Shown here: positions 1-35,999 of the stretch, in pieces | Layout of the letters: each line of letters starts with the position of its first letter | Numbering within the stretch: the stretch's first letter is position 1 | NCBI GenBank assembly: GCA_043756665.1 | Contig: JAYUQR010000056.1 | Location: forward strand, 1-35,999 | Direction: 5' to 3' | Length of the DNA stretch: 35,999 nt | From: Candidatus Altimarinota bacterium | GTDB lineage: Bacteria; Patescibacteriota; Gracilibacteria; BD1-5; UBA2023 | Made by a program: the position numbers and the translations under genes | The notes under the pieces: generated by a model | Databases searched by the model: none | The model's input: the letters and a program-made list of their open reading frames with translations, nothing else | What the model was told of the DNA's origin: nothing

Positions 1-6
1 TGGCAT

Positions 7-63
7 AGAAAAAGTGGGTTAAGTACTGATATTTTTAGCGAATTCAGTATACCCACTTTTTCT
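7..63. terminator. Long hairpin, probable bidirectional terminator for a gene left of the window
   Basis: agaaaaagtgggt (7-19) is the exact reverse complement of acccactttttct (51-63). Inner stem tactga/tcagta (24-29/44-49). A-run before, T-run after. Confidence 0.45.
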
Positions 64-139
64 ATTTTAGTGAAAGGATGTGTTTGGACTTAACAAGTAA
101 GTACTCCCGTACCATTTATTATTATTTCATTTTTACAAT

Positions 140-274
140 ATGACTACTCGTAATATCGACTCTACATCTCGCAATACAAAAGATGAATCCAAAAATAGTG
201 GAGGTTCACAGTCTGATGGAAGTTCAAAATCAGACGGAAAGGGAAAAGGTGGTAATTCATCTTCAAGTAAATAA
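140..274 (+). CDS. Small hydrophilic Gly/Ser/Lys-rich protein (44 aa), hypothetical
   Basis: ATG 140, TAA 272-274: MTTRNIDSTSRNTKDESKNSGGSQSDGSSKSDGKGKGGNSSSSK. Below the ORF-track size cut-off. Composition resembles the next ORF. No family recognised. Confidence 0.3.
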   Translation: MTTRNIDSTSRNTKDESKNSGGSQSDGSSKSDGKGKGGNSSSSK

Positions 275-322
275 TCTTTTCTTTCTCAGATTCGTTTTAT
301 ATGCAATTTAACTTTACATTTT

Positions 323-508
323 ATGTTTACTCAAGAAAATAATAAAAATTCTGGTGGAAGTCCAGGAGGTTCACAGTCTGCAGGAGCAGATCCAAAAGAT
401 AAGGAGAGTACTAATCCAAATCCAGATAGAAACACAGAAATCTGAAGTAACGGTCCTGATTCGAAATCTTGAAATAGCGGTTCTGATCCCAGTTCAAATA
501 ACCGATAG
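323..508 (+). CDS. Small hydrophilic Gly/Ser/Asn/Pro-rich protein (61 aa), hypothetical
   Basis: ATG 323, TAG 506-508, two in-frame UGA (443-445, 470-472) read as Gly. Followed by a terminator hairpin. Compositional paralog of 140-274. Confidence 0.35.
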
Positions 509-524
509 TCCATGAATTTCAAAA

Positions 525-553
525 ATATCTCTCCGACGGAGGGATATTTTTTT
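525..553 (+). terminator. Rho-independent terminator
   Basis: atatctctcc (525-534) / ggagggatat (538-547), one mismatch, 3-nt loop, then a T-run at 548-553. Confidence 0.6.
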
Positions 554-612
554 GTGAAGGGATTACATTTTATATATCAATCCAGACAGCGAGTACATCG
601 TAGATCAGGTAG

Positions 613-639
613 AAAAAATCTCTCAAACGAATGAGAGAT
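613..639 (-). terminator. Rho-independent terminator downstream of tRNA-Arg
   Basis: atctctca (618-625) / tgagagat (632-639). On the minus strand the hairpin is followed by a U-run (complement of the A-run at 613-617). Confidence 0.5.
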
Positions 640-653
640 TTTACGTTTCAAGA

Positions 654-731
654 TGGTGCAACCAGCAGGGCTCGAACCTGCGACCTCCTCCTTCGCAGGG
701 AGGCGCTCTAATCCAACTGAGCTATGGCTGC
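654..731 (-). tRNA. tRNA-Arg, anticodon GCG, CCA encoded
   Basis: Reverse complement GCAGCCA-TA-GCTC..GAGC-G-CCTCC-CTGCGAA-GGAGG-AGGTC-GCAGG-TTCGAGC-CCTGC-TGGTTGC-A-CCA folds as a cloverleaf. The loop CU-GCG-AA gives anticodon GCG. Confidence 0.85.
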
Positions 732-859
732 AAATAAGGGTTTACACCTTTAGATTTTTGGATTTTTAGAGGAGCGTGGGCATTCTATAGATTTTTCACT
801 TTTTGCAAGACTTTTATCTCAAGTGACGGCTCAAAAATCCCAATAATCCAAAATCCCAA

Positions 860-1198
860 CTATCCAGATCGTGGCACCCCATAAAAATCAAGACCCTTGA
901 GGTCAGTCATTGATTTCGTGATATAATTTTTCTTTTTCCCCTTCTTGAAAAATCCACGTTCATCGATAATACCGATCTCCACGAGCTGATCGATATTCTT
1001 CGTTGGAAGCTTTTTTTTCGGAAATGCCTCTTTATTCTGCATGTATCGAGTTCTCTTTTTATAGGAGAGATTGAATCGTGACTGTTTATTCTCATTTCCC
1101 GTGTATACAAGAGCCATCTTTTTCTTTCCTTTCGAAAGCTTTCGGGCAGCGGCTTGTTTTTTGACGATACTAGATTTGAGTCCGTGACTGTTAGCCAT
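860..1198 (-). CDS. Lys-rich basic protein (112 aa), hypothetical
   Basis: Uninterrupted ORF from the track, ATG start, no in-frame UGA. Strongly basic (KKQAAARKLSKGKKK, FFKKGKKKN). No family recognised. Confidence 0.45.
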   Translation of the reverse strand: MANSHGLKSSIVKKQAAARKLSKGKKKMALVYTGNENKQSRFNLSYKKRTRYMQNKEAFPKKKLPTKNIDQLVEIGIIDERGFFKKGKKKNYITKSMTDLKGLDFYGVPRSG

Positions 1199-1277
1199 AG
1201 TATTAGAGTATTGGAACTTTAGAGTATTAGAATATTTGGAGGAACTATGGGCTCGAATTTCAGAGGAGCAGGAAAGA

Positions 1278-1649
1278 TTATTTACTGTCGGTGAGAGATC
1301 TCTTATATCGGATAAAACCGGATAAAAGTTTCAATACAGTTTCTATCTCGCCTGTAATGGTTTCATGAAAAGCATCTCAGATATGTCCGAGCCGGTACGA
1401 TAGAATTACTTGTGTCTCGAGCTCCATAGCAGAACCTCTTGCAATAGTGAGAAATCGGATTAATTCAGCGTTTGACGATCTTCACATTCACTCGGCGATA
1501 TTGCTCGGGATCGAGAGAGACGCACGTTTCATTTGATCAGATAGGTTGTACGTGAGACTTTTCGGAAGAGTTTCACATACTTGAAAAAAAGTTTCAGCCA
1601 GCTTCATTGATCTTTCCCAGACTTCCAGATTCTTATAGTGAGTATTCAT
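1278..1649 (-). CDS. Four-helix-bundle protein (23S rRNA intervening-sequence / S23-like family)
   Basis: ATG 1649, TAA 1278-1280, 123 aa with three in-frame UGA: MNTHYKNLEVWERSMKLAE...SIPSNIAE(G)M(G)RSSNAELIRFLTIARGSAMELETQ. This matches the family signature NLxVWQ...IPxNIAEGxGR...FLxIArGSxxEl. Two UGA codons (1488-1490, 1482-1484) fall on the invariant Gly of AEGxGR. Confidence 0.85.
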
Positions 1650-1691
1650 TTTTTCTAAAAATCCAATAGTCCAAGATTCTACAATCTAAAA

Positions 1692-1770
1692 TGGAGCGGG
1701 GAAACGGGTTCGAACCGTCACACCCAAGGGTTGAAGCCTTAGTACACTCACTCTTTTATGTTACCCCCGC
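1692..1770 (-). tRNA. tRNA-Gly with anticodon UCA (UGA decoder), CCA encoded
   Basis: Reverse complement GCGGGGG...TAAGG-CTTCAAC-CCTTG-GGTGT-GACGG-TTCGAAC-CCGTT-TCCCCGC-T-CCA. The loop is C-U-UCA-A-C; the anticodon is the complement of 1732-1734. It has a 5-nt variable loop and a 7-bp acceptor stem. G1:C72, C2:G71, G3:C70, U73 and C35 are bacterial glycine identity elements. The D-arm is atypical and I could not number it cleanly. Confidence 0.8.
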
Positions 1771-1890
1771 ATGAGATAATGGACAATGTACAATGAAAAA
1801 TGTACAATGTAGAGCTCGGGCAGTATATAAAAATGAGTCAAAAAGTCAAAAATCTCTTTGGATTTCGAGATTTTTTTCTATATTCGATAT

Positions 1891-3597
1891 ATGAATACTT
1901 CACCGAATACATCACTTCTCCATGAGATTCTCGAAGCACTCCTTACGGATCCAACTGTTATAACGAAAGAAGGTTTTCAAAAACTCAAGAATGCTATCCT
2001 CGGAAAGTATGGAGAAAAAGAAACGCCGACCTCGATAGAACTGATTGCTCATTATGCTGCATGAATCTCATCTGGCACATACCGAGAAGATTCTCGTGTG
2101 AGGAAAGTTCTCAGAAAAAGACCGATTCGTTCTCTTTCCGGAGTTTCAGTGATCTCCCTCCTCACCAAGTTTTGGGGATGTCCAGGTAAGTGTGTCTATT
2201 GTCCCACATATGACAATCTCCCAAAAAGCTATATCACGGATGAACCAGCAGTACAGCGAGCGGAGATGAATGCATTCGACCCATTTCGTCAGGTGCAGAA
2301 TCGACTCCAATCACTCTCGATGACGGGGAATGCGATCGCAAAATGTGATGTACGTGTTATCTGAGGAACATGGAGCGTTTATCCGAGAGAGTATCAGGAG
2401 GATTTTATTCGGAGTATTTATGATGCGCATACGAGTTTCAGGAGTTCGCAGTTCGCAGTTCGCAGTTCGCAGTCAGAACAAGGGAATCCATTTTTTGGTT
2501 CTGAAGCCCAAGATTCCAATATTCCAACATTTGAACAGTCACCCACTCTCGATAAGGCAAAAAAACGAAATGAAACTGCCTCGAGTCGAGTTATTGGTAT
2601 TGCCATCGAGACCCGTCCCGACTGGATTGATGAGGAAGAGTTGATATGCATACGCAACTATGGAGTCACTCGAGTGGAGATAGGGTATCAGACGACGGAT
2701 GATCGAATTAACGAGATCAATAAACGAGGTCATGGAAATCAGGAATCTATACGTGCAACCCGTCTCTTGAAAGATGCTGGTTTCAAGGTCGTAGCTCATA
2801 TGATGCCTGGACTCGTCTGATCGACGCCAGAAATCGATAGAGCATCGATGGCAGAAGTATTCGATAATCCTGACTATCGTCCTGATGAGATGAAGATCTA
2901 TCCTATGGTGGTGACGCCTCACTCAGAACTCGAGGATATCTGGCGTCGATGAGAATTCATCCCTTATGATGATGCCACGCTCATTCCCCTCATGTCTGAT
3001 CTCCAGGGTATGCTTCCTGAGTATCTGAGGCTCAATCGTATGTATCGAGATATCCCAGCGAGTCAGATCCTCGCAGGGTCAAAACTCGCGAACCTCAGAC
3101 AGATTACGGAGGTGAATATGCGTGCTCGCGGGATCGTCCGTCGAGATATCTCAGCCCGAGAGATCCGGGCTCGTGACAATGATCCTCATACGGCAATCCT
3201 CGATATCACTTTCTATGAGGCAAGTGGTGGTCATGAATACTTCCTCCAGTATATTGATCCGATTGATCGGACCATCTTTGGGTTGGCACGACTGCGTATT
3301 CCTTCACAGTATTTCACAGGAGAGACACATTTTATACCAGTATTGGATCGGGCTGCCATCATCCGTGAGCTCCATGTCTTCGGTGATCAGCTCTCTATCG
3401 GTGTTCCGTCAGATGGATCAGGACAACATATGGGATTCGGACGGCGGATGATGGCGGAAATGGAGCGGATCGTTCGGGAAAAGTATGAACAAATCGAGTG
3501 TATCGCAGTTATAGCAGGAGTCGGCGCAAAAGAATACTACAAAAAACTTGGATATACGGATGCAGATAGCTATATGATAAAAAAGTTGACAAATTAA
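1891..3597 (+). CDS. elp3: Elp3-family radical-SAM / GNAT enzyme (tRNA wobble-uridine cm5U-type modification)
   Basis: Frame 1 joins track ORFs 1858-2064, 2098-2364 and 2992-3597 through four UGA codons. Radical-SAM cluster motif GCPGKCVYCP; I(G)GTW..YPREYQ; IETRPDWI; EIGYQTTDD; C-terminal GNAT part QHMGFGRRMM...LGY. 568 aa. ATG 1891 preferred over the TTG at 1858. Confidence 0.9.
2443..2473 (+). repeat. Heptanucleotide tandem repeat (agttcgc) x4 plus a partial copy, inside elp3
   Basis: agttcgc at 2443, 2450, 2457 and 2464, then agt(c). Encodes SSQFAVRSSQS in a variable linker of Elp3. Confidence 0.9.
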
Positions 3598-3746
3598 AAA
3601 ATTATATTTTTACTTGACTCAATAGATATACATGCACTGGTAGTGTTAGTAGTATACATACACACATAAAAAAGTCTCTATATTTCTCCTTTTTTTTTCT
3701 GTAATACCTGTATAATTCCCACGTCTTTATTTTTTTCTTCCCCCTT

Positions 3747-4259
3747 ATGAAGCTCACTACGCGTGGTTTTACCCTCGTCGAACTCATGATCGTTATCGCG
3801 ATCATCGGTATCCTTGCTGCTGCCCTCTTCCCATCTATGACTGCCTATCTCAAGCGTTCTCGTGATGCTGCTCGTGTCTCAGGTACAAAGGATATATCCA
3901 CTGCTGCTGGTGCTTTCTTTACTGATAGAGAACGTTATCCTGATTCTACAAGTGTCGCTCCGATGGGTTGTGTTGGAAATTCTCTTACTACTGGATTTTC
4001 TACTGTCTATCTTCCAAAAGGTATTCCTGTTGACCCAACCTCAACCAATGATAATGGCTGTGGTAGTAATGGAAATTACGGTTATGGTTCAGGTAAAAAT
4101 GCAACTTCATTAGCACCACAGTTTTTCTTGACTACTAAGTTCGAAAACGTCAATGGTGGAAATACTGGTTCTATAGCTTGATACACTGGAGCTAATAGAA
4201 CCACTGGTCTCGGAACTCCTACTAAGGGAGCGGGTGCATTCTATGTTCTCTCGAATTAG
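3747..4259 (+). CDS. Type IV pilin / pseudopilin-like protein, paralog 1
   Basis: MKLTTRG|FTLVELMIVIAIIGILAA is a class III (prepilin) signal with G|F cleavage and Glu+5. One in-frame UGA (4179-4181) aligns with GGA (5017-5019) in paralog 2. TAG at 4257-4259. 170 aa. Shared C-terminus GTPTKGAGAFYVLSN. Confidence 0.85.
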
Positions 4260-4590
4260 TTCTGATACCCGATTTGAACTATTATCTCGAATTCATTGAT
4301 ACTACTCATTGAGTAAGAAGCATATGATCCTCTCGTATTCCGAAAAGAACACAAGAAAAGTCATACGCTTTTTCCTGGTGCGTTATATCAACTATAGATC
4401 CAGATGCTCGTGCAGCATACTCAGGATATTCGTGGATACGATTGATGGATTATAGTTGACAGAAATATAAAGTTCTGATACTCTCGAGTGACCATTAGAC
4501 ATACAGAAAAGAAAAAGTCTCTATATTTCTCCTTTTTTTTTCTGTAATACCTGTATAATGCCCACGTCTTTATTTTTTTTCTTCCCCCTT

Positions 4591-5097
4591 ATGAAGCTCA
4601 CTACTCGTGGTTTTACCCTCGTCGAACTCATGATCGTTATCGCGATTATCGGTATCCTTGCCGCTGCACTCTTCCCATCTATGACAGCTTACCTCAAGCG
4701 TTCACGTGACGCTGCTCGTGTCTCAGGTACAAAAGATATTTCTACTGCTGCAGGCGCATTTTTTACTGATAGAGAAAGATATCCTGATTCTGAACCAACC
4801 ACTGGTTGTGCTGGAAGTTCTACTGCTACCGGGTTTTCTACAGTCTATCTCCCTAAGGGTATTCCTGTAGATAATACTTCAACCAATAATAATGGTTGTG
4901 GACCGAACGGAAGATATGGCTATGGTTCTGGTAATAATTCAACCGGCAATGTGCCACAATTTTTCCTTACTTCCCAGTTCGAAAACGTCAATGGTGGAAA
5001 TACTGGTTCTATATTCGGATATACTGGGCAAAGTGTAATAATCAATCTCGGAACTCCTACTAAGGGAGCAGGTGCTTTCTACGTTCTCTCGAATTAA
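4591..5097 (+). CDS. Type IV pilin / pseudopilin-like protein, paralog 2
   Basis: Same prepilin N-terminus. ATG 4591 chosen by homology to paralog 1 (the track start 4558 is upstream in frame). 168 aa. Confidence 0.85.
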   Translation: MKLTTRGFTLVELMIVIAIIGILAAALFPSMTAYLKRSRDAARVSGTKDISTAAGAFFTDRERYPDSEPTTGCAGSSTATGFSTVYLPKGIPVDNTSTNNNGCGPNGRYGYGSGNNSTGNVPQFFLTSQFENVNGGNTGSIFGYTGQSVIINLGTPTKGAGAFYVLSN

Positions 5098-5149
5098 TTT
5101 TTATAAAATCCCTCCATATGCTGGGGGGATTTTTCTTGTAAGTATATAT

Positions 5150-5653
5150 ATGAAATTTCCTATTCGTGGGTTTACCCTCGTCGAACTCATGATCGTTATC
5201 GCGATTATCGGCATCCTTGCCGCTGCCCTCTATCCAGCGATCACGAACTATATCGGACGATGAAGAGATGCACAGAGAGTAGCGCATCTCAAGGATATAG
5301 GAACGGCATTGACGAACTTTGCGAGTGATAATAAAGAAGACTATCCTGCCACTCTGGCTGATTGTGACCTCTCCGGTTCCCTTATGGTATTTCTGAATAA
5401 AGAACTCAAGGACCCTTTTCCAACGAGAAATCATGGATGTGGTCCGAATGGATTTTATGGATATGGTACAGGGGTGATCAATGTGACGCAATATTATGGT
5501 GTCAGTGCTGATCTCGAGACAGAGTATGGTGGATACTGGGCTGCATCGGGCTCGAATAATCCATTTACGGGAACACTTGATGCAGGGGATATCAATAACC
5601 TGAAGTTCAATCTCTGAAAAGGGAAAGGTCCACTGTATGTACTGTCTCAGTAG
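5150..5653 (+). CDS. Type IV pilin / pseudopilin-like protein, paralog 3 (divergent)
   Basis: MKFPIRG|FTLVELMIVIAIIGILAAALYP. Joins track ORFs 5072-5263 and 5309-5617 through UGA at 5261-5263 and 5615-5617. Ends ...GPLYVLSQ, TAG 5651-5653. 167 aa. Confidence 0.8.
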
Positions 5654-5672
5654 AAAATCTTCCAAAATAAAA

Positions 5673-5696
5673 AATCCGCTTAAGCGGATTTTTTTG
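5673..5696 (+). terminator. Rho-independent terminator after the pilin cluster
   Basis: Perfect 18-nt palindrome aatccgcttaagcggatt (5673-5690) running into a T-run that ends at 5695. Confidence 0.75.
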
Positions 5697-5702
5697 ATAT
5701 CA

Positions 5703-5900
5703 AAATGGCGGAGGGACAGAGATTTACCCCTCTCGTGTGCACCCCATTCGAATGTCGTCTTGCTTCGCAAGTCTCGTTCTCAGGAGTATGGCTCGTACTT
5801 TGTACTCACACATCGTGCCGACTTCGTCGGACACTCGCACTCGGGAGTATGGCTCGTCCCGAATACTCGGGACTCGCACACGTTCTCATCTCTGTCTATA
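5703..5900 (-). other. GC-rich, hairpin-dense ~190-nt element ending in an exact copy of the last ~21 nt (including CCA) of the adjacent tRNA-Ser; att scar or tRNA-like ncRNA candidate
   Basis: aaatggcggagggacagagatt at 5703-5724 equals 5953-5974. Closing pairings: gacagagat (5715-5723) with atctctgtc (5888-5896), and cgtgtgc (5734-5740) with gcacacg (5875-5881). Internal hairpins cttgc-ttc-gcaag, ccgac-ttc-gtcgg and gtcccga..tcgggac. ggagtatggctcgt occurs twice (5782, 5844). Much more GC-rich than its flanks. Confidence 0.35.
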
Positions 5901-5916
5901 CTTCATCATTTTTGTT

Positions 5917-5940
5917 TTCAAAAAGCCCTCTTTCGAGGAC
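5917..5940 (-). terminator. Probable terminator of tRNA-Ser(UGA)
   Basis: Minus strand reads gtCCTCgaaaGAGGgcttttt: a short stem with a GAAA loop and a U-run, 16 nt downstream of the tRNA CCA. Confidence 0.45.
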
Positions 5941-5955
5941 TTGTGTAAAAACAAA

Positions 5956-6043
5956 TGGCGGAGGGACAGAGATTCGAACTCTGGGTACCTTGCGGCACGG
6001 CAGTTTTCAAGACTGCTGCAATCAACCACTCTGCCATCCCTCC
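5956..6043 (-). tRNA. tRNA-Ser, anticodon UGA, CCA encoded
   Basis: Reverse complement GGAGGGA-TG-GCAGAGTGGTTGATTGC-A-GCAGT-CTTGAAA-ACTGC-CGTGCCGCAAGGTACC-CAGAG-TTCGAAT-CTCTG-TCCCTCC-G-CCA. Long variable arm and G73 are typical of Ser. Confidence 0.9.
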
Positions 6044-6060
6044 GGATGTGTGGTAGGGGC

Positions 6061-6088
6061 AGTATAGGGAAGTGCGATTATTTGTCAA
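6061..6088 (-). promoter_or_regulatory. Sigma70-like promoter for tRNA-Ser(UGA)
   Basis: Minus strand: TTGACA (complement of 6083-6088), 16-nt spacer, TATACT (complement of 6061-6066), 17 nt upstream of the tRNA 5' end. Confidence 0.45.
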
Positions 6089-6181
6089 AATTATTTTGCA
6101 TTTTCCAGGAAAAGAGATAGACTGTCTAAGAAGTAATACGAACTCTTCATACTGAGACGGTAAAAATACCTCTTCTCAAAT

Positions 6182-6211
6182 AAAAAAGACATCTGTCAGG
6201 ATGTCTTTTTT
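6182..6211. terminator. Bidirectional rho-independent terminator
   Basis: gacatc (6188-6193) / gatgtc (6200-6205), flanked by an A-run (6182-6187) and a T-run (6206-6211). It lies downstream of the ruvA-nucleotidyltransferase unit on the minus strand. Confidence 0.6.
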
Positions 6212-6354
6212 ATTTCTGGATTAACGAAAAAATATCGTTATCCGAATTCTCCAAAAGGAGAAGGTAATACGAGTTCTCATACGAGAATTGGTAAAGAGTA
6301 AACCTCTCCACTCTCCGCAGAAAATGGAGAGCTCCGATAGTATAGGAGAATACA

Positions 6355-7101
6355 TTACTCTGTCAAAGTATTCAGGATGGTTTCATATACCTCTTTTCTC
6401 CGATCCTGATCATGAAATTTCAGCATCGTATCGGAGATGATAATGCCTTCTGGACTTCAGGATTTTTTCCATGAGCGAAGGGAATAGGGAAGGAGGAAAA
6501 ACCGGATCAACTGATTGAGATGGTGCATGAAGAAAAAAAGGATTTTCGATGAATTTTTTTTTCGAAGATTCTGGAATCAGAATTCCTGATTCTCTTCTTT
6601 TTGTTGAGGAGGGATACTGACCCAATTATTCATATCGAGAAAACTATCATAGGTATTATCTCTCTCATAGATAGGCTTCATAGAGGAGATCCAGTAGTAG
6701 AGATAGATATCATTATCGAGTGCAATCTCCTTCATATCGAGTGCCTCGGTCGTCACGAAAAATGAGAGACAGAAATTCCCACGAATATCCTCGCCGTGTC
6801 GCCAAACACCATGGAAGAAAAGCTGAGTAGTGATGCAAAAACGTACAAACCATATCATATCAGGCTCTGTCACGATAAAGAGATCGATATCAGAATCCTC
6901 ATGCGTCGCATACATCGAGAGAGAATTCACGACTGCGATCATCTCGATTCCAGGAATCCATGTGAGTTTCTGGATATATTTTCCTGCACGGTGAAAGAGC
7001 TCTATTTCTCGTTCATTGGGGAATTGTTTTACTCCCATGAGTATATCGAATTGCTCTTTATGGAGTTCTGAGAGATTGCGAATTTCAGTATCGTTTCACA
7101 T
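6355..7101 (-). CDS. Nucleotidyltransferase-fold protein, hypothetical
   Basis: Track ORF 6577-7038 extends through UGA (6577-6579, 6457-6459) to TAA at 6355-6357. The motif VVNSLSMYATHEDSDIDLFIV resembles the GS...D.D signature of pol-beta-type nucleotidyltransferases. The start is ATG 7101 (2 nt after the ruvA stop; second codon UGA) or ATG 7038. Confidence 0.55.
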
Positions 7102-7103
7102 AT

Positions 7104-7685
7104 TTATTTGAGTTTCTTGATAGCTTCACGGACTTTTTCTGCGAGTGGGAGATCAGAGCTCAGTGTCTCGATGATTTCCTCGACCCGAGTTTTATCGTAT
7201 CCCATCTGGACGAGTGAACTGATGACGAGGGTATTATTTGCATGCTTGGGTGTCGAAACCTGAGTGTGTTGGGATGTTTTAGAAAAGTTGATCGAGCCCT
7301 TAAGGTCGACGATGATTTTCTGAGCTGTTTTTTTCCCAATCCCAGGGACACTCGAGAGGAGGATGTCGTCCTCGAGGTGGATCGCTTTCATGAGATTCTC
7401 ATGACCGAGACCGAGGAGGGCGAGGGCTGTCTTCCCCCCGACACCATTGACTTTATTCAGTTCTCGAAAAAGTGATCGTTCATCAAAACTCGAGAATCCG
7501 AAAAGAGTTTCGCTCATTTCTGTCTGATGATGGTGAATCCAGAGCGACGATTCTCTCCCGATGAGGACACTTGAGAGGAGGATAGGAGATGCATATACAT
7601 CGAAACCGAGTCCTGTTCACTTCACTTCGATCGTGATCGTGATGCCATCGATCATGAGTAGCGTTCCGGTGATATGAGAGTACAT
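7104..7685 (-). CDS. ruvA: Holliday junction branch migration protein RuvA
   Basis: ATG 7685: MYSHITGTLLMIDGITITIEVK(G)TGLGFDVYAS...LFGF..ERSLFRELNKVNGVGGKTALALL...VPGIGKKTAQKIIVDLK... This shows the OB domain, two HhH motifs and the C-terminal domain III. One in-frame UGA. 193 aa. Confidence 0.9.
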
Positions 7686-7801
7686 AGTGAGATAGAGCTT
7701 AGAACTTAGGAATGAGAACTGAGGTTTTTGGTGGGGATGAAACGAGAGAAAATGAGTTCTCTTTTTCTTTGCATTATATCCAATCCCTATAGAATTGCGA
7801 T

Positions 7802-8806
7802 ATGAAAAAAAATATTGATATTCTCCTCTCCGTCATCGATAACTATGGTGATATGGGATTCGCATGTGAGCTCCTGATCGGACTCGAGAGAATATATCCA
7901 TGAGTATTTATATACCATATCTGGACGGATGATATCTGAGTCGTTACGAGTTTTTTCGAGAAAAATAGCGATTCACTCCCTGAGTATTATGTGAATATGT
8001 TAGAAAAATTTGGTGAGGATAATCAATCATCATTCTGTATTTCACTCTTTCATGGCTTTATTCCAGAGAGACGATTTTTCCAGAATCCTTCGATGATCCT
8101 CAGAATAGACTATCTCTCTCTCGATCGTGTATGGATGAGGAATCATGAAAAAGAGCATATCGGTTCCACAGAAGGCAGGAAAATTATCGAAATTATACCT
8201 TCGCCATTTCCACAGTGATGAGGAATATTCCCTTGTCCGATATGAAAATATACACGCCAGGATATCGCAGACATGTTTTCCTTGGATTGTTCGAAAGAAT
8301 GGATTTCGATTTTTTCCTATCCTCAGACACTGAGTGCAAGCATAGATTTTACGATTATTCCACACGATCGAGAAATACTCCTTCTCGGAGTTCCCACAGA
8401 AATACAGAAACAGATTACATATAAAAATATCCACTATCTTCCCTTTCTCCCACTGGATCTCTTTCATCATGTTCTTGCTCATAGTCTCTGGAGTATCATC
8501 CGTGGTGAACTCAGTTGGATGAATATGGTGGCTCTTGAGAAGCCATTTTTCTGGGATATGTACAAGTCTCTCGGTGGGTTTCCAGAAGAGCAGAGTCGAC
8601 AGTTTCTCGAACTATTTGAGGTATCATCGAATTATCGAGGCATCCATAATCATATCAATACGGGATTCCCGTGAAAATTCTCTCTTCACGAGTGTGAATA
8701 TTTGCTCATGTCCTGAAAATGAAATATGAGCCTGAAAAAAAAGAAACCGAAGGATCTCATCCATGAAGTAAAAAAATTTATTGACAGTTTCTATTTTTCC
8801 CTATAA
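7802..8806 (+). CDS. earP: EarP, EF-P arginine rhamnosyltransferase (DUF2331 family)
   Basis: MKKNIDILLSVIDNYGDMGFACELL matches the EarP N-terminal signature (DIFCxVVDNYGDIGVxWRLA). RIDYLSLDRVW matches LEYLSAEEW; ISIFSYP matches ISLFAYE. HYLPFLPLDLFHHVL...IIRGELSWMNMVALEKPFFWDMY matches LPF..QDDYDRLLW..D.NFVRGEDSF.RA.WA.RP..WHIY. Joins track ORFs 7991-8218 and 8273-8674 through about 8 UGA codons. TAA 8804-8806. Confidence 0.8.
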
Positions 8807-8850
8807 TCACAGGGCTTCGCCACAGTGCAGAGGCATAGTCTCAAAAACAT

Positions 8851-8927
8851 GCCAATGTAGCTCAGCTGGTTAGAGCGCGGGACTCATAAGCCCGAGGTCG
8901 GCGGTTCAAGCCCGCCCATTGGCACCA
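8851..8927 (+). tRNA. tRNA with anticodon CAU (elongator Met or lysidine-type Ile2), CCA encoded
   Basis: GCCAATG-TA-GCTC-AGCTGGTTA-GAGC-G-CGGGA-CTCATAA-GCCCG-AGGTC-GGCGG-TTCAAGC-CCGCC-CATTGGC-A-CCA. The G1:C72 pair excludes an initiator. Confidence 0.85.
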
Positions 8928-8933
8928 TCATAT

Positions 8934-9008
8934 CGCGGAGTAGAGCAGTGGTAGCTCGCAAGGCTCATAACCTTGAGGTCGTATGTTCGATTCATACCTC
9001 CGCAACCA
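8934..9008 (+). tRNA. Initiator tRNA-fMet (CAU), CCA encoded
   Basis: CGCGGAG...CAAGG-CTCATAA-CCTTG...CTCCGCA-A-CCA. The C1 x A72 mismatch at the top of the acceptor stem is the bacterial initiator hallmark. Only two G:C pairs close the anticodon loop instead of the usual three. Confidence 0.75.
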
Positions 9009-9133
9009 TCTATAGACCATCCTGAGTATTGATTCAAAGAAAATGTGAAAAAAATGTGAAAAACTTTTTGCATTTCTGAATAATCCTATTATACTCACTT
9101 CCACACGTTCTTTACTTCTTATTTTTTCTCATT

Positions 9134-9415
9134 ATGCGTATCGCATTACTTTCTATTGCCCTCATCACTCTCCTCTCTGCATGTACTGCACCGAGCAAGA
9201 CTCCAGTTGTACCAACTCCTGAGACAACTACAGTTACTGTCACAGATGTTCCTGCTCCAACTCCAATGCCTGTTCCTGAGCCTATGCCTGTACCAACTCC
9301 AACTCCTGTAACTGATGTAGCTCCAGCTCCAGCTCCAGCTCCAGCTCCAGCTCCAGCTCCAGCTCCAGCTCCAGCTCCAGCTCCAGCTCCAGCTCCAGCT
9401 CCAGCTGCGAAATAA
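9134..9415 (+). CDS. Lipoprotein with Pro/Thr-rich linker and (Ala-Pro)14 repeat
   Basis: MRIALLSIALITLLSAC is a signal peptide with lipobox LLSA|C. It is followed by TPVVPTPETTTVTVTDVPAPTPMPVPEP... and (AP)14. 93 aa. Terminator follows. Confidence 0.75.
   Translation: MRIALLSIALITLLSACTAPSKTPVVPTPETTTVTVTDVPAPTPMPVPEPMPVPTPTPVTDVAPAPAPAPAPAPAPAPAPAPAPAPAPAPAAK
9320..9406 (+). repeat. Hexanucleotide tandem repeat (gctcca) x14 plus a partial copy
   Basis: Perfect gctcca units from 9320 to 9403, then gct. In frame, encoding (Ala-Pro)14. Confidence 0.95.
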
Positions 9416-9430
9416 TTCTGAATATATGTA

Positions 9431-9456
9431 AAATCCACTGAAAAGTGGATTTTTTA
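9431..9456 (+). terminator. Rho-independent terminator
   Basis: aaatccact (9431-9439), loop gaaa, agtggattt (9444-9452), T-run to 9455. Confidence 0.75.
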
Positions 9457-9484
9457 TTTGTATTTTTTCGTGATTTCGGATAAT

Positions 9485-12400
9485 ATGCAAGGGATAATAA
9501 CCTCTACGAAATATATGACAGGAATCAATACACCACAATGATTATCAGAATCTGTTGATAACAATACTTCTGGAAATAGAGTCAAGAAAAATATACTAGA
9601 ACTTCTCGAAGAATCAACAGAGGCGAGGGCATTTCGAGATTCTGCGAGTCAGGCAGATCTCCTCCAGAGACTCAAAAATAATCCGCACCTTGTTGCTGAA
9701 GAAATCCGATCAGAAATGAATGATAGACTCAGAAACAGTCATGATCAGTATAGAGATGATATGGTGGCAGAGATTCTCAAATCTGAAAATGCGAGCTCAT
9801 CCACAATACCTCAGTCTATAAAGAATATAACGGATGCGACGATCCTCGAAAAACTCAACATATTTCTCTTGAGCACGAAGTCCGCACAGGGTAAACTGAA
9901 AAATAAAGTACGATCCCTCTTTGCTGACGAAGTATTCGATAAGGACTCACCTAATGCTGCTGACAATCGTGAGGCACTTGATAACTGGATCGGACAGCAT
10001 AATGAAAGTGCAATCCGTAAATATCTCAGATCTCCAACACTTCTGAGAAAACATCTAAGGAGGGATTGTTTTCATGATACAATGGATTCTTTCCAAGATA
10101 GAAATTCTATGTATTTCTTCGAAAAACTCTGAATAAAATGGGAAACCCTCACAGAAACAGAGCAAAATCTATGCATAAGGCTCAGAACCAATACGGGAAT
10201 AGTGAAACCTTGAGCTCGATGAGGAATTATCAATGAGTTCAATCATCAAGATATTCGATGATACCTACGTATTATCGATAAGGCAACTTGTACAAGTGCT
10301 CAGAAACTCGAATCGAAGAAAGACCTTATCCGAGAGTTCCTTCCTACGACAACTCCACAATTTCTCGTAGAAATGTGAATAATAAATGAGCAACAAGCTC
10401 GAGAAAAAGTGAAAACTTGACTTGAGGCTATTCTCTGAGAATGATACTTCGAACTATGATCAGACGATGAGAAGCGTGAAAAACAGAGATTCCTGGAGGT
10501 ATCATATACAAAATGACAATATATCGAGATTCCTCTAGAGGAGTACTTATCTGATAATGATTTTATTGAAAGATTATTCGACGCCTCGATGCGCTCTACA
10601 ACGCCATTGACGAAAAATATGGCGAAAGATATGCAAGATATTGTAACTGGACTTCAAAATACTCAGTTTGATCTCTGAACTATGAAAATCACTCCAGATG
10701 CACGGGGATGATGGCATACGAGTTTCGTAGAAAATCTCACTCAACTCAAAGCGAAAGATCCTACAAAGCCACAAGTAAAAAATGCTCAGAATTTTCAGGA
10801 AGGATCATATATCCGCATCGGGCAAGATAGAAATGGAAAAAAAGAATATAGATACTTTCGTATAGCTAAGACTGATGTTCGGCTCTCTATGCCGTCAGAT
10901 ATCCAAGATAAAGATGGAAATAAGGTCAGTCACCGATGAATCACCATGGAGGACTGGTCAGGGGAAGGTGATGGTATGGTCATGCCAGGGAGGCAAAAAT
11001 GAGTCAATGACTGGCCTTATGCAAAACTCGCAACATTACTGAGTAAGCCTGGAGATGAAATCGAGATCATCACTGCTGATGAAATGCAATCCAGACGCAT
11101 ATCAAAGTGAGAGGATAAGATTAATACTACGTATTCGGTGAATGACGTCTATAATTCTATAGAAAAACTCGAAGATGCACTCTGATGGAAACCAGAAAAA
11201 TGATCCATCTATAGTACGAAAGATGTAAAATGAGGTTCTGATATCTTTATAGAGATATTGAGTATCGATCCTGAAAATGGAAAGATGATCATCTCCGATG
11301 GGATCGGTGATTTTCCAGTCAGTTTCGCGCAATTCTATGAGATAGCTACAGAGCTCAAACTCAGGGAAATCGGAAAGTATAAGACAGATACTGATATCAA
11401 TTCCATCATCCAAACCCTTGGTGATGGATTCAAGGATCTGTCTTTCGAAAGTGGGGGTATCTTCCAGACGGTTAAGGATCAGCATGGGCATAATAAAAAA
11501 ATCCGTATCAGTCACTTCATGAATGAGGATGGTGAAGGTATGTATTGTGATTCTCTCACTTCTGGATGAGCCCAGGTGTCATTTGGGAAAGTAGCAAAAA
11601 ATAAAAAGGGTGATGATTGGGGGGATATGAAGTGAAAAGCGAATCTCAAGGCGTTCTCGGGGAGTTCACGTACATTATCTATGGCAGGATTTCTGAATCA
11701 GATCAGAGACAATGGCTATAAACCCTATATGAACCCGAAGGAGAAGGGTGATGAAATCGATCATGAAGATCATCAGCTCCATAGTCATGGGACAGTATGG
11801 TGAAAGATCATGAACTGGACGAGTTTCTCAAATATCAGCAAGGCATTCGATCTCTATAAACATGCCTGGGAGCATAAGATGGAGAAGAATTCGAAATTTC
11901 AGGCAGCACGATTCGCCGATAAATATCTCACGAAACTCATGCCCGAGGGAATGCGTTATTCTCTGCGATCTGAGGCTGCAGGAGCACAAAATGAAGCCAT
12001 GGAATGAGTTCTCAAAATGCTCGAAGAGATGAATGGAAAAACCGCTCGACTCCATGTCCGAAATCATATCCTCCTCAATGATGACGCCAAATTCGAAGAA
12101 GTTCTCGCATGACTCCTCTATATATCGAAAAAAACGGGTCAACTCTATCCAGAAGAACTCTCCGATCTCAAGAACTCAAAGCTCTGGTTTACCAAGCTCG
12201 CAATCACTCAAGGGTATAGCACTCGATATTCTCGAAAACAGCTCATGCAAAAGTGTATCGAAAAAACTGATAAAGGTGCTGAAGATCCGAGTGCTATCTC
12301 GGAAATGGATCTCGTCGAGCGTCAACTCAAGTATTATGAAGGAATGAATTTCCGTATCCCTCCGAATATTGCTCCGAAATTCCCATGAGCCCTCGTAGAA

Positions 12401-13675
12401 GGGAGTAAATGAAATAAGGAAAAATGAGAACTTGAAGTGAATCAACGTTCCAATATCAGTCAGATGAACAAATATGCTCTTTCGAAGCTCAATGTGGGAG
12501 AGGGATGGAAGGCAATGGGGTGTATAGACAGACTTCATACAAAAAATGGAAGTCCTACTCAACTCAATGCAATTCCATTCACGCTCCTTATGTCAAATAT
12601 GCCTGAGTATCTGGGATCAGAGTTCCGTAAAGCACTTCACTCTGAATGAACTGGATCGAGAACATCGCATGCATTCAAATTCGGGAATGAGATGTCCCTT
12701 GTCAATACCTATCGTAGTGTCGTATGAATTGCAGCAGCGGAGGTGGCTCGGAGAACAAAAAATCCTTGAATTCTCTCCGAATTAGAGAAAATAGAAAAAC
12801 AAAGACATCATATCGGTGAAGAGAGTCATAGGAAAAAGACAGAAGATGATCAGAAAGATTGGATCAACTCTATCTATGATTTTTGGATGAAATATGGAGA
12901 TAAACTCCAGCCGATCCTCCAGATGAGTGATACTTTTATTGATGCAGAAACAGAGTTTGGGACTAATGACAGTACAAAAAATTTCTGCAAGACTTATAAA
13001 GATAGATTTGCAACTACAAGTGGTATGCAGAACAAACAATTATTAGAAAGTTGAGCAATATATACAAAAAATTCGAATGTTGCAGAAGGTAACATGGTTC
13101 CTGATCATACCCCGTTTGCATTTACGAATATGGTCAATGCTTCTTTTTCTGCTATATATTCTCAAAGTGGTATGATGGGTACTAGTCAGTCAAATTCAAC
13201 AGCTTATACTGAAATATTCGCACCATGAGTACTTGGTGCACTGTACAAGCTTCGTAATCTCTCAGAAGAAGATATACCGCCATGAATGAGTCTAGAAAAT
13301 GTTCAACGAAAACGATTCCAAGAATATTTTGCTGCTATTATGTATTATCTTCGTACAAAGTGAACAAACCCACCAGAAATTATGCTAGGTTGAGGCAAGG
13401 ACGGTAGACCAAAAATGAATTATATCATTGATTTGGAAGAGTATTGATTCAATTTGAAGTCATCGGACTTTGGATGAAAGTTTACTACGAAGCCAGCCTG
13501 AGCAGAAATCGAGCCAAATACACAGATACCGAATCCACTGGTAATTGATAGTAGAAATGATAGACTCCGCTGTGAAGAAATGTTTCAGAATTTTAGAATG
13601 ACAACAGCTCGAGTTACGGCAACAACAGCTCGAAATGTTTGAGATACATTTGATTATGAGTGATATTGAGGGTAA
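9485..13675 (+). CDS. Very large hypothetical protein (1396 aa), no family recognised
   Basis: Frame 2 is open from ATG 9485 to TAA 13673-13675 if UGA is read as sense; I verified this codon by codon over 10130-11260 and 12005-13675. It unites track ORFs 9716-10132, 11258-11569, 11810-12007 and 12437-12649. About 41 in-frame UGA by hand count and no in-frame TAA/TAG. No signal peptide or TM segment seen. Confidence 0.7.
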
Positions 13676-13676
13676 G

Positions 13677-13785
13677 TCCCCACTCCCGCACATGCCACAG
13701 ACGCTACCTGATACCACCATTTTACCTGACATTCACCTGAATATTCTGAAATATTGGAATAGATTCCAATAAAATCGATAAAAGT
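13677..13785 (-). pseudogene. Degenerate duplicate of the 3' end of yraN
   Basis: Minus strand ...atcgattttattggaatc...ggtggtatcaggtagcgtctgtggcatgtgcgggagtgg parallels the yraN 3' end ...atcgacttcatcggtatc...ggtaccatcgggcaccgtctctggcatgtgcggggagtgg (15046-15150). It contains an in-frame TAG and an indel. Confidence 0.45.
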
Positions 13786-13837
13786 TTGGACTTTATTCCA
13801 ATAAAAGATATACTCTAGGTATATTCTCTCTTTCTCT

Positions 13838-15037
13838 ATGAATTTCAATCAATTTTTCACCCTCCAGCGTGAGCTCATCGATACTGTAGATGCGAGATGA
13901 CGATTCGTCTCAGATGAGATCGTGTGGGGTGATCGGTGTATCGGTATCCTATGACCGCGTGGCATCGGAAAGACCACCATGCTCCTCCAATACCTGAAAA
14001 CGCAAGAGAGTGATCGATCGCTCTATGTGAGCCTCGATCATGTCTATTTCTATGATCAGGATCTTTTCGCTTTCGTAGAGTGATTCGTCCGTGAATACGG
14101 AGGAACGTGTATCATCCTCGATGAGGTCCAGAAATACAAGAACTGGTCTCAGGTGATCAAGAGTCTCTATGATAGTTTCCCGAAACTCCAGATTCTCTTC
14201 TCTGGGAGTTCCAGTACAGATCTCAGAGGTGGTACGGGGGACCTCTCACGTCGGGCACTGATCTATACGCTTTCGGGGTGTAGTTTCCGAGAATTTCTCT
14301 TTCTCGAAAAGAAGATTGCTCTCGAAAAGTATACGATCGAAGATATCTTCGAAGGCAAGAAATCTCTCCCCTATGATGCTCGTATGCTCGAATATTATAG
14401 AGAATATATTGAGTATGGGTACTATCCGTATCTCTATGATGTGCATCCTCAGACGAGGGAAATGCGAGTCCGCGAAACGGTAGATAAGACACTCTATGAG
14501 GATATAGCGGGATTCTATGCTATACAGTCGAGTCATGTCTTTCTCCTCAAGAAACTCCTCACCTATATTGCCTCCATACCACCAGGGTCTATGAGTATCA
14601 ATAAGCTCGCAAAGACCCTCGAAATCGATCATAAGACCGTTTCTCGCTATCTCGAAATCCTCGAAAAATGAGGGCTCATACGGTATCTGAAAAAGGATGC
14701 GCATGGCTATAATCTCCTCAAGAATACAGAAAAAATCTATCCAGATAATCCTACGTGCCTCCTGGCGCTCTCACGAGATCCCACTGACTCGAATCTCGTC
14801 GGTACGATTCGCGAACTCTTCGCACTGCTGCATATGGATATAGGGAAGTATCCGATCGCGTACTCTTCACAGGGGGATATGATCATCGATGGTACGTATA
14901 CGATCGAAGTCTGAGGAGCGAATAAGAGTATGAACCAGCTCCAGTGAATACCAAAAAGTTTTCTCCTTCTCGATAATATGCTCCTCCAGACAGAGAAAAA
15001 TATTATACCACTCTGGGCTCTCGGACTTATGGTGTAA
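13838..15037 (+). CDS. AAA+ ATPase of the AAA_14 / DUF4143 (COG1373) type
   Basis: ATG 13838, TAA 15035-15037, 399 aa, seven in-frame UGA. Walker A IL(G)PRGIGKTT has UGA (13952-13954) on the invariant Gly. Walker B CIILDEVQK. C-terminal winged-helix-like part INKLAKTLEIDHKTVSRYLEILEK(G)GLI. Confidence 0.85.
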
Positions 15038-15040
15038 TCC

Positions 15041-15406
15041 TTATACTTCCACTCCCCGCACATGCCAGAGACGGTGCCCGATGGTACCGTCTTTTTTCGG
15101 CATGATACCGATGAAGTCGATACGGATCTGCTCATCAGGGATGCGGTGTTTCCCCACGTAGAACATCACACTTCGTTTGAGAATACGTCGCTTATTCGGC
15201 GTGAATGTATCGAGTGGATGGGCATGTGACTCATCGAAACGGTAACGCACTTCGATGAATACCGTGATGGTTCCATCTCGTGCGATGATATCGATCTCAC
15301 CTCACTTGATCGTGTAATTCATCTCGACAATCTCATATCCCTTTCCCTCGAGGTATTTCCGAGCGGTCTCTTCCCCAGTATATCAGATGGAGCGACGGGA
15401 TTCCAT
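15041..15406 (-). CDS. yraN: YraN family (UPF0102) endonuclease-like protein
   Basis: MESRRSI(G)YTGEETARKYLEGKGYEIVEMNYTIK(G)GEIDIIARDGTITVFIEVRYR...KRRILKRSVMFYV. Family pattern G.GE..A..yL...Gy.i...N.r...GEIDiIa.d....vFvEVk.R. 121 aa. Starts 4 nt after the galU stop. Confidence 0.8.
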
Positions 15407-15410
15407 AGGA

Positions 15411-16301
15411 TTATCTCTTATGAGTTGTGAGGAATTCAGTGAGCCAGTTCTCGAACTCTTTCCCGATCTCTGGATGGCGCATAGCAAAATCTACAGAGGT
15501 TTTCATGTATTCGAGCTTGTTCCCTGTATCATAATACCGTCCATTCTCTATCTCGACAGCATAGAGTGGGACTCATTCGGAGTGGAGGAGATTGATCGCA
15601 TCGACGAGCCATATTTCTCATCATTTTCCTGGTTTTATAGAACGCAGGGCTCGAAATATCTCTGGTGGGAGGATATAGGCACCATGCGTCGCAAGGTTGC
15701 TCGGAGCATTCTCTGGATCAGGTTTTTCGACGATAGTATTGATTCTATAGACATTTCCTTCCACGAGGGTTACGTCCGCGATCCCATATCGCTTCAGATC
15801 CTCTTTTTTCTCGATGCGTACCCCGCTGATGACTATACCTCAGTATTTCTCATAGACACTCATCATCTGCGAGAGTCTCGCAGGAGTAGAATAGATAAAT
15901 TCATCTCCCCACAGCACTGCGAATGGCTCATCTCAGACCACACTCTCAGCAGAGAGGACGGGACTCCCATTTCCATAGGGTCACTTTTGTCGAACATAGA
16001 TAAAATTTGCCATCTCAGCAATTTTTATCGTTTCCTCGAGGAGTTTATCTTTTCATCCCATTTTGAGATTATTGACGAGATCTTGATTCGGATTATCGAA
16101 GTGATCTTCTATCGCTCTTTTTTGTGATCCAGTGACGATAACGATATCTTTGATCCCACTGGCGACGGCTTCCTCCACGACATACTGGATGACGGGCTTA
16201 TCCACGATGGGGAGCATTTCTTTCGGTTGAGCCTTCGTTGCGGGGAGGAACCTCGTTCCGAATCCTGCCGCAGGGATGATACATTTTCGTATTTTTTGCA
16301 T
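15411..16301 (-). CDS. galU: UTP--glucose-1-phosphate uridylyltransferase GalU
   Basis: [69 protein letters not shown]...FIYVRQK(G)PYGNG. Extends track ORF 16053-16373 through 7 in-frame UGA codons (hand count) to TAA 15411-15413. 296 aa. The 246-aa plus-strand ORF 15387-16127 is its antisense shadow. Confidence 0.9.
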
Positions 16302-16437
16302 AGTGTTACTCGAGAGAATTATGAGAGGATTATATCGACTTTTCGAGAGTTGCAAGGGAAAGTAGATAACCAAACATTATAGGCATCTGATACAGGACAA
16401 CCACAAGGGTTGCCCCTACAGAACCATTCCCTAAAAC

Positions 16438-17616
16438 CTAATCCCTAAGATCTCACTTCTCCCGAATATACATACCATCTCAGAAGCTAAAGAATCGATA
16501 TTTTCCCTCAATAGCATGCGAATATATTTTTTCTATAGATTCTCGTCCCATGAATGCACTGACAAGTACCAAAAGGGAGGATTCTGGGAGGTGGAAATTC
16601 GTAATGAGCTCATCGATGATGCGGAATACGTATCATGGAGTGACATAGATCGACGTGGAAAAAGTAAGTGATTCTGCTCGCGATTCATAGGAAATATTCT
16701 CTATCCAGTTATGATCACCAAGATCTTGAGTGAGAGTATCCCAATATGCTCTCGTATCCTGATCGAGTAATTCCTTCAGTTCCTCATCGATCGACCGCCA
16801 GAGAGAGGGAAGAGATTCGAGGGTTCGACAGACAGTCGTACCGACAGCGATGAGTTTTTTTCCTGTATTTTTGTACTGAGCAATTTTCTGAAATATTTCG
16901 AATTCTACCTCAATGACCTCTCGATGGATCTGATAGTCTCGGATATCCGTGACATCAATTCCCTTAAATGTGCCGAGTCCGACATGGAGGGTGACGTATT
17001 CTTTCGGATTGTGTATACTCTCGAGGAGCTCATCCGTGAAGTGGAGTGACGCTGTAGGTGCAGCGACTGATCCATCGACACGTGCAAAACGGGTCTGGTA
17101 ATCTGCCTCTTTTTCTTTCGAATACTCGATATAGGGAGGGAGAGGAAGTTCTCCATATTGTTCCATGATGGATTCGATAGTGACTCCGTGTGTTTCGAGG
17201 ATTCTTCCTGTTTCGGTCTGTGAGATCACTTCGATCCATCACTGTTCGAATGGGATTCTCGTTCCGATCTTGAATTTTGATCCTGGACGTACGAGTGCCT
17301 CGAACTGATTTCAGGTAGTTTTCTGACAAAAAAGGATCTCTCCTTCCTTAATACTCCCATGAGTATTATCATTTCGGATAATTCATCGATCTCTGAGGGG
17401 GATACGAGCCCGAAGAACCCTGGAATTATTAAAAAAAAGTACTCTATTCCCGGGAATAATATCACTGAGTTCACGGAAAGTTCACTCTTGCTCTATCATG
17501 CCTGTACTCCGATCACATACGATAAGCCGAGCATCATGATGCGGATGGACTGCTTCTTGGGCAATAAGTCCATCAGGAAGGGTATATGAGTAGGATCGGA
17601 TATCGAAGTCAGACAT
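16438..17616 (-). CDS. queA: S-adenosylmethionine:tRNA ribosyltransferase-isomerase QueA
   Basis: [33 protein letters not shown]...LPLPPYI...TASLHFT...[11 protein letters not shown]...[22 protein letters not shown]...YRFFSF(G)DGM. Joins track ORFs 17482-17718 (from its internal ATG at 17616) and 16633-17229 plus a C-terminal extension. UGA 16480-16482 sits on the conserved Gly of the GD motif. TAG 16438-16440. Confidence 0.9.
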
Positions 17617-17724
17617 ATTCGAGTAGAATTTTATTTTACCGCAGTATACTGCAATTGCTAGAGTTGACAATCTTTTATCGAGAGATTCTCTTGGGCTTTC
17701 GTCACTTTTTTGTATCATGCCATT

Positions 17725-19131
17725 ATGATACGCTCTATTTTTCTCTTCTGCATGCTCCTTGGCTTCACGGGCTGTAGTATCGATGGATCTCTCACCTCTC
17801 AGAAACCGATTTCTTCAGAAGTAGCAGTTCCGACATATCTGCAATCACTTGATCCTGATATGAGAGTGGATCTCGCAAAAAAGAGGAAAAATTATATTTC
17901 AGGAATCAGAAAATGAGATTACTATTCTCTGAGAAATAATCCTGAAGAGGCACTGAAATATTACCTCACTATTGCAGAGAAAATACCGAATGATCAAATT
18001 ATTCGCAAAAAAATTGCCCATGTCTATTTTCTCCAAAAAAATTGGAAGGCAGCTTATATGAATTATATACTCGTTCCTATCGAGGAACTCACTGATCTTG
18101 AAAAAAATGAAATGTTCCAGTCTCTTTTTTTTGATGATTCCCAACTCGATCGTATCGGTGAAGTTCAGAAAATTCCGAGCAGTACGGGATCTCGAGAATA
18201 CTATCGAGTTATAGATACATGTTATTGAGGGATCCATAATTGTATCATCGCTATTGAGTGATACAGTGGGGACTCTCTCGAACTGCTCGACCTCAAAAAG
18301 GTCATACAGGATGCAGCTGAAATCAGTCCAGATTTCCAGTACAGGAACCTTTCAGTTGCTGCGAAATTTTATGAACTCAATATGTATGGTGTGAGTTCAC
18401 GTTTTGCAGAACAAATTCTCAAGATACGTCCAGACTATTATGAGGTCCAGAAACTTCTCTGATTCACCTATGCGGAACTGTGAAAATATGGAGATTCGAA
18501 AAAATATCTCCTCGAGTATATCGAAAAGAACCCGAATGATCTCGAGACGATTATCCGAATCGGAGAAGTATATTCCCACTTAGGCGATATTGTTTCCTCG
18601 AATCTTTTTTATAATAATGCCCTGATTGCTGGCTATACTCCAAAAACTGACATTGAGCGACACCTTGCCTATAATTACTCGATTCTGGGCGATTCAGCTG
18701 CCCTTATCCGAGTCATGAACTATCTTTTACAAGAAAAAGATGTAAGAGAAGATGATTTTGCCGTCGGGATTTCGATCGCACTTTCAGAAGGAGAGTTGAA
18801 ACGGGCCCAAATGTGGACTGATGCTTGATTGGCCATGTTTCCATGATCCCGTACCCTCATACCACTTGCGATGGAATCATATCGCCTTACGGGGAATAGA
18901 GATGCAGCTCAGATGTTGGCAGAAAATGGAGATCAAGTGACTTTTTCTGAGAATCCGAATTTTCTCCTCCAAAAATGAATACTTTTGTTCGATCAAGAAA
19001 AATATGATGATGCAAAGAAGATCTTCGAAACTCTCTGAGATCGAGAAGAGTGGCCTGAGATTTCTCTAGAAGCGCAGACCTATATCCGATCTATCGAAAA
19101 TATCGAATCCGCTTCAGGAAGCCTATTCTAA
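17725..19131 (+). CDS. TPR-repeat lipoprotein, hypothetical
   Basis: MIRSIFLFCMLLGFTGC has lipobox LGFTG|C. TPR-like repeats follow (EEALKYYLTIAEKIPND, AEQILKIRPDYYEVQKLL, LLEYIEKNPNDLETIIRIGEVY...). Nine in-frame UGA. TAA 19129-19131. 468 aa. Confidence 0.7.
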
Positions 19132-19177
19132 TATCGATTTCCTTGACTCTCTGAGAACTCTCTATACACTCAAATGT

Positions 19178-20392
19178 ATGTTTCGTTCTGATTTCCCTAT
19201 TTTTACATCTCATCCAGATCTCGTCTATCTCGACTCTGCATCGACGACCCAGAAGCCTCGACATGTCATCGACGCCATGTCGAATATGCTTGAGGAGTCC
19301 TATGCCAATATCCATAGAGGCTCCTATGATCTCTCCGAAATGGCGGAGGCATATTATGAGTCCTCGAAAGAATCAATCGCAAAGCACCTTGGTGGTGTTT
19401 CTCGACATGAAATTATCTATACCTATAATGCAACATATGCATTTAATTTCCTCACACGATCCCTCATAAAATCGGGAATACTCAAATCTTGAGATCATGT
19501 CCTTCTCTCACTCGCAGAACACCATGCGAATATTGTACCATGGCAGATCCTTGCCGAGGAGTATTGAATCATCATCGACTGGATTGATCTCCATCCTGAT
19601 GGAACGATTGATTACGATTCACTCGAACGACAGCTCCCTCAGGCGAAAGTCCTCAGTATTACTGGTGCCTCGAATGTGACGGGTGAAGTATTGGATTTAG
19701 AAAGAGTGAAATTGATAATTGATAATTCAAAATTCAAAATTCAAAATAATGGAATCTTTATCTTCGATGGCTCCCAAAGGTTCCCGCATATGGAGACGGA
19801 CGTACGGAAGTATGGGATCGATTTCTTCATCGCCACAGGCCACAAGGTGATGTCAGACACGGGAATAGGATTTTTCTATGGGAGAAAGGATCTCCTGAGG
19901 ATGATGGAGCCAGCATTCTGTGGTGGGTGAGCGATCAACTCAGTCACGCGAGATGGCTATGAGGCAGCCGGACTTCCTCACAGGTTCGAGCCAGGAACAC
20001 CACATATTGTCGGTGCTCGGAGTCTCCTCGCTGCACTTGAATATATCGAGTCAATCGGAGGTTTTGAAGCGATAGAAAAATATGAACGAGCACTCACAGA
20101 ATATGCGCTCGAACAATTTATAAAGTTCCCCCCAAGTATTCGACTACTCGGTTCAAAAAACCCCGAGCATCGACTCGGAGTATTTTCATTTGTGTTTGAG
20201 GATAAACATCCAAATGATGTTGCTGAGATACTTGCCGATGCAAATATCTGCGTCAGGGCAGGGCATCACTGTACTGATCCACTGCATCAATTTCTCGGTA
20301 TCCCTGCATCTCTTCGGATGAGTCTCTATATCTATAATACGAGGGAGGATGTTGATGTATTTTTCGATGCAGTTTTGAAGATTGTTGAGTAG
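19178..20392 (+). CDS. sufS: Cysteine desulfurase, SufS/CsdA family
   Basis: FPIF...VYLDSASTTQKP..VIDAM...YANIHRG...ITGASNVTG...ATGHKV (PLP lysine)...RAGHHCTDPL (catalytic Cys loop)...RMSLYIYNT. Joins track ORFs 19178-19492, 19676-19930 and 20192-20392 through three UGA codons. 404 aa. Confidence 0.9.
19711..19745 (+). repeat. Heptanucleotide tandem repeat (attgata x2, attcaaa x3) inside sufS
   Basis: attgata at 19711 and 19718; attcaaa at 19725, 19732 and 19739. Encodes LIIDNSKFKIQN, which looks like an insertion relative to my recollection of SufS. Confidence 0.85.
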
Positions 20393-20460
20393 ACTAAAAT
20401 CTCTTTATCGGAGTGACTATTACAAGTAGTACAAGGATGTGCGTATACTTCAAAACAGGG

Positions 20461-20874
20461 TTATAGGTATCTTGCAGTAAGAATATCACTAAAATCCTCC
20501 TTCAATCCATCCTGATAATATTCATGAATGGCGTTCTTGATCGCGAGGAGGCCGATGAGCGAGGCATACCGTCGACGTGGGGATATATCGGTTCCGATAT
20601 GTTCATGGACGAATGCTTCATCGAGCTTCAATATCTCCGCTATGTTCCATCCTAAGAGGAGCTCTCCCGTGATCGAGACACAGGCAGTGGCGATGATCGA
20701 CATATATCCATCGAAGGAAAATTCCACGAGAAGATTATCCTGAAGTACGAGAAATACCTCGACCACATCGGCACAGACGCGATTAGATTCTCGGTAAAGG
20801 ATACTTGCATGTTCGATGATCCCCTTATTAGGAGGATTCTGTGAATATTCTATGATAAGATCTTGGGAAGACAA
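20461..20874 (-). CDS. SufU/IscU-like Fe-S scaffold homolog, ligand-degenerate
   Basis: IIEYSQNPPNKGII...NRVCADVVEV...ISPRRRYASLIGLLAIKNAI follows the SufU pattern (Y..P.n.G...np.CGD...R.kCa.L...al). The Cys positions corresponding to B. subtilis Cys66 and Cys128 read Y/M and Y. The only start in the track is TTG at 20874. Confidence 0.6.
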   Translation of the reverse strand: MSSQDLIIEYSQNPPNKGIIEHASILYRESNRVCADVVEVFLVLQDNLLVEFSFDGYMSIIATACVSITGELLLGWNIAEILKLDEAFVHEHIGTDISPRRRYASLIGLLAIKNAIHEYYQDGLKEDFSDILTARYL

Positions 20875-20916
20875 GGATGATAATTTATAATTAACAATTA
20901 ATAATTTACAATTCTG

Positions 20917-21918
20917 TTAGTGGTGTCCATGAGTATTATCATGGTGACTGACGGGAGGAATATGATCGTCATGACCATGATTCTGATTTTTGTGTGCATC
21001 ATGGCTAGGTGTATCATGGTGGCCATCTTCGGCATCTTCTTTTTTGCACCACATATATGCCTCATACCATGTTGCTTCGATAAATATTTCCAGTGTCGAA
21101 TTCAGGTGGACAATCACGAGGAAAAACAGGAGTGCGAGTATACCAAATACCGTGAGAAAGAAGAGCTTCAAACCCATGACACTAAAAAATGCGATAATAC
21201 TCGAAGCCAGAAATGGAAGGACGAGAAAAAAAAGTGCGACGATAATCGTACGAAGATAGAGGAGGATCATCGTATAATAGAGTTGGAGTGTGATATTGAT
21301 ATGACGTACTGCCATCCCGGTTGATGCAGCCAGTGCTGCTATAGTGGTCTTTCCCTCGAAAATGATGAACATTTTCGTATATGAAAAACACATGTTCAAA
21401 AAGAATGAAAAAATGAGATAGACAGCCATGATATACGAAATGGGTTCGAAATAGTTATTTCCGAATATTCGCAAAAGAAGGATATATGATGTGATGATGG
21501 CAAGTGGTCGAAACACCGCCACGACATTGTGTGCTTCAAAGAGGGGGAGAAAGTGTCGAAAACCGTCAAAAATTCACTGAAAGGTGCGGTGATATTTTTT
21601 TCCATCACTTTTTCGATACGAGTGTATCATTTCTATGAGTCCTCATTCTGCGAGAGGAGCTATGAGCATATAGAGAAGGAAAATACAACCCAGTCCGATC
21701 AGAACCTCGAAGAAATAGTCTTTGTGTACAAAATTCGCCAGAGCTTCGAAAAATTGATCCTTTTTCTTAAATATGATAACATATGTAAAGGTTACCTGAT
21801 AGAGAAGAATGAGAAACAACCAAAGCATCCCTATAAGTGAAGGGATAAAATTCAGTTTCTTGAGCGAATGAAATCGCGTGATGAGCTCCCATGCGGAGAG
21901 AACGATCGATTCTTTCAT
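20917..21918 (-). CDS. Polytopic membrane protein with His-rich C-terminal tail
   Basis: Joins track ORFs 21643-21918 and 20917-21522 (same frame) through UGA at 21643-21645 and 21574-21576. Multiple hydrophobic segments. The tail is EDGHHDTPSHDAHKNQNHGHDDHIPPVSHHDNTHGHH. 333 aa. Confidence 0.6.
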
Positions 21919-21939
21919 AATTTTTTCGAGTTTTTGAAC

Positions 21940-24078
21940 CTAGGGAAATGGCTGACTCCAGATCCATCCGAAGAATGAGAAGAATCATTTCCCCGTCATA
22001 TTCAGCATATAGACGTCTTTGATGCTCGCAGTAGCGAGGACTGTATGGAGTGTAGAGATATCCTGAAAAATCGGTACCTGTTTGATTCACTTCAGATTCT
22101 TATCGATATAGAGACTATGGATGGGACTCGAGAGCGGGATGAAAAATGCTTCAGATTCTATGTATCCGATAATATCATTTTGTATTTGGATAGTTTTCTC
22201 TTTGGTTCCTGCTATGCGGAGCTCGGCAAAGAGAGCATCGAGTTTTTTACTTTCGATTTTGGAGAAATTGATACCATTTTTTGCTTCTGTTGAGAGGAAT
22301 ACCTGACCCGCACGCGAGAGACGACCATTTGCCTCGAATCCTATGATGATCATATCATAGTTCTTATTTCATGACTCGAGCATTTTCTGAAGATCTTTTG
22401 TGGAAATGGGAACCAGTTTACTTCGTATACTGAGGTTTTCGAGTGCACTTACCACAGACTTTGCGTATTTTTCGAGTGTTTGAGGATCATCCTTATATGC
22501 TATAGTGAGCTCAAATGGGAGATTTTTCTCATTAAAATAATAACGTGGATCAAGGAGCTTGAGCTCTTCTTTCTTTTTCTCATTTATTTTCTTTCTCTGG
22601 GCTATCTTTTCTGGAACATTTATCTCACTCAGAAATGCCGAGTCGATACTCTCTCGAATGGATATGAGAGAACCAGAGTCTGTAGAGTAATAGATTGTCA
22701 GAATATCTTTTGATGCTCTACTTCATACCAGATCTTCTGTTGATAGTGAGTATGTATTCTTTCATTCCTTGAGTGTCCCATTGACTACACTTACCCGATA
22801 CCCGAATTTCGTATTTCCAGCACGGTATTCTTGGAGTTCGTAGTCATTAATAAATACTTTTTGCGTATTTTGCGGGATATTTCCTGAGAGGAGGATTTCA
22901 CCTTGTGCGATTTCTGTAAAGAATATTTTTTTATTCGTCGGGAGAGTGAAATATTGGTTCGTACCATAGTTGATACTCGATCCAGTGAGGAGTCACGTAT
23001 TTTGATTGAGAATAGCTATAGACTCATCGGGTTTCCAGTATCACCGAGATCGCATCATATCACTCAGTGATTTCTCCAGTTTGATTCCTGTTCCATTGCG
23101 TTCGATTCAGAATATATTTTTCACAGGAAGCTCGCTCTTGTCGATACTGCCTGAAAATACCTCCACGAGTTTTCCATAGAGTTGTTGACGTACTTCCCGA
23201 GTGAGGGTATCAGTATTCATAAACAGTGAGATATATTCATACATCGTATATGTATATCCATCGAATCGAGGTCAGAGTAAGAGCTTTTCATTTTTTACTG
23301 GCGGGATAATCACACTCAGATTATCTGTACTGCGTTCGAGTGATACGAGATCAGGGAAAAATAAAAAATGGTATTTATCGAGCCATCATTGTCCGCCATT
23401 TTTCTCATCACGCTCGATGGTAACACGATCATATCCATACTCGGTATTTTTCTCTCGTTTACTGAAAGTATATGGTCATGACGTGATATACCCATCTGCA
23501 CTGATTCGTCCGGTCTTGATCCGTTCGAGCATATCTGAGCGTACGATCGGATAGGTCATGAGATCGAGGATCATCGAATTTTTCTCCTTTGATGTGATTT
23601 CTATTTTTCCATCGGCCCTGGAGATCACACTGACTCCTTTCAGAAAATTTCACATCTTATCCCCGACAGTTATAGCACGAAATGTCTGGTATGTCGCAAT
23701 GATATCTTCTGTCTGTATTCTTGTTCCATCTGACCAGAACTGGTCTTTTTTGATCTCACAGATAATCTTCGAGAGATCCCGGATATCACAATTCCCGATA
23801 TCACCCTGATATTCACCACTGAGGGCATCATAGGTGATCATGGGCCTATAGAGGAACCGGAGGATCATATCATGATACTTGTCTTTCGTATATGCGAGTG
23901 GATTCGGGACCTCTGGTGCAGTTCAGACGATCCCTATATTGATGCTCCCACCACGCTCACCCACAGACATACCTCCTTCATATATATAGACTCAGATGAG
24001 GTGTGTGAGGAATATCAGGCCAATGATGGAGGCAAAAAAAATTATTTTTCTGCGAAGTGTACTATAGTTCAGTTTCAT
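21940..24078 (-). CDS. Extracellular solute-binding protein, family 5 (peptide/nickel ABC type), N-terminally anchored
   Basis: ATG 24078, TAG 21940-21942, 712 aa, about 14 in-frame UGA. N-terminal hydrophobic anchor IIFFASIIGLIFLTHLI. LRFLYRPMITYD...CEIKKDQFWSDGTRIQTEDIIATYQ resembles the SBP_bac_5 core (l..l..yd....f.Lr.gvkwsDG.p.ta.Dv..s). Unites track ORFs 23650-23868 and 22087-22353. Confidence 0.7.
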
Positions 24079-24147
24079 AATGGTGAATCTTCTCAAAGGA
24101 CTATTTCTGGTTAGAAATAAGTAAAGTATTGAGAGATTTCAGGTGTT

Positions 24148-24378
24148 TTATCCGATAAAAAAAGCGAACATAGATGCAGCAATAAATAAGGATATAACCC
24201 CAATCGTGAGAGTATGGAGGATCTTTTCTGGACCACGTCTCTCGAATTTCCCAAAATCATTCGAATTCGGGACAATAGAGAGACCTGAACCTTTCGCTTG
24301 GATCATAACCAGGAGGATAACAGAAACGGAGAGAATAGAGAGGAGGATTGTCATAAAAATATTGATAAAATCGCACAT
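24148..24378 (-). CDS. secG: Preprotein translocase subunit SecG
   Basis: 76 aa with two TM segments: ...ILLSILSVSVILLVMIQAKGSGLS...FGKFERRGPEKILHTLTIGVISLFIAASMFAFF. This is the typical SecG pattern (LlQ.gKG.Gl......rg....L.k.T). Confidence 0.75.
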   Translation of the reverse strand: MCDFINIFMTILLSILSVSVILLVMIQAKGSGLSIVPNSNDFGKFERRGPEKILHTLTIGVISLFIAASMFAFFIG

Positions 24379-24383
24379 ATACT

Positions 24384-24854
24384 ATGAAATTTTCCACTTT
24401 TTGCAAATTTTTGGCTTTTTTCATAATATATGGTATGCTTCTCGTATCTTTTCTTATCCTTATGTTCCGTATATTCTCCATCATATTGTTGAGTTTGACT
24501 CCTCTGGTTATGCAGTCATATGCTGCATGTAATAATGACCTCACGAAGTCTGATTTTACTATCTGTACTGGACTCCTGAATCCACTTCCTGGAGCAGGTG
24601 AAGGTTCTGATGCCAAGTGAGTCGGGGCACTTCTCTATATCCTGGGGAAGATCGCAGATATGCTCCTCTTCGCTATCCCCCTGATCGCCGGGATTTCCCT
24701 CATCATCGCAGGGTACTACTATATCCTCTCGAGTGGAAATACTGAGAAGGCGACTCAGGCAAAGGTGATTATCAAGTGGAATATCGTCGCTATGCTCGTC
24801 GCATTTCTCTCCTATACCATGGTGAATCTCGTTCTCTATATTCTGAAACTCTAA
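24384..24854 (+). CDS. TrbC/VirB2-like T4SS-pilin-family small membrane protein, paralog 1
   Basis: Joins track ORFs 24384-24620 and 24660-24854 through UGA 24618-24620. N-terminal signal/TM, then ...LLFAIPLIAGISLIIAGYYYILSSGNTEKATQAKVIIKWNIVAMLVAFLSYTMVNLVL. This is a two-TM hairpin with a conserved S-G-x-x-E-K-x-x-x-A-K loop. The start could also be an internal Met, since ATG 24384 is only 5 nt from the divergent secG ATG. Confidence 0.65.
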
Positions 24855-24857
24855 TCA

Positions 24858-25205
24858 ATGTTTATGAAAAGATTCTTCTTCGCATCCTTTATCATATTGT
24901 TCTATATCGAGCAGTGTGTCGCCCTATACGATCTCAAGCTTCCCGAAGGGATAACTTCGAATCAGATCGTAGAAGTGAAGAATCCGATGACATTTCTCTG
25001 AAATCTCATCGCTTATGCGATCGGTATTGCAGGAGTCCTCGCTGTGATCGGTGTGACTTGGTGAGGCATACAGATGATCCTCTCATCGGGTGAAGATGAG
25101 AAGATGAAGAAGGCACGATATATCCTGATCTACTCACTGATCGGTGTCCTCGTCGCAGGTCTCGCATATGGAGTCGTCGATGTTGTATCGAGATTTAGAT
25201 TCTAA
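24858..25205 (+). CDS. TrbC/VirB2-like T4SS-pilin-family small membrane protein, paralog 2
   Basis: MFMKRFFFASFIILFYIEQCVA (signal)...FL(G)NLIAYAIGIAGVLAVIGVTW(G)GIQMILSSGEDEKMKKARYILIYSLIGVLVAGLAYGVVDVV. 115 aa. TAA 25203-25205. Missing from the track as a single ORF because of two UGA codons. Confidence 0.75.
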
Positions 25206-25213
25206 TACTTTCT

Positions 25214-25543
25214 ATGAAATACCTCCTTTCCCTTATCGTACTCATCCCAATACATCTCTTTGCTGTTCCGAGTACTGAGATCTCACCAGAGGGTGGGCTC
25301 GGTCTTGCTGGATGGACCCTGAGTCGATTCCTCTCGTATGCTGAGGAATTTCTCCTCAAGGCAGTCCTTCCGATTACAGTCGTCGGAGTAGCACTCTATG
25401 TCGGATATCATCTCGTCACGGCTGAGTGAGATGAAGAAAAGATGAAAAAAGCATTCAAATCCCTTACCTACTCCTCTATCGGACTCATTGCTGTTGCTTG
25501 TGCGTATGCATTTGTCCGAGTGATCGCGAGCCTCTCTCTCTAA
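25214..25543 (+). CDS. TrbC/VirB2-like T4SS-pilin-family small membrane protein, paralog 3
   Basis: MKYLLSLIVLIPIHLFAV (signal)...AVLPITVVGVALYVGYHLVTAE(G)DEEKMKKAFKSLTYSSIGLIAVACAYAFV. UGA 25427-25429 aligns with GGT 25088-25090 of paralog 2. 109 aa. Confidence 0.75.
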
Positions 25544-25553
25544 TTTTTTTTCT

Positions 25554-25973
25554 ATGAAGTGACTCTTCTCCTGTATTCTTCTGTGCATATCCTCAATTTT
25601 CTTTGTATCGAATATTTTTGCAGCTCCTATTGGTTGTAATATAGAGAAAATCAATGCTGGGACATTCTTGAAAAACTGTGGAGCTGGTACTGCTTGAATC
25701 CAGCCAGGTGGTGGTGATGGAAAATCAGGAGTAAAAGAACGAGTCAAGACAATAGCAGAAACGGCTATAGCGTTCGGAGCACTCCTCGCCGTTGCCATGC
25801 TCGTCTGGTCAGGAATACAGTATACGATCACGTATGGTGAGGATGAGAAGATCAAACATGCGAAAACGACAGCTGTCTATGCTCTGATCGGACTGATTCT
25901 GATGATGGCATCATTTTGACTCGTGGATGTCTTTCTGAGCTTTATATTCACTGCCTGAAGTTGAGGTAAATAA
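25554..25973 (+). CDS. TrbC/VirB2-like T4SS-pilin-family small membrane protein, paralog 4
   Basis: MK(G)LFSCILLCISSIFFVSNIFA (signal)...AIAFGALLAVAMLVWSGIQYTITYGEDEKIKHAKTTAVYALIGLILMMASF. 139 aa, five UGA, TAA 25971-25973. The 190-aa minus-strand ORF 25283-25855 is its antisense shadow. Confidence 0.7.
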
Positions 25974-25984
25974 TTGACCGATCT

Positions 25985-26659
25985 ATGCGTTACCTCGCCA
26001 TTCTCCTCTTTGCGATGATATCTCTTTCTCCTGTTTTTGCAGGGAAGGGGTATATCGTGAATACGATTGGGAGTTCTCAGAATAGTGTTTCTCGGAAGAA
26101 ACTCATCCAGGAAGTACTCGATACTAAAGTGATGACTTTCCAGTATAGTGCCCTCTCCATCCTCATCGATGCGAATCAGGTTGAACCGAGAGGGAAGATG
26201 CAGTGACACACTATCACTCTCTCTGCTACAATAGCAAAAGAGAGTGAGTTTCTCAAGCTCCTCATCCATGAGCTCGGACACTATGTGGATATCTATTTTC
26301 TCATCACCAATTCCCTTAAGTCAGATGCTTCCAGTAGATTCTATGATATTAGTTGGGTCGATATTTCGACGAAGAGGTCCAATGAAACGCTCACGAGTTT
26401 TGTTTCTGGATACGCATCCTCGAATAGGTATGAGGATTTTGCTGAGTCTTTTGTATTCTATATATTTCATAATCGAGAATTCGCAGATAGGGCTATGAAG
26501 AATGATTCCCTGAGACAAAAGTATCTTTTTCTCTCTGAAAATATTTTTCCAGACTGAAATTTTATTGATACTGATTTCCGTATTGGGAAAATGCCGAACT
26601 ATCTCTGGGATACGACGAAAATCCCGATATCAGTAAAAAAATATTTGTATTCTCTCTAA
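25985..26659 (+). CDS. Secreted HExxH protein (putative zinc metallopeptidase)
   Basis: MRYLAILLFAMISLSPVFA (signal). HELGH at 26267-26281. Downstream YEDFAESF could supply the third ligand. Joins track ORFs 25985-26206 and 26285-26557 through two UGA codons. TAA 26657-26659. 224 aa. Confidence 0.65.
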
Positions 26660-26873
26660 TACTTCATATAATAGAGTTTATTATTGGTATATATATCTCT
26701 GTGAATGATATTCTTAGAGATTTGTCGATCAAATCCAAAAAATTGCTCTGCGTATATTACATGGAATGGTTCTCTTCGAGAGAAGGACATTTCCACGATA
26801 CTGTATCTAGAGAAATTATTCTGGTCTAACCCAATCTTTCACGAGATTTTTATATTCTTTCCTGTCAATATTT

Positions 26874-28118
26874 ATGTGACTTATTTTTGGTGATACTGAT
26901 GATATTCTGTTCTGATGAACTCCTCTCCCTCGCGAAGATGTTCGAGAGAAATTTCCCCCATCTCCGACTCGAGTACACTCACCCTTGCCTGTTCGGACTC
27001 CGTCCGTAGTTTCATCTCCTGTGTCACAACCGCCCCTCCAGAGAAGAGCTTCTCCTGTTCAACAAGCTCCAGCTCCTATTCCACGAGAGATCGAGGGCTG
27101 ACTCCGCAAACTGGTAGAATCGATGAAATCTACATTTTTTCCTCAGGGGAACGACGACTCTCTGAGGGTATCGATTCTCTCAGCTTCCACGATACGAGAT
27201 CCATTTATTATCCTTCGATCTTCTGAGGGGACACTCTTGTTCGGTACAGGATTCTCTCAGGTCTCTGCTTGAGGAAAAAGCTATCCATCATTCCCAGATA
27301 TGAGACTTCCCTATAGTGAAAAAGACCGATTGACAGGGTGGGTTCTTCTCGAGACTGGATTCGCCATAGCCCCATTTCAGATGATTCTCGAATTACTCGG
27401 ATTCCCTCATGTATATGCAACAAGAGAAGTTATTGCGTATATTCGTGATACCATAAAAGATAGTGTTTTTCTCGATCGATGTCGATTCTTTGAGCTTTTT
27501 TCTCCAGGTATCTCCGATCGGAAAATAGGGGAGTACCTCCTTGAAGATATATCTTGAGGTATCATGCTGTCTGCGTGAACGAATGGATTTTTCCTCCCAA
27601 AATCCGGGATAGTCCAATCGACTCAATCGGGCATGACACTCATACAAACCGATTCTGGATATAGCTTTGTATGAGCTGATACCCTTGCATTTGTTTCTGG
27701 AGAGATCATCGATCTCCTGAAGACAAAGGCATCGAAACATTCTCTCAAATTTACTTTTGATACATTTTATATCGATAAAAATTCTATTGGCGTCGCTGCA
27801 GGATACACTCTCTGAGATCGTGAAATCCTTGCTGAAAATGGTGTACTTACCTTTGTCATCGAAGAAGATGTCCGTGCACGAGCGATTATCTGACATATTT
27901 TTATCGATTCTCGTGGATTCGTCCACTCGCATGAGATGATGACAGTTCACAAGGAGATCCTGAAATGAATCCGCTATACCTATGAACAGACTATACTTGC
28001 GAATAATCGCATCGAACGATCAGAACTTGTTCATATGCTCCGTCGTGAACTCACGAAATATTGCTATCTCGTAACCGGGAGAACCCCGGTCGTGATGCCA
28101 GTGATTATAGAAAGGTAG
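26874..28118 (+). CDS. RNase J-like paralog lacking the metallo-beta-lactamase His motif and the beta-CASP domain
   Basis: Frame 0, open with UGA as sense, contains track ORF 27300-27557. It aligns to the canonical rnj downstream: DSLRVSILSA / ETLRVIPFGG; TLLFGTGF / MIIVDMGIQF; WVLLETGFAIAP (27342-27374) replaces ITHGHIDHIG; PHVYATREVIAYIR / TPLYATPMAYELIK. The C-terminal domain is canonical: GVLTFVIEED...IFIDSRGFVHSHE...LRRELTKYCYLVTGRTPVVMPVIIER. TAG 28116-28118. The start is ATG 26874 (Pro-rich extension) or ATG 27123. Minus-strand ORF 27393-27950 is an antisense shadow. Confidence 0.6.
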
Positions 28119-28254
28119 ATATAGTGCATAGGCATAGTGCATAGAATGGAACCTTTGTTTTTGTCATTTCGAACGAAGTGAAACACCTGCCGGAAAGACG
28201 AATTGACACAGAATGCAATATCAGAAATTTTCAAATTAATAACCAAATACATTT

Positions 28255-30120
28255 ATGCGCAACAAACGCTTTCAAAGTAATACCGGAAATCCTCCGAGTA
28301 AATCAGGATCCCCTCGAAGTTTTTTCGACTGAGGAAAAAAAATTCAAAGCAATCTCCGTCCTGGGGATGCATTTCTCTATGAGGATTCATTTAAGCCAAA
28401 ACGATCCTACCCATTTCTCACACCGACTCAGGCACTCAAGAAATACCTCTGAGAAAAAGAAGAGCGTACCAAGCCACTGGGTAAAGAAACCCTCCGTGTC
28501 ATACCATTCGGTGGTATGGAACAAGTCGGACTCAACTGTATGGGATTCGAGTATGAGGATGAGATGATCATCGTCGATATGGGGATCCAGTTTCCCGATC
28601 AGTACCAGTTCGGTATCAACTCCTCCATCCCCGACCTCTCCTACTGTCGTGGAAAGAAAGTGGTATGAGCCTGTATCACCCACGGACATATCGATCATAT
28701 CGGATGAGTCTATTACCTCATGGAACAGCTCGGGCGGAGTACTCCACTCTATGCCACTCCTATGGCATATGAACTCATCAAGCTCAAGCAAGCAGATATG
28801 GGTGCTACTCTCCCGAATATCCGCGAATATACTCGCTATGAGCCGATCCAGATCGGGAAATATTTCCAGATCACACCGTTTGTGGTCGATCACTCGATCC
28901 CTGACTCAGTCGGACTCCTCATCGAGACTCCGGTTGGGAGATTTGTCCATACGGGTGACTGGAAATTCGATAAGTCTCCACTTCCGAACCGCCCATCCAC
29001 GAACTATGAGTACCTCGAGACCCTCGGAAAACGTGGGGTTCGTGCCCTCTTTTCTGACTCAACCAATGCACATCTCCTCGGTTCCTCTATCTCTGAATCT
29101 GCCGTCGTCCACTCGATGGAGGATATCTTCGAGAAGGCATCAGGACGCGTGATCACGGCAACTTTCTCCTCGATCATCGATCGTGTCATGCTCATCATCT
29201 CGACCGCTGAGAAATACAACCGAAAAATCGTCCTCCTCGGTCGATCGATGAATAACTATATCGATATCGCGATCAAGCTCGGCTATGTCCGACCAAAACC
29301 TGGAACGATCATCACCATGGAAGATGCAGCGAGACTCCCTGATAACCAAGTCACTATCTGTTGTACTGGAGCACAAGGAGAACGTTATGCAGCGCTGATG
29401 CGTATCGTCACGGGTGAGTCTCGAGACACCACACTGAAGGCCGATGATACGATCATATTCTCATCGTCAGTGATCCCTGGGAATGAGCGCGCAGTGCAGT
29501 GACTCTTCGACCTTATCACTCAGCAGTGACCGAAGATCCACCACTACAAGGAGTCAGAGATCCATGCTGGATGACATGCGAAGGAAGAGGATACCAAAAA
29601 AATGATCACCCTCATCCAGCCTGAGTACTATATTCCTATCTATGGATATACCCATATGCTCCGTGGAAATACACGAAATGCCTATGATCTCGGATATGCG
29701 AAAGATAAGGTTATCGTGATGAAAAATGGAAAAATCCTCGAGTTTACGAAAGATGAAGTGCGAGAAACGGATGAATATGTTTCGAAGAAGCTCATGACTG
29801 TCGATGGACGGATGGTTGGGTATACGGCAGAACGAGAACTCCATGATCGATTCCAGATCTCATCTCAGTGAGTCCTCGTTATCGGTATCGTGAAGAAAAA
29901 TGCCGGTTTCGCCATCAAGTATCAGACGGTCGGACTCCCGAGTGTTGATAAGGTACCGACACTTGAAAAATCTCTCGAAATGAGTATAAAGGATATACTC
30001 CGTGATCTCTCGAAGTTCAAGGATGCAGAATCATTCGTCACTCACGTCGAACGCAAAGCGTGCGATATCTGTCTCTATGAGATCGGGAAAGAACCGAAGG
30101 TAGTCGTGATAGTACAGTAA
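28255..30120 (+). CDS. rnj: Ribonuclease J
   Basis: Frame 1 joins track ORFs 28720-29502, 29602-29871 and 29890-30120 plus the N-terminal part. LRVIPFGGMEQVGLNCMGFEY..MIIVDMGIQFP; ITHGHIDHIG(G); HSIPDS; HTGDWKFD; LFSDSTNA; TFSSIIDR; GAQGE; SVIPGNE; IHAG(G)HA; PIYGYTHM. 621 aa including a basic ~80-aa N-terminal extension. Confidence 0.9.
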
Positions 30121-30131
30121 TCCATCTTCTT

Positions 30132-30302
30132 ATGCAATCTGGATACTCAAACGATCTTGAATTGGGGAAATTGATGAAAATGGCAGAAGAAGTCATGCAA
30201 TGATTACAAATACAAGATCTTTCTAGATGAGTGAGACAACAATATGTAGAAGTTTTTCATTCAAGTGATCCATATGCTCCTGGATCGCCGTTCAATCTGT
30301 AA
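30132..30302 (+). CDS. Small protein (56 aa), hypothetical, co-transcribed with rnj
   Basis: ATG 30132 lies 11 nt after the rnj stop. Two in-frame UGA. TAA 30300-30302 is followed directly by a strong terminator. Confidence 0.4.
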
Positions 30303-30307
30303 TGCCG

Positions 30308-30338
30308 AAAAATCCCACAAATTGTGGGATTTTTTCTT
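30308..30338 (+). terminator. Rho-independent terminator
   Basis: aatcccaca (30311-30319) / tgtgggatt (30323-30331) followed by a T-run. Confidence 0.8.
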
Positions 30339-30379
30339 TTCTTTCTCATCGCTCGTGAAGCGAGAATGACAAGTTGGTA

Positions 30380-30550
30380 TTAATGATGATCATGTCATCC
30401 ACCGCCACCTCACTTCAGCGCTTCCTTCATCGGCCCTGCACCGCTCGCGAGTCCGAAAAAACTCCCGATCATCGATGTGATACCGAGATCTATACTGGAT
30501 CCTCCTGATTTTTTCCCACTATCACTGTGGTCGTCGTGTCCTCCTGACAT
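30380..30550 (-). CDS. Small Gly/His/Ser-rich protein (56 aa), hypothetical
   Basis: ATG 30550: MSGGHDDHSDSGKKSGGSSIDLGITSMIGSFFGLASGAGPMKEALK(G)GGGG(G)HDHH. TAA is the complement of 30380-30382. Confidence 0.35.
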
Positions 30551-30649
30551 ATGTGTAGAAATTAAGAAATAACTTGAGTATTCTATACTATTTATTTTCT
30601 CCTGTCAATGTCGACTTTTCTTTTTCCTCGAAAAGTGGAGTACTAAAAT

Positions 30650-30677
30650 TTGCAATTTCTCTCGTTTTTTCTATAAT
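30650..30677 (+). promoter_or_regulatory. Sigma70-like promoter for tRNA-Ser(GCU)
   Basis: TTGCAA (30650-30655), 16-nt spacer, TATAAT (30672-30677), 10 nt upstream of the tRNA 5' end. Confidence 0.55.
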
Positions 30678-30687
30678 CCGCGAGCAC

Positions 30688-30780
30688 GGTGGGTTACTCA
30701 AGTGGCTGAAGAGGCGGGTTTGCTAAACCTGTAGGGTGCCGCAAGGTGCCGCGAGGGTTCGAATCCCTCATCCACCGCCA
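30688..30780 (+). tRNA. tRNA-Ser, anticodon GCU, CCA encoded
   Basis: GGTGGGT-TA-CTCAAGTGGCTGAAGAG-G-CGGGT-TTGCTAA-ACCTG-(long variable arm TAGGGTGCCGCAAGGTGCCGC)-GAGGG-TTCGAAT-CCCTC-ATCCACC-G-CCA. Confidence 0.9.
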
Positions 30781-30893
30781 TTGTTTCAATGTACAATTTA
30801 CAAATAATAAATTACAATTTCCGGATTGTTCACTATACATTGTTCACTGTTCATTGTTTTTGGGGGTATAGCTCAGTGGTTAGAGCAGTCGGC

Positions 30894-31256
30894 TTAAGGA
30901 TTTTTTTCTAAATCAAGCTCAGGATAATGTTCTTCTGCATGACAATTATGACAAAGGAGTATGCAGGATCTTAACTCATTTTCAATACGTTCGAATGTTC
31001 TATTCGAAAGGGATCGAACATCGAGTTTGAATTCTTTTTTCTGAGGGTCAGTGTGATGAAATGATAATGCACCAAGATTCTTCTTGTATCTGCATCTCAT
31101 GCATCAACCTCAGAAACGCTCAATAAGTTCACGTTTTCTTTTGAATCCTCGAGCTTTCTGAGATGGGTAACTCTGATGTTTCTTGTTTTTGCAGATGATC
31201 GAACAGAATAATTTCTGTTTTCCTGAAAGGATATTTCAGCATATGATACATTTCAT
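30894..31256 (-). CDS. HNH homing endonuclease encoded antisense within the intron
   Basis: ATG 31256: MKCIIC(G)NILSGKQKLFCSIICKNKK (zinc ribbon)...(G)G(G)CMRCRYKK...LSFHHTDPQKKEFKLD...ENELRSCILLCHNCHAEEH (HNH motif). 120 aa, three in-frame UGA. The TAA stop (complement of 30894-30896) abuts the 5' splice site. Confidence 0.8.
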
Positions 31257-31487
31257 AACTGAAAATATAGTAAGATATGAAAAATTTGCAAGGGCGGTTA
31301 TGAGAGTAATCTCATAATGTTTATCTGTCAAATTCGGGGAAACCTTCATCTCAATCGAGATATGGCAATCCCGAGCCAAGCCTGTAATAAGGAAGGTGTA
31401 GAGACTAGATGGCAGACATCCTGAAAAGGATGAAGGGATAGTCCAGACTCCAAACTCGAAAGGGGTAGTGAAAACTATAGCAGTACG
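30895..31487 (+). mobile_element. Group I intron (IC3-like, Azoarcus/cyanobacterial tRNA-intron type) in the anticodon loop, 593 nt
   Basis: The 5' exon ends in U and the intron ends in G (31487). The core at 31320-31487 contains gtcaaattcggggaaacc, tatggcaatcccgagccaagcc and gaaggtgtagagactagatggca. As I recall them, these match the conserved J3/4-P4, P6 and J6/7-P7 segments of the Azoarcus tRNA-Ile intron. P2-like hairpin ttatgaga-gtaa-tctcataa and P8-like hairpin atcct-gaaa-aggat. I could not identify P1/IGS. Confidence 0.75.
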
Positions 31488-33141
31488 CATAACCGATTGG
31501 TCCCTGGTTCAAGTCCAGGTACCCCCACCATAATGTAAATCATTCAGTAAGAGCATCAGTTTTAATGTAACTGATGCTCTTTTCTGTTAGTTCCAACGTA
31601 AAAATATACCCATGTTGTAATTTATTGAACTCTATAAACGGCAAAAACCAATCATGAAGATTGGCTTGCAGTTTCTGATCCATTAATATCCAGTTCCAAC
31701 CAAGAGAACGAAAAATCATTTTCTTGGTTTCTAGATCTCAATCTCTGAATCTTTCGGAAGCATATTTTGAGAAATTGATAGTATCTATGATGAGTTCAGT
31801 CCAGTCTATATTTTCTTTTTCTATCTCAGTTTTTCGTATTTGTAGTAATTCTATTTCTTTTTCTAGCTCTAGCCTCATTCTATCATATTCTTTATAGTTA
31901 CTCTCGAACTCTCAAGCGAGCCTCATGTGTAAGAGTCTCGTTTTTTTCTTTTCAGCAGATTCAAGAGTATTTGTAATGTTTGTTTTTATACTTTCCCTGC
32001 CAGTAGATTCCTCACTATATTTTCGCTTGAGTACTTCTTTTGACCAGTTGAAGAACTCTGGAATGATTTCAATCTCACTTAGAATTTCTTCTATTTGTTT
32101 TTCAACTCATTCGTTTGAGACAACTTTCCTTTGATCGCAATGAAATTCAGTTGTATTTTTTTTGTGTGTGCAGTGGTAATATGTGTATTCTTTCTCTTTT
32201 CCAGTAGAACGTATGTTCTTGTACTTCTTGACTGCTGTAACCATACAACCACAGCATCAGCAACGAATATTCCCAGTATAGGGGAATGTTAATATAGAAG
32301 GCCTTTCTCTATATACCTTATTTGGAGATCCACTTGTATGAGAGATGAGCTTTTGAGCTTTCTCGAATTCTTCCCATGTAATCATAGGCTCGTGAGATCA
32401 CTTGATTGTATTTTTATTATACTTCATGTATCCTGTATAGAAAGGATTCCTGAACATTGCATATAGTGTAGATATTGCGAGTTCTCTACGAGCCTTATAT
32501 TTTACATTTACTGTGGAGTATCACCACTCCGTATTGGCAGTATGTGCTATCTGAGAAGGAGCATAACATCATGTGAGTAGCATATCCCACATCTTTCTTA
32601 CCAACTGGAACTTTTCTGGATCAGAAGCAATAGTTCTTGTAATAGGGTCATTAATATAGCCTTGAGGCGCCTTTGCAGGAAAGTGACCTTTCTCAATCTT
32701 ACTTTTGAGTCATCTTCTTACATTTTTAGAGAGATCAAGAATATACTGATTTGCCATACCTGTTTCAACGCTGAAGATGAGTCATGAATCTTCGGGATGA
32801 TACACTCTATCGCTTGTTATAATTCGCTTTATTTTGTGCCTCTGAAGCATATATTGAACACTTCCTGCATCTACTGGGTTACGAGTAAGTCTATCAAGCT
32901 TCCAACAGAGAATACCATCAATGCTTCATTCTTCTATTTCAGCACACATTTCATAGAATGCTTTCCTTACTCACGGAGCCTTTGCTGATTTTTCTTCAGT
33001 GTAGATTTTCACAATTTCTATGCCATCTTCGACTGCTTTCCTTTTCCAGTATGTAATCTGGTCATCAATTGACTGAACTTGTCTATCTTCTCTTTCAGAA
33101 GACTTCCGTGCATAAAGCACAAATCGGGTAGCTTTTTCCAT
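31405..33141 (-). CDS. Large serine recombinase (resolvase domain, recombinase domain, zinc ribbon, coiled coil)
   Basis: ATG 33141: MEKATRFVLYARKSSEREDRQVQSIDDQ (catalytic Ser region)...IDGILCWKLDRLTRN...GHFPAKAPQGY...AMFRNPFYTGYM...GNIRC(G)CCGCMV...YYHCTHKK...FHC, then a coiled coil. I verified every codon. There are 11 internal UGA codons. A 12th UGA at 31540-31542 is the only stop-like codon before the tRNA. The first in-frame TAA/TAG is TAG 31405-31407, so the code-25 ORF is 578 aa, or 533 aa if it ends at that UGA. Confidence 0.8.
31549..31584 (+). terminator. Rho-independent terminator of the split tRNA
   Basis: aagagcatcagtt (31549-31561) / aactgatgctctt (31569-31581) form a 13-bp perfect stem, followed by tttt. 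Confidence 0.65.
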
Positions 33142-33201
33142 AATAAAATTGTTAAGTAATGTAAAGTAATATATAAGGTACTATTGATAAGTACATAATA
33201 T

Positions 33202-35340
33202 TTATGTAAGTCAAACATCAGCTATCGGGCTTATATGCATATTTCTTCAAATATTTTCTATAGTGATGAGTCCAGCATTAGCGAGAGTTGGCTCTATTTC
33301 TTGTCTCCAAAGAGCATCCGACATTGGTCTACCATAAACTTCACTATGTTTTTGTATAATTTTCTTGCGGGTGACTCATATTGCATCCTCTGGTCAGAAA
33401 TAATCTTCCCTTTGCTTGTTGTACTCTATGTAGGCAGGAACAAGTATCTCCATATACAATCGCATTGTATATGGAGATACATTGAACTTTTGACCAGGAG
33501 AGATCTTCTGCCATAGGCTCCATGCTTCCTCAATATCGGTATCTTCGGCATATAAAGTTGCTCATGTTCTTTTTCGATGAGGGAGATTAAGGAGAGCGAA
33601 AGCTCTAATGAATCACATGAATCGGTCTATGTCTCGTTGGTCCCGAGGTATACAGCCCTGTTTTCATTTTCACTCCAGAAAGAATCGATCTACTTTCTCA
33701 GGATCGAGAAAGTCTATATCGTCTATATTGGCATCTTTTATATGCTGAATTCTTTCTTTGAGAATATTTCTTTCAGGATCATTTATAATTGATTCTTTTA
33801 GCTTTTTATCTGCACCACTAAGTCTAATTTTATGCTGGACAGTATCATAGATCTTCTCGCTATGAGTTTCGGGAGAGATAAGTAGAAAACGAGTTGCTTC
33901 TTGTTCATCGAGTTGTGTCGATGCTGTACAGAATACAGCTACAGGATATCCATAAATAATAATGTTTTTTGTTTGGTTTCATCATTGACCACTTTTATCT
34001 GTTATTTTACAGGTCAGAATTGGTTTATCATGTGAGAGAAGAGGCCTTAATTTTCAAAGAAGTTCTGTTCTAGGCTGATCAATAAATATGATAATTTTTC
34101 TATCGAGATGTATGTGTTTCTCATTTTTCTCTTTATCATACTCTCCATTTTCATGGAAGAACGCACTTTGAGATACATAAAGTAATTCCATAAGACTATC
34201 TTTTGGGAAAAGTTGAGCTATCTGTAAGGGTATGTATGATTTACCAGATGAAGACGGAGCATTTAGCATTATATTTATCTGTGAGTCCCTCGTAAATGCT
34301 GTAAGCATAGCCAGAAATACGATTAATTTATTCGTGTCATCATGTTTAATAGTAAGTGAAAGTATTCTTATAATGTCTACACTCGTCATCGGAGCAAATT
34401 TTGATGAATCTGTACCCCGTATGAGCTCACTATATAAAGTCATCATTTCATCGCTAGTTCCACCATTTTTTATAAAGTCAGACACATCTTTCCCCATTTC
34501 TAGTGGAAGTGAGATTCTATATATCTCTTTTTCAGGAAAACGAGCAATAAGTCGGTCAATAAGTCTAGTGGCTCATTTATTTCAGGCATCATCATTATCA
34601 AAACAGATATATATTTTAGAGAGCGATGCAAGACTCTCTAACCATTCTTCTTTGAATGTTCCTACTCATCCCGTAGAGCTTATTCACATAAGTCCCTCCC
34701 GAGAAAGTATCATCTGATCGAATTCTCACTCGCAGATCACTATATAATCATCATTATTTTGCATGTTTTCTCATCCATAGAGCATCGTTTCGTTTCAAGA
34801 TGGGTAAAATATATACTTATTTCCTTCCGATCAGTAGGGGTCACGTCTGAGCTTAAAAAATTGAAATACTCATTTTATATCTCGAATTGGTATTGTTATC
34901 CAGTTTGATCCATAGAAAGAGCCATATCCGATTTGCCTTTCTTTTATGAGTTCTTCCGTAATACCTCGTTCATTCAAGTATTCACGGATGTTTGGTGGTA
35001 ATGACTTCTGATACTTTGAGATATCCTTTTCTGTTAGAGTTATCTTCTTTTTTTGGACTTCTGGATTTCTTGGACTCTTCGGATTTGTGTATCATTCAAG
35101 TGGATATTCTCAAGGATCATCTCAAAAATGTTTGAGAAGCGTGATCCAGTTTCATTGTGCGAGACATTTTTTGCACTGGTAGAGTCCTGTAGACTCTTCG
35201 ATATAAAGATGAGCTTCCTTGCCTCGACTGTCTTTGTCGCATTCATTGAATACGCAATGTGCTGCAATTTCTTTGCCAGTCTTATAGTGAAAGATTCATT
35301 TTTTATCCAAATAAGTGGGGATCGTTGTAGTAGGTAACAT
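33202..35340 (-). CDS. Primase-helicase: CHC2 zinc finger, TOPRIM primase and P-loop NTPase fusion
   Basis: ATG 35340, TAA 33202-33204, 712 aa, every codon checked, 25 in-frame UGA. Zinc finger AAHCVFNECDKDS...LYQCKKCLAQ(G)NW. TOPRIM IVICE(G)EFDQMIL...YICFDNDDA(G)NK(G)A, with UGA on the invariant Gly of EGxxD and DxDxAG. Walker A MLNAPSSSGKSY and Walker B-like KIIIFIDQP. Contains track ORF 34054-34497. Track ORFs 35040-35267 and 35053-35337 are out-of-frame or antisense shadows. Confidence 0.85.
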
Positions 35341-35357
35341 AAAAGTAGTAATTAAAT

Positions 35358-35498
35358 TTATAAAATGGAACGAGAGACAGTTTCCATCAGTAGAATGAGT
35401 TTAACGGCTTGTTCATGAGCATCTTCAGTACTGATTTCGACTTGAAATAAGCTCTTGTAAATGCTTTGATATTCGCGGATGTCTTGCTCGGTTAACAT
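35358..35498 (-). CDS. Small protein (46 aa), hypothetical, upstream of the primase-helicase
   Basis: ATG 35498: MLTEQDIREYQSIYKSLFQVEISTEDAHEQAVKLILLMETVSRSIL. TAA is the complement of 35358-35360. Same strand as the primase gene and 17 nt upstream of it. Confidence 0.35.
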   Translation of the reverse strand: MLTEQDIREYQSIYKSLFQVEISTEDAHEQAVKLILLMETVSRSIL

Positions 35499-35514
35499 AC
35501 TAGTAGAAACAAAA

Positions 35515-35551
35515 ATAGGTACCAACAACTTAGCTAAGTGTTGATACCTAT
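35515..35551. repeat. 37-nt imperfect palindrome (operator / recombination-site candidate)
   Basis: The arm ataggtaccaac (35515-35526) pairs with gttgatacctat (35540-35551) with one mismatch. Between them is the perfect 12-nt palindrome acttagctaagt (35528-35539). The element lies 17 nt upstream of the small ORF start. Confidence 0.6.
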
Positions 35552-35625
35552 TATATTCTGTCTTGGTTTTTACGACACCTCCCGAATGACTCCTTTTTGT
35601 CGCTAAATTATCGCTATTGATGTTT

Positions 35626-35647
35626 TATATATCCAATATATATCCAA
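35626..35647 (+). repeat. Exact 11-nt tandem direct repeat tatatatccaa x2 (iteron-like)
   Basis: Copies at 35626-35636 and 35637-35647, followed by ccaa-ctcatc-ttgg and an A/T tract. Confidence 0.6.
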
Positions 35648-35999
35648 CTCATCTTGGTTTGATATATTTTTTTATTTCTGGGTTTAGTTTATTCCGTATT
35701 TTCTGACAATATCTTCAAGAAGTCTCATTAGACCTTCATTTTGATATATATGTTTTGATATTCTCATAGTCGCATATCACTCATCTATTTTCATATAAAA
35801 TCTTCAAGAGCCTATACTGAGTGGTTGCTATTGATAAAGCATCCTCAATCACAATTCAATCAAAATAAATTTTTCATCAAAGGGTATCAAAAAAGAATCA
35901 TGATGGTATTCGAGGTGTTGTCCGAATAGAATCTTCTTTTTTCTCATTTCGGTTGAGTTTATTTTTCTCTTCAAGAAGACTTCAAATAGATGATTCGGT

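Follow-up and report, generated by a model that had tools for sequence, protein, structure and literature searches.

The window, by which we mean the whole 35,999-nucleotide stretch of DNA that was analysed, has a GC content of 41% and holds 30 curated gene models, which make 84% of it protein-coding, together with 7 tRNA genes (Table 1). Simply taking the longest open reading frames with TGA as a sense codon proved misleading in four places (6412-7695, 15387-16382, 24617-25855 and 28105-30045), where the greedy choice lay on the wrong strand; codon-usage scoring and Pfam instead gave GalU, YraN, the T4SS pilins and RNase J. The gene of 1401 codons encodes a protein without a match in Pfam or in a word-indexed search, and its TGA-free N-terminal piece retrieved distant full-length relatives. 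The group I intron in the tRNA(CAU) gene spans 593 nt (30895-31487), and once the exons are joined, the gene has the same sequence as the uninterrupted tRNA(CAU) of three relatives.

Table 1. Features of the window, with strand, number of in-frame TGA codons and supporting matches.
Feature	Position	Strand	In-frame TGA	Match or other support
23S_rRNA_IVP four-helix-bundle protein	1278-1649	-	3	Pfam PF05635, 1.4e-31, profile 1-106/106
tRNA, anticodon UCA, predicted UGA decoder	1692-1770	-		ARAGORN; Rfam tRNA model, 42.3 bits
Elp3, radical SAM/GNAT	1858-3597	+	4	NCBIfam TIGR01211, 477.7 bits (cutoff 350), profile 8-522/522
Three type IV pilin paralogues (span 3747-5653)	3747-4259, 4591-5097, 5072-5653	+		Pfam N_methyl
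EarP-like protein	7802-8806	+	8	Pfam PF10093, 1.7e-11; orthologue in locus L177
1401-codon gene, family without Pfam match	9470-13675	+	41	
AAA_14 ATPase with winged-helix domain	13838-15037	+	6	Pfam PF13173, 1.6e-26
YraN/UPF0102	15041-15406	-	2	Pfam
GalU, UTP-glucose-1-phosphate uridylyltransferase	15411-16355	-	7	Pfam
QueA	16438-17616	-	7	Pfam PF02547, 2.7e-95, profile 2-322/322; three QueA structures compared
TPR lipoprotein	17725-19131	+	9	Pfam TPR; syntenic in loci L001 and L169
SufS-type cysteine desulfurase	19178-20392	+	3	Pfam PF00266 (Aminotran_5), 1.7e-106, profile 1-371/371; PDB alignments
Family-5 solute-binding protein	21940-24078	-	14	Pfam PF00496
Four T4SS-pilin paralogues	24384-25973	+		Pfam PF18895
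RNase J C-domain protein	26874-28118	+	11	Pfam
RNase J	28255-30120	+	8	Pfam; 45 relatives aligned
tRNA(CAU) gene split by group I intron	30862-31530	+		Rfam RF00028, 78.9 bits
HNH endonuclease ORF, antisense within intron	30894-31256	-	3	
Integrated element, three genes	31405-35999	-		Pfam Resolvase/Recombinase and Toprim_2
Serine recombinase	31405-33141	-	12	
Primase-helicase	33202-35310	-	25	TOPRIM
Winged-helix protein, partial	35625-35999	-	9	

The initial annotation of this DNA held that almost every recognisable gene is cut at TGA under the standard code and becomes contiguous when it is read through, so that a standard-code annotation would yield mostly pseudogenes. Both statements are borne out: 27 of the 30 curated genes are broken if TGA is a stop and only three are intact under table 11, the longest TGA-free piece averages half the gene length (first 27 models), and read-through restores end-to-end matches to Pfam and NCBIfam profiles for QueA, Aminotran_5, Elp3 and 23S_rRNA_IVP (profile positions in Table 1). 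SufS, RNase J, GalU, the solute-binding protein and the primase-helicase, among others, likewise become full-length. The curated genes contain 192 in-frame TGA among 10,002 codons, which makes TGA 26% of all glycine codons, second only to GGA. Its earlier counts for the 1401-codon frame, the primase-helicase and the solute-binding protein were reproduced. A comparison of tables 25 and 11, suggested at the same time, comes out in favour of sense TGA: the total length of open reading frames of 100 aa or more is 35,432 aa when TGA is sense and 10,830 aa under table 11, whereas 100 dinucleotide-preserving shuffles give a TGA-sense sum of 12,184 ± 1,036 aa. The longest frame has 1419 codons, while the shuffled sequences reach 397 at most; the in-frame TGA pattern is far beyond chance. 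Little is gained by making TAG (15,289 aa) or TAA (16,591 aa) a sense codon instead. All family-matched genes are free of in-frame TAA and TAG, as is the whole of the 1401-codon gene, and gene ends match those of orthologues (for example 621/621 in RNase J); UAA and UAG remain stops. That every model ends in TAA or TAG (20 and 7 in the first 27 models), an observation offered earlier as support, is true but carries no evidential weight, since reading TGA through leaves a model no other way to end.

The interrupted appearance of nearly every gene under table 11 could also be explained by pseudogenes, sequencing errors or a leaky UGA stop in an organism using the standard code. We regard this as very unlikely: no frameshifts were seen, both frame and family match run on across every TGA, and TAA and TAG, unlike TGA, never occur in frame. 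TGA makes up 1.9% of all codons and is present in 27 of the 30 genes, a density that inefficient read-through could not sustain. In addition, independent assemblies keep TGA at the very same codon in 384 aligned cells of the comparison described below.

To see what stands opposite TGA in relatives, we compared DNA codon by codon across 52 loci from related genomes and metagenomes. This replaces the residues found at TGA columns in public proteins, which are uninformative because those proteins were translated with table 4 or table 25 and carry a mixture of W and G. Of 2089 cells aligned to window TGA, which are not phylogenetically independent across related genomes, 923 (44%) hold a glycine codon (GGN), 384 (18%) hold TGA itself, 194 encode Ser and 130 Ala. 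When identical codons are left out (44 loci), 55% of the codons opposite TGA encode Gly, and the corresponding figure for true GGN codons is 55-62%. For 55 TGA sites, 10 or more relatives are informative, and glycine has the plurality at 33 of them. This share (60%) is below the 82% seen at GGN sites; TGA sites are less conserved. A single amino acid reaches at least 80% at 25 TGA sites: it is Gly at 22, Ser at two, Ala at one and Trp at none. The two closest relatives depart from a window TGA at 14 positions, and the codon there is always GGN.

The same comparison bears on the proposal that UGA means tryptophan, as under table 4 in Mycoplasma and several insect endosymbionts, and is read by a tRNA-Trp(UCA). 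Public catalogues do translate relatives in this way, with W at all seven TGA codons of RNase J in entries P0001 and P0004, which belong to the closest relatives; this W is an error of gene-calling software and not biology. Opposite window TGA, a Trp codon (TGG) occurs in one of the 2089 cells and Cys in two, no window TGG faces a TGA in relatives, and TGG sites themselves show Trp in 24 of 26. These codon alignments already refute tryptophan, and we give it hardly any credence. A second reassignment, of CGG and CGA to Trp, is known in a sister clade and was likewise rejected: among non-identical aligned codons, CGA stands opposite Arg codons in 53% and CGG in 51%, and none of 61 CGR sites shows Trp. 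All codons besides UGA are standard here, and CGA and CGG remain arginine.

Individual genes agree with the pooled counts. The full-length orthologue of the 1401-codon gene in L177 is 52% identical, and opposite its 37 aligned TGA codons it has 21 GGN, seven TGA, nine other codons and no TGG. Gly has the plurality at most TGA sites of the family-5 solute-binding protein (41 relatives aligned). Paralogues within the window show TGA opposite a Gly codon: as claimed earlier, TGA 4179-4181 of pilin A (GSIAXYTG, X marking the TGA) stands opposite GGA 5017-5019 of pilin B (GSIFGYTG). The corresponding claim for the T4SS pilins was right about TGA 25427-25429, which is in frame in pilin 3, but placed the GGT of pilin 2 (SSGEDEK) at 25088-25090 when it lies at 25089-25091; all other coordinates were correct. 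The remaining paralogues have GGA 24735-24737 and GGT 25836-25838 at this site; at site 72 of pilin 3, relatives show 28 Gly and 10 TGA.

TGA sites were also compared with homologues from organisms that use the standard code. For QueA, SufS, RNase J, GalU and Elp3, 24 of these sites could be aligned with solved structures. Gly occurs in at least one homologue at 18 of the 24 and in all shown homologues at 10, and Trp or Cys at none; RNase J has G at TGA sites 138, 440 and 539 in four of four structures, GalU at four of its seven sites, and archaeal Elp3 at all three aligned sites, including the GGT motif. Standard-code homologues are uniformly Glu, His or Arg at the TGA of GalU 107 and 154, SufS 251 and RNase J 416, and Gracilibacteria relatives carry Gly at the last two. 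In four phage primases from standard-code organisms, G occupies the TOPRIM EGxxD and DxDxAG positions and one further site, and none of the nine aligned TGA sites shows Trp. The motif glycines that had been assigned to TGA are in frame throughout (x marking the TGA): 13952-13954 (xPRGIGKTT) supplies the first G of Walker A (GxxxxGK[ST]) in the AAA_14 protein, for which we found no related solved structure; 1488-1490 and 1482-1484 (NIAExMxR) place two of the three TGA of the 23S_rRNA_IVP protein inside its NIAE-G-x-G-R motif; 16480-16482 (FSFxD) is the invariant G of FSFGD in QueA; and 34726-34728 (CExEFD), 34582-34584 (DNDDAx) and 2362-2364 (VIxGTW) complete the set. TGA does not fall at random, or on Trp or Cys: its counterparts are GGN codons in relatives, and Gly in the structures and phage primases of standard-code organisms.

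A candidate decoder lies in the window itself: the tRNA(UCA), which the initial annotation did not mention, is 79 nt long including an encoded CCA; its acceptor stem has 7 bp and its T stem 5 bp, and its variable loop is short, at 4-5 nt. It folds as a class I cloverleaf and carries the bacterial glycine identity set (G1:C72, C2:G71, G3:C70 and discriminator U73), precisely the features by which Shulgina & Eddy called tRNA-Gly(UCA) (PMC8629427). Across eight distinct homologues the cloverleaf is kept, with six compensatory pairs, and 1:72, 2:71, 3:70 and position 73 are invariant. U73 and G1:C72 again speak against tryptophan, whose identity mark G73 is missing (PMC8629427). ARAGORN labels the gene SeC from the anticodon alone, which is the only point in favour of UGA encoding selenocysteine. 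The cloverleaf is normal and has neither the extended acceptor/T arm nor the long variable arm that characterise tRNA-Sec, so this is not a selenocysteine tRNA; moreover, 192 sites are far too numerous, and they align with Gly and almost never with Cys. We consider selenocysteine wholly implausible, and tRNA structure and alignments already refute it. A metagenome scan with a 15-nt anticodon-arm pattern returned mostly chance matches, with a tRNA(UCA) in 12 of 120 loci; one of the twelve, in L122 (87 nt, long variable arm), was left out. To link tRNA(UCA) with recoding, loci were also scored by dividing the TGA-sense ORF sum by the table-11 sum, but this ratio is confounded by GC content and was dropped.

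The gene next to this tRNA, 88 nt away in divergent orientation, encodes Elp3, an uncommon enzyme among bacteria that modifies tRNA at the wobble uridine, U34. The pairing is found in all five close relatives examined and is gone in distant relatives (55-64% Elp3 identity), so it may be plain synteny; Elp3 itself is widespread in the lineage. Adjacency as evidence of a functional link is therefore not upheld, and we keep it as a lead only. Reading UGA as Gly with UGG as Trp might conceivably depend on an xm5U34-type modification of tRNA(UCA) made by Elp3, a suggestion we think doubtful. A literature search on Elp3 and these lineages gave no paper mentioning Elp3 among its top matches.

The mobile genes follow the same usage. 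Four genes, namely those of the integrated element and the intron-borne HNH homing endonuclease, contain 49 in-frame TGA and are written in the host's code. A similar element lies in L010, and no structural phage genes lie inside the window. Mobile genes sharing the host code fit the view that a changed code restricts the exchange of genes with organisms using the standard one.

The lineage of the window is in line with this reading. A search with RNase J returned 41 loci (GTDB species) at 70-95% identity, most of which bear the title Candidatus Gracilibacteria, the others being labelled Candidatus Peribacteria or Patescibacteria group; by RNase J identity and synteny, the nearest genomes are Candidatus Gracilibacteria MAGs with conserved gene order. 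Judged from its sequence, the window is almost certainly chromosomal DNA of a member of Candidatus Gracilibacteria (BD1-5/GN02, now 'Altimarinota') that uses NCBI translation table 25, with UGA as an ordinary glycine codon and UAA and UAG as the only stops. Table 25 had been proposed at the outset, together with the caution that the phenomenon is not new; read-through, GGN opposite TGA, a glycine-type tRNA(UCA) and Gracilibacteria relatives sustain the former, and we agree with the latter, as table 25 is a known code. From what is established for the lineage, glycyl-tRNA synthetase would charge tRNA(UCA) with glycine, and the charged tRNA would pair with UGA on the ribosome. With release factor 2 presumably lost, UGA would have no competing reader; the 36-kb window, as distinct from the whole genome, contains no release factor gene. 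New UGA codons probably arise mostly by a single-base change from GGA, and also from other codons, and would be neutral at glycine sites.

The UGA-to-Gly exception is already known and well documented, and the window leaves knowledge of the genetic code unchanged. Its value is mainly practical, as a correct reading of these genes requires the exception. Table 11 would label about nine in ten of them pseudogenes or fragments, table 4, a frequent fallback of gene callers, turns every UGA into Trp, and table 25 restores a normal, dense gene map. With the recoded genes and the decoding tRNA together in one window, it makes a compact teaching case.

The genetic code of Gracilibacteria/BD1-5/GN02 was reportedly described by Rinke et al. 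in 2013, and that of Absconditabacteria/SR1 reportedly by Campbell et al. in 2013. The window resembles the Gracilibacteria code (table 25) in UGA as Gly, in its two stops and in the identity elements of its tRNA(UCA), and its GC content lies inside the range of recoded clades (0.21-0.53; PMC8629427). Nothing essential differs, and UGA is heavily used. In another BD1-5 bacterium, proteomics validated UGA as Gly for this lineage, with 97 Gly-specific against 3 Trp-specific peptides (Hanke et al. 2014, PMC4032931). The Absconditabacteria/SR1 code has UGA as Gly and the tRNA type in common with the window; Absconditabacteria and some Gracilibacteria are also predicted to read CGA and/or CGG as Trp (Shulgina & Eddy 2021, PMC8629427), an extension that the window does not share, both codons standing opposite Arg there. 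Gracilibacteria also have phages and mobile elements with an alternative code (Liu et al. 2023, PMC10746230), and the element and HNH endonuclease here resemble them in carrying in-frame TGA, as their host does. Unlike a free phage genome, the element in the window is integrated and adjoins tRNA genes.

Table 4 is used by Mycoplasmatales, Entomoplasmatales and several endosymbionts, which read UGA as Trp. There, too, a tRNA with anticodon UCA has taken over the stop UGA and RF2 can be dispensed with, but the amino acid is Trp where in the window it is Gly. As UGG stays Trp, the tRNA(UCA) of the window must avoid wobble-reading UGG, a problem that table 4 organisms do not have.

The initial annotation had proposed that UGA encodes glycine throughout the window; this claim holds, and annotation of the window depends on it. 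Under the standard bacterial code, the longest open reading frame (ORF) in the 35,999-base window (41% G+C) spans 269 codons, and those reaching 100 codons or more amount to 10,830 aa. With TAA and TAG as the sole stops, the total climbs to 35,432 aa, with a longest ORF of 1419 codons, whereas reading TAG or TAA as sense instead brings a small gain (15,289 and 16,591 aa, respectively). Across 100 dinucleotide-preserving shuffles with TGA read as sense, the total is 12,184 +/- 1,036 aa, and no ORF is longer than 397 codons. The ORF totals and the shuffles together indicate an effect that is confined to TGA and greatly exceeds chance.

We curated the gene set using a codon-usage score together with Pfam and NCBIfam, which overruled a longest-ORF gene model that was on the wrong strand at four places. 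The curated set comprises 30 protein genes (10,002 codons, 84% of the window) with 192 in-frame TGA codons, or 1.9% of all codons; three of the genes have none. Across the first 27 models, the longest stretch free of TGA averages half of the gene, and TGA, used 19 times per 1000 codons, makes up 180 of the 690 glycine-type codons (26%), ranking second behind GGA. Family matches continue across these codons (see table). A recount reproduced the TGA numbers given earlier for the three largest cases (41, 25, and 14), and the individually named codons were in frame and in the contexts described, except that the Gly codon of the second T4SS pilin is GGT 25089-25091, one base off. Translation ends only at UAA and UAG, which close 20 and 7 of the first 27 models, respectively. 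That every model finishes with one of these codons had been offered in support of the recoding; the argument is circular and has no weight as evidence.

Features of the window and family matches across in-frame TGA
Feature	Position	Strand	Details
QueA			profile 2-322 of 322, end-to-end across TGA
SufS, class-V aminotransferase			profile 1-371 of 371, end-to-end across TGA
Elp3			TIGR01211 8-522 of 522, 477.7 bits (cutoff 350), end-to-end across TGA
23S_rRNA_IVP			profile 1-106 of 106, end-to-end across TGA
RNase J, GalU, YraN, SecG, NifU			family matches end-to-end across TGA
AAA_14 ATPase, family-5 solute-binding protein			family matches end-to-end across TGA
Type IV pilins; four T4SS pilins			family matches end-to-end across TGA
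Serine recombinase; Toprim primase-helicase			family matches end-to-end across TGA
tRNA(UCA)	1692-1770	-	79 nt, class I, encoded CCA
tRNA(UCA) with Elp3	1692-3597		divergent neighbours, 88 nt apart
Segment missing in L169	about 6355-16355		~10 kb, between pilins and QueA
tRNA(CAU), two genes	8851-8927, 8934-9008	+	tandem, 6 nt apart
1401-codon gene	9470-13675	+	41 TGA
tRNA(CAU), split	30862-31530	+	interrupted after U33
Group I intron of split tRNA(CAU)	30895-31487	+	593 nt, Rfam RF00028, 78.9 bits
HNH endonuclease ORF, 120 codons	30894-31256	-	inside intron, antisense; weak Pfam HNH match, motifs FHHxD and CHNCH
Integrated element	31405-35999 (window end)	-	adjoins tRNA-Ser(GCU) and tRNA(CAU)
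Recombinase ORF past its TGA	31405-31542	-	44 codons, antisense of tRNA exon and intron, then TAG

Database proteins of close relatives show a mix of W and G at the TGA columns. Two public-catalogue RNase J proteins, P0001 (from locus L002, NCBI GCA_031380795.1) and P0004 (from locus L001, JGI 3300056825), derive from a table 4 translation (UGA as Trp), with W at all 7 of their own TGA and the rest as in the DNA. Because the proteins of close relatives were translated by either table 4 or table 25 (UGA as Gly), their database residues are unusable, and we compared codons directly. Such table 4-translated catalogue entries bring false Trp into alignments of the lineage. Orthologue DNA was taken from 41 loci of species-representative genomes; several syntenic metagenome contigs covered the right half of the window, and further syntenic contigs the left half.

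Among 2089 pairings of a window TGA with a relative's codon, the partner is Gly in 923, TGA in 384, Ser in 194, Ala in 130, Cys in 2, and Trp in 1. With identical codons excluded, 55% of TGA partners across 44 loci are Gly codons; in the same comparison GGA, GGT, GGC, and GGG have 55-62% Gly partners, and Ala and Ser are the runners-up as at TGA. Counting per site, which lessens the effect of relatedness, gives a Gly plurality at 33 of 55 TGA sites with at least 10 informative relatives, and Trp at 24 of 26 TGG sites. One amino acid reaches at least 80% at 25 TGA sites, of which 22 are Gly, 2 Ser, and 1 Ala. TGA sites are, on average, under weaker constraint than GGN sites, with Gly holding the plurality at 60% versus 82%. 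Wherever a TGA has changed in the two nearest relatives, the codon is GGN (7 of 7 in each). Since TGA to TGG is a single transition, the absence of TGG opposite TGA is informative, and a table 4 reading is contradicted by these codon alignments. UGA is in frequent use as a sense codon and is equivalent to GGN. The TGA codons could otherwise be taken for pseudogene lesions or leaky stops, an explanation that fails on the conserved reading frame, the recurrence of identical TGA codons across independent assemblies, a density of 1.9% of codons, and the complete absence of in-frame TAA and TAG.

Alignments to solved structures from standard-code organisms covered 24 TGA sites in QueA, SufS, RNase J, GalU, and Elp3. 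Gly occurs in at least one homologue at 18 of them and in every displayed homologue at 10, and neither Trp nor Cys occurs at any of the 24. The all-Gly sites include the glycines of QueA FSFGD and the Elp3 GGT motif, both singled out in the initial annotation, as well as the SGH and ITHGH-flanking glycines of RNase J and the GalU KPGAGGE loop. The TOPRIM EGxxD and DxDxAG glycines named in that annotation were likewise borne out: four primases from phages of standard-code hosts (Erwinia, Salmonella, Weizmannia, and Tunturiibacter) carry G at both motifs and at one further site. Opposite TGA at GalU 107, GalU 154, SufS 251, and RNase J 416, the homologues have a uniform Glu, His, or Arg; at the last two of these, Gracilibacteria relatives have Gly.

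A glycine-type tRNA(UCA), the predicted UGA decoder, is encoded alongside the recoded genes; the initial annotation did not list it. Read directly, its gene has a 7-bp acceptor stem starting G1:C72, C2:G71, G3:C70, discriminator U73, a 5-bp T stem, and a short variable loop. Metagenomes yielded eleven more 79-nt copies, and the 9 distinct sequences, the window's included, share the same cloverleaf, with compensatory changes at 6 pairs and invariant first three acceptor pairs and U73. The features that Shulgina & Eddy used as criteria for tRNA-Gly(UCA) in Absconditabacteria and Gracilibacteria are present here, and Trp identity needs G73 (PMC8629427); the identity of the tRNA thus also contradicts table 4. 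ARAGORN labels the gene tRNA-SeC solely for its UCA anticodon, and the architecture of tRNA-Sec is missing. Selenocysteine as the meaning of UGA is contradicted by this structure, by the number of sites, and by the lack of Cys partners. Following the literature on the lineage, GlyRS would charge tRNA(UCA) and RF2 would be absent; bacterial UGA reassignments are accompanied by RF2 loss (PMC4695839), and Shulgina & Eddy noted standard-code 'Gracilibacteria' that carry RF2.

A U34 anticodon could also wobble-read UGG, a point already raised in the literature (PMC8629427). The divergent neighbour of tRNA(UCA) encodes full-length Elp3, a tRNA modification enzyme of wobble uridine 34. The pairing recurs in all five relatives with Elp3 of 69-86% identity (L165-L169) and on a short metagenome contig (L124). 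In L171 (Elp3 61%) the tRNA lies 1.8 kb from Elp3, and none occurs within ±5 kb of Elp3 in L170 (64%) or L172 (55%). Elp3 is frequent in the lineage (at least 120 clusters at ≥54% identity). The adjacency may bear on reading UGA without misreading UGG; for now it counts only as synteny.

Genes of the integrated element follow the window's code, with up to 7% TGA codons: 12 in the serine recombinase, 25 in the primase-helicase, and 9 in a partial winged-helix protein. Another Gracilibacteria MAG (L010) has a similar recombinase and primase-helicase pair at 62-64% identity, and the corresponding position of the relative L001 is occupied by other genes. A TGA (31540-31542) in the recombinase ORF, just beyond the tRNA 3' end, is conserved in L010 and L012. 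The 44-codon extension past it could be a real C-terminal tail, or this TGA could be a relic stop of a standard-code ancestor.

Neither Pfam nor a word-indexed protein search produced a match for the 1401-codon gene. When its TGA-free N-terminal piece was searched exhaustively, only 14 representatives came up, all of them distant, including two full-length proteins (1336-1364 aa), one of them syntenic between EarP and YraN. A full-length orthologue on L177 (3001-7095) is 52% identical; of 37 aligned TGA, 21 face GGN, 7 TGA, and 0 TGG. The segment missing in L169 (JGI contig Ga0558119_00497) encodes a 248-aa protein, an EarP-like protein, two tRNA(CAU), the 1401-aa protein, the AAA_14 ATPase, YraN, and GalU; it is partly present in L177, so gene order is variable there.

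The split tRNA(CAU) was mislabelled tRNA-Leu(UAA) by ARAGORN with introns allowed; its joined exons are identical to the uninterrupted gene of 3 relatives. About 25 relatives have an intron-free gene, L005 and L009 have introns of 250-261 nt, and that of L012 has 599 nt. The antisense HNH ORF goes with the long form; it has 3 in-frame TGA, 2 of them within ERFxGxC, and its stop codon abuts the intron 5' splice site. The window thus holds three CAU tRNAs in 36 kb, including the split gene, presumably initiator, elongator Met, and Ile2.

Loci found with RNase J (n=41, 70-95% identity) are mostly titled Candidatus Gracilibacteria, and a few Candidatus Peribacteria or Patescibacteria group; gene order is common to the window and contigs of up to 290 kb, and Candidatus Altimarinota is NCBI's current filing of the group. 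In the codon-alignment screen the remaining codons have their standard amino acid, with the exception of ATG and TGG because these have no synonymous partner for comparison. Reassignment of CGA and CGG to Trp has been proposed for Absconditabacteria and some Gracilibacteria, but in the window both codons align with Arg. Proteomics of another BD1-5 bacterium validated UGA as Gly, with 97 Gly-specific versus 3 Trp-specific peptides (PMC4032931); the window shows table 25 in textbook form, in a lineage whose use of it was known before.

Follow-up and report, generated by a model that had tools for sequence, protein, structure and literature searches.

The window, by which is meant the whole 35,999-nt stretch of DNA analysed here, is translated with genetic code table 25, in which UGA specifies glycine, and the gene on its minus strand at positions 1692–1770 is almost certainly the tRNA-Gly(UCA) dedicated to this code in a genome of the Gracilibacteria type (Patescibacteria). 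The assignment draws on the open reading frames (ORFs) of the window, on the residues that face TGA codons in alignments with proteins of solved structure, on a cloverleaf fold that is supported by covariation in orthologous genes, and on an acceptor end that matches the tRNA-Gly genes of related genomes.

The tRNA-Gly(UCA) of Gracilibacteria (BD1-5/GN02) was reportedly presented by Rinke et al. in 2013 as the decoder of table 25. It is the expected UGA decoder in Gracilibacteria and Absconditabacteria, where it has been classed by four acceptor features, and genomes of the group that are without it have RF2 instead (Shulgina & Eddy, 2021, PMC8629427). Proteomics of a BD1-5 bacterium yielded 97 peptides unique to UGA = Gly versus 3 for Trp (Hanke et al., 2014, PMC4032931). 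The SR1 tRNA is described as keeping GlyRS identity elements while being divergent in the D and anticodon arms (PMC4695839, citing Campbell 2013), RF2 as lost in SR1 (PMC4695839, citing Campbell 2013; PMC13462651), and SR1 genomes as having an additional tRNA rather than wobble (PMC3812714). The Gracilibacteria tRNA-Gly(UCA) is the same gene as that of the window, being equal in anticodon, acceptor signature and neighbourhood; nothing of substance differs, and the window has an extra 23S_rRNA_IVP-family gene downstream. The SR1/Absconditabacteria tRNA-Gly(UCA), compared by its published description, is alike in its UCA anticodon, in its GlyRS identity elements and in being an extra tRNA. The decoder is thus already published, with identical copies already public, and the tRNA itself represents no new biology, since its mechanism is known and its sequence is found in at least 10 public genomes.

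The tRNA gene, its orthologues and its fold

ARAGORN calls a tRNA at 1692–1770 with anticodon tca and gives it the label tRNA-SeC, because the anticodon alone decides the label. The Rfam tRNA model RF00005 matches at 1695–1770 with 42.3 bits against a gathering threshold of 29 (E=7e-6 over the whole window), and fits this segment better than any other family of the Rfam tRNA clan; the score is the lowest among the window's six tRNAs. A preceding sequence-only reading had proposed a 79-nt tRNA gene at these positions with its strand unstated, and had named ARAGORN among the checks and an adverse covariance-model score as grounds for refutation. The two programs agree on the gene, the model scores above its gathering threshold, and the strand is minus. 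As RNA, the 5' half reads GCGGGGG UA ACAU AAAAGAGUGA GUGU A CUAAGG CUUCAAC and the 3' half CCUUGG GUGU GACGG UUCGAAC CCGUU UCCCCGC U CCA, and the parts are as follows.

1692–1770, minus strand: predicted tRNA-Gly(UCA) gene, 76 nt plus encoded CCA, 79 nt (ARAGORN, Rfam RF00005, 110 orthologues)
1764–1770, minus strand: 5' strand of the acceptor stem, G1 C2 G3 G4 G5 G6 G7, forming 7 bp with 1696–1702 (100% paired in 18 distinct orthologue sequences)
1744–1761, minus strand: D arm, 4-bp stem ACAU/GUGU with the 10-nt loop AAAAGAGUGA (ARAGORN fold, Rfam alignment, compensatory changes)
1724–1742, minus strand: anticodon arm, 6-bp stem CUAAGG/CCUUGG with the 7-nt loop CUUCAAC (ARAGORN fold, compensatory changes)
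1732–1734, minus strand: anticodon UCA (U34 C35 A36; TGA on the plus strand), flanked by U33 and A37 (ARAGORN, sequence)
1720–1723, minus strand: variable loop GUGU, 4 nt (implied by the sixth pair of the anticodon stem; ARAGORN)
1703–1719, minus strand: T arm, stem GACGG/CCGUU with loop UUCGAAC (Rfam alignment; compensatory changes in 2 pairs)
1695, minus strand: discriminator U73 (sequence; invariant in 110 orthologues)
1692–1694, minus strand: encoded 3' CCA (sequence; present in all orthologues with a contig long enough)
1822–1849, minus strand: putative sigma-70-like promoter TTGACT-16-TATACT, starting some 52 nt before the tRNA (10 of 12 matches in a consensus scan)

The evidence for the promoter is weak, because the region has just as many such sites as expected from shuffled sequence. 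The anticodon loop, the T loop, U8, A14 and the CCA end are all intact.

Orthologues were collected by pattern scans. The first used a degenerate pattern (G1C2G3G4, U8A9, CUUCAA, the T loop and CCGC-U) on one genome per bacterial or archaeal species, and gave 79 loci, 72 of them with a 76-nt match; the labels of these 72 are Gracilibacteria, 'Peribacteria', Patescibacteria group or (uncultured) bacterium. A second scan, with a non-G at position 4, added 38 loci of the form GCGAGGG...CCCUCGC, the complete genome CP042461.1 among them. The orthologues total 110 and are uniform in their 76-nt length and architecture, nearly all being labelled Gracilibacteria, Peribacteria or Patescibacteria, and 10 of them are 100% identical to the tRNA of the window. 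The match lies well beyond chance; orthologues of the same length occur in 110 other genomes. Mean column identity of the tRNA over the 110 genomes is 94%, with flanking protein genes diverged to 51–92%. The genome of the window is absent from the species representatives, where the nearest flank is 89% identical. Over 1.7 kb its flanks share 89% identity with JAYVLL010000142.1 (a Gracilibacteria MAG), and they are 65–78% identical to those of many other loci, with gene order kept. Four genome pattern scans, which required combinations of U8 or U8-A9, the T-loop motif and acceptor positions, gave no locus labelled Absconditabacteria or SR1; the extra three yielded further Gracilibacteria, chance matches and odd tRNA-like matches. 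The SR1 tRNA therefore fails the patterns used and is no close sequence relative.

The tRNA is a cloverleaf in which every stem is backed by compensatory changes. The D arm, which the earlier reading could not fold into a 4-bp stem, does so through the pairs A10-U25, C11-G24, A12-U23 and U13-G22 in the fold drawn by ARAGORN, and two of these four pairs show compensatory changes in the orthologues (10:25 from A-U to G-C; 12:23 from A-U to U-A). The third pair of the anticodon stem changes from A-U to G-C in 4 distinct orthologue sequences, and the outermost (sixth) pair, C-G in 109 genes, has become U-A in the remaining one, L098, which amounts to one compensatory event. In the acceptor stem, whose proposed 7 bp were borne out along with the anticodon loop C-U-UCA-A-C, the second clade shows the compensatory change of G4:C69 to A4:U69. 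Across the 18 distinct sequences of the first scan, paired cells make up 99.5%, changes on both sides are seen in 5 pairs, and the observed covariation score was reached by none of 500 shuffles; in a control in which the partners were slid by 1–3 columns, pairing was only 25–60%. The variable loop needs correction from the 5 nt proposed earlier to 4 nt (GUGU), since the anticodon stem has a sixth pair. The cloverleaf has an energy of -22.9 kcal/mol with the 6-bp anticodon stem versus -19.7 kcal/mol with 5 bp, a gain of 3.2. The single-sequence minimum free energy (MFE) fold is a non-cloverleaf of -23.9 kcal/mol, whose stability does not exceed that of shuffles (z = -0.59). This fold was set aside as uninformative, the cloverleaf being within 1 kcal/mol of it and supported by covariation in the orthologues.

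A contiguous G18G19 doublet is a near-universal feature of the tRNA D loop. In all 110 genes the D loop instead takes the 10-nt form AAAAGAGYGA, in which an A splits the doublet to give G-A-G, and this split-GG loop, the sixth anticodon-stem pair and the 4-nt variable loop are constant throughout. Judged as a canonical class I elongator tRNA, the gene scores above the RF00005 gathering threshold and has a cloverleaf with covariation; it departs from the class in the contiguous G18G19, the 5-bp anticodon stem and the 5-nt variable loop. Neither the 6-bp anticodon stem nor the split GG was found mentioned in the publications consulted, and a 2026 survey of 4-bp anticodon stems treats the code-25 clade only for tRNA-Trp.

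Genetic code of the window

The longest ORF in the 36 kb is 269 aa in the standard code and 1419 aa when TGA is read as sense, against 345 and 413 aa when TAG or TAA, respectively, is made sense instead. With TGA as sense, a greedy set of non-overlapping ORFs covers 89% of the window, and a single ORF of 1396 aa contains 41 TGA codons. In 10 confident genes 112 of the 5761 codons are TGA, which makes up 27% of GGN plus TGA and ranks second among the glycine-type codons; the same genes stop at TAA (7) or TAG (3). No GGQ-motif release factor is encoded within the 36-kb window.

The residue specified by TGA was examined in four proteins. RNase J, QueA and SufS were aligned to proteins of solved structure with X standing for TGA, and in Elp3 TGA was written as G and the positions were checked afterwards; a position was counted as facing Gly when Gly occurs in the best or second-best solved homologue.

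RNase J: 6 TGA positions aligned, 5 facing Gly, the other facing R
QueA: 5 TGA positions aligned, 4 facing Gly, the other facing S
SufS: 3 TGA positions aligned, 2 facing Gly, the other facing E
Elp3: 3 TGA positions aligned, 3 facing Gly, no other residue

In total 14 of the 17 aligned positions face Gly, including some in catalytic motifs such as HGHxDHIG-G and FFSF-G-D, and none of the 17 has Trp or Cys opposite. A further line of evidence comes from a 112-aa protein encoded beside the tRNA, whose public entries are evidently code-4 translations with W in place of Gly; 11 of 13 such W residues stand in columns with at least 80% Gly in the remaining sequences. The window uses translation table 25, because ORF lengths, TGA at Gly positions and W on Gly columns all agree, and the sequence-only proposal of UGA = Gly for this window holds. 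Gene calling on the window consequently requires table 25, as table 11 breaks genes up and table 4 writes glycines as tryptophans, as in the public entries.

Gene neighbourhood of the tRNA

The tRNA is flanked by the following genes.

1891–3597, plus strand: full-length bacterial Elp3, divergent from the tRNA (Pfam Radical_SAM, Radical_SAM_C, ELP3_N)
1278–1649: 23S_rRNA_IVP-family gene, inserted in the window between the tRNA and the orphan gene
860–1198, minus strand: 112-aa Lys-rich orphan protein, downstream of the tRNA on the same strand

Elp3 has PDB matches to 6iaz (M. infernus Elp3, E=5e-98) and 5l7j (Dehalococcoides Elp3, E=1.5e-94). It combines radical-SAM and acetyltransferase functions and makes cm5U at the tRNA wobble position U34 (PMC6367351, PMC13315578). 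In 30 of the 110 loci the Elp3 gene is the divergent neighbour of the tRNA gene, at a distance below 400 nt, and in a further 13 it occurs at another place within the 8-kb locus. The two genes remain adjacent at protein identities as low as 51%, though mostly in one clade.

The orphan protein has 507 homologues, of which the 120 listed are all 67–92% identical to it and include none with a functional annotation or Pfam domain. Sequence and profile searches of Pfam, NCBIfam and PDB gave no match for the orphan protein, and its AlphaFold2 model (pLDDT 83, pTM 0.47) has no Foldseek match in PDB. Among 1.84 billion representatives of 50%-identity clusters only 16 matches were found, mostly fragments. 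Judged by these searches, the protein appears to be specific to Gracilibacteria and highly conserved. Its gene lies 14–600 nt downstream of the tRNA on the same strand in 63 of the 110 loci, in both clades. No mention of linkage between tRNA(UCA), Elp3 and the orphan gene was found in the publications consulted, and the two linkages may be new observations.

The remainder of the window is ordinary chromosome, with genes for type IV pilins, RuvA, an EarP-like protein, UDP-sugar pyrophosphorylase, QueA, SufS and a peptide-binding protein and with two genes of the RNase J type. At 31.4–35.3 kb there is an integrated element, which carries a serine recombinase and a Toprim primase-like gene.

Glycine identity, rival readings and the decoding of UGA

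The acceptor end of the tRNA carries G1:C72, C2:G71, G3:C70 and U73, and the anticodon contributes C35 and A36, all as listed in the sequence-only reading; the four acceptor features by which Shulgina & Eddy (2021, PMC8629427) class such tRNAs are all present. The tRNA-Gly(GCC) and tRNA-Gly(UCC) genes of related genomes likewise have G1, C2, G3 (A3 in one clade), U73, C35 and an encoded CCA, so that the acceptor end is of the glycine type proposed earlier. They differ from tRNA(UCA) in having C36 rather than A36, a standard D arm (GCUC AAUUGGCUA GAGC, with GG) rather than the split G-A-G, a 5-bp rather than a 6-bp anticodon stem, and a variable loop of 5 rather than 4 nt. In E. coli, C36 is a GlyRS identity element; with A36 in its place, charging would therefore need a tolerant GlyRS. 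Out of about 80 aligned positions, tRNA(UCA) has 49–51 in common with the canonical tRNA-Gly genes, against 64 of 78 between the GCC and UCC genes; tRNA(UCA) is therefore an old and strongly diverged paralogue, and no recent anticodon mutant. From the identity elements and the glycine at UGA positions, we infer that tRNA(UCA) is charged with glycine by GlyRS.

Charging by CysRS, with UGA meaning Cys or being ambiguous between Gly and Cys, is very unlikely. CysRS depends on U73 and the GCA anticodon, and tRNA(UCA) has U73 (as has the lineage's tRNA-Cys), C35 and A36, its anticodon differing from GCA only at position 34; at that position, however, G34 is replaced by U34. Three tRNA-Cys genes from Gracilibacteria have G1, G2:C71, C3:G70 and U73 and are thus opposite to tRNA(UCA) at 2:71 and 3:70, where it has the C:G and G:C of tRNA-Gly, and no aligned TGA position stands opposite Cys. 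A selenocysteine tRNA that reads rare UGA codons by way of SelB and a SECIS element is hardly credible, despite the ARAGORN label and the 6-bp anticodon stem, which tRNA-Sec has in common with this gene and which alone does not define a family. The discriminator of tRNA-Sec is G73, and here it is U73; the acceptor and T stems comprise 7+5 bp and not 8+5, the D stem 4 bp and not 6, the variable loop of 4 nt forms no long arm, and the generic tRNA model is the best of its Rfam clan. TGA is, moreover, far from rare at 112 of 5761 codons, 41 of them in one gene, and faces Gly rather than Cys or Sec. The tRNA-Sec reading is refuted by structure and TGA frequency, in agreement with the sequence-only reading, which had already rejected it. 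In tRNA-Sec and tRNA-Pyl, too, an anticodon stem of 6 bp goes together with a shortened variable or junction region, and both tRNAs read a stop codon (for tRNA-Pyl, PMC4695839); tRNA(UCA) has no 13-bp acceptor/T helix, no long variable arm, no 6-bp D stem and no special elongation factor, and it would act at every UGA, unlike the programmed sites of those two tRNAs. To a tRNA-Trp(UCA) of code 4, with UGA = Trp as in Mycoplasma, we give practically no credence. TGA is indeed sense and public translations of the relatives in code 4 do show W, but these W residues sit on invariant Gly columns, 14 of the 17 aligned positions face Gly and none faces Trp, and G1:C72 with U73 stands against the A/G1:U72 with G73 of bacterial tRNA-Trp (PMC8629427).

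The remaining two readings concern the standing of the gene rather than its amino acid. A tRNA-like sequence that is degenerate or without function, with UGA decoded otherwise, for example by near-cognate reading, would accord with the lowest Rfam score of the window's tRNAs, the atypical D loop and the non-cloverleaf MFE fold. This reading is nonetheless very improbable: the sequence retains 94% mean column identity over 110 genomes whose flanking protein genes reach only 51–92%, the D, anticodon, T and acceptor stems all show compensatory changes, the anticodon and T loops, U8, A14 and CCA are intact, and the window has no other UGA decoder. It is extremely improbable that the gene is no chromosomal decoder but a suppressor tRNA carried by a phage or mobile element. 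The window does hold an integrated element, but the tRNA lies about 30 kb from it, among housekeeping genes (those for Elp3, pilins, RuvA, QueA, SufS and RNase J), dozens of genomes show synteny around it, and a pattern scan of 2.9 million viral contigs gave no match.

For a dedicated tRNA-Gly(UCA), the proposed course of decoding would be as follows. Transcription of the minus strand gene would yield a tRNA whose CCA end is part of the transcript, and G1:C72, C2:G71, G3:C70 and U73, together with C35, would make it a substrate of GlyRS despite A36. In the ribosomal A site the anticodon UCA would pair with UGA, and the charged tRNA would insert glycine there; UGA would no longer act as a stop owing to the reported loss of RF2 in the lineage, and TAA and TAG still terminate. 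Modification of U34 would presumably keep UGG (Trp) and UGU/UGC (Cys) from being misread. A dedicated UCA tRNA after RF2 loss is also found in code 4, as the tRNA-Trp(UCA) of Mycoplasma, Spiroplasma and insect endosymbionts (PMC4695839, PMC13462651). That tRNA is free to read UGG as well as UGA, since each codon means Trp, whereas tRNA-Gly(UCA) must avoid UGG.

It is conceivable, and in our judgement rather unlikely, that the invariant odd tRNA body, the divergent Elp3 gene (through a cm5U-type modification of U34) and the co-oriented 112-aa basic protein form a module that confines reading to UGA. In such a module the parts would together keep tRNA(UCA) off UGG (Trp) and UGU/UGC (Cys), and the lengthening of the anticodon stem would be the reverse of its shortening to 4 bp, which loosens decoding by tRNA-Trp(CCA). 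The linkages to Elp3 and to the orphan gene could be plain synteny inertia. The codon box in question is shared by three amino acids, and the odd conserved architecture and the two linkages offer handles on how a tRNA with U34 reads UGA and not UGG.

In 11 loci a tRNA-Gly(GCC) gene lies 5–26 nt downstream of tRNA(UCA) on the same strand, a tandem arrangement that fits a shared history of the two genes, which are probably carried on a shared transcript.

Neighbourhood of the UGA-decoding tRNA

In the window, three protein-coding genes surround the UGA-decoding tRNA-Gly(UCA) gene:

860-1198, reverse strand: 112-aa lysine-rich orphan protein, on the strand of tRNA-Gly(UCA) and downstream of it
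1278-1649, reverse strand: 23S_rRNA_IVP family gene (PF05635, 115 bits)
1891-3597, forward strand: full-length bacterial Elp3, with radical SAM and acetyltransferase domains

The orphan protein gene sits between tRNA-Gly(UCA) and tRNA-Arg(GCG), and a gene for this protein lies 14-600 nt 3' of the UGA decoder in 63 of the 110 loci that carry the 76-nt tRNA. In the window the two are separated by the 23S_rRNA_IVP family gene, whereas in the closest relative (locus L012) the spacing between them is just 24 nt. The protein has 507 homologues, and the 120 matches listed share 67-92% identity and carry no annotation; only 16 matches, for the most part fragments, were returned among 50%-identity cluster representatives. 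Searches of Pfam, NCBIfam, and PDB with the protein gave no match, nor did a fold search with its AF2 model, which is helical and elongated.

On the other side, the tRNA-Gly(UCA) and Elp3 genes are divergently transcribed and 120 nt apart. Elp3 adjoins the tRNA in 30 of the 110 Gracilibacteria loci and is found elsewhere within the locus in 13 more. Elp3 is the enzyme that forms cm5U at the wobble position U34 of tRNAs, and U34 of the UGA decoder could be a substrate of its neighbour.

UCA-anticodon and related tRNAs outside the 76-nt set

The pattern scans also returned a canonical tRNA in a Patescibacteria MAG:

L125, JBAZTY010000004.1, 507-580, reverse strand: 73-nt tRNA(UCA) with G1C2G3 and U73

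At this locus, TGA is found neither inside nor at the end of long open reading frames (ORFs), and the genome may therefore scarcely use UGA or be at an intermediate stage of reassignment.

tRNA-Gly-like genes with CUUCAA in the anticodon loop were also observed in standard-code bacteria, including the chromosomes of Ramlibacter terrae and Bradyrhizobium sp. RDT10 and several MAGs:

L053, L075, and L057: 70-nt genes with a 6-nt anticodon loop
L005, L021, L058, and L108: 71-73-nt genes with a 7-nt loop and anticodon UCA

The 70-nt genes look like tRNA-Gly(UCC) from which one C is missing, leaving the 6-nt loop; this absence could be an artefact of assembly or mark a frameshift-type variant. Those of 71-73 nt may be natural opal suppressors.

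An intron-split tRNA and a probable mobile element

Towards the far end of the window, another tRNA gene is interrupted by an intron and adjoined by genes of a probable mobile element:

30862-31530, forward strand: tRNA(CAU) gene split by a group I intron (Rfam, and ARAGORN on joined exons)
30895-31487, forward strand: the 593-nt group I intron (Rfam Intron_gpI, 78.9 bits over 31277-31468)
about 30895-31255, reverse strand: antisense ORF of ~120 aa within the intron, with Cys-rich and CHNCH motifs
31405-35340, reverse strand: large serine recombinase, with the domains Resolvase, Recombinase, and Zn_ribbon_recom, plus a 712-aa Toprim primase-like protein

The intron is inserted between U33 and C34. 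When run on the unspliced window, ARAGORN did not call this gene; when exons 30862-30894 and 31488-31530 were joined, it returned a clean 76-nt tRNA-Met(cat). The antisense ORF looks like an HNH homing endonuclease; a Pfam search with it gave nothing at E<0.01. The recombinase and Toprim genes, which adjoin the 3' exon, probably constitute an integrated mobile element, and the recombinase ORF, when read with code 25 (UGA as Gly), extends into the 3' exon and intron.

Other genes, repeats, and codon usage

Further features of the window, all on the forward strand, are as follows:

1786-1794, 1800-1808, and 30789-30797: repeated 9-mer ATGTACAAT
3747-4259, 4558-5097, and 5150-5653: type IV pilin-like genes, a tandem array of three paralogues with an N_methyl motif
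9485-13675: 1396-aa ORF with 41 in-frame TGA codons

The 9-mer (three copies observed against 0.2 expected) occurs twice upstream of Elp3 and once upstream of the intron-containing tRNA(CAU), and may act as a -10-like promoter element specific to the lineage. All three pilin-like paralogues share the N-terminus ...TRGFTLVELMIVIAIIGILAA, which bears the N_methyl motif. The 1396-aa ORF is preceded by a low-complexity stretch (9043-9483) with a run of ~30 Ser codons in one frame. Codons CGA (84) and CGG (34) are both common among the 5761 codons of the 10 confident window genes, in contrast to Absconditabacteria, where they are rare and have been reported as reassigned to Trp (PMC8629427).

Follow-up and report, generated by a model that had tools for sequence, protein, structure and literature searches.

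Four conserved VirB2-like pilin paralogs encoded together with a predicted secreted zinc metallopeptidase in Gracilibacteria-type Patescibacteria

Four small tandem genes (g1-g4) on a bacterial contig encode proteins of the VirB2-like T4SS_pilin family, each with a signal peptide and a two-helix hairpin, and the gene directly behind them (g5) encodes a predicted secreted zinc metallopeptidase. The order of the genes and each of the four paralogs are conserved across ~60-70 species. We consider it probable that the operon combines four old, non-interchangeable VirB2-like paralogs with a secreted zinc endopeptidase, and that a T4SS would assemble the paralogs into a heteromeric surface fibre or conduit with the peptidase at the surface. 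Pilin arrays of this kind are already known in ultrasmall Patescibacteria; the fixed set of four genes with a protease partner appears to be undescribed in the literature searched.

The window, that is, the whole stretch of DNA that was analysed, is the entire contig of 35,999 bp. Code 4/25 is the sole setting that gives long ORFs on it, and the contig carries a tRNA with a UCA anticodon and glycine identity elements (Table 1); the recoding of UGA to glycine in the host is therefore genuine. The host is best explained as an uncultivated code-25 (UGA=Gly) Gracilibacteria-type Patescibacterium and the operon as chromosomal. The right end of the contig carries a mobile element. That the array belongs to it was considered and rejected: RNase J genes and a tRNA lie between the two, and ~70 species have the array on the chromosome in a syntenic position.

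The five genes lie on the plus strand (24384/24462-26659), run from ATG to TAA and are readable only with UGA as glycine, as they contain between one and five in-frame TGA codons each (one in g1, two in g2, one in g3 and five in g4). Without code 25 all five come out truncated or mistranslated, with tryptophan in place of glycine. An earlier reading of the DNA, made from the sequence only, had described the genes as invisible or truncated in standard-code annotation; code 11 does truncate them, but public gene calls nevertheless recover them with Trp at UGA and already annotate PF18895. The ORFs and their spacing (3, 8, 10, and 11 nt between consecutive genes) were as that reading gave them except for the start of g1, which is more likely ATG 24462 (Met27) than ATG 24384. 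From Met27 the protein would begin with a canonical 21-aa signal peptide, MFRIFSIILLSLTPLVMQSYA, cleaved before AC, and its N-terminus agrees with those of the orthologs; this start sits 107 nt from the divergent secG start. A promoter and terminator scan of positions 23900-27100 returned 9 sites, no excess over the 7.8 expected in shuffled sequence, and no terminators. The operon structure is thus read from strand and spacing only.

Table 1. Features of the window discussed in the text.
Feature	Coordinates	Strand	Description
tRNA-Gly(UCA)	1692-1770	-	anticodon UCA; glycine identity elements G1:C72, C2:G71, G3:C70, U73
Polytopic membrane protein	20917..21918	-	333 aa, ~6 TM helices, His-rich tail; conserved neighbour
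SBP_bac_5-like protein	21940..24078	-	712 aa, membrane-anchored; PF00496 48 bits over residues 103-290
secG	24148..24354	-	PF03840 34.9 bits; divergent from array; gene of the conserved neighbourhood, associated with the array by synteny
g1	24384..24854	+	T4SS_pilin-like paralog, array position 1; 156 aa from ATG 24384, more likely 130 aa from ATG 24462
g2	24858..25205	+	T4SS_pilin paralog, array position 2; 115 aa
g3	25214..25543	+	T4SS_pilin paralog, array position 3; 109 aa
g4	25554..25973	+	T4SS_pilin paralog, array position 4; 139 aa
g5	25985..26659	+	predicted secreted HExxH zinc metallopeptidase, 224 aa; M34-like / Peptidase_Mx1-like gluzincin fold

In a Pfam profile search against PF18895 (T4SS_pilin, gathering threshold 26.6 bits) g2 scored 41.2 bits (E=1.8e-10), g3 34.1 bits and g4 35.6 bits, all above the threshold, while g1 fell narrowly below it at 24.7 bits although its orthologs pass or carry PF18895. 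The similarity of the four proteins to this family is far more than chance would give. Direct membership in the TrbC/VirB2 family PF04956, which the sequence-only reading had also suggested, was not upheld, as the best score (g2, 13.6 bits, E=0.08) is well short of the threshold of 27.9 bits; one g2 ortholog (P0126) does have a precomputed PF04956 hit. All four proteins gave weak but consistent matches to the pilin-like NF045849 family of Mycoplasma ICEs (18.8-28.4 bits, with g3 at 28.4; cutoff 40), and weak Pfam matches to holin, DUF350 and DctQ families were also seen.

The signal peptide, hairpin and conserved loop claimed for all four proteins were recovered by hydropathy, by alignment and, for g2, by an AlphaFold2 model. 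Each protein has an N-terminal signal-peptide-like segment, called by eye with the -3/-1 rule, followed by two C-terminal hydrophobic helices with a short charged loop between them, which is the VirB2-type architecture. The loop G-[DEN]-x-E-K is present in all four and its G, E and K, together with an A, are invariant among the paralogs. In the g2 model a signal-peptide helix (residues 2-23) is followed by a disordered linker and by hairpin helices at 43-75 and 79-112. Structures were modelled from P0001 and P0121, the same proteins with Trp at the UGA positions and, in P0121, one other substitution. A Foldseek search of the PDB with the g2 model returned only designed or generic helical hairpins (E>0.9) and is uninformative either way, and in a search by sequence profile the four proteins matched no pilin among the PDB chains. 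The four paralogs are 20-29% identical over their full length. Each array position has its own conserved N-terminal motif in a linker that is otherwise variable: g1 has D-[IL]-T-x-x-x-F-x-I-x-L-x-x-[ML]-[DN]-P before helix 1, and g4 has a Cys...Cys pair and G-T-x-G-I-[DQN]-P at the same place.

The signal peptide, the two hydrophobic helices, the short charged loop and a length of 70-110 aa after cleavage are all shared with the TrbC/VirB2 pilins of Gram-negative T4SSs (PF04956; T-pilus, RP4, F-type). Unlike those pilins, the proteins described here do not reach the PF04956 threshold, their genes are not adjacent to VirB3 or VirB4 genes, and a gene for a cyclase or TraF-type maturation enzyme is absent. 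Their C-termini stop right after helix 2, so that signals for C-terminal processing or cyclisation are not evident. The Mbov_0395 family (NF045849) is likewise a family of pilin-like proteins, from a wall-less relative of the monoderm (FATA) T4SS lineage, but the matches to it stay below the 40-bit cutoff and the array lies off any mobile element.

Linkage was surveyed at 75 loci with a g5 homolog in Gracilibacteria-type species genomes. The pilin array is directly upstream of the g5 homolog on the same strand at 70 of these; four pilin ORFs were detected upstream of the HExxH gene at 57 loci and three at another 13, and the three of these 13 that were inspected all have a fourth, sub-threshold pilin-like ORF. 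The remaining five loci have the HExxH gene without adjacent pilins, and an RNase J-type gene still just downstream. The same layout of pilins and peptidase was found in five independent metagenome contexts, including standard-code lineages, with g5 identities of 40-60%. Family similarity, signal peptides and conserved linkage were the points on which the sequence-only reading had staked its case; all were checked and none went against it. The whole block is syntenic (membrane protein, SBP-like protein, SecG, array, HExxH, RNase J), so adjacency by itself says little for a joint function of peptidase and pilins.

The secreted 224-aa protein reported 11 nt after g4 is present with its HELGH zinc motif and a predicted signal peptide, MRYLAILLFAMISLSPVFA, cleaved before G. 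Residues H95, E96, H99, Y143, and E154 are invariant among 78 homologs and E150 is at least 90% conserved. As in the M34 peptidases (lethal factor, PPEP-1/-2/-3), the HExxH motif is followed ~45-55 residues downstream by a Tyr and a third zinc-ligand Glu with the same spacing, and in the alignment the active-site residues pair with HEFGH and Y-G-R-T-N-E-A-E-F-F-A-E of lethal factor, where the counterparts of the Tyr and Glu are what we take to be Tyr728 and Glu735. The AlphaFold2 model of g5 (pLDDT 92.4) gave its best Foldseek matches to anthrax lethal factor (4pkw, E=5.7e-4) and PPEP-3 (E=0.012), both with probability 1.00 but with TM-scores of only ~0.45-0.49, and phmmer aligned g5 to the lethal factor core 2l0r_A (E=0.01). 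Small size and secretion are also shared with the PPEPs. The Pfam scores are all slightly below threshold: 23.8 bits for Peptidase_Mx1 (PF15890, threshold 25.6), 22.9 bits for Peptidase_Mx and 21.5 bits for ATLF (PF07737, threshold 27.4), and many g5 orthologs have precomputed PF15890 or PF15887 hits. The motif and the model together show g5 to be a predicted secreted zinc peptidase with an intact active site and a modelled structure closest to the M34 fold.

The nearest curated relatives of g5 are the 'substrate import-associated zinc metallohydrolase lipoproteins' (Peptidase_Mx1/TIGR04549) of Bacteroidota (PDB 9urd, 4l7a), with which it shares the core HExxH ... F-V-[ST]-x-Y-A ... E-D-F-x-E. 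These are lipoproteins tied to import across the outer membrane of diderms, and g5 lies below their cutoffs in Peptidase_Mx1 and in TIGR04549 (33 bits, curated cutoff 75); the profile match to 9urd_A is weak (E=0.017). The wider g5 family comprises 1,378 representative clusters, mostly of 280-320 aa with added N-terminal sequence, and the members inspected have an N-terminal membrane anchor, which in the Gracilibacteria-type clade is replaced by a cleavable signal peptide. A pilin-type ORF lies within 6 kb of a distant g5 homolog at a single one of 80 metagenome loci, and no conserved neighbours were found at these loci outside the Gracilibacteria-type clade.

The flanks hold secG upstream and two RNase J-type genes downstream, as originally described. 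Immediately upstream and on the opposite strand, secG was found at 70/70 pilin-bearing species loci with enough upstream sequence; the SBP_bac_5-like gene is co-conserved with the array at 70 loci and the polytopic membrane protein gene at 68. The polytopic membrane protein had no Pfam hit even at E up to 10 (best YukC, 13 bits). The idea that it is a VirB6 missed by published Gracilibacteria searches was dropped as unsupported, Pfam being blank. The lack of VirB4, VirB6 and VirD4 genes, first noted for the flanks, holds for the whole 35,999-bp contig in Pfam searches of credible ORFs of at least ~100 aa and a Walker A check of ORFs of at least 300 aa. No T4SS machinery genes were found within ~6 kb of the array in roughly 80 relatives, and the eight largest unexplained ORFs near the arrays of relatives matched no T4SS ATPase family in Pfam; these are an ATP synthase beta subunit, RNase R, a glycosyltransferase/deacetylase, a T4P-like lectin protein and four ORFs without a Pfam hit.

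PPEPs cleave surface proteins encoded by neighbouring genes. By analogy, g5 might be a dedicated pilin maturase that trims the N-terminal linkers of the four pilins after signal-peptide removal, an idea that fits the tight same-strand linkage, the short gap behind g4, the M34/PPEP-like fold, a proline kept in most of 16 aligned pilins and the conserved motifs in every pilin's variable linker. We nevertheless consider it unlikely. The position-specific motifs suggest that the linkers are retained in the mature pilin rather than discarded, the peptidase is kept without pilins at five loci, the published descriptions of other Patescibacteria pilin arrays that were consulted mention no such peptidase, and the distant HExxH family members do not adjoin pilins, which argues against an obligate pilin maturase. 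The same standing alone of a large family, mostly longer and with a membrane anchor in the members inspected, speaks for a g5 whose function has nothing to do with the pilins. Such a protease, secreted or on the cell surface, would digest host, prey or environmental proteins, perhaps feeding peptide uptake, and its adjacency to the array would be inherited synteny. The import-associated nature of the nearest curated relatives and the SBP_bac_5-like protein nearby agree with this, and the RNase J-type gene that flanks g5 opposite the array is just as well conserved, so synteny without an obvious functional link does persist at the locus. Against it, short gaps and a shared strand are retained down to ~40% identity, the membrane anchor has given way to a cleavable signal peptide in this clade, and no peptide permease genes are found near the array or g5. 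Independence is a serious possibility to which we give somewhat less than an even chance.

Several diverged VirB2 genes in tandem also occur in Bartonella and Anaplasma, where a role in antigenic or host variation has been proposed. Such a reading has been offered for Patescibacteria arrays (PMC12102498), and the low identity between paralogs of one genome, on average 24.5% over the core, would suit a variation or host-range device made of interchangeable alternative pilins. Across 59 loci, however, all 236 of 236 pilins match best their own array position (59/59 for g1), with a mean identity of 42.8% to the same position and 24.1% to other positions. Gene order is fixed, the position-specific motifs are kept across 59 species and the copy number is constant at four. 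No recent duplication or gene conversion was seen among the paralogs, whose within-genome identity reaches 41% at most. Unlike in Bartonella and Anaplasma, each paralog is thus conserved separately, which argues for fixed roles. The sequence-only reading had left a 'heteromeric or variable' fibre open; strict positional orthology favours the heteromeric form and points to a fixed set, and we regard interchangeable pilins as very improbable here. Another alternative is that g1-g4 are not fibre subunits at all and are instead small integral membrane proteins, part of a translocon or acting with the SecG/SBP-like/polytopic block independently of a T4SS. The distance from T4SS genes in relatives, the co-conservation of the divergent three-gene block across the pilin-bearing loci (68-70), the generic hairpin fold and the weak holin, DUF350 and DctQ matches would all fit. 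The upstream block may itself be plain synteny, however, the g2 ortholog with a PF04956 hit speaks for a pilin, and PF18895 genes adjoin virB4 in >1,100 Patescibacteria assemblies (PMC12102498) and lie inside the essential T4SS cluster of Southlakia (PMC10633639). We find this alternative doubtful.

Under the preferred reading of a heteromeric, T4SS-assembled structure, g5 would be co-transcribed with the four pilin genes. Sec would insert each pilin, the signal peptide would then be removed, and the pilin would sit in the membrane as a hairpin with its charged loop facing the cytoplasm. A FATA-type Patescibacterial T4SS, with VirB4 and its partner proteins made from genes at another place in the genome, would extract the pilins and assemble them into a surface fibre or conduit. 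The four subunits would hold fixed, separate roles in it, such as a single major subunit accompanied by minor, tip or base subunits, and their distinct N-terminal extensions would be exposed. The peptidase would act outside the cytoplasm at the same surface. Its likelier candidate substrates are surface proteins where the cells make contact, those of the host or prey or the bacterium's own; the linkers at the N-termini of the neighbouring pilins come second. We know of no Patescibacterium yet seen with a fibre made of these proteins. A bolder version holds that, clade-wide, a heteromeric contact fibre or conduit is built from the four fixed VirB2-like subunits and has a dedicated M34-like protease to mature or remodel it, in an operon either genetically uncoupled from the T4SS or T4SS-free and working with the SecG/SBP-like/polytopic membrane protein block. 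We think this rather improbable; if true, it would be the first VirB2-type fibre to be both multi-subunit and protease-dependent, and its host would be a monoderm. The clade is an unusually clean case, with four subunits in one order, each conserved separately, and a secreted protease attached. The question of why there are so many pilins becomes testable here: which is the major subunit, do the four co-assemble, and does the protease target the pilins or the host surface? The 'antigenic variation' explanation borrowed from Bartonella fits poorly.

To our knowledge, Candidatus Southlakia epibionticum is the sole Patescibacterium that has been tested genetically. A homologous array is essential in this organism, and T4SS components including the pilin array are needed for its epibiotic growth (PMC10633639, PMC12857230). 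The novelty of the locus is lower than the sequence-only reading implied, since papers of 2023 and 2025 already describe VirB2-like arrays in Patescibacteria, with 2-11 genes each and frequently at a distance from virB4, among them that of Ca. Southlakia epibionticum ML1 and the 'Sec secreted array' of TM7x, with 441 arrays in 383 assemblies (PMC10633639, PMC12102498). PF18895, tandem small genes, ~25% paralog identity, a monoderm ultrasmall host, frequent separation from virB4 and the lack of a relaxase context are shared with those arrays. Unlike them, the array described here has a count fixed at four, strict positional orthology, no member near virB4 in the clade (~6 kb), an M34-like peptidase gene after it, the SecG/SBP-like/membrane-protein block before it and UGA read as glycine. 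The T4SS parts of Gracilibacteria are reported to be dispersed, and the same study counts pilins near virB4 in only 1,135 of 1,948 assemblies (PMC12102498). Its Table S1 lists VirB4 as present in two MAGs that bear the locus described here, the MAGs behind loci L058 and L048 (PMC12102498).

Summed over open reading frames of at least 100 aa, coding length in the complete contig (35,999 bp, 41% G+C) is 10,830 aa with code 11 but 35,432 aa with codes 4/25, so UGA must be a sense codon. The tRNA with the anticodon UCA has the acceptor pairs G1:C72, C2:G71, and G3:C70 and the discriminator U73, which are bacterial tRNA-Gly identity elements; code 25 (UGA = Gly) is therefore used, and this tRNA-Gly(UCA) is the decoder that defines it. 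ARAGORN, going by the anticodon only, calls it tRNA-SeC. The four pilin-like genes g1-g4 and the peptidase gene g5 contain 1-5 in-frame UGA codons each. Public protein calls of the lineage (P0001, P0121, and many database matches) often have W at UGA, in the style of code 4, instead of G, and the database pilin and peptidase sequences are thus mistranslated at 1-5 positions each.

Features of the contig
Feature	Position	Strand	Remarks
23S rRNA intervening-sequence protein	1278-1649	-	adjoins tRNA-Gly(UCA)
tRNA-Gly(UCA)	1692-1770	-	
Three tandem type IV pilus (N_methyl) pilin genes	3747-4259, 4591-5097, ~5150-5650	+	
EarP-like (EF-P rhamnosyltransferase) protein	7802-8806	+	
Lipoprotein-like ORF	~9140-9415	+	long (Ala-Pro)n tail
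1,405-aa ORF	9458-13675	+	no Pfam match, Walker A motif, hydrophobic segment or signal peptide
Polytopic membrane protein, 333 aa	in block 20917-24354	-	His-rich tail, family-less
SBP_bac_5-like protein, 712 aa	in block 20917-24354	-	membrane-anchored
secG	24148-24354	-	5' of array, divergent
g1	24384-24854	+	start probably 24462
g2	24858-25205	+	
g3	25214-25543	+	
g4	25554-25973	+	
g5	25985-26659	+	secreted HExxH peptidase
RNase J-type gene	26874-28118	+	RNase_J_C domain only, after family-less Pro-rich N-terminal region
RNase J	28255-30117	+	tandem with RNase_J_C-only gene, downstream of g5
Intron-split tRNA	~30862-31537	+	
Probable integrated element	31405-35999	-	large serine recombinase (Resolvase + Recombinase + Zn ribbon), Toprim primase-helicase, winged-helix regulator; right after split tRNA and tRNA-Ser(GCU)

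Under code 25, the five genes match exactly the coordinates proposed in the sequence-only reading; all run from ATG to TAA on the + strand, with successive gaps from g1 to g5 of 3, 8, 10, and 11 nt. The encoded pilin-like proteins are 156 or 130 aa (g1, by the start used), 115 aa (g2), 109 aa (g3), and 139 aa (g4). The true g1 start is probably Met27 (ATG at 24462) rather than 24384, as this start gives a canonical 21-aa signal peptide, agrees with the N-termini of orthologs, and puts 107 nt between g1 and the divergent secG. The architecture described in that reading was confirmed, as all four small proteins begin with a signal-peptide-like segment and end with two hydrophobic helices, and the loop residues G, E, K, and A are shared by 4/4. 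Its T4SS_pilin assignment was borne out by PF18895 scores of 41.2 (g2), 34.1 (g3), and 35.6 bits (g4) against a curated threshold of 26.6; g1 falls just under it at 24.7 bits, and g1 orthologs are annotated with the family. Membership of the classical TrbC/VirB2 model did not hold (g2, 13.6 bits vs a threshold of 27.9). A precomputed PF04956 match is present in one g2 ortholog, and all four proteins match NF045849, a Mycoplasma ICE pilin-like family, weakly. The AlphaFold2 model of g2 (11 sequences, pLDDT 69) places a signal-peptide helix first, then a disordered linker and hairpin helices at 43-75 and 79-112. A fold search with this model returned only generic hairpins and no solved pilin structure matched the array pilins by sequence, so the putative VirB2-like identity leans on curated-family membership and protein architecture and not on structural comparison.

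In the 224-aa g5 protein, a signal peptide that ends in VFA|G is accompanied by the motif HELGH. Close homologs number 124 and are almost all ~225 aa long; the few named ones are labelled Gracilibacteria. H95, E96, H99, Y143, and E154 are invariant in 78 aligned homologs, and E150 is at least 90% conserved. The structural model is confident (pLDDT 92.4, pTM 0.86), and its top matches are the anthrax lethal factor catalytic domain (E=5.7e-4, probability 1.00) and the Pro-Pro endopeptidase PPEP-3 (E=0.012, probability 1.00); TM-scores to the two are about 0.45-0.49. When g5 was compared with the lethal factor core 2l0r_A by phmmer (E=0.01), HELGH paired with HEFGH and Y-A-S-S-N-R-Y-E-D-F-A-E with Y-G-R-T-N-E-A-E-F-F-A-E, in which the aligned lethal factor positions are Tyr728 (catalytic) and Glu735 (a zinc ligand). 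Scores just under the cutoffs were obtained for Peptidase_Mx1 (23.8 bits), Peptidase_Mx (22.9), and ATLF (21.5) in Pfam and for TIGR04549 (33.2) in NCBIfam. Sequence and model together suggest that g5 is an intact, extracytoplasmic endopeptidase of the gluzincin group (M34/Mx1 type), with activity predicted.

Going upstream from the array, the opposite strand carries secG, the SBP_bac_5-like gene, the polytopic membrane protein gene, and NifU; beyond them come SufS and a TPR protein (both +) and QueA (-). Among the species loci L001-L084, every pilin-bearing one examined has the divergent SecG/SBP-like/membrane-protein block beside the array, which may reflect either function or synteny. Beyond the RNase J genes are tRNA-Ser, the intron-split tRNA, and then the serine recombinase and primase. 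In some relatives (L004, L066, and L071), one gene appears in place of the tandem RNase J-type pair. As had been claimed, no VirB4, VirB6, or VirD4 was found among the credible contig ORFs scanned (~100 aa or more), and, among the ORFs of at least 300 aa that were checked, Walker A motifs occur only in an AAA_14 ATPase and the primase-helicase.

The layout SecG(-)/four pilins/HExxH/RNase J is retained in three metagenome contigs with g5 homologs 41-60% identical and in two more divergent contigs, where one g5 relative, encoded in a genome with the standard code, is anchored and 331 aa long. When each GTDB species was represented by a single genome, 182 genomes had a g5 relative; the labels of the best 80 loci are, without exception, Gracilibacteria, Peribacteria, or Patescibacteria. 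Pilins were detected with an HMM built from 16 pilins and run on six-frame code-25 ORFs. The proposed peptidase-pilin linkage extends to relatives: in the 75 loci whose upstream sequence spans 2.2 kb or more, same-strand pilins lie directly 5' of the HExxH gene as four in 57 and three in 13, and five have none. Each of three "three-pilin" loci inspected has a fourth, sub-threshold secreted hairpin protein of 142 aa, and the HMM matched nothing outside the array in the scanned loci. In the 59 loci with four detected pilins, the best cross-genome match is at the same array position for 236/236 pilins; proteins at the same position share a mean core identity of 42.8%, compared with 24.1% for those at other positions and 24.5% for within-genome paralogs. 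Each position bears its own conserved motif N-terminal to helix 1, such as D-I-T-x-x-x-F-x-I-x-L-x-x-M-D-P (position 1) and a Cys...Cys pair with G-T-x-G-I-D-P (position 4). The positional best matches and position-specific motifs indicate that the four genes are ancient, ordered, and individually constrained. This complete positional orthology favors heteromeric assembly and disfavors the variation model.

The peptidase-pilin link is weaker than the first numbers imply because the whole block is syntenic, the adjacency outlasts the pilins in five loci, and the HExxH family exceeds the clade. Wherever the upstream sequence suffices, pilin-bearing species loci carry SecG and the SBP-like protein alongside the array (70/70); the polytopic membrane protein is co-conserved in 68 loci, and an RNase J-type gene lies downstream in most loci. 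The RNase J-type gene is still 3' of HExxH in all five pilin-less loci (L046, L052, L055, L077, and L083), so adjacency without obvious functional reason persists in the lineage. Their HExxH homologs are 287-296 aa, with the four 287-288-aa forms clearly N-terminally anchored. By eye, the upstream gene there encodes a ~1,000-aa helicase-type (Mfd/TRCF), 458-aa secreted, ELP3-like, or large surface protein. At E<=1e-3, the wider family comprises 1,378 representative clusters, mostly 280-320 aa long and extended at the N-terminus. Around distant members, a pilin-type ORF lies within 6 kb in only one of 80 metagenome loci, and no gene recurs as a neighbor. Given the block synteny, the pilin-less loci, and the large family without pilin neighbors, the HExxH family is basically a stand-alone ectopeptidase that was joined to the pilin operon in one clade, in which a cleavable signal peptide also took the place of the membrane anchor of the peptidase.

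Pilin arrays of this kind are already published. A study by Quinonero-Coronel et al. in 2025 (PMC12102498) applied PF18895 and PF04956 to 3,035 Patescibacteria genomes and reported VirB2-like pilins in 1,948 VirB4-positive assemblies, near virB4 in only 1,135, with 441 arrays of 2-11 pilin genes and paralog identity of ~25%. In Gracilibacteria, T4SS parts were scattered and VirB6 was undetectable, and the source MAGs of L058 and L048, both with the array locus, are VirB4-positive in its Table S1. Wang et al. in 2023 (PMC10633639) showed that epibiotic growth of Southlakia epibionticum requires the pilin array located in its T4SS cluster, and a 2025 review (PMC12857230) considers these the sole monoderm T4SSs with VirB2-like pilins. 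None of the three papers mentions an HExxH peptidase tied to pilin arrays. The sequence-only reading was essentially right and the finding is real; what appears to be new is that the four paralogs form a fixed set with complete positional orthology, that a secreted M34-like peptidase is attached to it throughout the clade, and that the divergent SecG/SBP-like/membrane-protein block is co-conserved. In the mechanism we infer, the pilin hairpins would be inserted by Sec and extracted by a T4SS encoded elsewhere to form a four-component surface fiber or conduit, and the peptidase would work at the same surface.

The type IV pilus pilins, of which the first two genes have near-identical N-terminal halves, are unrelated to the T4SS_pilin array. 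The 1,405-aa ORF is a large orphan protein, cytoplasmic or non-classically exported. The split tRNA is interrupted in the anticodon loop by a ~590-nt group I intron (Rfam RF00028, 31277-31468, 78.9 bits); its 5' half begins GGGGGTATAGCTCAGTGG... at 30862 and its 3' half ends ...GGTTCAAGTCCAGGTACCCCCACCA. ARAGORN makes no call here, and the anticodon is probably CAU or UAU. The recombinase ORF extends across the antisense tRNA and its apparent stop may not be the real one. A Resolvase gene downstream of RNase J is also present in L001 and L002.

Follow-up and report, generated by a model that had tools for sequence, protein, structure and literature searches.

The group I intron in the tRNA-Ile(CAU) gene of Azoarcus sp. 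BH72, an intron of type IC3, was reportedly described by Reinhold-Hurek and Shub in 1992, and the endonuclease I-Ssp6803I of the tRNA-fMet intron of Synechocystis PCC 6803 is said to have been reported by Bonocora and Shub in 2001. To our knowledge, no other homing endonuclease from a bacterial tRNA intron has been characterised. The Synechocystis intron has a length of 655 nt, and I-Ssp6803I belongs to the PD-(D/E)XK homing endonucleases (PMC1995217; PDB 2OST). The tRNA-Ile(CAU) of Azoarcus depends on self-splicing, and bacteria in which a group I intron interrupts the tRNA-Ile2 gene have been described before (PMC13168695; tRNAscan-SE 2.0, PMC8450103). HNH homing endonucleases are encoded by phage group I introns (I-HmuI, I-TevIII and I-PfoP3I; PMC3428280, PMC2988022), and homing endonuclease genes (HEGs) of the His-Cys box type are found in antisense orientation in the nuclear rDNA group I introns Dir.S956-2 and Dsq.L2066 (PMC9548176).

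We analysed a stretch of 35,999 nt from a gracilibacterial genome, which is called the window in the following. With a probability of about 0.8, a tRNA-Ile2(CAU) gene of code-25 Gracilibacteria is interrupted here by a mobile IC3-type intron that carries a homing HNH gene in antisense orientation. The positions of the relevant features are listed in Table 1.

Table 1. Features of the split tRNA gene, the intron and its surroundings. Positions refer to the window; CM, covariance model.
Feature	Position	Strand	Basis
tRNA-Ile2(CAU) 5' exon, nt 1-33, U33 last	30862..30894	+	ARAGORN; intron-less L123 allele; E. coli tRNA-Ile CAU
Group I intron, 593 nt; U30895 first, omega-G31487 last	30895..31487	+	Rfam, 78.9 bits; empty L123 allele
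tRNA-Ile2 3' exon, C34 to CCA	31488..31530	+	ARAGORN; L123 alignment
Promoter-like site 5' of the split tRNA gene, TGTACA-17-TACAAT	30790..30818	+	consensus match only
Terminator-like hairpin and T-run, 19 nt past the CCA end of the tRNA	31549..31581	+	
P1 extension, 5' strand, GGAUUUUUUU	30898..30907	+	imperfect pairing with 31280-31289; opposite strand encodes HNH C-terminal residues
CUAAAU, 5' half of conserved motif (consensus CUAAGU...GAUAUG)	30908..30913	+	
GAUAUG, 3' half of the same motif	31274..31279	+	
P1 extension, 3' strand, AAAAAUUUGC	31280..31289	+	complementarity across class A introns
Internal guide sequence GGGCGG, 3' strand of P1	31292..31297	+	position conserved in homologues, immediately 5' of P2
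P2 hairpin, UUAUGAGA-GUAA-UCUCAUAA	31298..31317	+	97% paired; compensatory changes in 8 of 8 pairs
Catalytic core	31323..31477	+	CM alignment and 37 homologous introns
P3	31324-31330/31410-31416	+	CM alignment
P4	31334-31339/31369-31374	+	CM alignment
P5	31343-31344/31364-31365	+	CM alignment
P5a	31348-31352/31357-31361	+	CM alignment
P6	31375-31377/31395-31397	+	CM alignment
P6a	31381-31383/31390-31392	+	CM alignment
P7	31403-31407/31439-31443	+	CM alignment
P8	31417-31422/31427-31432	+	CM alignment
P9	31455-31457/31462-31464	+	CM alignment
P9a	31466-31469/31474-31477	+	CM alignment
HNH endonuclease gene, 120 aa; ATG 31256-31254, TAA stop 30896-30894	30894..31256	-	PHROG HNH, motif, dN/dS
HNH promoter-like site: -35 TTGCAA 31291-31286, 16-nt spacer, -10 TATATT 31269-31264	31264..31291	-	
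tRNA(UCA), context; G1-C72, C2-G71, G3-C70, U73, Gly-like	1692..1770	-	

A previous sequence-only reading of the window had proposed a tRNA(CAU) that is split between U33 and C34 by 593 nt. This was borne out by ARAGORN, which folded the joined exons into a 76-nt cloverleaf with anticodon CAU, and by the intron-less allele that the same reading had recommended to look for in related genomes. L123, a related member of the Gracilibacteria and the closest syntenic genome, has the same tRNA without interruption, base for base identical (100%) to the joined exons; this type of intron-less allele reads GAGCAGTCGGCTCATAACCGATTGGTC. In blastn, positions 30352-30894 of the window aligned to positions 8228-8773 of L123, and positions 31488-31530 to positions 8774-8816. 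Since these two blocks adjoin in L123, the insert comprises exactly 30895-31487 and lies between U33 and C34 in a single register. The boundaries follow the rule for group I introns as had been stated, with U30894 as the last nucleotide of the exon and G31487 as the last nucleotide of the intron. Shifts of the register by 1 or 2 nt would result in tRNA-Ile(UAU) and were rejected, because an exon-terminal U together with an intron-terminal G is present solely in the U33/C34 register. The intron mode of ARAGORN called a tRNA-Leu(taa) with an intron after nt 36, a register that would leave an intron ending in U. This tRNA-Leu(UAA) reading is excluded by the intron-less L123 allele, which fixes the junction, and a tRNA-Leu is also excluded because the variable loop is short.

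The best match of the split tRNA in E. coli was tRNA-Ile with anticodon CAT, of the ileX type (91.2% over 57 nt, nt 8-64). G1 pairs with C72 in the split tRNA, the anticodon stem reads GUCGG/CCGAU, and it does not have the features of the initiator-type tRNAs of our survey, which start with CGCGGGG and show a C1 x A72 mismatch. A tRNA-Ile2-like elongator body, which had been a guess before, is supported by these comparisons. The other CAU tRNAs in the 36-kb window are of the initiator type (8934) and presumably of the elongator type (8851), and neither of them is Ile2-like.

As had been suggested as a check, the insert was compared to the Rfam model Intron_gpI (RF00028). The full-length model matched positions 31277-31468 of the plus strand with 78.9 bits (E 1.2e-18; gathering score 50). 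Homologous introns were searched with the 22-nt J6/7-P7-P3 segment as pattern. In 37 of them the P3 core, P4, P6 and P7 were invariant and 100% paired, the core helices overall were 94-100% paired, and compensatory changes occurred in P2, P5a, P6a, P8, P9 and P9a. At the level of sequence comparison, the insert is confirmed as a group I intron, with helices backed by covariation in the 37 homologues. The intron shares a AAGGTGTAGAGACTAGAYGGCA segment and GTCAAATTCGG with Azoarcus-type introns from the same scan and is located in the anticodon loop. From these shared core segments and this location we tentatively assign it to the IC3 type of introns in bacterial tRNA genes, and the earlier view that its core resembles that of the Azoarcus and cyanobacterial tRNA introns is supported.

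The sequence-only reading had found no convincing P1 or internal guide sequence. A guide is nevertheless present immediately upstream of P2. As the P1 loop accommodates the ORF, this guide follows the splice site at a distance of about 400 nt. G31292 pairs with U30895, G31293 forms a wobble pair with U33 (30894), G31294 pairs with C32, C31295 with G31, and G31297 with C29; G31296 and G30 are mismatched. At the position of the guide about 60 homologues have GGGCU(G), while GGGCGG is found in the clade of the window (window, L124, L128, L131). In L071 and L109 the guide is GGGCAG, which produces a mismatch at the same position of P1. Between intron classes the guide covaries with the end of the exon: GGCU is found with GGGCU, and CAU (class C) with GUG. 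The extension of P1 is supported by pairing at 161 of 200 positions across 25 class A introns, compared to 100 ± 8 in permutations, and in the window it has three more mismatches than in the ORF-less relative L124. The ORF insertion is flanked by the two halves of the conserved CUAAGU...GAUAUG motif, which we infer to resemble an 11-nt tetraloop receptor. A search for P10, the pairing of the guide with the 3' exon, revealed no convincing candidate; C34-G31292 is the sole possible pair, and its position is not conserved in the relatives. Many group I introns have a very short P10 or can do without it, and its lack was not treated as disqualifying for the group I assignment.

The 120-aa antisense HNH gene that had been placed in the 5' part of the intron was also upheld. 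Profile searches with the protein, as proposed earlier, were successful with PHROG, where HNH families were matched at E 8.6e-18, 1e-17 and 2e-13, and failed with Pfam, where HNH (PF01844) reached 14.5 bits and remained under the cut-off of 21.4. Pfam and NCBIfam together gave no significant family, and searches of the PDB by phmmer and by profile gave no significant sequence match. Ten residues (C52, C55, H67, H68, N85, C102, N104, C105, H106, H110) were invariant in 16 homologues and form the motif CxxC...HH...N...CxxCH...H with two CxxC pairs as zinc ligands. Between the copies of the window and of L131, dN/dS was about 0.10 (dS 1.29). By these measures the gene is intact and under purifying selection. 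A structure was modelled for the homologue P0006, not for the window protein (AF2, pLDDT 92). The top Foldseek matches of this model were all HNH proteins but weak (E ≥ 0.15, TM 0.3-0.5), and the list included 4h9d, Cap5, 9qgx, T4 endonuclease VII and the HNH domain of Cas9.

The antisense orientation of the gene had been recognised correctly, while the stop codon does not abut the 5' splice site as described but overlaps it, the third base of TAA being the complement of exon U33. A longer ORF of 220 aa under code 25 (30894-31556) was rejected as gene model, because all homologues start with M-x(1-5)-CxxC; it is also disfavoured by the promoter-like element just upstream of 31256. Between the -10 of this element (31264) and the ATG there are 7 nt, and the -10 has no TG extension. 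A -10 hexamer at a practically fixed distance from the ATG is present in all 14 introns with HNH gene that were compared. It has the form TAnnnT, and its distance to the start codon is 6 nt in 13 of them and 7 nt in the window (for L061 an upstream in-frame ATG was taken as the start); a TGn extended -10 is frequent among them. Due to the short distance of 7 nt between promoter-like site and ATG, the HNH mRNA is predicted to be leaderless or nearly leaderless.

The HNH ORF harbors TGA at codons 7, 49 and 51, and the count of three in-frame UGA codons given by the sequence-only reading was correct. They are, however, not a peculiarity of this gene: in-frame TGA is present in every long ORF of the window. 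In the alignment of homologues, conserved Gly residues stand opposite UGA codons 7 and 49 of the window copy and codon 50 of L131, and the tRNA(UCA) of the window is presumed to decode UGA as Gly. Translation of UGA as Trp (code 4) was rejected, since Gly is invariant or predominant at the aligned positions and the tRNA(UCA) carries the Gly-like G1C2G3/U73. The host uses code 25 (UGA = Gly) genome-wide, beyond the HNH gene alone, and the UGA codons of the gene simply reflect the codon usage of the host.

The syntenic site with the genes for RNase J, tRNA-Ser and tRNA-Ile2 was compared among Gracilibacteria. Besides the window, it was empty in 22 cases, contained an ORF-less intron in two (L124 and L128, in both of which parts of the C-terminal HNH codons remain) and an intron with HNH gene in one (L131). 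These three kinds of alleles are what a homing cycle would be expected to leave. An antisense HNH gene in the P1 loop of a tRNA-Ile2(CAU) intron at the U33/C34 site was found in at least 13 other genomes from several phyla, and 4 of 5 loci that were chosen via the protein alone showed the same architecture. All database copies of the HNH protein that bear a name are termed "hypothetical protein". In a search for phage vectors, the ribozyme core was detected in 43 viral contigs. Most of these copies are inserted behind U34 of tRNA-Leu(UAA) or behind U36 of CAU tRNAs, and an antisense HNH gene was found in none of the contigs. A search of open-access papers revealed no antisense HNH genes in tRNA-Ile2 introns, which is weak evidence of absence. 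With the architecture present in at least 13 other genomes, split tRNA-Ile2 genes documented before and UGA explained by host usage, the locus is less unusual than the sequence-only reading had claimed. From its sequence, the element looks like a mobile group I intron with an ordinary mechanism and like a textbook case of a selfish element, in a form that is widespread but unannotated. What appears to be new is the architecture, with an HNH family in antisense orientation, apparently leaderless and adapted to code 25.

In the cycle we propose, the tRNA gene would be transcribed from its own promoter to a pre-tRNA of about 670 nt. The end of the exon (C29-U33) would pair with the guide GGCGG (31293-31297) to form P1 with the U33·G31293 wobble at the splice site, and P1 would continue into the long P1 extension with about 340 nt of inserted DNA in the distal loop. 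The P3-P9 core would bind guanosine and cut after U33, and omega-G31487 would serve exon ligation. The product would be the 76-nt tRNA, in which C34 could then be converted to lysidine for the reading of AUA. The opposite strand of the inserted DNA would encode the 120-aa zinc-finger HNH endonuclease, expressed from an internal sigma-70-type promoter by a (nearly) leaderless mRNA with UGA read as Gly. This enzyme would nick or cut intron-less tRNA-Ile2 alleles, in which GAGCAGTCGGCT is followed directly by CATAACCGATTGGTC, and repair of the cut allele would copy the intron into it (homing).

Splicing may also have been retained while mobility was lost, with an HNH protein that is inactive in homing or kept for another role (nicking nuclease, repair factor or splicing helper) and an intron that is vertically inherited with losses. 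The divergence of intron and HNH gene between the window and L131 (178 of 206 ribozyme positions identical, 79% at the nt level for HNH) is similar to that of the hosts (86% at the aa level for RNase J) and therefore compatible with vertical inheritance, and the small zinc-finger HNH proteins that come nearest in sequence or fold (4h9d, 9qgx) are nicking enzymes. We nevertheless consider a loss of mobility unlikely: the dN/dS of 0.10 argues against it, as do the full conservation of catalytic residues and zinc ligands and the presence of the gene at the same place inside the intron in distant phyla, and the coexistence of empty, ORF-less and ORF-containing alleles among close relatives is typical of gain and loss that are still going on.

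Poor splicing and a dead tRNA gene, with AUA decoded by a tRNA encoded elsewhere, could be suspected from the G x G mismatch in P1 and from the additional mismatches in the P1 extension; our view is limited to 36 kb, and a second tRNA-Ile2 or a tRNA-Ile(UAU) may be encoded outside. Such a defect is very improbable in view of exons that are 100% identical to the functional-looking L123 allele and of invariant core helices that all agree with the family consensus. Moreover, the GGCGG guide is common to four species of the clade including those with ORF-less introns, the introns of L071 and L109 tolerate a mismatch at the same position, and the remaining CAU tRNAs of the window are not of the Ile2 type. 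It is hardly conceivable that the intron loop received the HNH gene by chance, as a free-standing and independent selfish gene with its target elsewhere than at the tRNA-Ile2 site. A free-standing HNH homologue with no detectable ribozyme does exist (P0059, locus L332), but even this gene lies beside a CAU tRNA gene, which is uninterrupted and initiator-like, and all other copies examined are located in the P1 loop of a U33/C34 tRNA(CAU) intron in the same orientation. The P1 extension and the splice site share sequence with the last codons of the HNH gene, which indicates a long co-evolution of HNH gene and ribozyme.

We therefore favour a mobile intron with a homing HNH endonuclease. There is a small but real chance that the relation goes beyond plain homing, with mutual antagonism between HNH expression and maturation of the AUA-reading tRNA and a UGA(Gly) code lock on the HNH gene. 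The antagonism is conceivable because the predicted antisense, leaderless HNH transcript would cross the 5' splice site, P1 and the 5' exon of the tRNA, and it could act by convergent transcription or by RNA-RNA pairing. If so, a selfish gene would be wired to an essential tRNA. With a code lock the endonuclease would be tied to code-25 hosts while the ribozyme would still be transferable, and the genetic code would be a barrier to only half of the mobile element. The gene of a mobile element has gained UGA-Gly codons at conserved, catalytically irrelevant glycines, and these codons directly indicate that it has resided in a recoded host and depends on one.

The locus is one member of a large family of bacterial tRNA introns, spread over several phyla, in which the endonuclease gene is antisense. 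Split tRNA genes escape the default tRNA finders, and the intron mode of ARAGORN calls them Leu, Thr, Ser or Val. As a consequence, tRNA-Ile2 seems to be absent from genomes of, among others, the candidate phyla radiation (CPR), Chloroflexota and Bdellovibrionales. Reading of the HNH gene under the wrong genetic code leads to mis-extended or truncated ORFs. With only 120 aa and a predicted target site of 25-30 bp that is identical in at least 120 genomes, the very small HNH protein is a possible tool. The family could also be a simple prokaryotic model for the expression of antisense intron-encoded genes, which is still an open question for nuclear rDNA introns (PMC9548176).

Like the window intron, the Azoarcus intron resides in a tRNA-Ile gene with anticodon CAU, and the two appear to be members of one family of compact ribozymes: both contain the 22-nt J6/7-P7-P3 segment, and Azoarcus-type introns of 204-205 nt were retrieved with it. 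In the window, too, the tRNA would depend on self-splicing. The Azoarcus type is, however, inserted after U36 (CAU/AA) with the guide GUG, whereas the window intron is inserted after U33 (GGCU/CAU) with the guide GGCGG. Introns of the Azoarcus type have 188-223 nt, no ORF and a short P1, in contrast to the 593 nt and the long, gene-containing P1 extension of the window. Introns with homologues of I-Ssp6803I (E 4.5e-49 to 2OST) share with the window the U33/C34 site, the exon context GGCU/CAUAACC and an ORF in the P1 loop, and they were restricted to the initiator-tRNA class of our survey. The Synechocystis system, with an intron of similar size (655 nt), combines an initiator tRNA with a PD-(D/E)XK enzyme encoded on the sense strand from about nt 3-6 of the intron, while the window combines an Ile2-type tRNA with an antisense HNH gene that has its own predicted promoter. 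Two unrelated nuclease families (HNH in antisense, PD-(D/E)XK in sense orientation) thus share the P1 loop of sister introns at the GGCU/CAUAACC site. The phage systems also have an HNH nuclease inside a group I intron, with presumed nicking or cutting of the intron-less allele. Their genes lie on the sense strand of introns in protein-coding host genes, whereas the window gene is antisense in a tRNA gene and encodes a much smaller zinc-finger protein with an extra N-terminal CxxC...CxxxC module. The HEGs of nuclear rDNA introns are likewise located opposite to the ribozyme strand and have an internal promoter, which is predicted for the window. These eukaryotic genes depend on pol II, polyadenylation and spliceosomal introns, and encode His-Cys proteins in P9.2 or P2, while the window gene is bacterial, has a predicted promoter of the sigma-70 type and an mRNA that is apparently leaderless, and encodes an HNH protein in the P1 loop.

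A default tRNA scan reported no tRNA at positions 30862-31530. When 30862-30894 and 31488-31530 were joined, a 76-nt cloverleaf with the anticodon CAU was obtained, as the sequence-only reading had proposed. The upstream RNase J gene (28255-30120) retrieved 41 Gracilibacteria loci. The closest of these, L123 (95% amino acid identity of RNase J), likewise has two tRNA genes downstream: a tRNA-Ser and then, without interruption, a tRNA that matches the joined exons at every base. The blastn alignment pairs L123 8228-8773 with window 30352-30894, and the directly adjoining L123 8774-8816 with window 31488-31530. Because of this alignment to the empty allele, the insert is exactly 30895-31487, and the split by 593 nt between U33 and C34, claimed before any database search, was correctly placed. 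The insert starts with U and ends with G, so the rule that the exon ends in U and a group I intron in G is satisfied in the U33/C34 register, as claimed, and in no other.

With introns allowed, ARAGORN called a tRNA-Leu(UAA) with the intron three bases later. This call is excluded, since it disagrees with the empty allele, lacks the long variable arm of such a tRNA, and violates the terminal-G rule. This mode systematically misnamed CAU tRNAs with a U33/C34 intron (window and L001-L120, the loci of our ribozyme-core survey). Taking the first three bases of the intron for the anticodon, it reported a tRNA-Leu, Thr, Ser, or Val and placed the intron after nt 36. In default mode, such split genes were missed entirely.

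The spliced tRNA showed 91.2% identity over 57 nt to E. coli tRNA-Ile with anticodon CAT, in line with the earlier guess of tRNA-Ile2. Two further CAU tRNAs lie in tandem on the plus strand of the window. The one at 8934-9008 has a C1 x A72 mismatch and is of the initiator type. The one at 8851-8927, with tRNA-Thr and tRNA-Ile(GAU) as best E. coli matches, is presumably the elongator tRNA-Met, assigned by exclusion.

Features of the window discussed in the text
Feature	Position	Strand	Remarks
tRNA, anticodon UCA	1692-1770		G1-C72/C2-G71/G3-C70 acceptor stem, U73
Promoter-like site of the split tRNA	30790-30818		promoter scan
HNH ORF, 120 aa	31256-30894	minus	TGA codons 7, 49, 51
Window copy of the CUAAGU...GAUAUG motif	30908-30913 (CUAAAU), 31274-31279 (GAUAUG)
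Candidate HNH promoter	31291-31286 (-35 TTGCAA), 31269-31264 (-10 TATATT)	minus	16-nt spacer; promoter scan
Guide (GGGCGG)	31292-31297
Terminator-like hairpin of the split tRNA	31549-31581
Large serine recombinase	33141 downwards	minus	Resolvase, Recombinase, Zn-ribbon domains
Toprim primase-like gene	35340-33202	minus

The Rfam group I model, the check named in the sequence-only reading, gave a full-length match at 31277-31468 with 78.9 bits (E 1e-18; threshold 50 bits). The 22-nt core segment AAGGTGTAGAGACTAGAYGGCA is present in more than 120 species-representative genomes. We transferred the helices from the window to an alignment of 37 introns of its own class. P4, P6, and P7 are invariant and 100% paired, and this also holds for the P3 pairs except the outermost, A31330-U31410, which is formed in 9 of the 37 introns. 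P2, P5a, P6a, P8, P9, and P9a are 78-99% paired, with compensatory double changes at nearly every pair.

No convincing P1 or internal guide sequence had been recognized from the window alone; this has to be revised. P1 is evident in the ORF-less relatives, where GGGCU(G) directly 5' of P2 pairs with the first intron base and exon bases U33, C32, G31, G30, and C29, and the window guide was recognized through these relatives. It forms G31293.U33, G31294-C32, C31295-G31, and G31297-C29, with a G x G mismatch at G30. The same guide occurs in the Gracilibacteria loci L124, L128, and L131, and a mismatch at the same guide position in L071 and L109 (GGGCAG). Azoarcus-type introns, with an exon ending in CAU, have GUG at the equivalent position. 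P1 is extended by pairing of the first 13-17 intron bases with the bases just before the guide: in 25 introns, 161 of 200 positions were complementary, compared to 100 +/- 8 (maximum 127) for permuted partners. The far end of the extension carries the conserved motif CUAAGU...GAUAUG, which by its sequence we infer to be an 11-nt-receptor-like element. The motif is followed by a short hairpin in ORF-less introns and by about 340 nt instead in the long ones. A convincing P10 was not found. The stretch GUUAUG (31297-31302) can pair at every position with CAUAAC, the beginning of the 3' exon, and its location relative to the guide is opposite to that of a canonical P10; this match may be due to chance or represent an alternative pairing. 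In the clade of the window, L124, L128, and L131, the P2 3' strand CUCAUAA, also within 31297-31317, has the same sequence as the anticodon loop (C32-A38) after ligation.

The antisense ORF had been read as an HNH endonuclease, and PHROG HNH families indeed matched it with E-values of 8.6e-18 and 1e-17; the Pfam HNH match was sub-threshold. Sixteen homologues share invariant C3, C6, C18, and C22, forming an N-terminal zinc module, and C52, C55, H67, H68, N85, C102, N104, C105, H106, and H110, forming a zinc-finger HNH. The AlphaFold model of the homologue P0006 is confident (pLDDT 92), and its best PDB fold matches were all HNH nucleases, none of them significant. Between the window and L131, dS was 1.29 (near saturation) and dN 0.126; the dN/dS of 0.10 indicates that the protein is under purifying selection. 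The three in-frame UGA codons had been noted together with the position of one in CxxCG. Codon 7 aligns to the predominant Gly of this motif, and codon 49, like codon 50 of L131, to a (nearly) invariant GG; database copies translated with code 4 have W at these positions. UGA therefore stands for Gly, which makes the gene, earlier described as adapted to the host code, dependent on that code. Public calls of this gene in recoded genomes are faulty in two ways (P0001, P0002, P0064, P0066, P0067): as 199-204-aa code-4 translations, N-terminally over-extended and with W for Gly, or as 68-aa fragments cut at TGA under code 11.

The stop codon had been described as abutting the 5' splice site. Since TAA is the complement of U33-U1-A2, it in fact overlaps this site. 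The overlap exists in 8 of 14 homologues, with TAA or TGA according to an intron start with U or C. The CUAAGU stretch is also dual-coded, because its complement encodes the C-terminal L-[DE]-L motif. The -10 element of the candidate promoter ends 7 nt before the HNH ATG. Among the 14 introns that contain the HNH, 13 have a TAnnnT hexamer, in many cases with TGn in front, that precedes the start codon by 6 nt; the distance is 7 nt in the window, and for L061 it refers to an in-frame ATG located three codons before the automatically chosen start. This fixed spacing suggests that the mRNA is leaderless.

Reading UGA as sense increased the summed long-ORF length from 4,880 to 22,897 aa, and every long ORF examined contained in-frame TGA. 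Together with the tRNA(UCA) and the RNase J relatives, all from Gracilibacteria MAGs, this shows that the window is chromosomal DNA of a Gracilibacteria species using code 25 (UGA = Gly). The same DNA carries an apparent pilin paralogue array of tandem plus-strand ORFs (3747-4259, 4558-5097, 5150-5653), which have the type IV pilin-like N-terminus MKLTTRGFTLVELMIVIAIIGILAAALFP... in common.

The recombinase and primase-like genes (31405-35499, minus strand) begin 4 nt past the CCA of the tRNA. L129 (8411-13318) has a related pair behind its intron-less tRNA-Ile2, as does L131 (9101-9323) behind the HNH-containing one; in L123 the pair is absent. The pair is probably an integrative element targeting the tRNA-Ile2 3' end. 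With TGA as stop, the recombinase ORF would end at 31540-31542. Under code 25 the first stop is at 31405, and the ORF thus covers, in antisense, the terminator, the 3' exon of the tRNA, and another 83 nt that belong to the intron.

Re-deriving the splice sites of the surveyed introns by the U/G rule resulted in three groups: CAU tRNAs split as GGCU/CAUAACC at U33/C34 (68 loci and the window), about 20 betaproteobacterial loci split as CAU/AAUCC (Azoarcus type, 188-223 nt), and various introns in other tRNAs at the remaining loci. The U33/C34 introns divide cleanly into two classes. Class A (38 loci including the window) has an Ile2-type body (GGGCCCA...) and introns of 206-385 nt without and 593-651 nt with an ORF, the antisense HNH, which is intact in 14 including the window and degenerate in 2. 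Class B (32 loci) has initiator tRNAs (CGCGGGG..., C1 x A72) and introns of 193-267 nt without and 625-652 nt with an ORF. Its ORF, starting at about intron nt 3-6 on the sense strand, is an I-Ssp6803I homologue (E 4.5e-49 to PDB 2OST), present in L012, L049, L060, L073, L081, and L101 and degenerate in L078 and L110; the hosts are initiator tRNA-fMet genes of Planctomycetes, Omnitrophota, and CPR. Both classes use the same P1-loop site, but for different enzymes in opposite orientation.

The HNH form occurs, among others, in Bdellovibrionales, Moraniibacteria, Anaerolineae/Chloroflexia, Peregrinibacteria, and Gracilibacteria. A protein search with the HNH yielded 75 clusters, the named ones all "hypothetical protein" and almost none with a Pfam match. 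In four of five loci picked via the protein alone, the gene adjoins a group I intron encoded on the other strand. In the fifth, L332 (reverse complement, 1501-1985), from an AT-rich genome, the HNH homologue (P0059, 53% identity) is free-standing. A distance of 52 nt separates it from a reduced initiator-like tRNA(CAU) that is not interrupted, and a group I ribozyme was not detectable. L332 may represent a state of the endonuclease gene before invasion or after loss.

Intron-less alleles, which the sequence-only reading had proposed to look for, were found beyond L123: at the syntenic tRNA-Ile2 site of related Gracilibacteria, 22 loci are empty, two (L124, L128) have an ORF-less intron in which traces of the C-terminal codons of the HNH persist, and one (L131) has intron and HNH. 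More than 120 genomes carry the 37-nt target sequence without interruption or change. The same ribozyme core occurs in 43 viral contigs from IMG/VR (L164-L206), mostly inserted behind U34 of tRNA-Leu(UAA) or behind U36 of CAU tRNAs. One of them (L187) has a 660-nt tRNA-Leu intron with a 174-aa sense ORF of another kind; the antisense HNH was found in none of the 43.

That group I introns can interrupt the anticodon loop of bacterial tRNAs, tRNA-Ile(CAU) among them, was already known in 1992 (PMC13168695, PMC1995217). tRNAscan-SE 2.0 listed 36 genomes with an fMet or Ile2 tRNA gene hidden by such introns (PMC8450103), and those of CPR tRNAs were mentioned in passing (PMC8172020). Our search of the open-access literature yielded no account of tRNA-Ile2 introns with an antisense HNH. 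The one characterized tRNA-intron endonuclease, I-Ssp6803I of tRNA-fMet, is a sense-strand PD-(D/E)XK enzyme (PMC1995217), and antisense endonuclease genes have been described for nuclear rDNA introns (PMC9548176). We concluded that the original finding is real and its interpretation right, and that the element is most likely, in its mechanism, an ordinary mobile group I intron. Its architecture is a variant widespread in public genomes yet unannotated: an antisense HNH gene that lies in the P1 loop at the tRNA-Ile2 site U33/C34, has UGA-Gly codons and an apparently leaderless promoter, and is dual-coding with P1.

What the first reader, a model, noticed from the sequence alone, without database searches (positions are those of the whole stretch)
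31405..33141. The serine recombinase ORF has no UAA/UAG stop before it runs antisense into the tRNA
The recombinase frame, which I checked at every codon, uses 11 UGA codons as sense. One lies inside the zinc-ribbon C(G)CCGC, so it is translated with code 25. Yet the only stop-like codon at its 3' end is another UGA at 31540-31542, 10 nt from the tRNA CCA end. The next real stop is TAG 31405-31407, 45 codons further. That extension runs antisense through the tRNA terminator hairpin, the tRNA 3' exon and the intron P7-P9 core.

Possible explanations:
- The attachment site lies inside the recombinase 3' coding region, so integration swaps its C-terminus, as is known for the Mx8 intP/attP arrangement.
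- UGA termination is context-dependent at this site.
- The last 45 codons are a tolerated junk tail.
Basis: partly seen in the sequence, partly recalled or inferred. Interest (0 to 1): 0.6.

Follow-up and report, generated by a model that had tools for sequence, protein, structure and literature searches.

The report
Integrase gene split by its own integration
The recombinase has no nearby stop codon because its mobile element inserted at the very tip of a tRNA gene through a site inside the recombinase gene itself, which swapped the protein's normal tail for meaningless antisense-tRNA sequence.

Summary
Under code 25 the ORF 33141..31405 (-) holds 12 in-frame TGA. The last is 10 nt from the tRNA's CCA, and the first TAA/TAG is TAG 31405-31407.

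The gene is a large serine recombinase at the left junction (attL) of an integrated element. Its attP lies inside its own 3' coding end. The crossover core is TGGTGG at 31525-31530, the antisense of the tRNA's CCACCA.

- **Relatives:** 65 of 80 related loci have a convergent tRNA on the ORF's end. In 61 of 61 with an encoded CCA, the antisense CCA is an in-frame Trp codon.
- **Native tail:** about 16 of the 120 best homologues carry a conserved tail (W-x2-[ILV]2-[DE]2-VRT...IP[KN]L) instead of antisense tRNA.
- **Displaced tails:** in 8 genomes this tail sits as an orphan on the same contig and strand, 1.9-55 kb upstream of the tRNA-fused recombinase. It is usually preceded by the tRNA's own terminator. 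attL and attR share only 6-9 bp.
- **This genome:** two orphan tails exist (contigs C82 and C16). Which one belongs to this element is unresolved.
- **UGA 31540:** it is sense. The column is sense in homologues and no RF2 was found.

The 41-codon tail is integration-made junk, made longer by the loss of UGA stops.

The parts
31531..33141 (-). Element-derived part of the large serine recombinase gene (codons 1-537), including the sense TGA at 31540-31542
   Evidence: Pfam finds Resolvase 8-152, Recombinase 175-267 and Zn_ribbon_recom 288-352. There are 3752 homologues. The closest solved relatives are the A118 and SPbeta integrases.
31525..31530 (.). Crossover core TGGTGG on the recombinase strand (CCACCA on the tRNA strand). 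It encodes W538-W539 and is the attL junction.
   Evidence: W538 is invariant in alignment A1. TGG is in frame in 61 of 61 loci. Identity between attL and attR is limited to 6-9 bp starting at this TGG in 10 comparisons.
31405..31524 (-). Integration-made tail (codons 540-578 plus TAG 31405-31407), read antisense through the tRNA 3' exon and the last 83 nt of the intron
   Evidence: P0001 (91% identical) has the same tail up to the intron insertion point and then reads through an intron-less tRNA.
31550..31588 (+). Terminator-like hairpin plus T-run in the tRNA's sense. It lies inside the recombinase coding sequence (residues about 519-531) and is a likely substitute terminator for the tRNA.
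   Evidence: Sequence. The same feature is found within 75 nt after the CCA in 45 of 61 related loci, against 9 of 61 in a control window 300-375 nt deeper in the ORF.
30862..31530 (+). Target gene: tRNA with anticodon CAU, most likely tRNA-Ile2. Exons are 30862-30894 and 31488-31530, split by a 593-nt group I intron at 30895-31487.
   Evidence: Rfam hit. Intron-less alleles. Its arms resemble tRNA-Ile(GAU) on C73, and two other CAU tRNAs sit at 8851 and 8934.
30894..31256 (-). HNH endonuclease ORF (120 aa) inside the intron, on the strand opposite to the tRNA
   Evidence: PHROG 3106, E 8.6e-18. No Pfam hit at E 0.01.
33202..35340 (-). Primase-like gene (712 aa) of the element, next to the recombinase
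   Evidence: Pfam Toprim_2. PHROG 47, DNA primase, E 9.9e-33. It is 62-66% identical to the gene beside the recombinase in the complete elements of G008 and G041.

Best explanation
The gene is the attL form of a large serine recombinase (integrase).

**Free element.** The gene ends ...F-T-L-W-W followed by a conserved tail of about 23 residues (R-L-V-E-E-V-R-T-A-L...I-P-Y-I-P-K-L-x) and a stop. The attachment site attP sits across the two Trp codons.

**Integration.** The enzyme recombines attP with the last six bases of a tRNA gene (two acceptor-stem bases, the discriminator and CCA), read on the opposite strand. The products are:
- the tRNA, left intact;
- the recombinase gene joined in frame to antisense tRNA (attL, as seen in the window);
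- the native tail, left at the other end of the element next to the tRNA's former terminator (attR).

**The new tail.** It is meaningless and runs to the first chance stop. This host reads UGA as Gly, so that stop is a TAG in the intron core, 41 codons from the CCA Trp codon to the end. The last 15 or so element-derived codons also form a hairpin plus T-run in the tRNA's sense, which probably replaces the displaced terminator.

**Shown by sequence comparison:** the junction architecture, the conserved native tail, the short common core, and empty sites in relatives.

**Inferred:** that this enzyme does the recombination, the exact crossover dinucleotide, that the hairpin terminates transcription, and any role of the tail.
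For: **1. Family-wide overlap with tRNAs.**
- 80 of 82 fetched loci had a match reaching the C-terminal region. Of these, 65 have a convergent tRNA on the ORF's end, across 12 anticodons (His 34, Asn 7, Trp 6, Gln 6, Ser 5, Phe 4, and Leu, Lys, Ile one each).
- In 61 of 61 with an encoded CCA, the antisense TGG is in frame 0.

**2. Native tail.** It is present in about 16 of the 120 best homologues. Arg codons vary among those whose DNA was seen: CGA in L001, CGC in L076, AGA in L041.

**3. Orphan tails.**
- I searched 11 genomes that hold a tRNA-fused recombinase. Ten had an orphan or displaced tail at E <= 1e-5.
- In 8 of them it lies on the same contig and strand, 1.9-55 kb upstream of the recombinase: G008 (Ile2), G041 and G042 (Phe), G049, G047 and G048 (His), G050 (Ser), G046 (Asn).
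- In most, the tail is directly preceded by a hairpin with A/T runs, as expected for the tRNA's own terminator.

**4. Short common core.** attL and attR are identical for only 6-9 bp starting at the TGG, and for 0-2 bp to its left.

**5. Empty sites.** An intron-less tRNA-Ile2 is followed directly by a hairpin and T-run in 7 of 9 relatives with this tRNA. One relative (L110) has no clear hairpin, and one (G008) has a homologous recombinase at the same tRNA. Synteny between same-genus G003 and this contig ends at the tRNA's 3' end.

**6. This genome.** It holds orphan tails at C82:2288-2362 and C16:7886-7957.

**7. UGA is sense here.** A tRNA-Gly(UCA) lies at 1692-1770. Only one release-factor homologue was found, at 268 bits against the prfB cut-off of 370.
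Against: - No read or contig of the excised circle (attP) or of the empty site of this strain was seen. Only Logan unitigs could be laid, and these drop rare variants.
- The window is a whole contig, so this element's far end is not linked to it.
- The two candidate orphan tails conflict. C82 has a clean host-terminator flank and an intact TGGTGG core, but unrelated cargo. C16 sits next to LexA/ImpB cargo that is 75% identical to the far end of the G008 element, but it has a mutated core (TGCTGG) and abuts another tail remnant.
- The 5-bp outward shift of a ZD-like motif expected for attP against attB gives the best score in only 4 of 7 arm pairs. It does not for the tRNA-Ile2 pairs.
- Three loci (L070, L033, L059) show only a partial tRNA 3' end after the recombinase. 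The model explains these only by assuming older tRNA fragments.
- No recombination activity was tested.
Confidence: 0.88

Rival explanations
1. UGA 31540-31542 is the real stop, through context-dependent termination in a UGA-recoded host. The product would have 533 residues and the downstream frame would be irrelevant.
For: It is the only stop-like codon near the expected end, and it lies just before a structured tRNA region.
Against: - The aligned column holds V, L, I, Q, H, E and R in homologues.
- The same TGA is present in L107, L004 and L003, and is AGA in L006.
- In translations of native-tail homologues the column reads W, probably a TGA (their DNA was not seen). About 28 further conserved residues follow it.
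- Eleven other TGA in the same ORF are sense.
- No RF2 was found in an 86% complete genome.
- A tRNA-Gly(UCA) lies on the same contig.
Confidence: 0.03
2. The element integrates like tyrosine-integrase islands. Its attP would carry a long 3' piece of the tRNA, with the crossover deep in the tRNA (for example in the T loop). The tRNA 3' end and the overlapping recombinase tail would then be element DNA in the free form too.
For: L070, L033 and L059 show a recombinase followed by only the last 22 nt or so of a tRNA, up to the T loop, and then unrelated DNA. The native tail contains a T-loop-like GTTCGAACC or GTCAGAAC.
Against: - In 10 attL/attR comparisons, identity stops 6-9 bp after the TGG.
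- No displaced tRNA fragment sits at attR.
- BLAST of the tRNA 3' end against this genome finds no second copy, only the related tRNA-Ile(GAU).
- Arg codons of the VRT motif vary synonymously, which points to protein-level rather than DNA-level conservation.
Confidence: 0.04
3. This copy is a decaying, immobile remnant. The missing stop would simply reflect loss of selection on a domesticated or dead recombinase.
For: No excised form was seen. The genome holds decayed remnants elsewhere: the C16 tail with a mutated core plus a recombinase fragment of about 20 codons. Relative G006 holds a tail with an internal stop.
Against: The 537 element-derived codons are open. They keep every invariant column of the family, including the R12-K13-S14 active-site region. 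The neighbouring primase-like gene is also intact. The lack of a nearby stop is shared by all integrated members, so it is not a sign of decay.
Confidence: 0.05

Closest known systems
Large serine recombinases / serine integrases (A118 or LI integrase, SPbeta SprA, TP901-1, phiC31, Bxb1)
   Same: Same domain order: resolvase catalytic domain, recombinase domain, and a zinc ribbon with an inserted coiled coil. The common core between attL and attR is short, with no long repeat. A possible ZD-type motif lies 5 bp further out in the attP arm in 4 of 7 pairs, as described for LI integrase (PMC3783163, passages read).
   Different: - At most 23-25% identical to anything in the phage and plasmid collections.
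- attP lies inside the enzyme's own coding sequence.
- The target is the CCA end of tRNA genes. [quoted passage not shown]
- An extra segment of about 60 residues plus the tail extends beyond the region matched by solved structures, which ends at about residue 492.
Myxophage Mx8 IntP/attP
   Same: attP lies within the integrase coding sequence. Integration creates a new 3' end of int without inactivating it (PMC6070905, passages; cited in PMC4383910).
   Different: Mx8 Int is a tyrosine recombinase. It is a single phage, not a family spread over many tRNAs. That its attB lies in tRNA-Asp genes is recalled, not checked here.
SSV1-type archaeal integrases
   Same: The integrase gene extends across attP, and the target is a tRNA gene (PMC4383910, one sentence read; the details are recalled).
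   Different: They are tyrosine recombinases. As recalled, the gene is split into two large parts and a long tRNA segment is shared. Here only the last 24 codons or so are displaced and only 6-9 bp are shared.
phiRSM filamentous phage Int/attP unit (Ralstonia)
   Same: A serine recombinase whose attP/attB core is the 3' end of a tRNA gene in reverse orientation, TGGCGGAGAGGGT for tRNA-Ser, lying just beyond the int gene (PMC3816273, passages).
   Different: It is a small resolvase/invertase-type serine recombinase. Its attP is intergenic (between ORF14 and ORF15) and the core is 13 nt. No change to the protein on integration is described.
Integration-dependent immunity of mycobacteriophages (BPs, Brujita; recalled, not read here)
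   Same: attP lies inside a coding gene, so integration at a tRNA changes that protein's C-terminus and thereby its behaviour.
   Different: The gene cut there is the repressor, the integrase is a tyrosine recombinase, and the removed tail is a degradation tag. No such role is shown here.

Membership tests
Large serine recombinase (serine integrase) | N-terminal resolvase-type catalytic domain with the nucleophilic Ser | tested here: met
   PF00239, residues 8-152, E 2.6e-19. Y10, R12, K13 and S14 are invariant in 21 sequences. That S14 is the nucleophile is inferred from the motif.
Large serine recombinase (serine integrase) | Recombinase domain followed by a zinc ribbon domain with an inserted coiled coil | tested here: met
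   PF07508 at 175-267 and PF13408 at 288-352. Four Cys are invariant. The AF2 model of homologue P0004 has long helices at 363-408 and 417-467. The A118 integrase C-terminal domain (4kis) matches residues 230-476.
Large serine recombinase (serine integrase) | attP x attB recombination with a short (2 bp) crossover and no long shared sequence | tested here: inconclusive
   attL and attR share only 6-9 bp, which fits. The crossover dinucleotide and the reaction itself were not tested.
Integrases whose attP lies inside their own gene (Mx8 IntP type) | The integrated form has a different 3' end from the free form, and the displaced end is found at the other junction | tested here: met
   Native tails in about 16 of 120 homologues. 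Orphan tails on the same contig and strand in 8 genomes. For the window's own element the partner junction is not linked.
tRNA-targeting genomic islands (Islander signature) | An intact tRNA gene at one end and a displaced tRNA fragment at the other | tested here: not met
   No second copy of the tRNA 3' end in this genome. The attR junctions carry only the 6-9 bp core.
Group I intron in a tRNA anticodon loop | Match to the group I covariance model, and splice sites that restore a 7-nt anticodon loop | tested here: met
   RF00028, 78.9 bits against a gathering score of 50. Intron-less alleles join 30894 to 31488, giving the loop CUCAUAA.
Genetic code 25 (UGA = Gly) | A tRNA-Gly with anticodon UCA, no RF2, and UGA at conserved Gly positions | tested here: met
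   tRNA(UCA) at 1692-1770. One release-factor homologue only, below the prfB cut-off, in an 86% complete genome. TGA 295 aligns with Gly in P0027, P0036 and P0050.

The most novel reading that the evidence does not exclude
The tail exchange may be a built-in switch for a whole, undescribed family of tRNA-CCA-targeting serine integrases. Only the free form makes the full enzyme with the conserved VRT...IPKL tail. Integration replaces that tail with junk, which changes activity, stability or direction (an analogue of Mx8 IntP/IntX, or of an RDF-independent directionality control). The same codons also supply the tRNA with a new terminator. Tandem arrays such as the one in G048 would then arise because attL still presents the tRNA half-site.
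Probability: 0.3. Interest if true: 0.8.

Novelty: new variant of a known kind. Interest (0 to 1): 0.62.

Why it matters
- **Gene calling in recoded lineages.** The result explains an apparent 'gene without a stop' in a UGA-recoded bacterium without invoking odd termination. Gene callers in these lineages will often over-extend integrase genes into tRNAs.
- **A large family with an unusual target.** The family has 3752 hits at E <= 1e-5 and 560 of 600 candidate stretches confirmed in species-representative genomes, mostly in Patescibacteria/CPR going by the record titles. It inserts precisely at the CCA end of at least 10 tRNA species using a 6-bp core. A standard reference states that serine integrases are not known to target tRNA genes (PMC4383910).
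- **Practical consequences.** The sites are easy to predict from sequence, because the attP core is the Trp codon plus three bases. This could help in mapping mobile elements in CPR genomes. It also offers a natural panel of serine integrases with different, programmable-looking cores.
- **Literature.** I found no description of this arrangement in seven full-text searches. Subscription journals and supplements were not searched.

Tried and rejected
- **Reads of the excised form.** Only Logan unitigs of four runs from one study could be laid. They bridge the integrated junction and show intron-less tRNA alleles, but no attP or attB junction of this strain. This is uninformative, because contigs drop rare variants.
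- **Empty site by synteny.**
  - The PgeF-like gene left of the C82 tail has an orthologue in same-genus G003, but synteny ends at its stop and no tRNA follows there.
  - The DNA downstream of tRNA-Ile2 in G003 has no match anywhere in this genome.
  - Neither candidate attR could therefore be confirmed.
- **Contig joining.** The last 1000 nt of the window match no other contig.
- **5-bp ZD-motif shift.** Clear for the tRNA-Phe and tRNA-His pairs, not for the tRNA-Ile2 pairs. I keep it only as a weak hint.
- **Structure of a native-tail homologue.** Mean pLDDT is 78.8. The junction region forms a helix at 530-551 with pLDDT about 50-70, and the last 12 residues or so are of low confidence. This gives no functional lead, so I did not run a fold search.
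- **Viral contigs.** Only 2 relatives were found, at 34-38% identity. One (L001) has a native-like tail and the other a tRNA-His.
- **Phage and plasmid collections.** Nothing above 25% identity.
- **Wider alignment of native tails.** The older alignment A2 was used instead, so divergent tails may have been missed (for example the one expected for L007 in G046).
Full report
**What is in the window.**
- The window is a whole 35,999-bp contig (C56) of a 1.36-Mb, 160-contig genome with 42% G+C.
- Under table 25 the frame 33141..31405 (-) is open for 578 codons. It contains 12 in-frame TGA, the last at 31542-31540, and ends at TAG 31405-31407.
- The protein has the three Pfam domains of a large serine recombinase: Resolvase, Recombinase and Zn_ribbon_recom. 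Its closest solved relatives are the A118 and SPbeta integrases.

**The tRNA on the other strand.**
- It ends in CCACCA at 31530.
- A 593-nt group I intron splits it (Rfam RF00028, 78.9 bits). The limits, 30895-31487, are fixed by intron-less alleles in contigs from the same samples and in relatives.
- The spliced anticodon loop is CUCAUAA.
- Two other CAU tRNAs sit at 8851 and 8934, and this tRNA's arms resemble tRNA-Ile(GAU) on C73. It is most likely tRNA-Ile2.
One detail differs: the hairpin at 31550-31581 lies inside the undisputed coding part, not in the extension.

**UGA is sense here.**
- A tRNA(UCA), which ARAGORN calls Gly under code 25, lies at 1692-1770.
- The genome, 86% complete, yields one release-factor homologue, at 268 bits against the prfB cut-off of 370.
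- TGA 295 aligns with Gly in P0027, P0036 and P0050, whose source titles suggest the standard code.
- The column of TGA 534 holds ordinary residues in homologues. The same TGA recurs in L107, L004 and L003, and is AGA in L006.

**The key comparative result.**
- The recombinase has 3752 database hits at E <= 1e-5.
- Aligning the best of them showed that their C-termini also read like antisense tRNA (for example WWRDPDLNRGHIDFQSIALPTEL). One Trp, W538, is invariant.
- I fetched 80 loci from species-representative genomes and 2 from viral contigs. In 80 of the 82 the match reaches the C-terminal region.
- Of those 80, 65 have a convergent tRNA on the end of the ORF, across 12 anticodons, most often His.
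- In all 61 whose tRNA gene encodes CCA, the antisense TGG is in frame with the recombinase.
- Of the 15 without an ARAGORN tRNA:
  - one has a group I intron in its tRNA (L022);
  - two have tRNAs cut by the contig end (L040, L079);
  - one reads as antisense tRNA-Ser up to the contig end (L032).
- In 57 loci with few in-frame TGA (read here as the standard code):
  - the ORF stops 3-104 codons after the Trp, median 10;
  - the stop lies inside the tRNA gene in 49 of 57;
  - the stop is TAA in 24, TAG in 20 and TGA in 13.
- In the four UGA-recoded loci the tails are 33, 34, 58 and 518 codons. In the window the tail is 41 codons.

**The native tail and where it goes.**
- About 16 of the 120 best homologues do not read as tRNA after the Trp. 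They share W-x2-[ILV]2-[DE]2-V-R-T...I-P-[KN]-L.
- Arg codons in the motif vary synonymously among L001, L041 and L076, so the tail is conserved as protein.
- A profile of this tail (A2) was run over 11 genomes that carry a tRNA-fused recombinase.
- It found an orphan or displaced copy at E <= 1e-5 in 10 of them.
- In 8 the copy lies on the same contig and strand, upstream of the recombinase:

| Genome | Target tRNA | Span |
|---|---|---|
| G008 | Ile2 | about 17.6 kb |
| G041 | Phe | about 17.3 kb |
| G042 | Phe | about 57 kb |
| G049 | His | about 3.5 kb |
| G047 | His | about 13.5 kb |
| G050 | Ser | about 12 kb |
| G046 | Asn | about 8 kb |
| G048 | His | two elements in tandem |

- In G048 the upstream recombinase is fused to the downstream element's tail and so looks intact.
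- In most of these the orphan tail is directly preceded by a hairpin flanked by A and T runs. That is what the tRNA's own terminator looks like when read from the other strand.
- attL and attR are identical for only 6-9 bp beginning at the TGG, and for 0-2 bp to its left. The cores are TGGTGG (Ile2, Phe), TGGGGT (His), TGGCGG (Ser) and TGGCTC (Asn).
- The crossover therefore lies in the last six bases of the tRNA gene. The tRNA is not altered, and no tRNA fragment is displaced.

**Empty sites.**
- Nine fetched relatives have tRNA-Ser(GCU) followed by an intron-less tRNA-Ile2.
- In seven the tRNA is followed directly by a hairpin and T-run. One (L110) shows no clear hairpin.
- One (G008) has a 61-63% identical recombinase at the same tRNA.
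- Synteny between same-genus G003 and this contig stops at the tRNA's 3' end.
- The terminator next to the G008 orphan tail has the same TCTCTC...GAGAGA stem as the terminators at the empty sites of G012 and G006.

**A terminator inside the gene.**
- In the tRNA's sense, a hairpin followed by a T-run lies within 75 nt after the CCA, inside the recombinase's last codons.
- It is present in 45 of 61 loci, against 9 of 61 in a control window 300-375 nt deeper in the ORF.
- In the window it is at 31550-31588.
- The two stems are translated as the conserved S-I-S and T-D-A residues.
- I infer that the element brings the tRNA a substitute for the terminator it displaces. This was not tested.

**This genome's own far junction.** tblastn finds one recombinase only but two orphan tails.
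- **C82:2288-2362** (WWRLVEEVRTALMSHNNIPYIPKLI) has an intact TGGTGG. To its left is a terminator after the host genes (RimO-like, PgeF-like), which are syntenic with G003 up to the PgeF stop. To its right are a low-molecular-weight phosphatase and an aldo/keto reductase.
- **C16:7886-7957** lies beside LexA-like and ImpB-like genes, the latter 75% identical to the far end of the G008 element. Its core is mutated, and it abuts a second tail with a short recombinase fragment.
- I cannot say which of the two is the partner.

**Comparison with what is known.**
- attP inside int, with a changed C-terminus, is known for Mx8, a tyrosine integrase (PMC6070905, passages), and for SSV-type integrases (PMC4383910, passages).
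- A small serine recombinase with a 13-nt core equal to the reversed 3' end of tRNA-Ser is known in phiRSM (PMC3816273, passages).
[quoted passage not shown] A review places serine-recombinase elements within protein genes (PMC5704250, passages).
- Seven full-text searches found no description of a large serine recombinase with attP in its own 3' end at a tRNA CCA. Subscription journals and supplements were not covered.
- The family has no relative above 25% identity in the phage and plasmid collections.
- For LI integrase, the ZD motif sits 5 bp further out in attP than in attB (PMC3783163, passages). Here a shift of 5 gives the best arm match in 4 of 7 pairs, three of which are near-identical tRNA-Phe elements, and not for the tRNA-Ile2 pairs. 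This is a weak hint only.

**Verdict.**
- The missing stop is explained. The gene is an integrase cut by its own integration, the UGA is a Gly codon, and the 41-codon tail is junk whose length reflects the loss of UGA stops.
- The arrangement is family-wide. It is a new variant of known kinds rather than a new principle.
- Whether the tail exchange regulates the enzyme remains open.

Noticed in passing
window 30894-31256 (-): The group I intron of the tRNA carries a 120-aa HNH endonuclease ORF on the strand opposite to the intron RNA (PHROG 3106, E 8.6e-18). It contains in-frame TGA, so it too is read with code 25.
   Followed up: partly
window 30895-31487; L100-L110; L022: The intron is polymorphic. 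Relatives, and other organisms in the same samples, have the same tRNA without it. A 63%-identical recombinase (P0002) ends in the same ...RMSAI tail, so it also abuts an intron-bearing copy. L022 has a group I intron in its target tRNA.
   Followed up: partly
G000 contig C16 (L083) 7886-8100 (-): Two orphan recombinase tails lie in tandem, 10 nt apart on the contig (7 nt after the first tail's stop). The upstream one continues into a recombinase 3' fragment of about 20 codons. Both sit next to LexA-like and ImpB-like genes. The origin is unexplained, possibly decayed tandem elements.
   Followed up: partly
G000 contig C82 (L084) 2250-2365: An intact orphan tail is preceded by a two-way terminator after a PgeF-like gene. 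Its DNA is nearly the same as the tails of the tRNA-Phe elements in L092 and L093. No tRNA-Phe was found in this assembly.
   Followed up: partly
G048 contig C1 (L018, L076, L117, L121): Two elements lie in tandem at one tRNA-His: an orphan tail, then recombinase A fused to the tail of B, then recombinase B fused to the tRNA. This explains how 'native-tail' recombinases can occur inside chromosomes.
   Followed up: yes
L070, L033, L059: The recombinase is followed by only the last 22 nt or so of a tRNA, up to the T loop, and then unrelated DNA. These may be insertions next to tRNA fragments left by other islands. This was not resolved.
   Followed up: no
G049 contig C3 (L019, L116): The smallest complete element spans about 3.5 kb from orphan tail to tRNA-His, leaving little more than the recombinase and 1.9 kb.
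   Followed up: no
L114 (G008:C6:46300-64300): The 17.6-kb element at tRNA-Ile2 carries a PLD-SNF2 helicase and an Eco57I-like methylase, which together look like a defence system. It also carries a Y-family polymerase.
   Followed up: no
window 30824-30860; G000 C1:14805-14914: The spacer before the tRNA holds short TTGTTCA-like repeats. These match a tandem array with a 7-nt unit on contig C1.
   Followed up: no

Follow-up and report, generated by a model that had tools for sequence, protein, structure and literature searches.

What kind of DNA begins directly behind the split tRNA gene near the end of this contig, and does it belong to the host? The window (the whole stretch of 35,999 nucleotides that was analysed) is the entire contig of a bacterium in which TGA codes for glycine, and from position 31531 to the contig end all genes lie on the minus strand: a large serine recombinase (LSR), a primase/NTPase fusion, a 56-aa open reading frame (ORF), and a winged-helix gene of which the contig includes the 3' end. 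This arrangement is very probably the attL side of a mobile element, integrative and plasmid-like, in a code-25 genome of the Gracilibacteria type; the tRNA-proximal portion seen here extends over at least 4.47 kb. A sequence-only reading had already proposed an integrated element that encodes the means of its integration and replication, a switch in gene content directly after the split tRNA, and a right boundary beyond the window; both large genes are indeed present, the 3' exon of the tRNA ends at 31530, and the second boundary lies outside the contig. The features of the locus are as follows:

30862 to 30894, plus strand: 5' exon of the target tRNA(CAU), tRNA positions 1–33, host DNA (from alignment to the intronless tRNA of the congener G003 up to position 33)
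30895 to 31487, plus strand: group I intron that interrupts the anticodon loop, listed as context and lying outside the element (boundaries from the G003 alignment)
~30894 to 31250, antisense to the tRNA: HNH-like ORF within the intron
31488 to 31530, plus strand: 3' exon of tRNA(CAU) (43 of 43 positions identical to the G003 tRNA)
31531 to 31600, plus strand: element-side attL arm (junctions aligned with those of related elements)
31405 to 33141, minus strand: LSR (integrase), 578 aa, 12 in-frame TGA
33202 to 35340, minus strand: replication protein, primase/NTPase fusion, 712 aa, 25 in-frame TGA
35358 to 35528, minus strand: small ORF of 56 aa, conserved in the family at a position immediately upstream of the primase gene (BLASTP clustering)
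35514 to 35552: inverted repeat I21, 14 nt, 93% complementary, reaching from the beginning of the small ORF into the intergenic sequence
35625 to 35999, minus strand: C-terminal 124 codons of a winged-helix protein (full length ~460 aa), cut by the contig end, 9 in-frame TGA

In the congener G003, the same tRNA(CAU) has neither the intron nor the element, and the two sequences part exactly after CCACCA (31525–31530), the last bases of the tRNA, which constitute the attL core and the start of the element. The same tRNA is occupied in G008, a member of a different genus, by an element that is 63–66% related and has two defined junctions, whereas the site is empty in its congener G030; the terminator 3' of attR in G008 is homologous to that 3' of the tRNA in G030. 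Because G003 is empty and diverges after CCACCA, and because G008 is occupied while its congener is empty, the tRNA-adjacent stretch is, judging from these alignments, a real insertion.

That the stretch instead represents a conserved locus with ordinary host genes of vertical descent, or that the junction is an artefact of assembly or binning, is highly improbable. The presence of related genes at the same tRNA locus in another genus would be in line with vertical inheritance, and conserved synteny had been named in the sequence-only reading as an argument against mobility, but G008 has two junctions and the congeners of both hosts have empty sites. Moreover, the occurrence is patchy (full-length primase homologues in 5 of the 60 relatives searched and in none of the 4 congeners), and elements from two different genera share 91–98% protein identity. 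The GC shift that had been suggested as a check is present at the junction, with ~0.42 in host genes and 0.35 in the element (GC3, 0.42 and 0.29, respectively). An artefact is also difficult to reconcile with the use of code 25 on both sides of the junction and with a tRNA that is continuous across it.

The target gene is also interrupted by a group I intron (Rfam RF00028, 78.9 bits, at 31277–31468), and intron and element lie ~40 nt apart in one tRNA gene. The description of the locus as carrying three layers of selfish DNA is reasonable; the putative homing-endonuclease (HNH-like) ORF of the intron matched no Pfam family. Close relatives are known both with and without the tRNA intron, which opens the order of intron and element invasions to study. 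No Rfam family other than the intron was found in the element of the window or in Gracilibacteria relatives. The attL arm contains a hairpin with a U-run (31549–31581), followed by the motif GTTCCAAC. Integration would displace the tRNA's own terminator, and this terminator-like structure would provide a replacement; a hairpin occurs at the equivalent site in 5 related elements, with 2 pairs showing changes on both sides.

The integrase comprises a Resolvase domain (PF00239, residues 8–152, E = 2.6e-19) with the motif YARKSS, followed by Recombinase (PF07508, residues 175–267) and Zn_ribbon_recom (PF13408, residues 288–352) domains, both above cut-offs, and it matches a PHROG integrase family with E = 1e-71. 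Its ORF runs across the attachment site: according to junction frame analysis, positions 31525–33141 encode the native part (residues 1–539), and residues 540–578 derive from the strand opposite to the tRNA exon and the intron. In relatives, it is the far end of the element that encodes the last ~23 residues of the LSR, a conserved stretch (WW, then EEVRTAL, then IPYIPKL), and this tail peptide, together with a P-arm motif, was located at the far ends of four elements (G008, G017, L062, and L050). Residues 1–539 are 67% identical to the LSR of L074, a circular contig of 9497 bp with a 30-nt terminal overlap in which the full-length LSR gene is intact, and the alignment ends at WW; the replication gene of L074 differs from that of the element in the window. 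Another locus (L063) has both attP-type and attR-type junctions. As shown by these junctions, the attachment site in the relatives lies inside the LSR gene, to which the tail is rejoined only in the circular form. The core common to attL and attR (and to attP or attB where available) in relatives measures 7–10 nt (CCACCAT), while the window provides attL alone. Among the best 120 homologues, 71 LSR C-termini resemble the antisense of the T-arm, and at least 9 have the native tail. For the study of integrase regulation, the family provides a serine integrase with an attachment site contained in its own gene.

The LSR gene contains a conserved TGA at a distance of four codons from the crossover point, on its 5' side. 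That it represents an ancestral stop was rejected, as code-11 relatives also read into the tRNA and the circular form requires read-through to reach the tail; a standard-code host would be expected to produce a tail-less LSR. Excision by serine integrases requires a separate recombination directionality factor, for which the small ORF at 35358–35528 and the small ORFs of cluster c2 in relatives are candidates only. It is conceivable, if rather doubtful, that the exchange of the 23-residue tail upon integration constitutes a built-in switch for the direction or level of recombination, acting without or beside such a factor. The native tail would then be present in the circle only, and the integrated form would carry tRNA-antisense residues instead, here together with intron-antisense residues.

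The second large gene encodes a replication protein with a DnaG-type primase (Toprim domain and putative zinc finger) in its N-terminal part (residues ~1–295) and an MCM-like AAA+ ATPase with a C-terminal winged helix in the remainder (residues ~296–712). The Toprim matches cover residues ~200–295 (PF13155, E = 6e-11), with the motifs CEGEFD and DNDD present; PHROG DNA-primase families match residues 14–305, and DnaG structures match residues 148–297 (e.g., 2au3, E = 6e-8). Residues 28–59 contain an HC-x4-C ... C-x2-C arrangement, which matched none of the zinc-finger models. A Walker A motif is located near residue 360; GKS and a TRF motif are invariant among 35 homologues, and the Walker B position reads DQ rather than DE, with the Walker and TRF motifs tentatively assigned by analogy to MCM. 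In an AF2 model of the protein (pLDDT 81.7), the NTPase half resembles MCM (Foldseek, E ~1e-9), and VIA structural alignment to Methanopyrus kandleri MCM gave Z = 20.1 (rmsd 4.0, 258 residues aligned), compared with 15.1 for BchI, 14.6 for RavA, and 10.7 for Cch. The N-terminal OB-fold/zinc collar typical of MCM is absent, and its place is taken by the DnaG-type primase. The model therefore points to a protein that is MCM-like in its ATPase without being a canonical MCM and that may act as a helicase; it would couple a bacterial-type primase to an MCM-like helicase, which is of interest for the study of replication.

The region upstream of the primase gene had been described as AT-rich and non-coding. 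It proved to be mostly coding, with the 56-aa ORF, the 124 codons of the winged-helix gene, and a true intergenic part of only ~100 nt (35529–35624). The 56-aa ORF clusters with ORFs of 46–72 aa at the equivalent position in six related loci (BLASTP) and has no match in Pfam, PHROG, or NCBIfam. The winged-helix fragment shows a weak match to Trans_reg_C (E = 2.8e-4, below the Pfam cut-off); it had no homologues among the longer proteins, and tblastn revealed in L064, at the equivalent position, a 463-aa protein whose C-terminus is 49% identical to the fragment over 117 aa. The inverted repeat at 35514–35552 is a candidate operator or terminator. Convincing iterons, tandem repeats, or an iteron-like origin were not found within the window, and a perfect palindrome within the primase gene was dismissed as a conserved feature because it is absent from the 7 relatives compared.

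Rightward extension, as recommended in the sequence-only reading, did not succeed: no contig end overlaps the right end of the window at k = 15–127, and the far junction was not found in the assembled contigs of the genome. The sequence that follows the tRNA in G003 has no counterpart in this genome; the flank in genus g5 is a 16S rRNA gene, and 16S was not assembled here. Contig C66 was considered as the right flank and rejected; the distal flank of G003 matches C66 from position 4596 onward, and C66:1–4595 has nothing in common with the related elements and lacks a tail segment. A 12-mer repeat in L046 was likewise discarded as far end, as it lies ~150 nt outside the tail segment. Contig C82 combines an arm that encodes the tail with CCACCA, a terminator, and an abrupt fall in GC, but was rejected as the far end of this element because its host flank (MiaB-like and PgeF-like genes) corresponds to the neighbourhood of tRNA-Phe in G008; tRNA-Phe was not assembled in this genome. 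Most likely, C82 marks a second element or a relic; its attR-like junction has no assembled partner LSR. Contig C16 carries apparent relics in the form of two degenerate tail segments, which lie downstream of tRNA-Asn. A search for matches resembling CRISPR spacers elsewhere in the genome returned only two chance 18-mers.

A decaying, immobile remnant fixed beside the tRNA is a quite unlikely explanation of the locus. The contig breaks off within the element, no small genes separate the primase from the LSR, and the same genome has the apparent relics on C16 and C82, all of which would be compatible with decay. Nevertheless, neither of the two large ORFs, which are full-length, contains a TAA or TAG stop, and the catalytic RxS motif, the acidic motifs of Toprim, and Walker A are retained. 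As far as the core, the LSR can be aligned over its whole length with its counterpart in the circular relative, an LSR that is 91% identical is known elsewhere, and the element is absent from congeners. The closest relative in architecture (L062) likewise lacks the small genes between primase and LSR, which are present in most relatives.

The plasmid-like element belongs to a family of which no published description was found. Judged by its homologues (at least 1301 for the primase and at least 3616 for the LSR), the family is very large and spread across CPR bacteria. Its core order, defined on loci L039–L055 and L062–L064, consists of small ORFs, primase-helicase, optional small ORFs, LSR, and tRNA, plus variable cargo, which in most relatives includes restriction-modification genes. 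Most homologues are located at tRNA genes, and tRNA-length direct repeats are lacking in most relatives. Three relatives are delimited (G008, 17.6 kb; G017, 16 kb; L062, 9.4 kb); the contig L044, considered as a possible circle, shows no terminal overlap, and its ends join out of frame. Few mobile elements have been described for CPR bacteria, whose genomes are tiny, and the family appears to be one of the commonest CPR elements.

The alternatives of an integrating plasmid and a phage-like element had been left side by side; the former is favoured by a close relative that is a circular 9.5-kb contig and by the three delimited relatives, in which no capsid, terminase, or conjugation gene was seen. 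Capsid, portal, terminase, and tail genes are absent from the window, G008, G017, and L062 according to Pfam, PHROGs, and PADLOC, with some ORFs unannotated, and no relaxase, coupling-protein, or T4SS domains occur among the proteins scanned. A phage satellite (PICI-like island) or defective prophage end that is mobilised by a helper phage and not autonomous is an unlikely reading. It would accommodate the match of the primase to phage primase families and the neighbourhood of a 63% identical LSR (P0126) at an intron-bearing tRNA(CAU), where a small-terminase-like GP3_package and a ParB-methylase replace the primase. Against it stand the missing structural genes and a viral contig collection that yielded only distant partial matches; many small ORFs lack annotation, and a packaging signal or a hijacking gene may be present.

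The claim that the density of UGA commits the element to code-25 hosts holds with respect to the codon counts (12 and 25) of the two large genes, and TGA accounts for 53% of the glycine codons in the element compared with 28% in host genes. TGA is aligned with glycine of code-11 homologues in 496 of 946 cells (background, 5.7%). The 6 TGA-recoded primases among the 17 treed form one clade with 100/100 support, whereas the other 11 are from standard-code genomes. The recoded members also have a higher TGA content than their host and a sense TGA shortly before the crossover. In the sequences sampled, the family appears to have crossed the boundary between code 11 and code 25 once, and the code-25 clade offers a natural test of how a change of genetic code limits horizontal transfer.

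In the mechanism we propose, the LSR would recombine an attP centred on a copy of CCACCA with the tRNA's 3' end. We infer that the element can be excised and that the resulting circle would replicate via the primase-helicase. Beyond the contig end, the remainder of the winged-helix gene, cargo (probably including restriction-modification genes), and the LSR tail would be expected, and by analogy with relatives, the element would measure ~9–18 kb. Its short, defined att sites on universally conserved targets may be of interest for genome engineering.

Several known systems share parts of this organization. The SCC/SCCmec elements combine large serine recombinases (CcrA/B/C) with an MCM-like helicase (Cch), a primase function, and cargo, and insert at the 3' end of rlmH. 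The present element resembles them in its large serine recombinase, MCM-like helicase, primase, cargo, and insertion at the 3' terminus of a conserved housekeeping gene. However, although CcrB/C are among the best NCBIfam matches of its LSR, the CcrA/B/C models score 54–65 bits against cut-offs of 700–900 (64 bits against 900 for the Ccr match); only one recombinase is encoded, a tRNA instead of rlmH serves as target, and the primase is of the DnaG type and fused to the helicase, whose fold is nearer to archaeal/eukaryotic MCM (Z = 20) than to Cch (10.7). In the ssrA islands of Dehalococcoides, the CcrB-like DsiB adjoins attL and targets the 3' end of the tmRNA gene, with tandem accretion and variable cargo (PMC3146451), but insertion occurs in the T-loop with a 20-bp direct repeat and a second, small recombinase (DsiA), and neither a replication module nor a split integrase ORF is reported (PMC3146451).

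An attachment site inside the integrase ORF, with partitioning of the gene on integration, is known from the ‘suicidal’ SSV-type integrases of archaeal viruses and elements (PMC7253208), which are tyrosine recombinases with a gene divided into two large parts; in the present family, the exchange affects only ~23 residues at the C-terminus of a serine recombinase. The code-25 prophages of Gracilibacteria and Absconditabacteria are also integrated, rich in in-frame TGA, and thereby bound to the code of their hosts, but were called from portal, tail, terminase, or integrase genes (PMC10746230), the first three of which are unseen in this family. The tycheposons of Prochlorococcus and other marine bacteria are similarly compact and cargo-carrying, occupy specific tRNA 3' ends with the integrase beside the tRNA, possess a primase/helicase replication module and variable cargo, and build islands by accretion (bioRxiv 10.1101/2020.12.28.424599). 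They differ in their tyrosine recombinases, which form a clade of their own, and in their partial-tRNA direct repeats; among the 937 integrase-carrying elements surveyed (tycheposons and cryptic elements), 910 have a tyrosine recombinase and the other 27 a large serine recombinase (bioRxiv 10.1101/2020.12.28.424599). By contrast, the family described here combines an LSR, a 7–10-nt core, an attP within its own ORF, and a DnaG/MCM-like fusion with CPR hosts and code 25, and extends the range of serine integrases to the 3' ends of tRNA genes.

The source genome, G000 (1.36 Mb, 160 contigs, 86% complete), contributes the window as one whole contig of 35,999 bp (C56). The presence of a tRNA with anticodon UCA (1692-1770) and of in-frame TGA throughout the window's genes fits translation table 25. 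The first 77-99 nt of the window (1-99) recur terminally in six further contigs of the genome (C14, C61, C103, C112, C125 and C134) and represent a dispersed repeat or an assembly-graph hub. The right-hand part of the contig carries the following features:

30688-30780, tRNA-Ser(GCU), near the element
30862-30894 and 31488-31530, exons of a split tRNA(CAU) interrupted by a 593-nt group I intron
31405-33141, minus strand, large serine recombinase (LSR), 578 aa, 12 in-frame TGA
33202-35340, minus strand, primase/NTPase fusion, 712 aa, 25 in-frame TGA
35358-35528, minus strand, small ORF, 56 aa
35625-35999, minus strand, gene cut by the contig end, last 124 codons, 9 in-frame TGA

The intron is recognized by Rfam model RF00028 (78.9 bits). 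Because the 3' half of the split gene is nearly identical to that of the tRNA-Ile(GAU) of the same genome (contig C73, 4449-4525) and the two other CAU tRNAs of the window (8851-8927 and 8934-9008) resemble elongator and initiator Met tRNAs, the interrupted gene (30862-31530) is probably a tRNA-Ile2. All genes from 31531 onward are encoded on the minus strand. The gene content described in the sequence-only reading was borne out with one correction: the supposedly AT-rich non-coding region following the primase is mostly coding, as it comprises the 56-aa ORF and the last 124 codons of the gene cut by the contig end. Its interpretation of the region as an integrated replicative element is supported by comparisons with empty sites and by the identities of the genes.

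A congeneric genome (G003) shares the flanking genes of the window (the neighboring protein is 95% identical) and the tRNA-Ser, and has an intronless tRNA(CAU). The two sequences match through the 5' exon and are identical over the entire 3' exon (43/43), and the similarity stops exactly after the terminal CCACCA. The flanks are also syntenic in G008, a member of another genus of the same family, where this tRNA is occupied by a related element whose LSR and primase are 63% and 66% identical, respectively, to those of the window, whereas the site is empty in its congener G030, which diverges from G008 at the same base. Full-length homologs of the primase occur in only 5 of the 60 relatives searched and in none of the four congeners, and protein identity is 91-98% between the elements of G008 and G026, two genomes of different genera. 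The element also differs from its host in GC content (0.35 vs 0.42) and GC3 (0.29 vs 0.42). Together, these comparisons identify the element as an insertion at tRNA(CAU). In genus g5 (L019, 8120-8867; L029, 4521-9554), the 16S rRNA gene closely follows tRNA(CAU), which places the element between the tRNA and the rRNA operon; in G030, 3.3 kb of unrelated sequence separates the two genes.

All integrated copies have an LSR gene that extends antisense into the tRNA. In the six whose target tRNA gene itself encodes the CCA end, the complementary sequence of CCACCA specifies Trp-Trp in this reading frame. In the window, residues 540-578 derive from the tRNA exon and then from the intron. The far end of the element at locus L062 has a copy of CCACCA followed by the displaced terminator of the tRNA, and its antisense strand encodes a short peptide in frame with WW. 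Homologous tail peptides (WW, then EEVRTAL, then IPYIPKL) are found at the far ends of the elements in G008, G017 and L050, accompanied by the DNA motif GCRGTTCTNACTTC. In the 17.6-kb element of G008, the tail lies exactly where homology to the empty site of G030 resumes; the element of G017 measures 16 kb. Contig L074, which has a 30-nt terminal overlap, closes to a circle of 9,497 bp and encodes an LSR of 562 aa that includes the tail; residues 1-539 of the window's LSR are 67% identical to this protein, and the alignment stops at WW. Another contig (L063) holds junctions of both the circular (attP) and the far-end (attR) type. The core common to attP, the empty tRNA site (attB) and both element–host junctions (attL and attR) is CCACCAT, 7-10 nt. 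Among the best 120 LSR homologs, 71 end in T-arm-like residues read backward and at least 9 in the native tail. These junctions place the attachment site of this family within the integrase gene. In each gracilibacterial element, a hairpin with a U-run, presumably a replacement terminator, directly follows the CCA end on the tRNA strand. A 1.9-kb metagenome contig encodes an LSR (P0125) that is 91% identical to that of the window and reads antisense through an intronless tRNA(CAU), which indicates that closely related host/element pairs differ in the presence of the intron.

The far end of the window's element was not found among the contigs of G000. Contig C82 (2200-3695) contains an attR-like junction, consisting of a tail-coding arm, CCACCA, a terminator and PgeF-like and MiaB-like host genes, at which the GC content falls from 0.47 to about 0.32 into genes for an LMW-phosphatase/ArsC-like protein and an aldo-keto reductase. 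Its host flank matches the tRNA-Phe locus by synteny with G008 (the tRNA-Phe itself is unassembled in G000), which makes C82 unlikely to be the missing far end; the junction probably marks a second element or a relic. On contig C16 (about 7886-8039), two tandem degenerate copies of the tail segment, located about 4.7 kb downstream of a tRNA-Asn and with no recombinase nearby, look like relics of earlier insertions. Both sites point to further elements of the family, or their relics, in the same genome.

The family is large: the primase has at least 1301 homologs (E ≤ 1e-10), mostly in assemblies of Patescibacteria/CPR and annotated only as "toprim domain-containing", and the LSR at least 3616 (E ≤ 1e-40). 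Contigs from genomes of Gracilibacteria, Saccharibacteria, Parcubacteria and others share one gene order (DUF5659 protein, ~60-aa ORF, primase-helicase, one or two small ORFs, LSR, antisense tRNA), with tRNAs for Phe, Gln, Ala, Ser, His and Met as targets. In the window's element the ~60-aa ORF is present but the genes between primase and LSR are missing, as they are in L062, which has the closest architecture. Cargo outside the core is variable: at least eight loci have type III restriction-modification pairs, the element of G008 encodes an HKD-SNF2 helicase, a type IIG enzyme and a Y-family polymerase, and others contain genes without assigned function. Genes for capsid, terminase or conjugation proteins were not observed in the family elements examined. 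In L062 (12036-12461, reverse strand), tRNA(CAU) is followed by a unit of ~240 nt encoding a small protein that appears GIY-YIG-like by eye, a duplicated tRNA 3' half and then the LSR element, an arrangement that we interpret as a separate mini-insertion at the same tRNA. At L076 (4159-8808), an LSR 63% identical to that of the window is located at an intron-bearing tRNA(CAU), with its tail reading into a homologous intron; genes for a GP3_package (small-terminase-like) protein and a ParB-methylase replace the primase-helicase, which makes this a satellite-like variant of the module.

The LSR carries resolvase, recombinase and zinc-ribbon domains. Because its best NCBIfam matches, XisF and CcrC/B/A, score far below their cut-offs, it is classified as a generic large serine recombinase outside these subfamilies. 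In the primase-helicase, a DnaG-like part spans the N-terminal ~295 residues, as indicated by matches to Toprim families, PHROG primases and DnaG structures such as 2au3 (E = 6e-8). For the remainder (residues 296-712), sequence searches gave no hit among Pfam families or solved structures. An AlphaFold model based on 35 homologs (pLDDT 81.7, pTM 0.84) matched the AAA+ domains of MCM proteins in two independent searches (Foldseek, E about 1e-9; VIA, Z = 20.1 with 258-289 residues aligned), with lower VIA scores for other AAA+ proteins (BchI, 15.1; RavA, 14.6; BrxL, 12.8; ComM, 12.5; SCCmec helicase Cch, 10.7). Matches to winged-helix domains cover the C-terminal ~90 residues (Z = 8-9). Two motifs are invariant: a GKS Walker A and a TRF that may correspond to the SRF arginine finger of MCM. 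The sequence at the putative Walker B position is DQ. The replication protein is thus modeled as a bacterial-type primase joined to an MCM-like helicase, and is not termed an MCM because the canonical N-terminal domain is missing. Its coding region also contains a perfect inverted repeat (33444-33480; 17-nt arms, 3-nt loop) that is absent at the same codons in seven related elements and is peculiar to the window's copy. The gene cut by the contig end contributes a winged-helix fragment with a weak match to Trans_reg_C. A related element (L064) encodes a 463-aa protein at the corresponding position, to whose C-terminus the fragment shows 49% identity, which implies that about 1 kb of the gene is missing from the contig.

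TGA in six recoded primases aligns with glycine of eleven standard-code homologs in 496 of 946 cells (background, 5.7%), and the six form a single clade with full support (100/100) in a tree of all 17. TGA accounts for 53% of the glycine codons in the element and 28% in the host genes. In all four tRNA-adjacent gracilibacterial LSR copies analyzed, a TGA is located four codons before the junction, where it would truncate the LSR ahead of the crossover point in a standard-code host.

Because it is truncated, the window's element is by itself of moderate interest. Its added value is that it represents the code-25 branch within a widespread family; no published description of the family was found in the part of the literature searched. 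Prophages using code 25 are on record (PMC10746230), and the ssrA islands of Dehalococcoides provide a published example of an LSR that targets a tRNA-like gene at its 3' end (PMC3146451). An integrase gene split by its own att site is described for the SSV-type tyrosine integrases (PMC7253208). The SCC elements share the pairing of an LSR with an MCM-like helicase but differ in target and protein subfamilies. The closest functional description is that of the tycheposons, which have tRNA targeting, a replication module and cargo in common with the present element but mainly use tyrosine recombinases (bioRxiv 10.1101/2020.12.28.424599), whereas the element in the window encodes an LSR.
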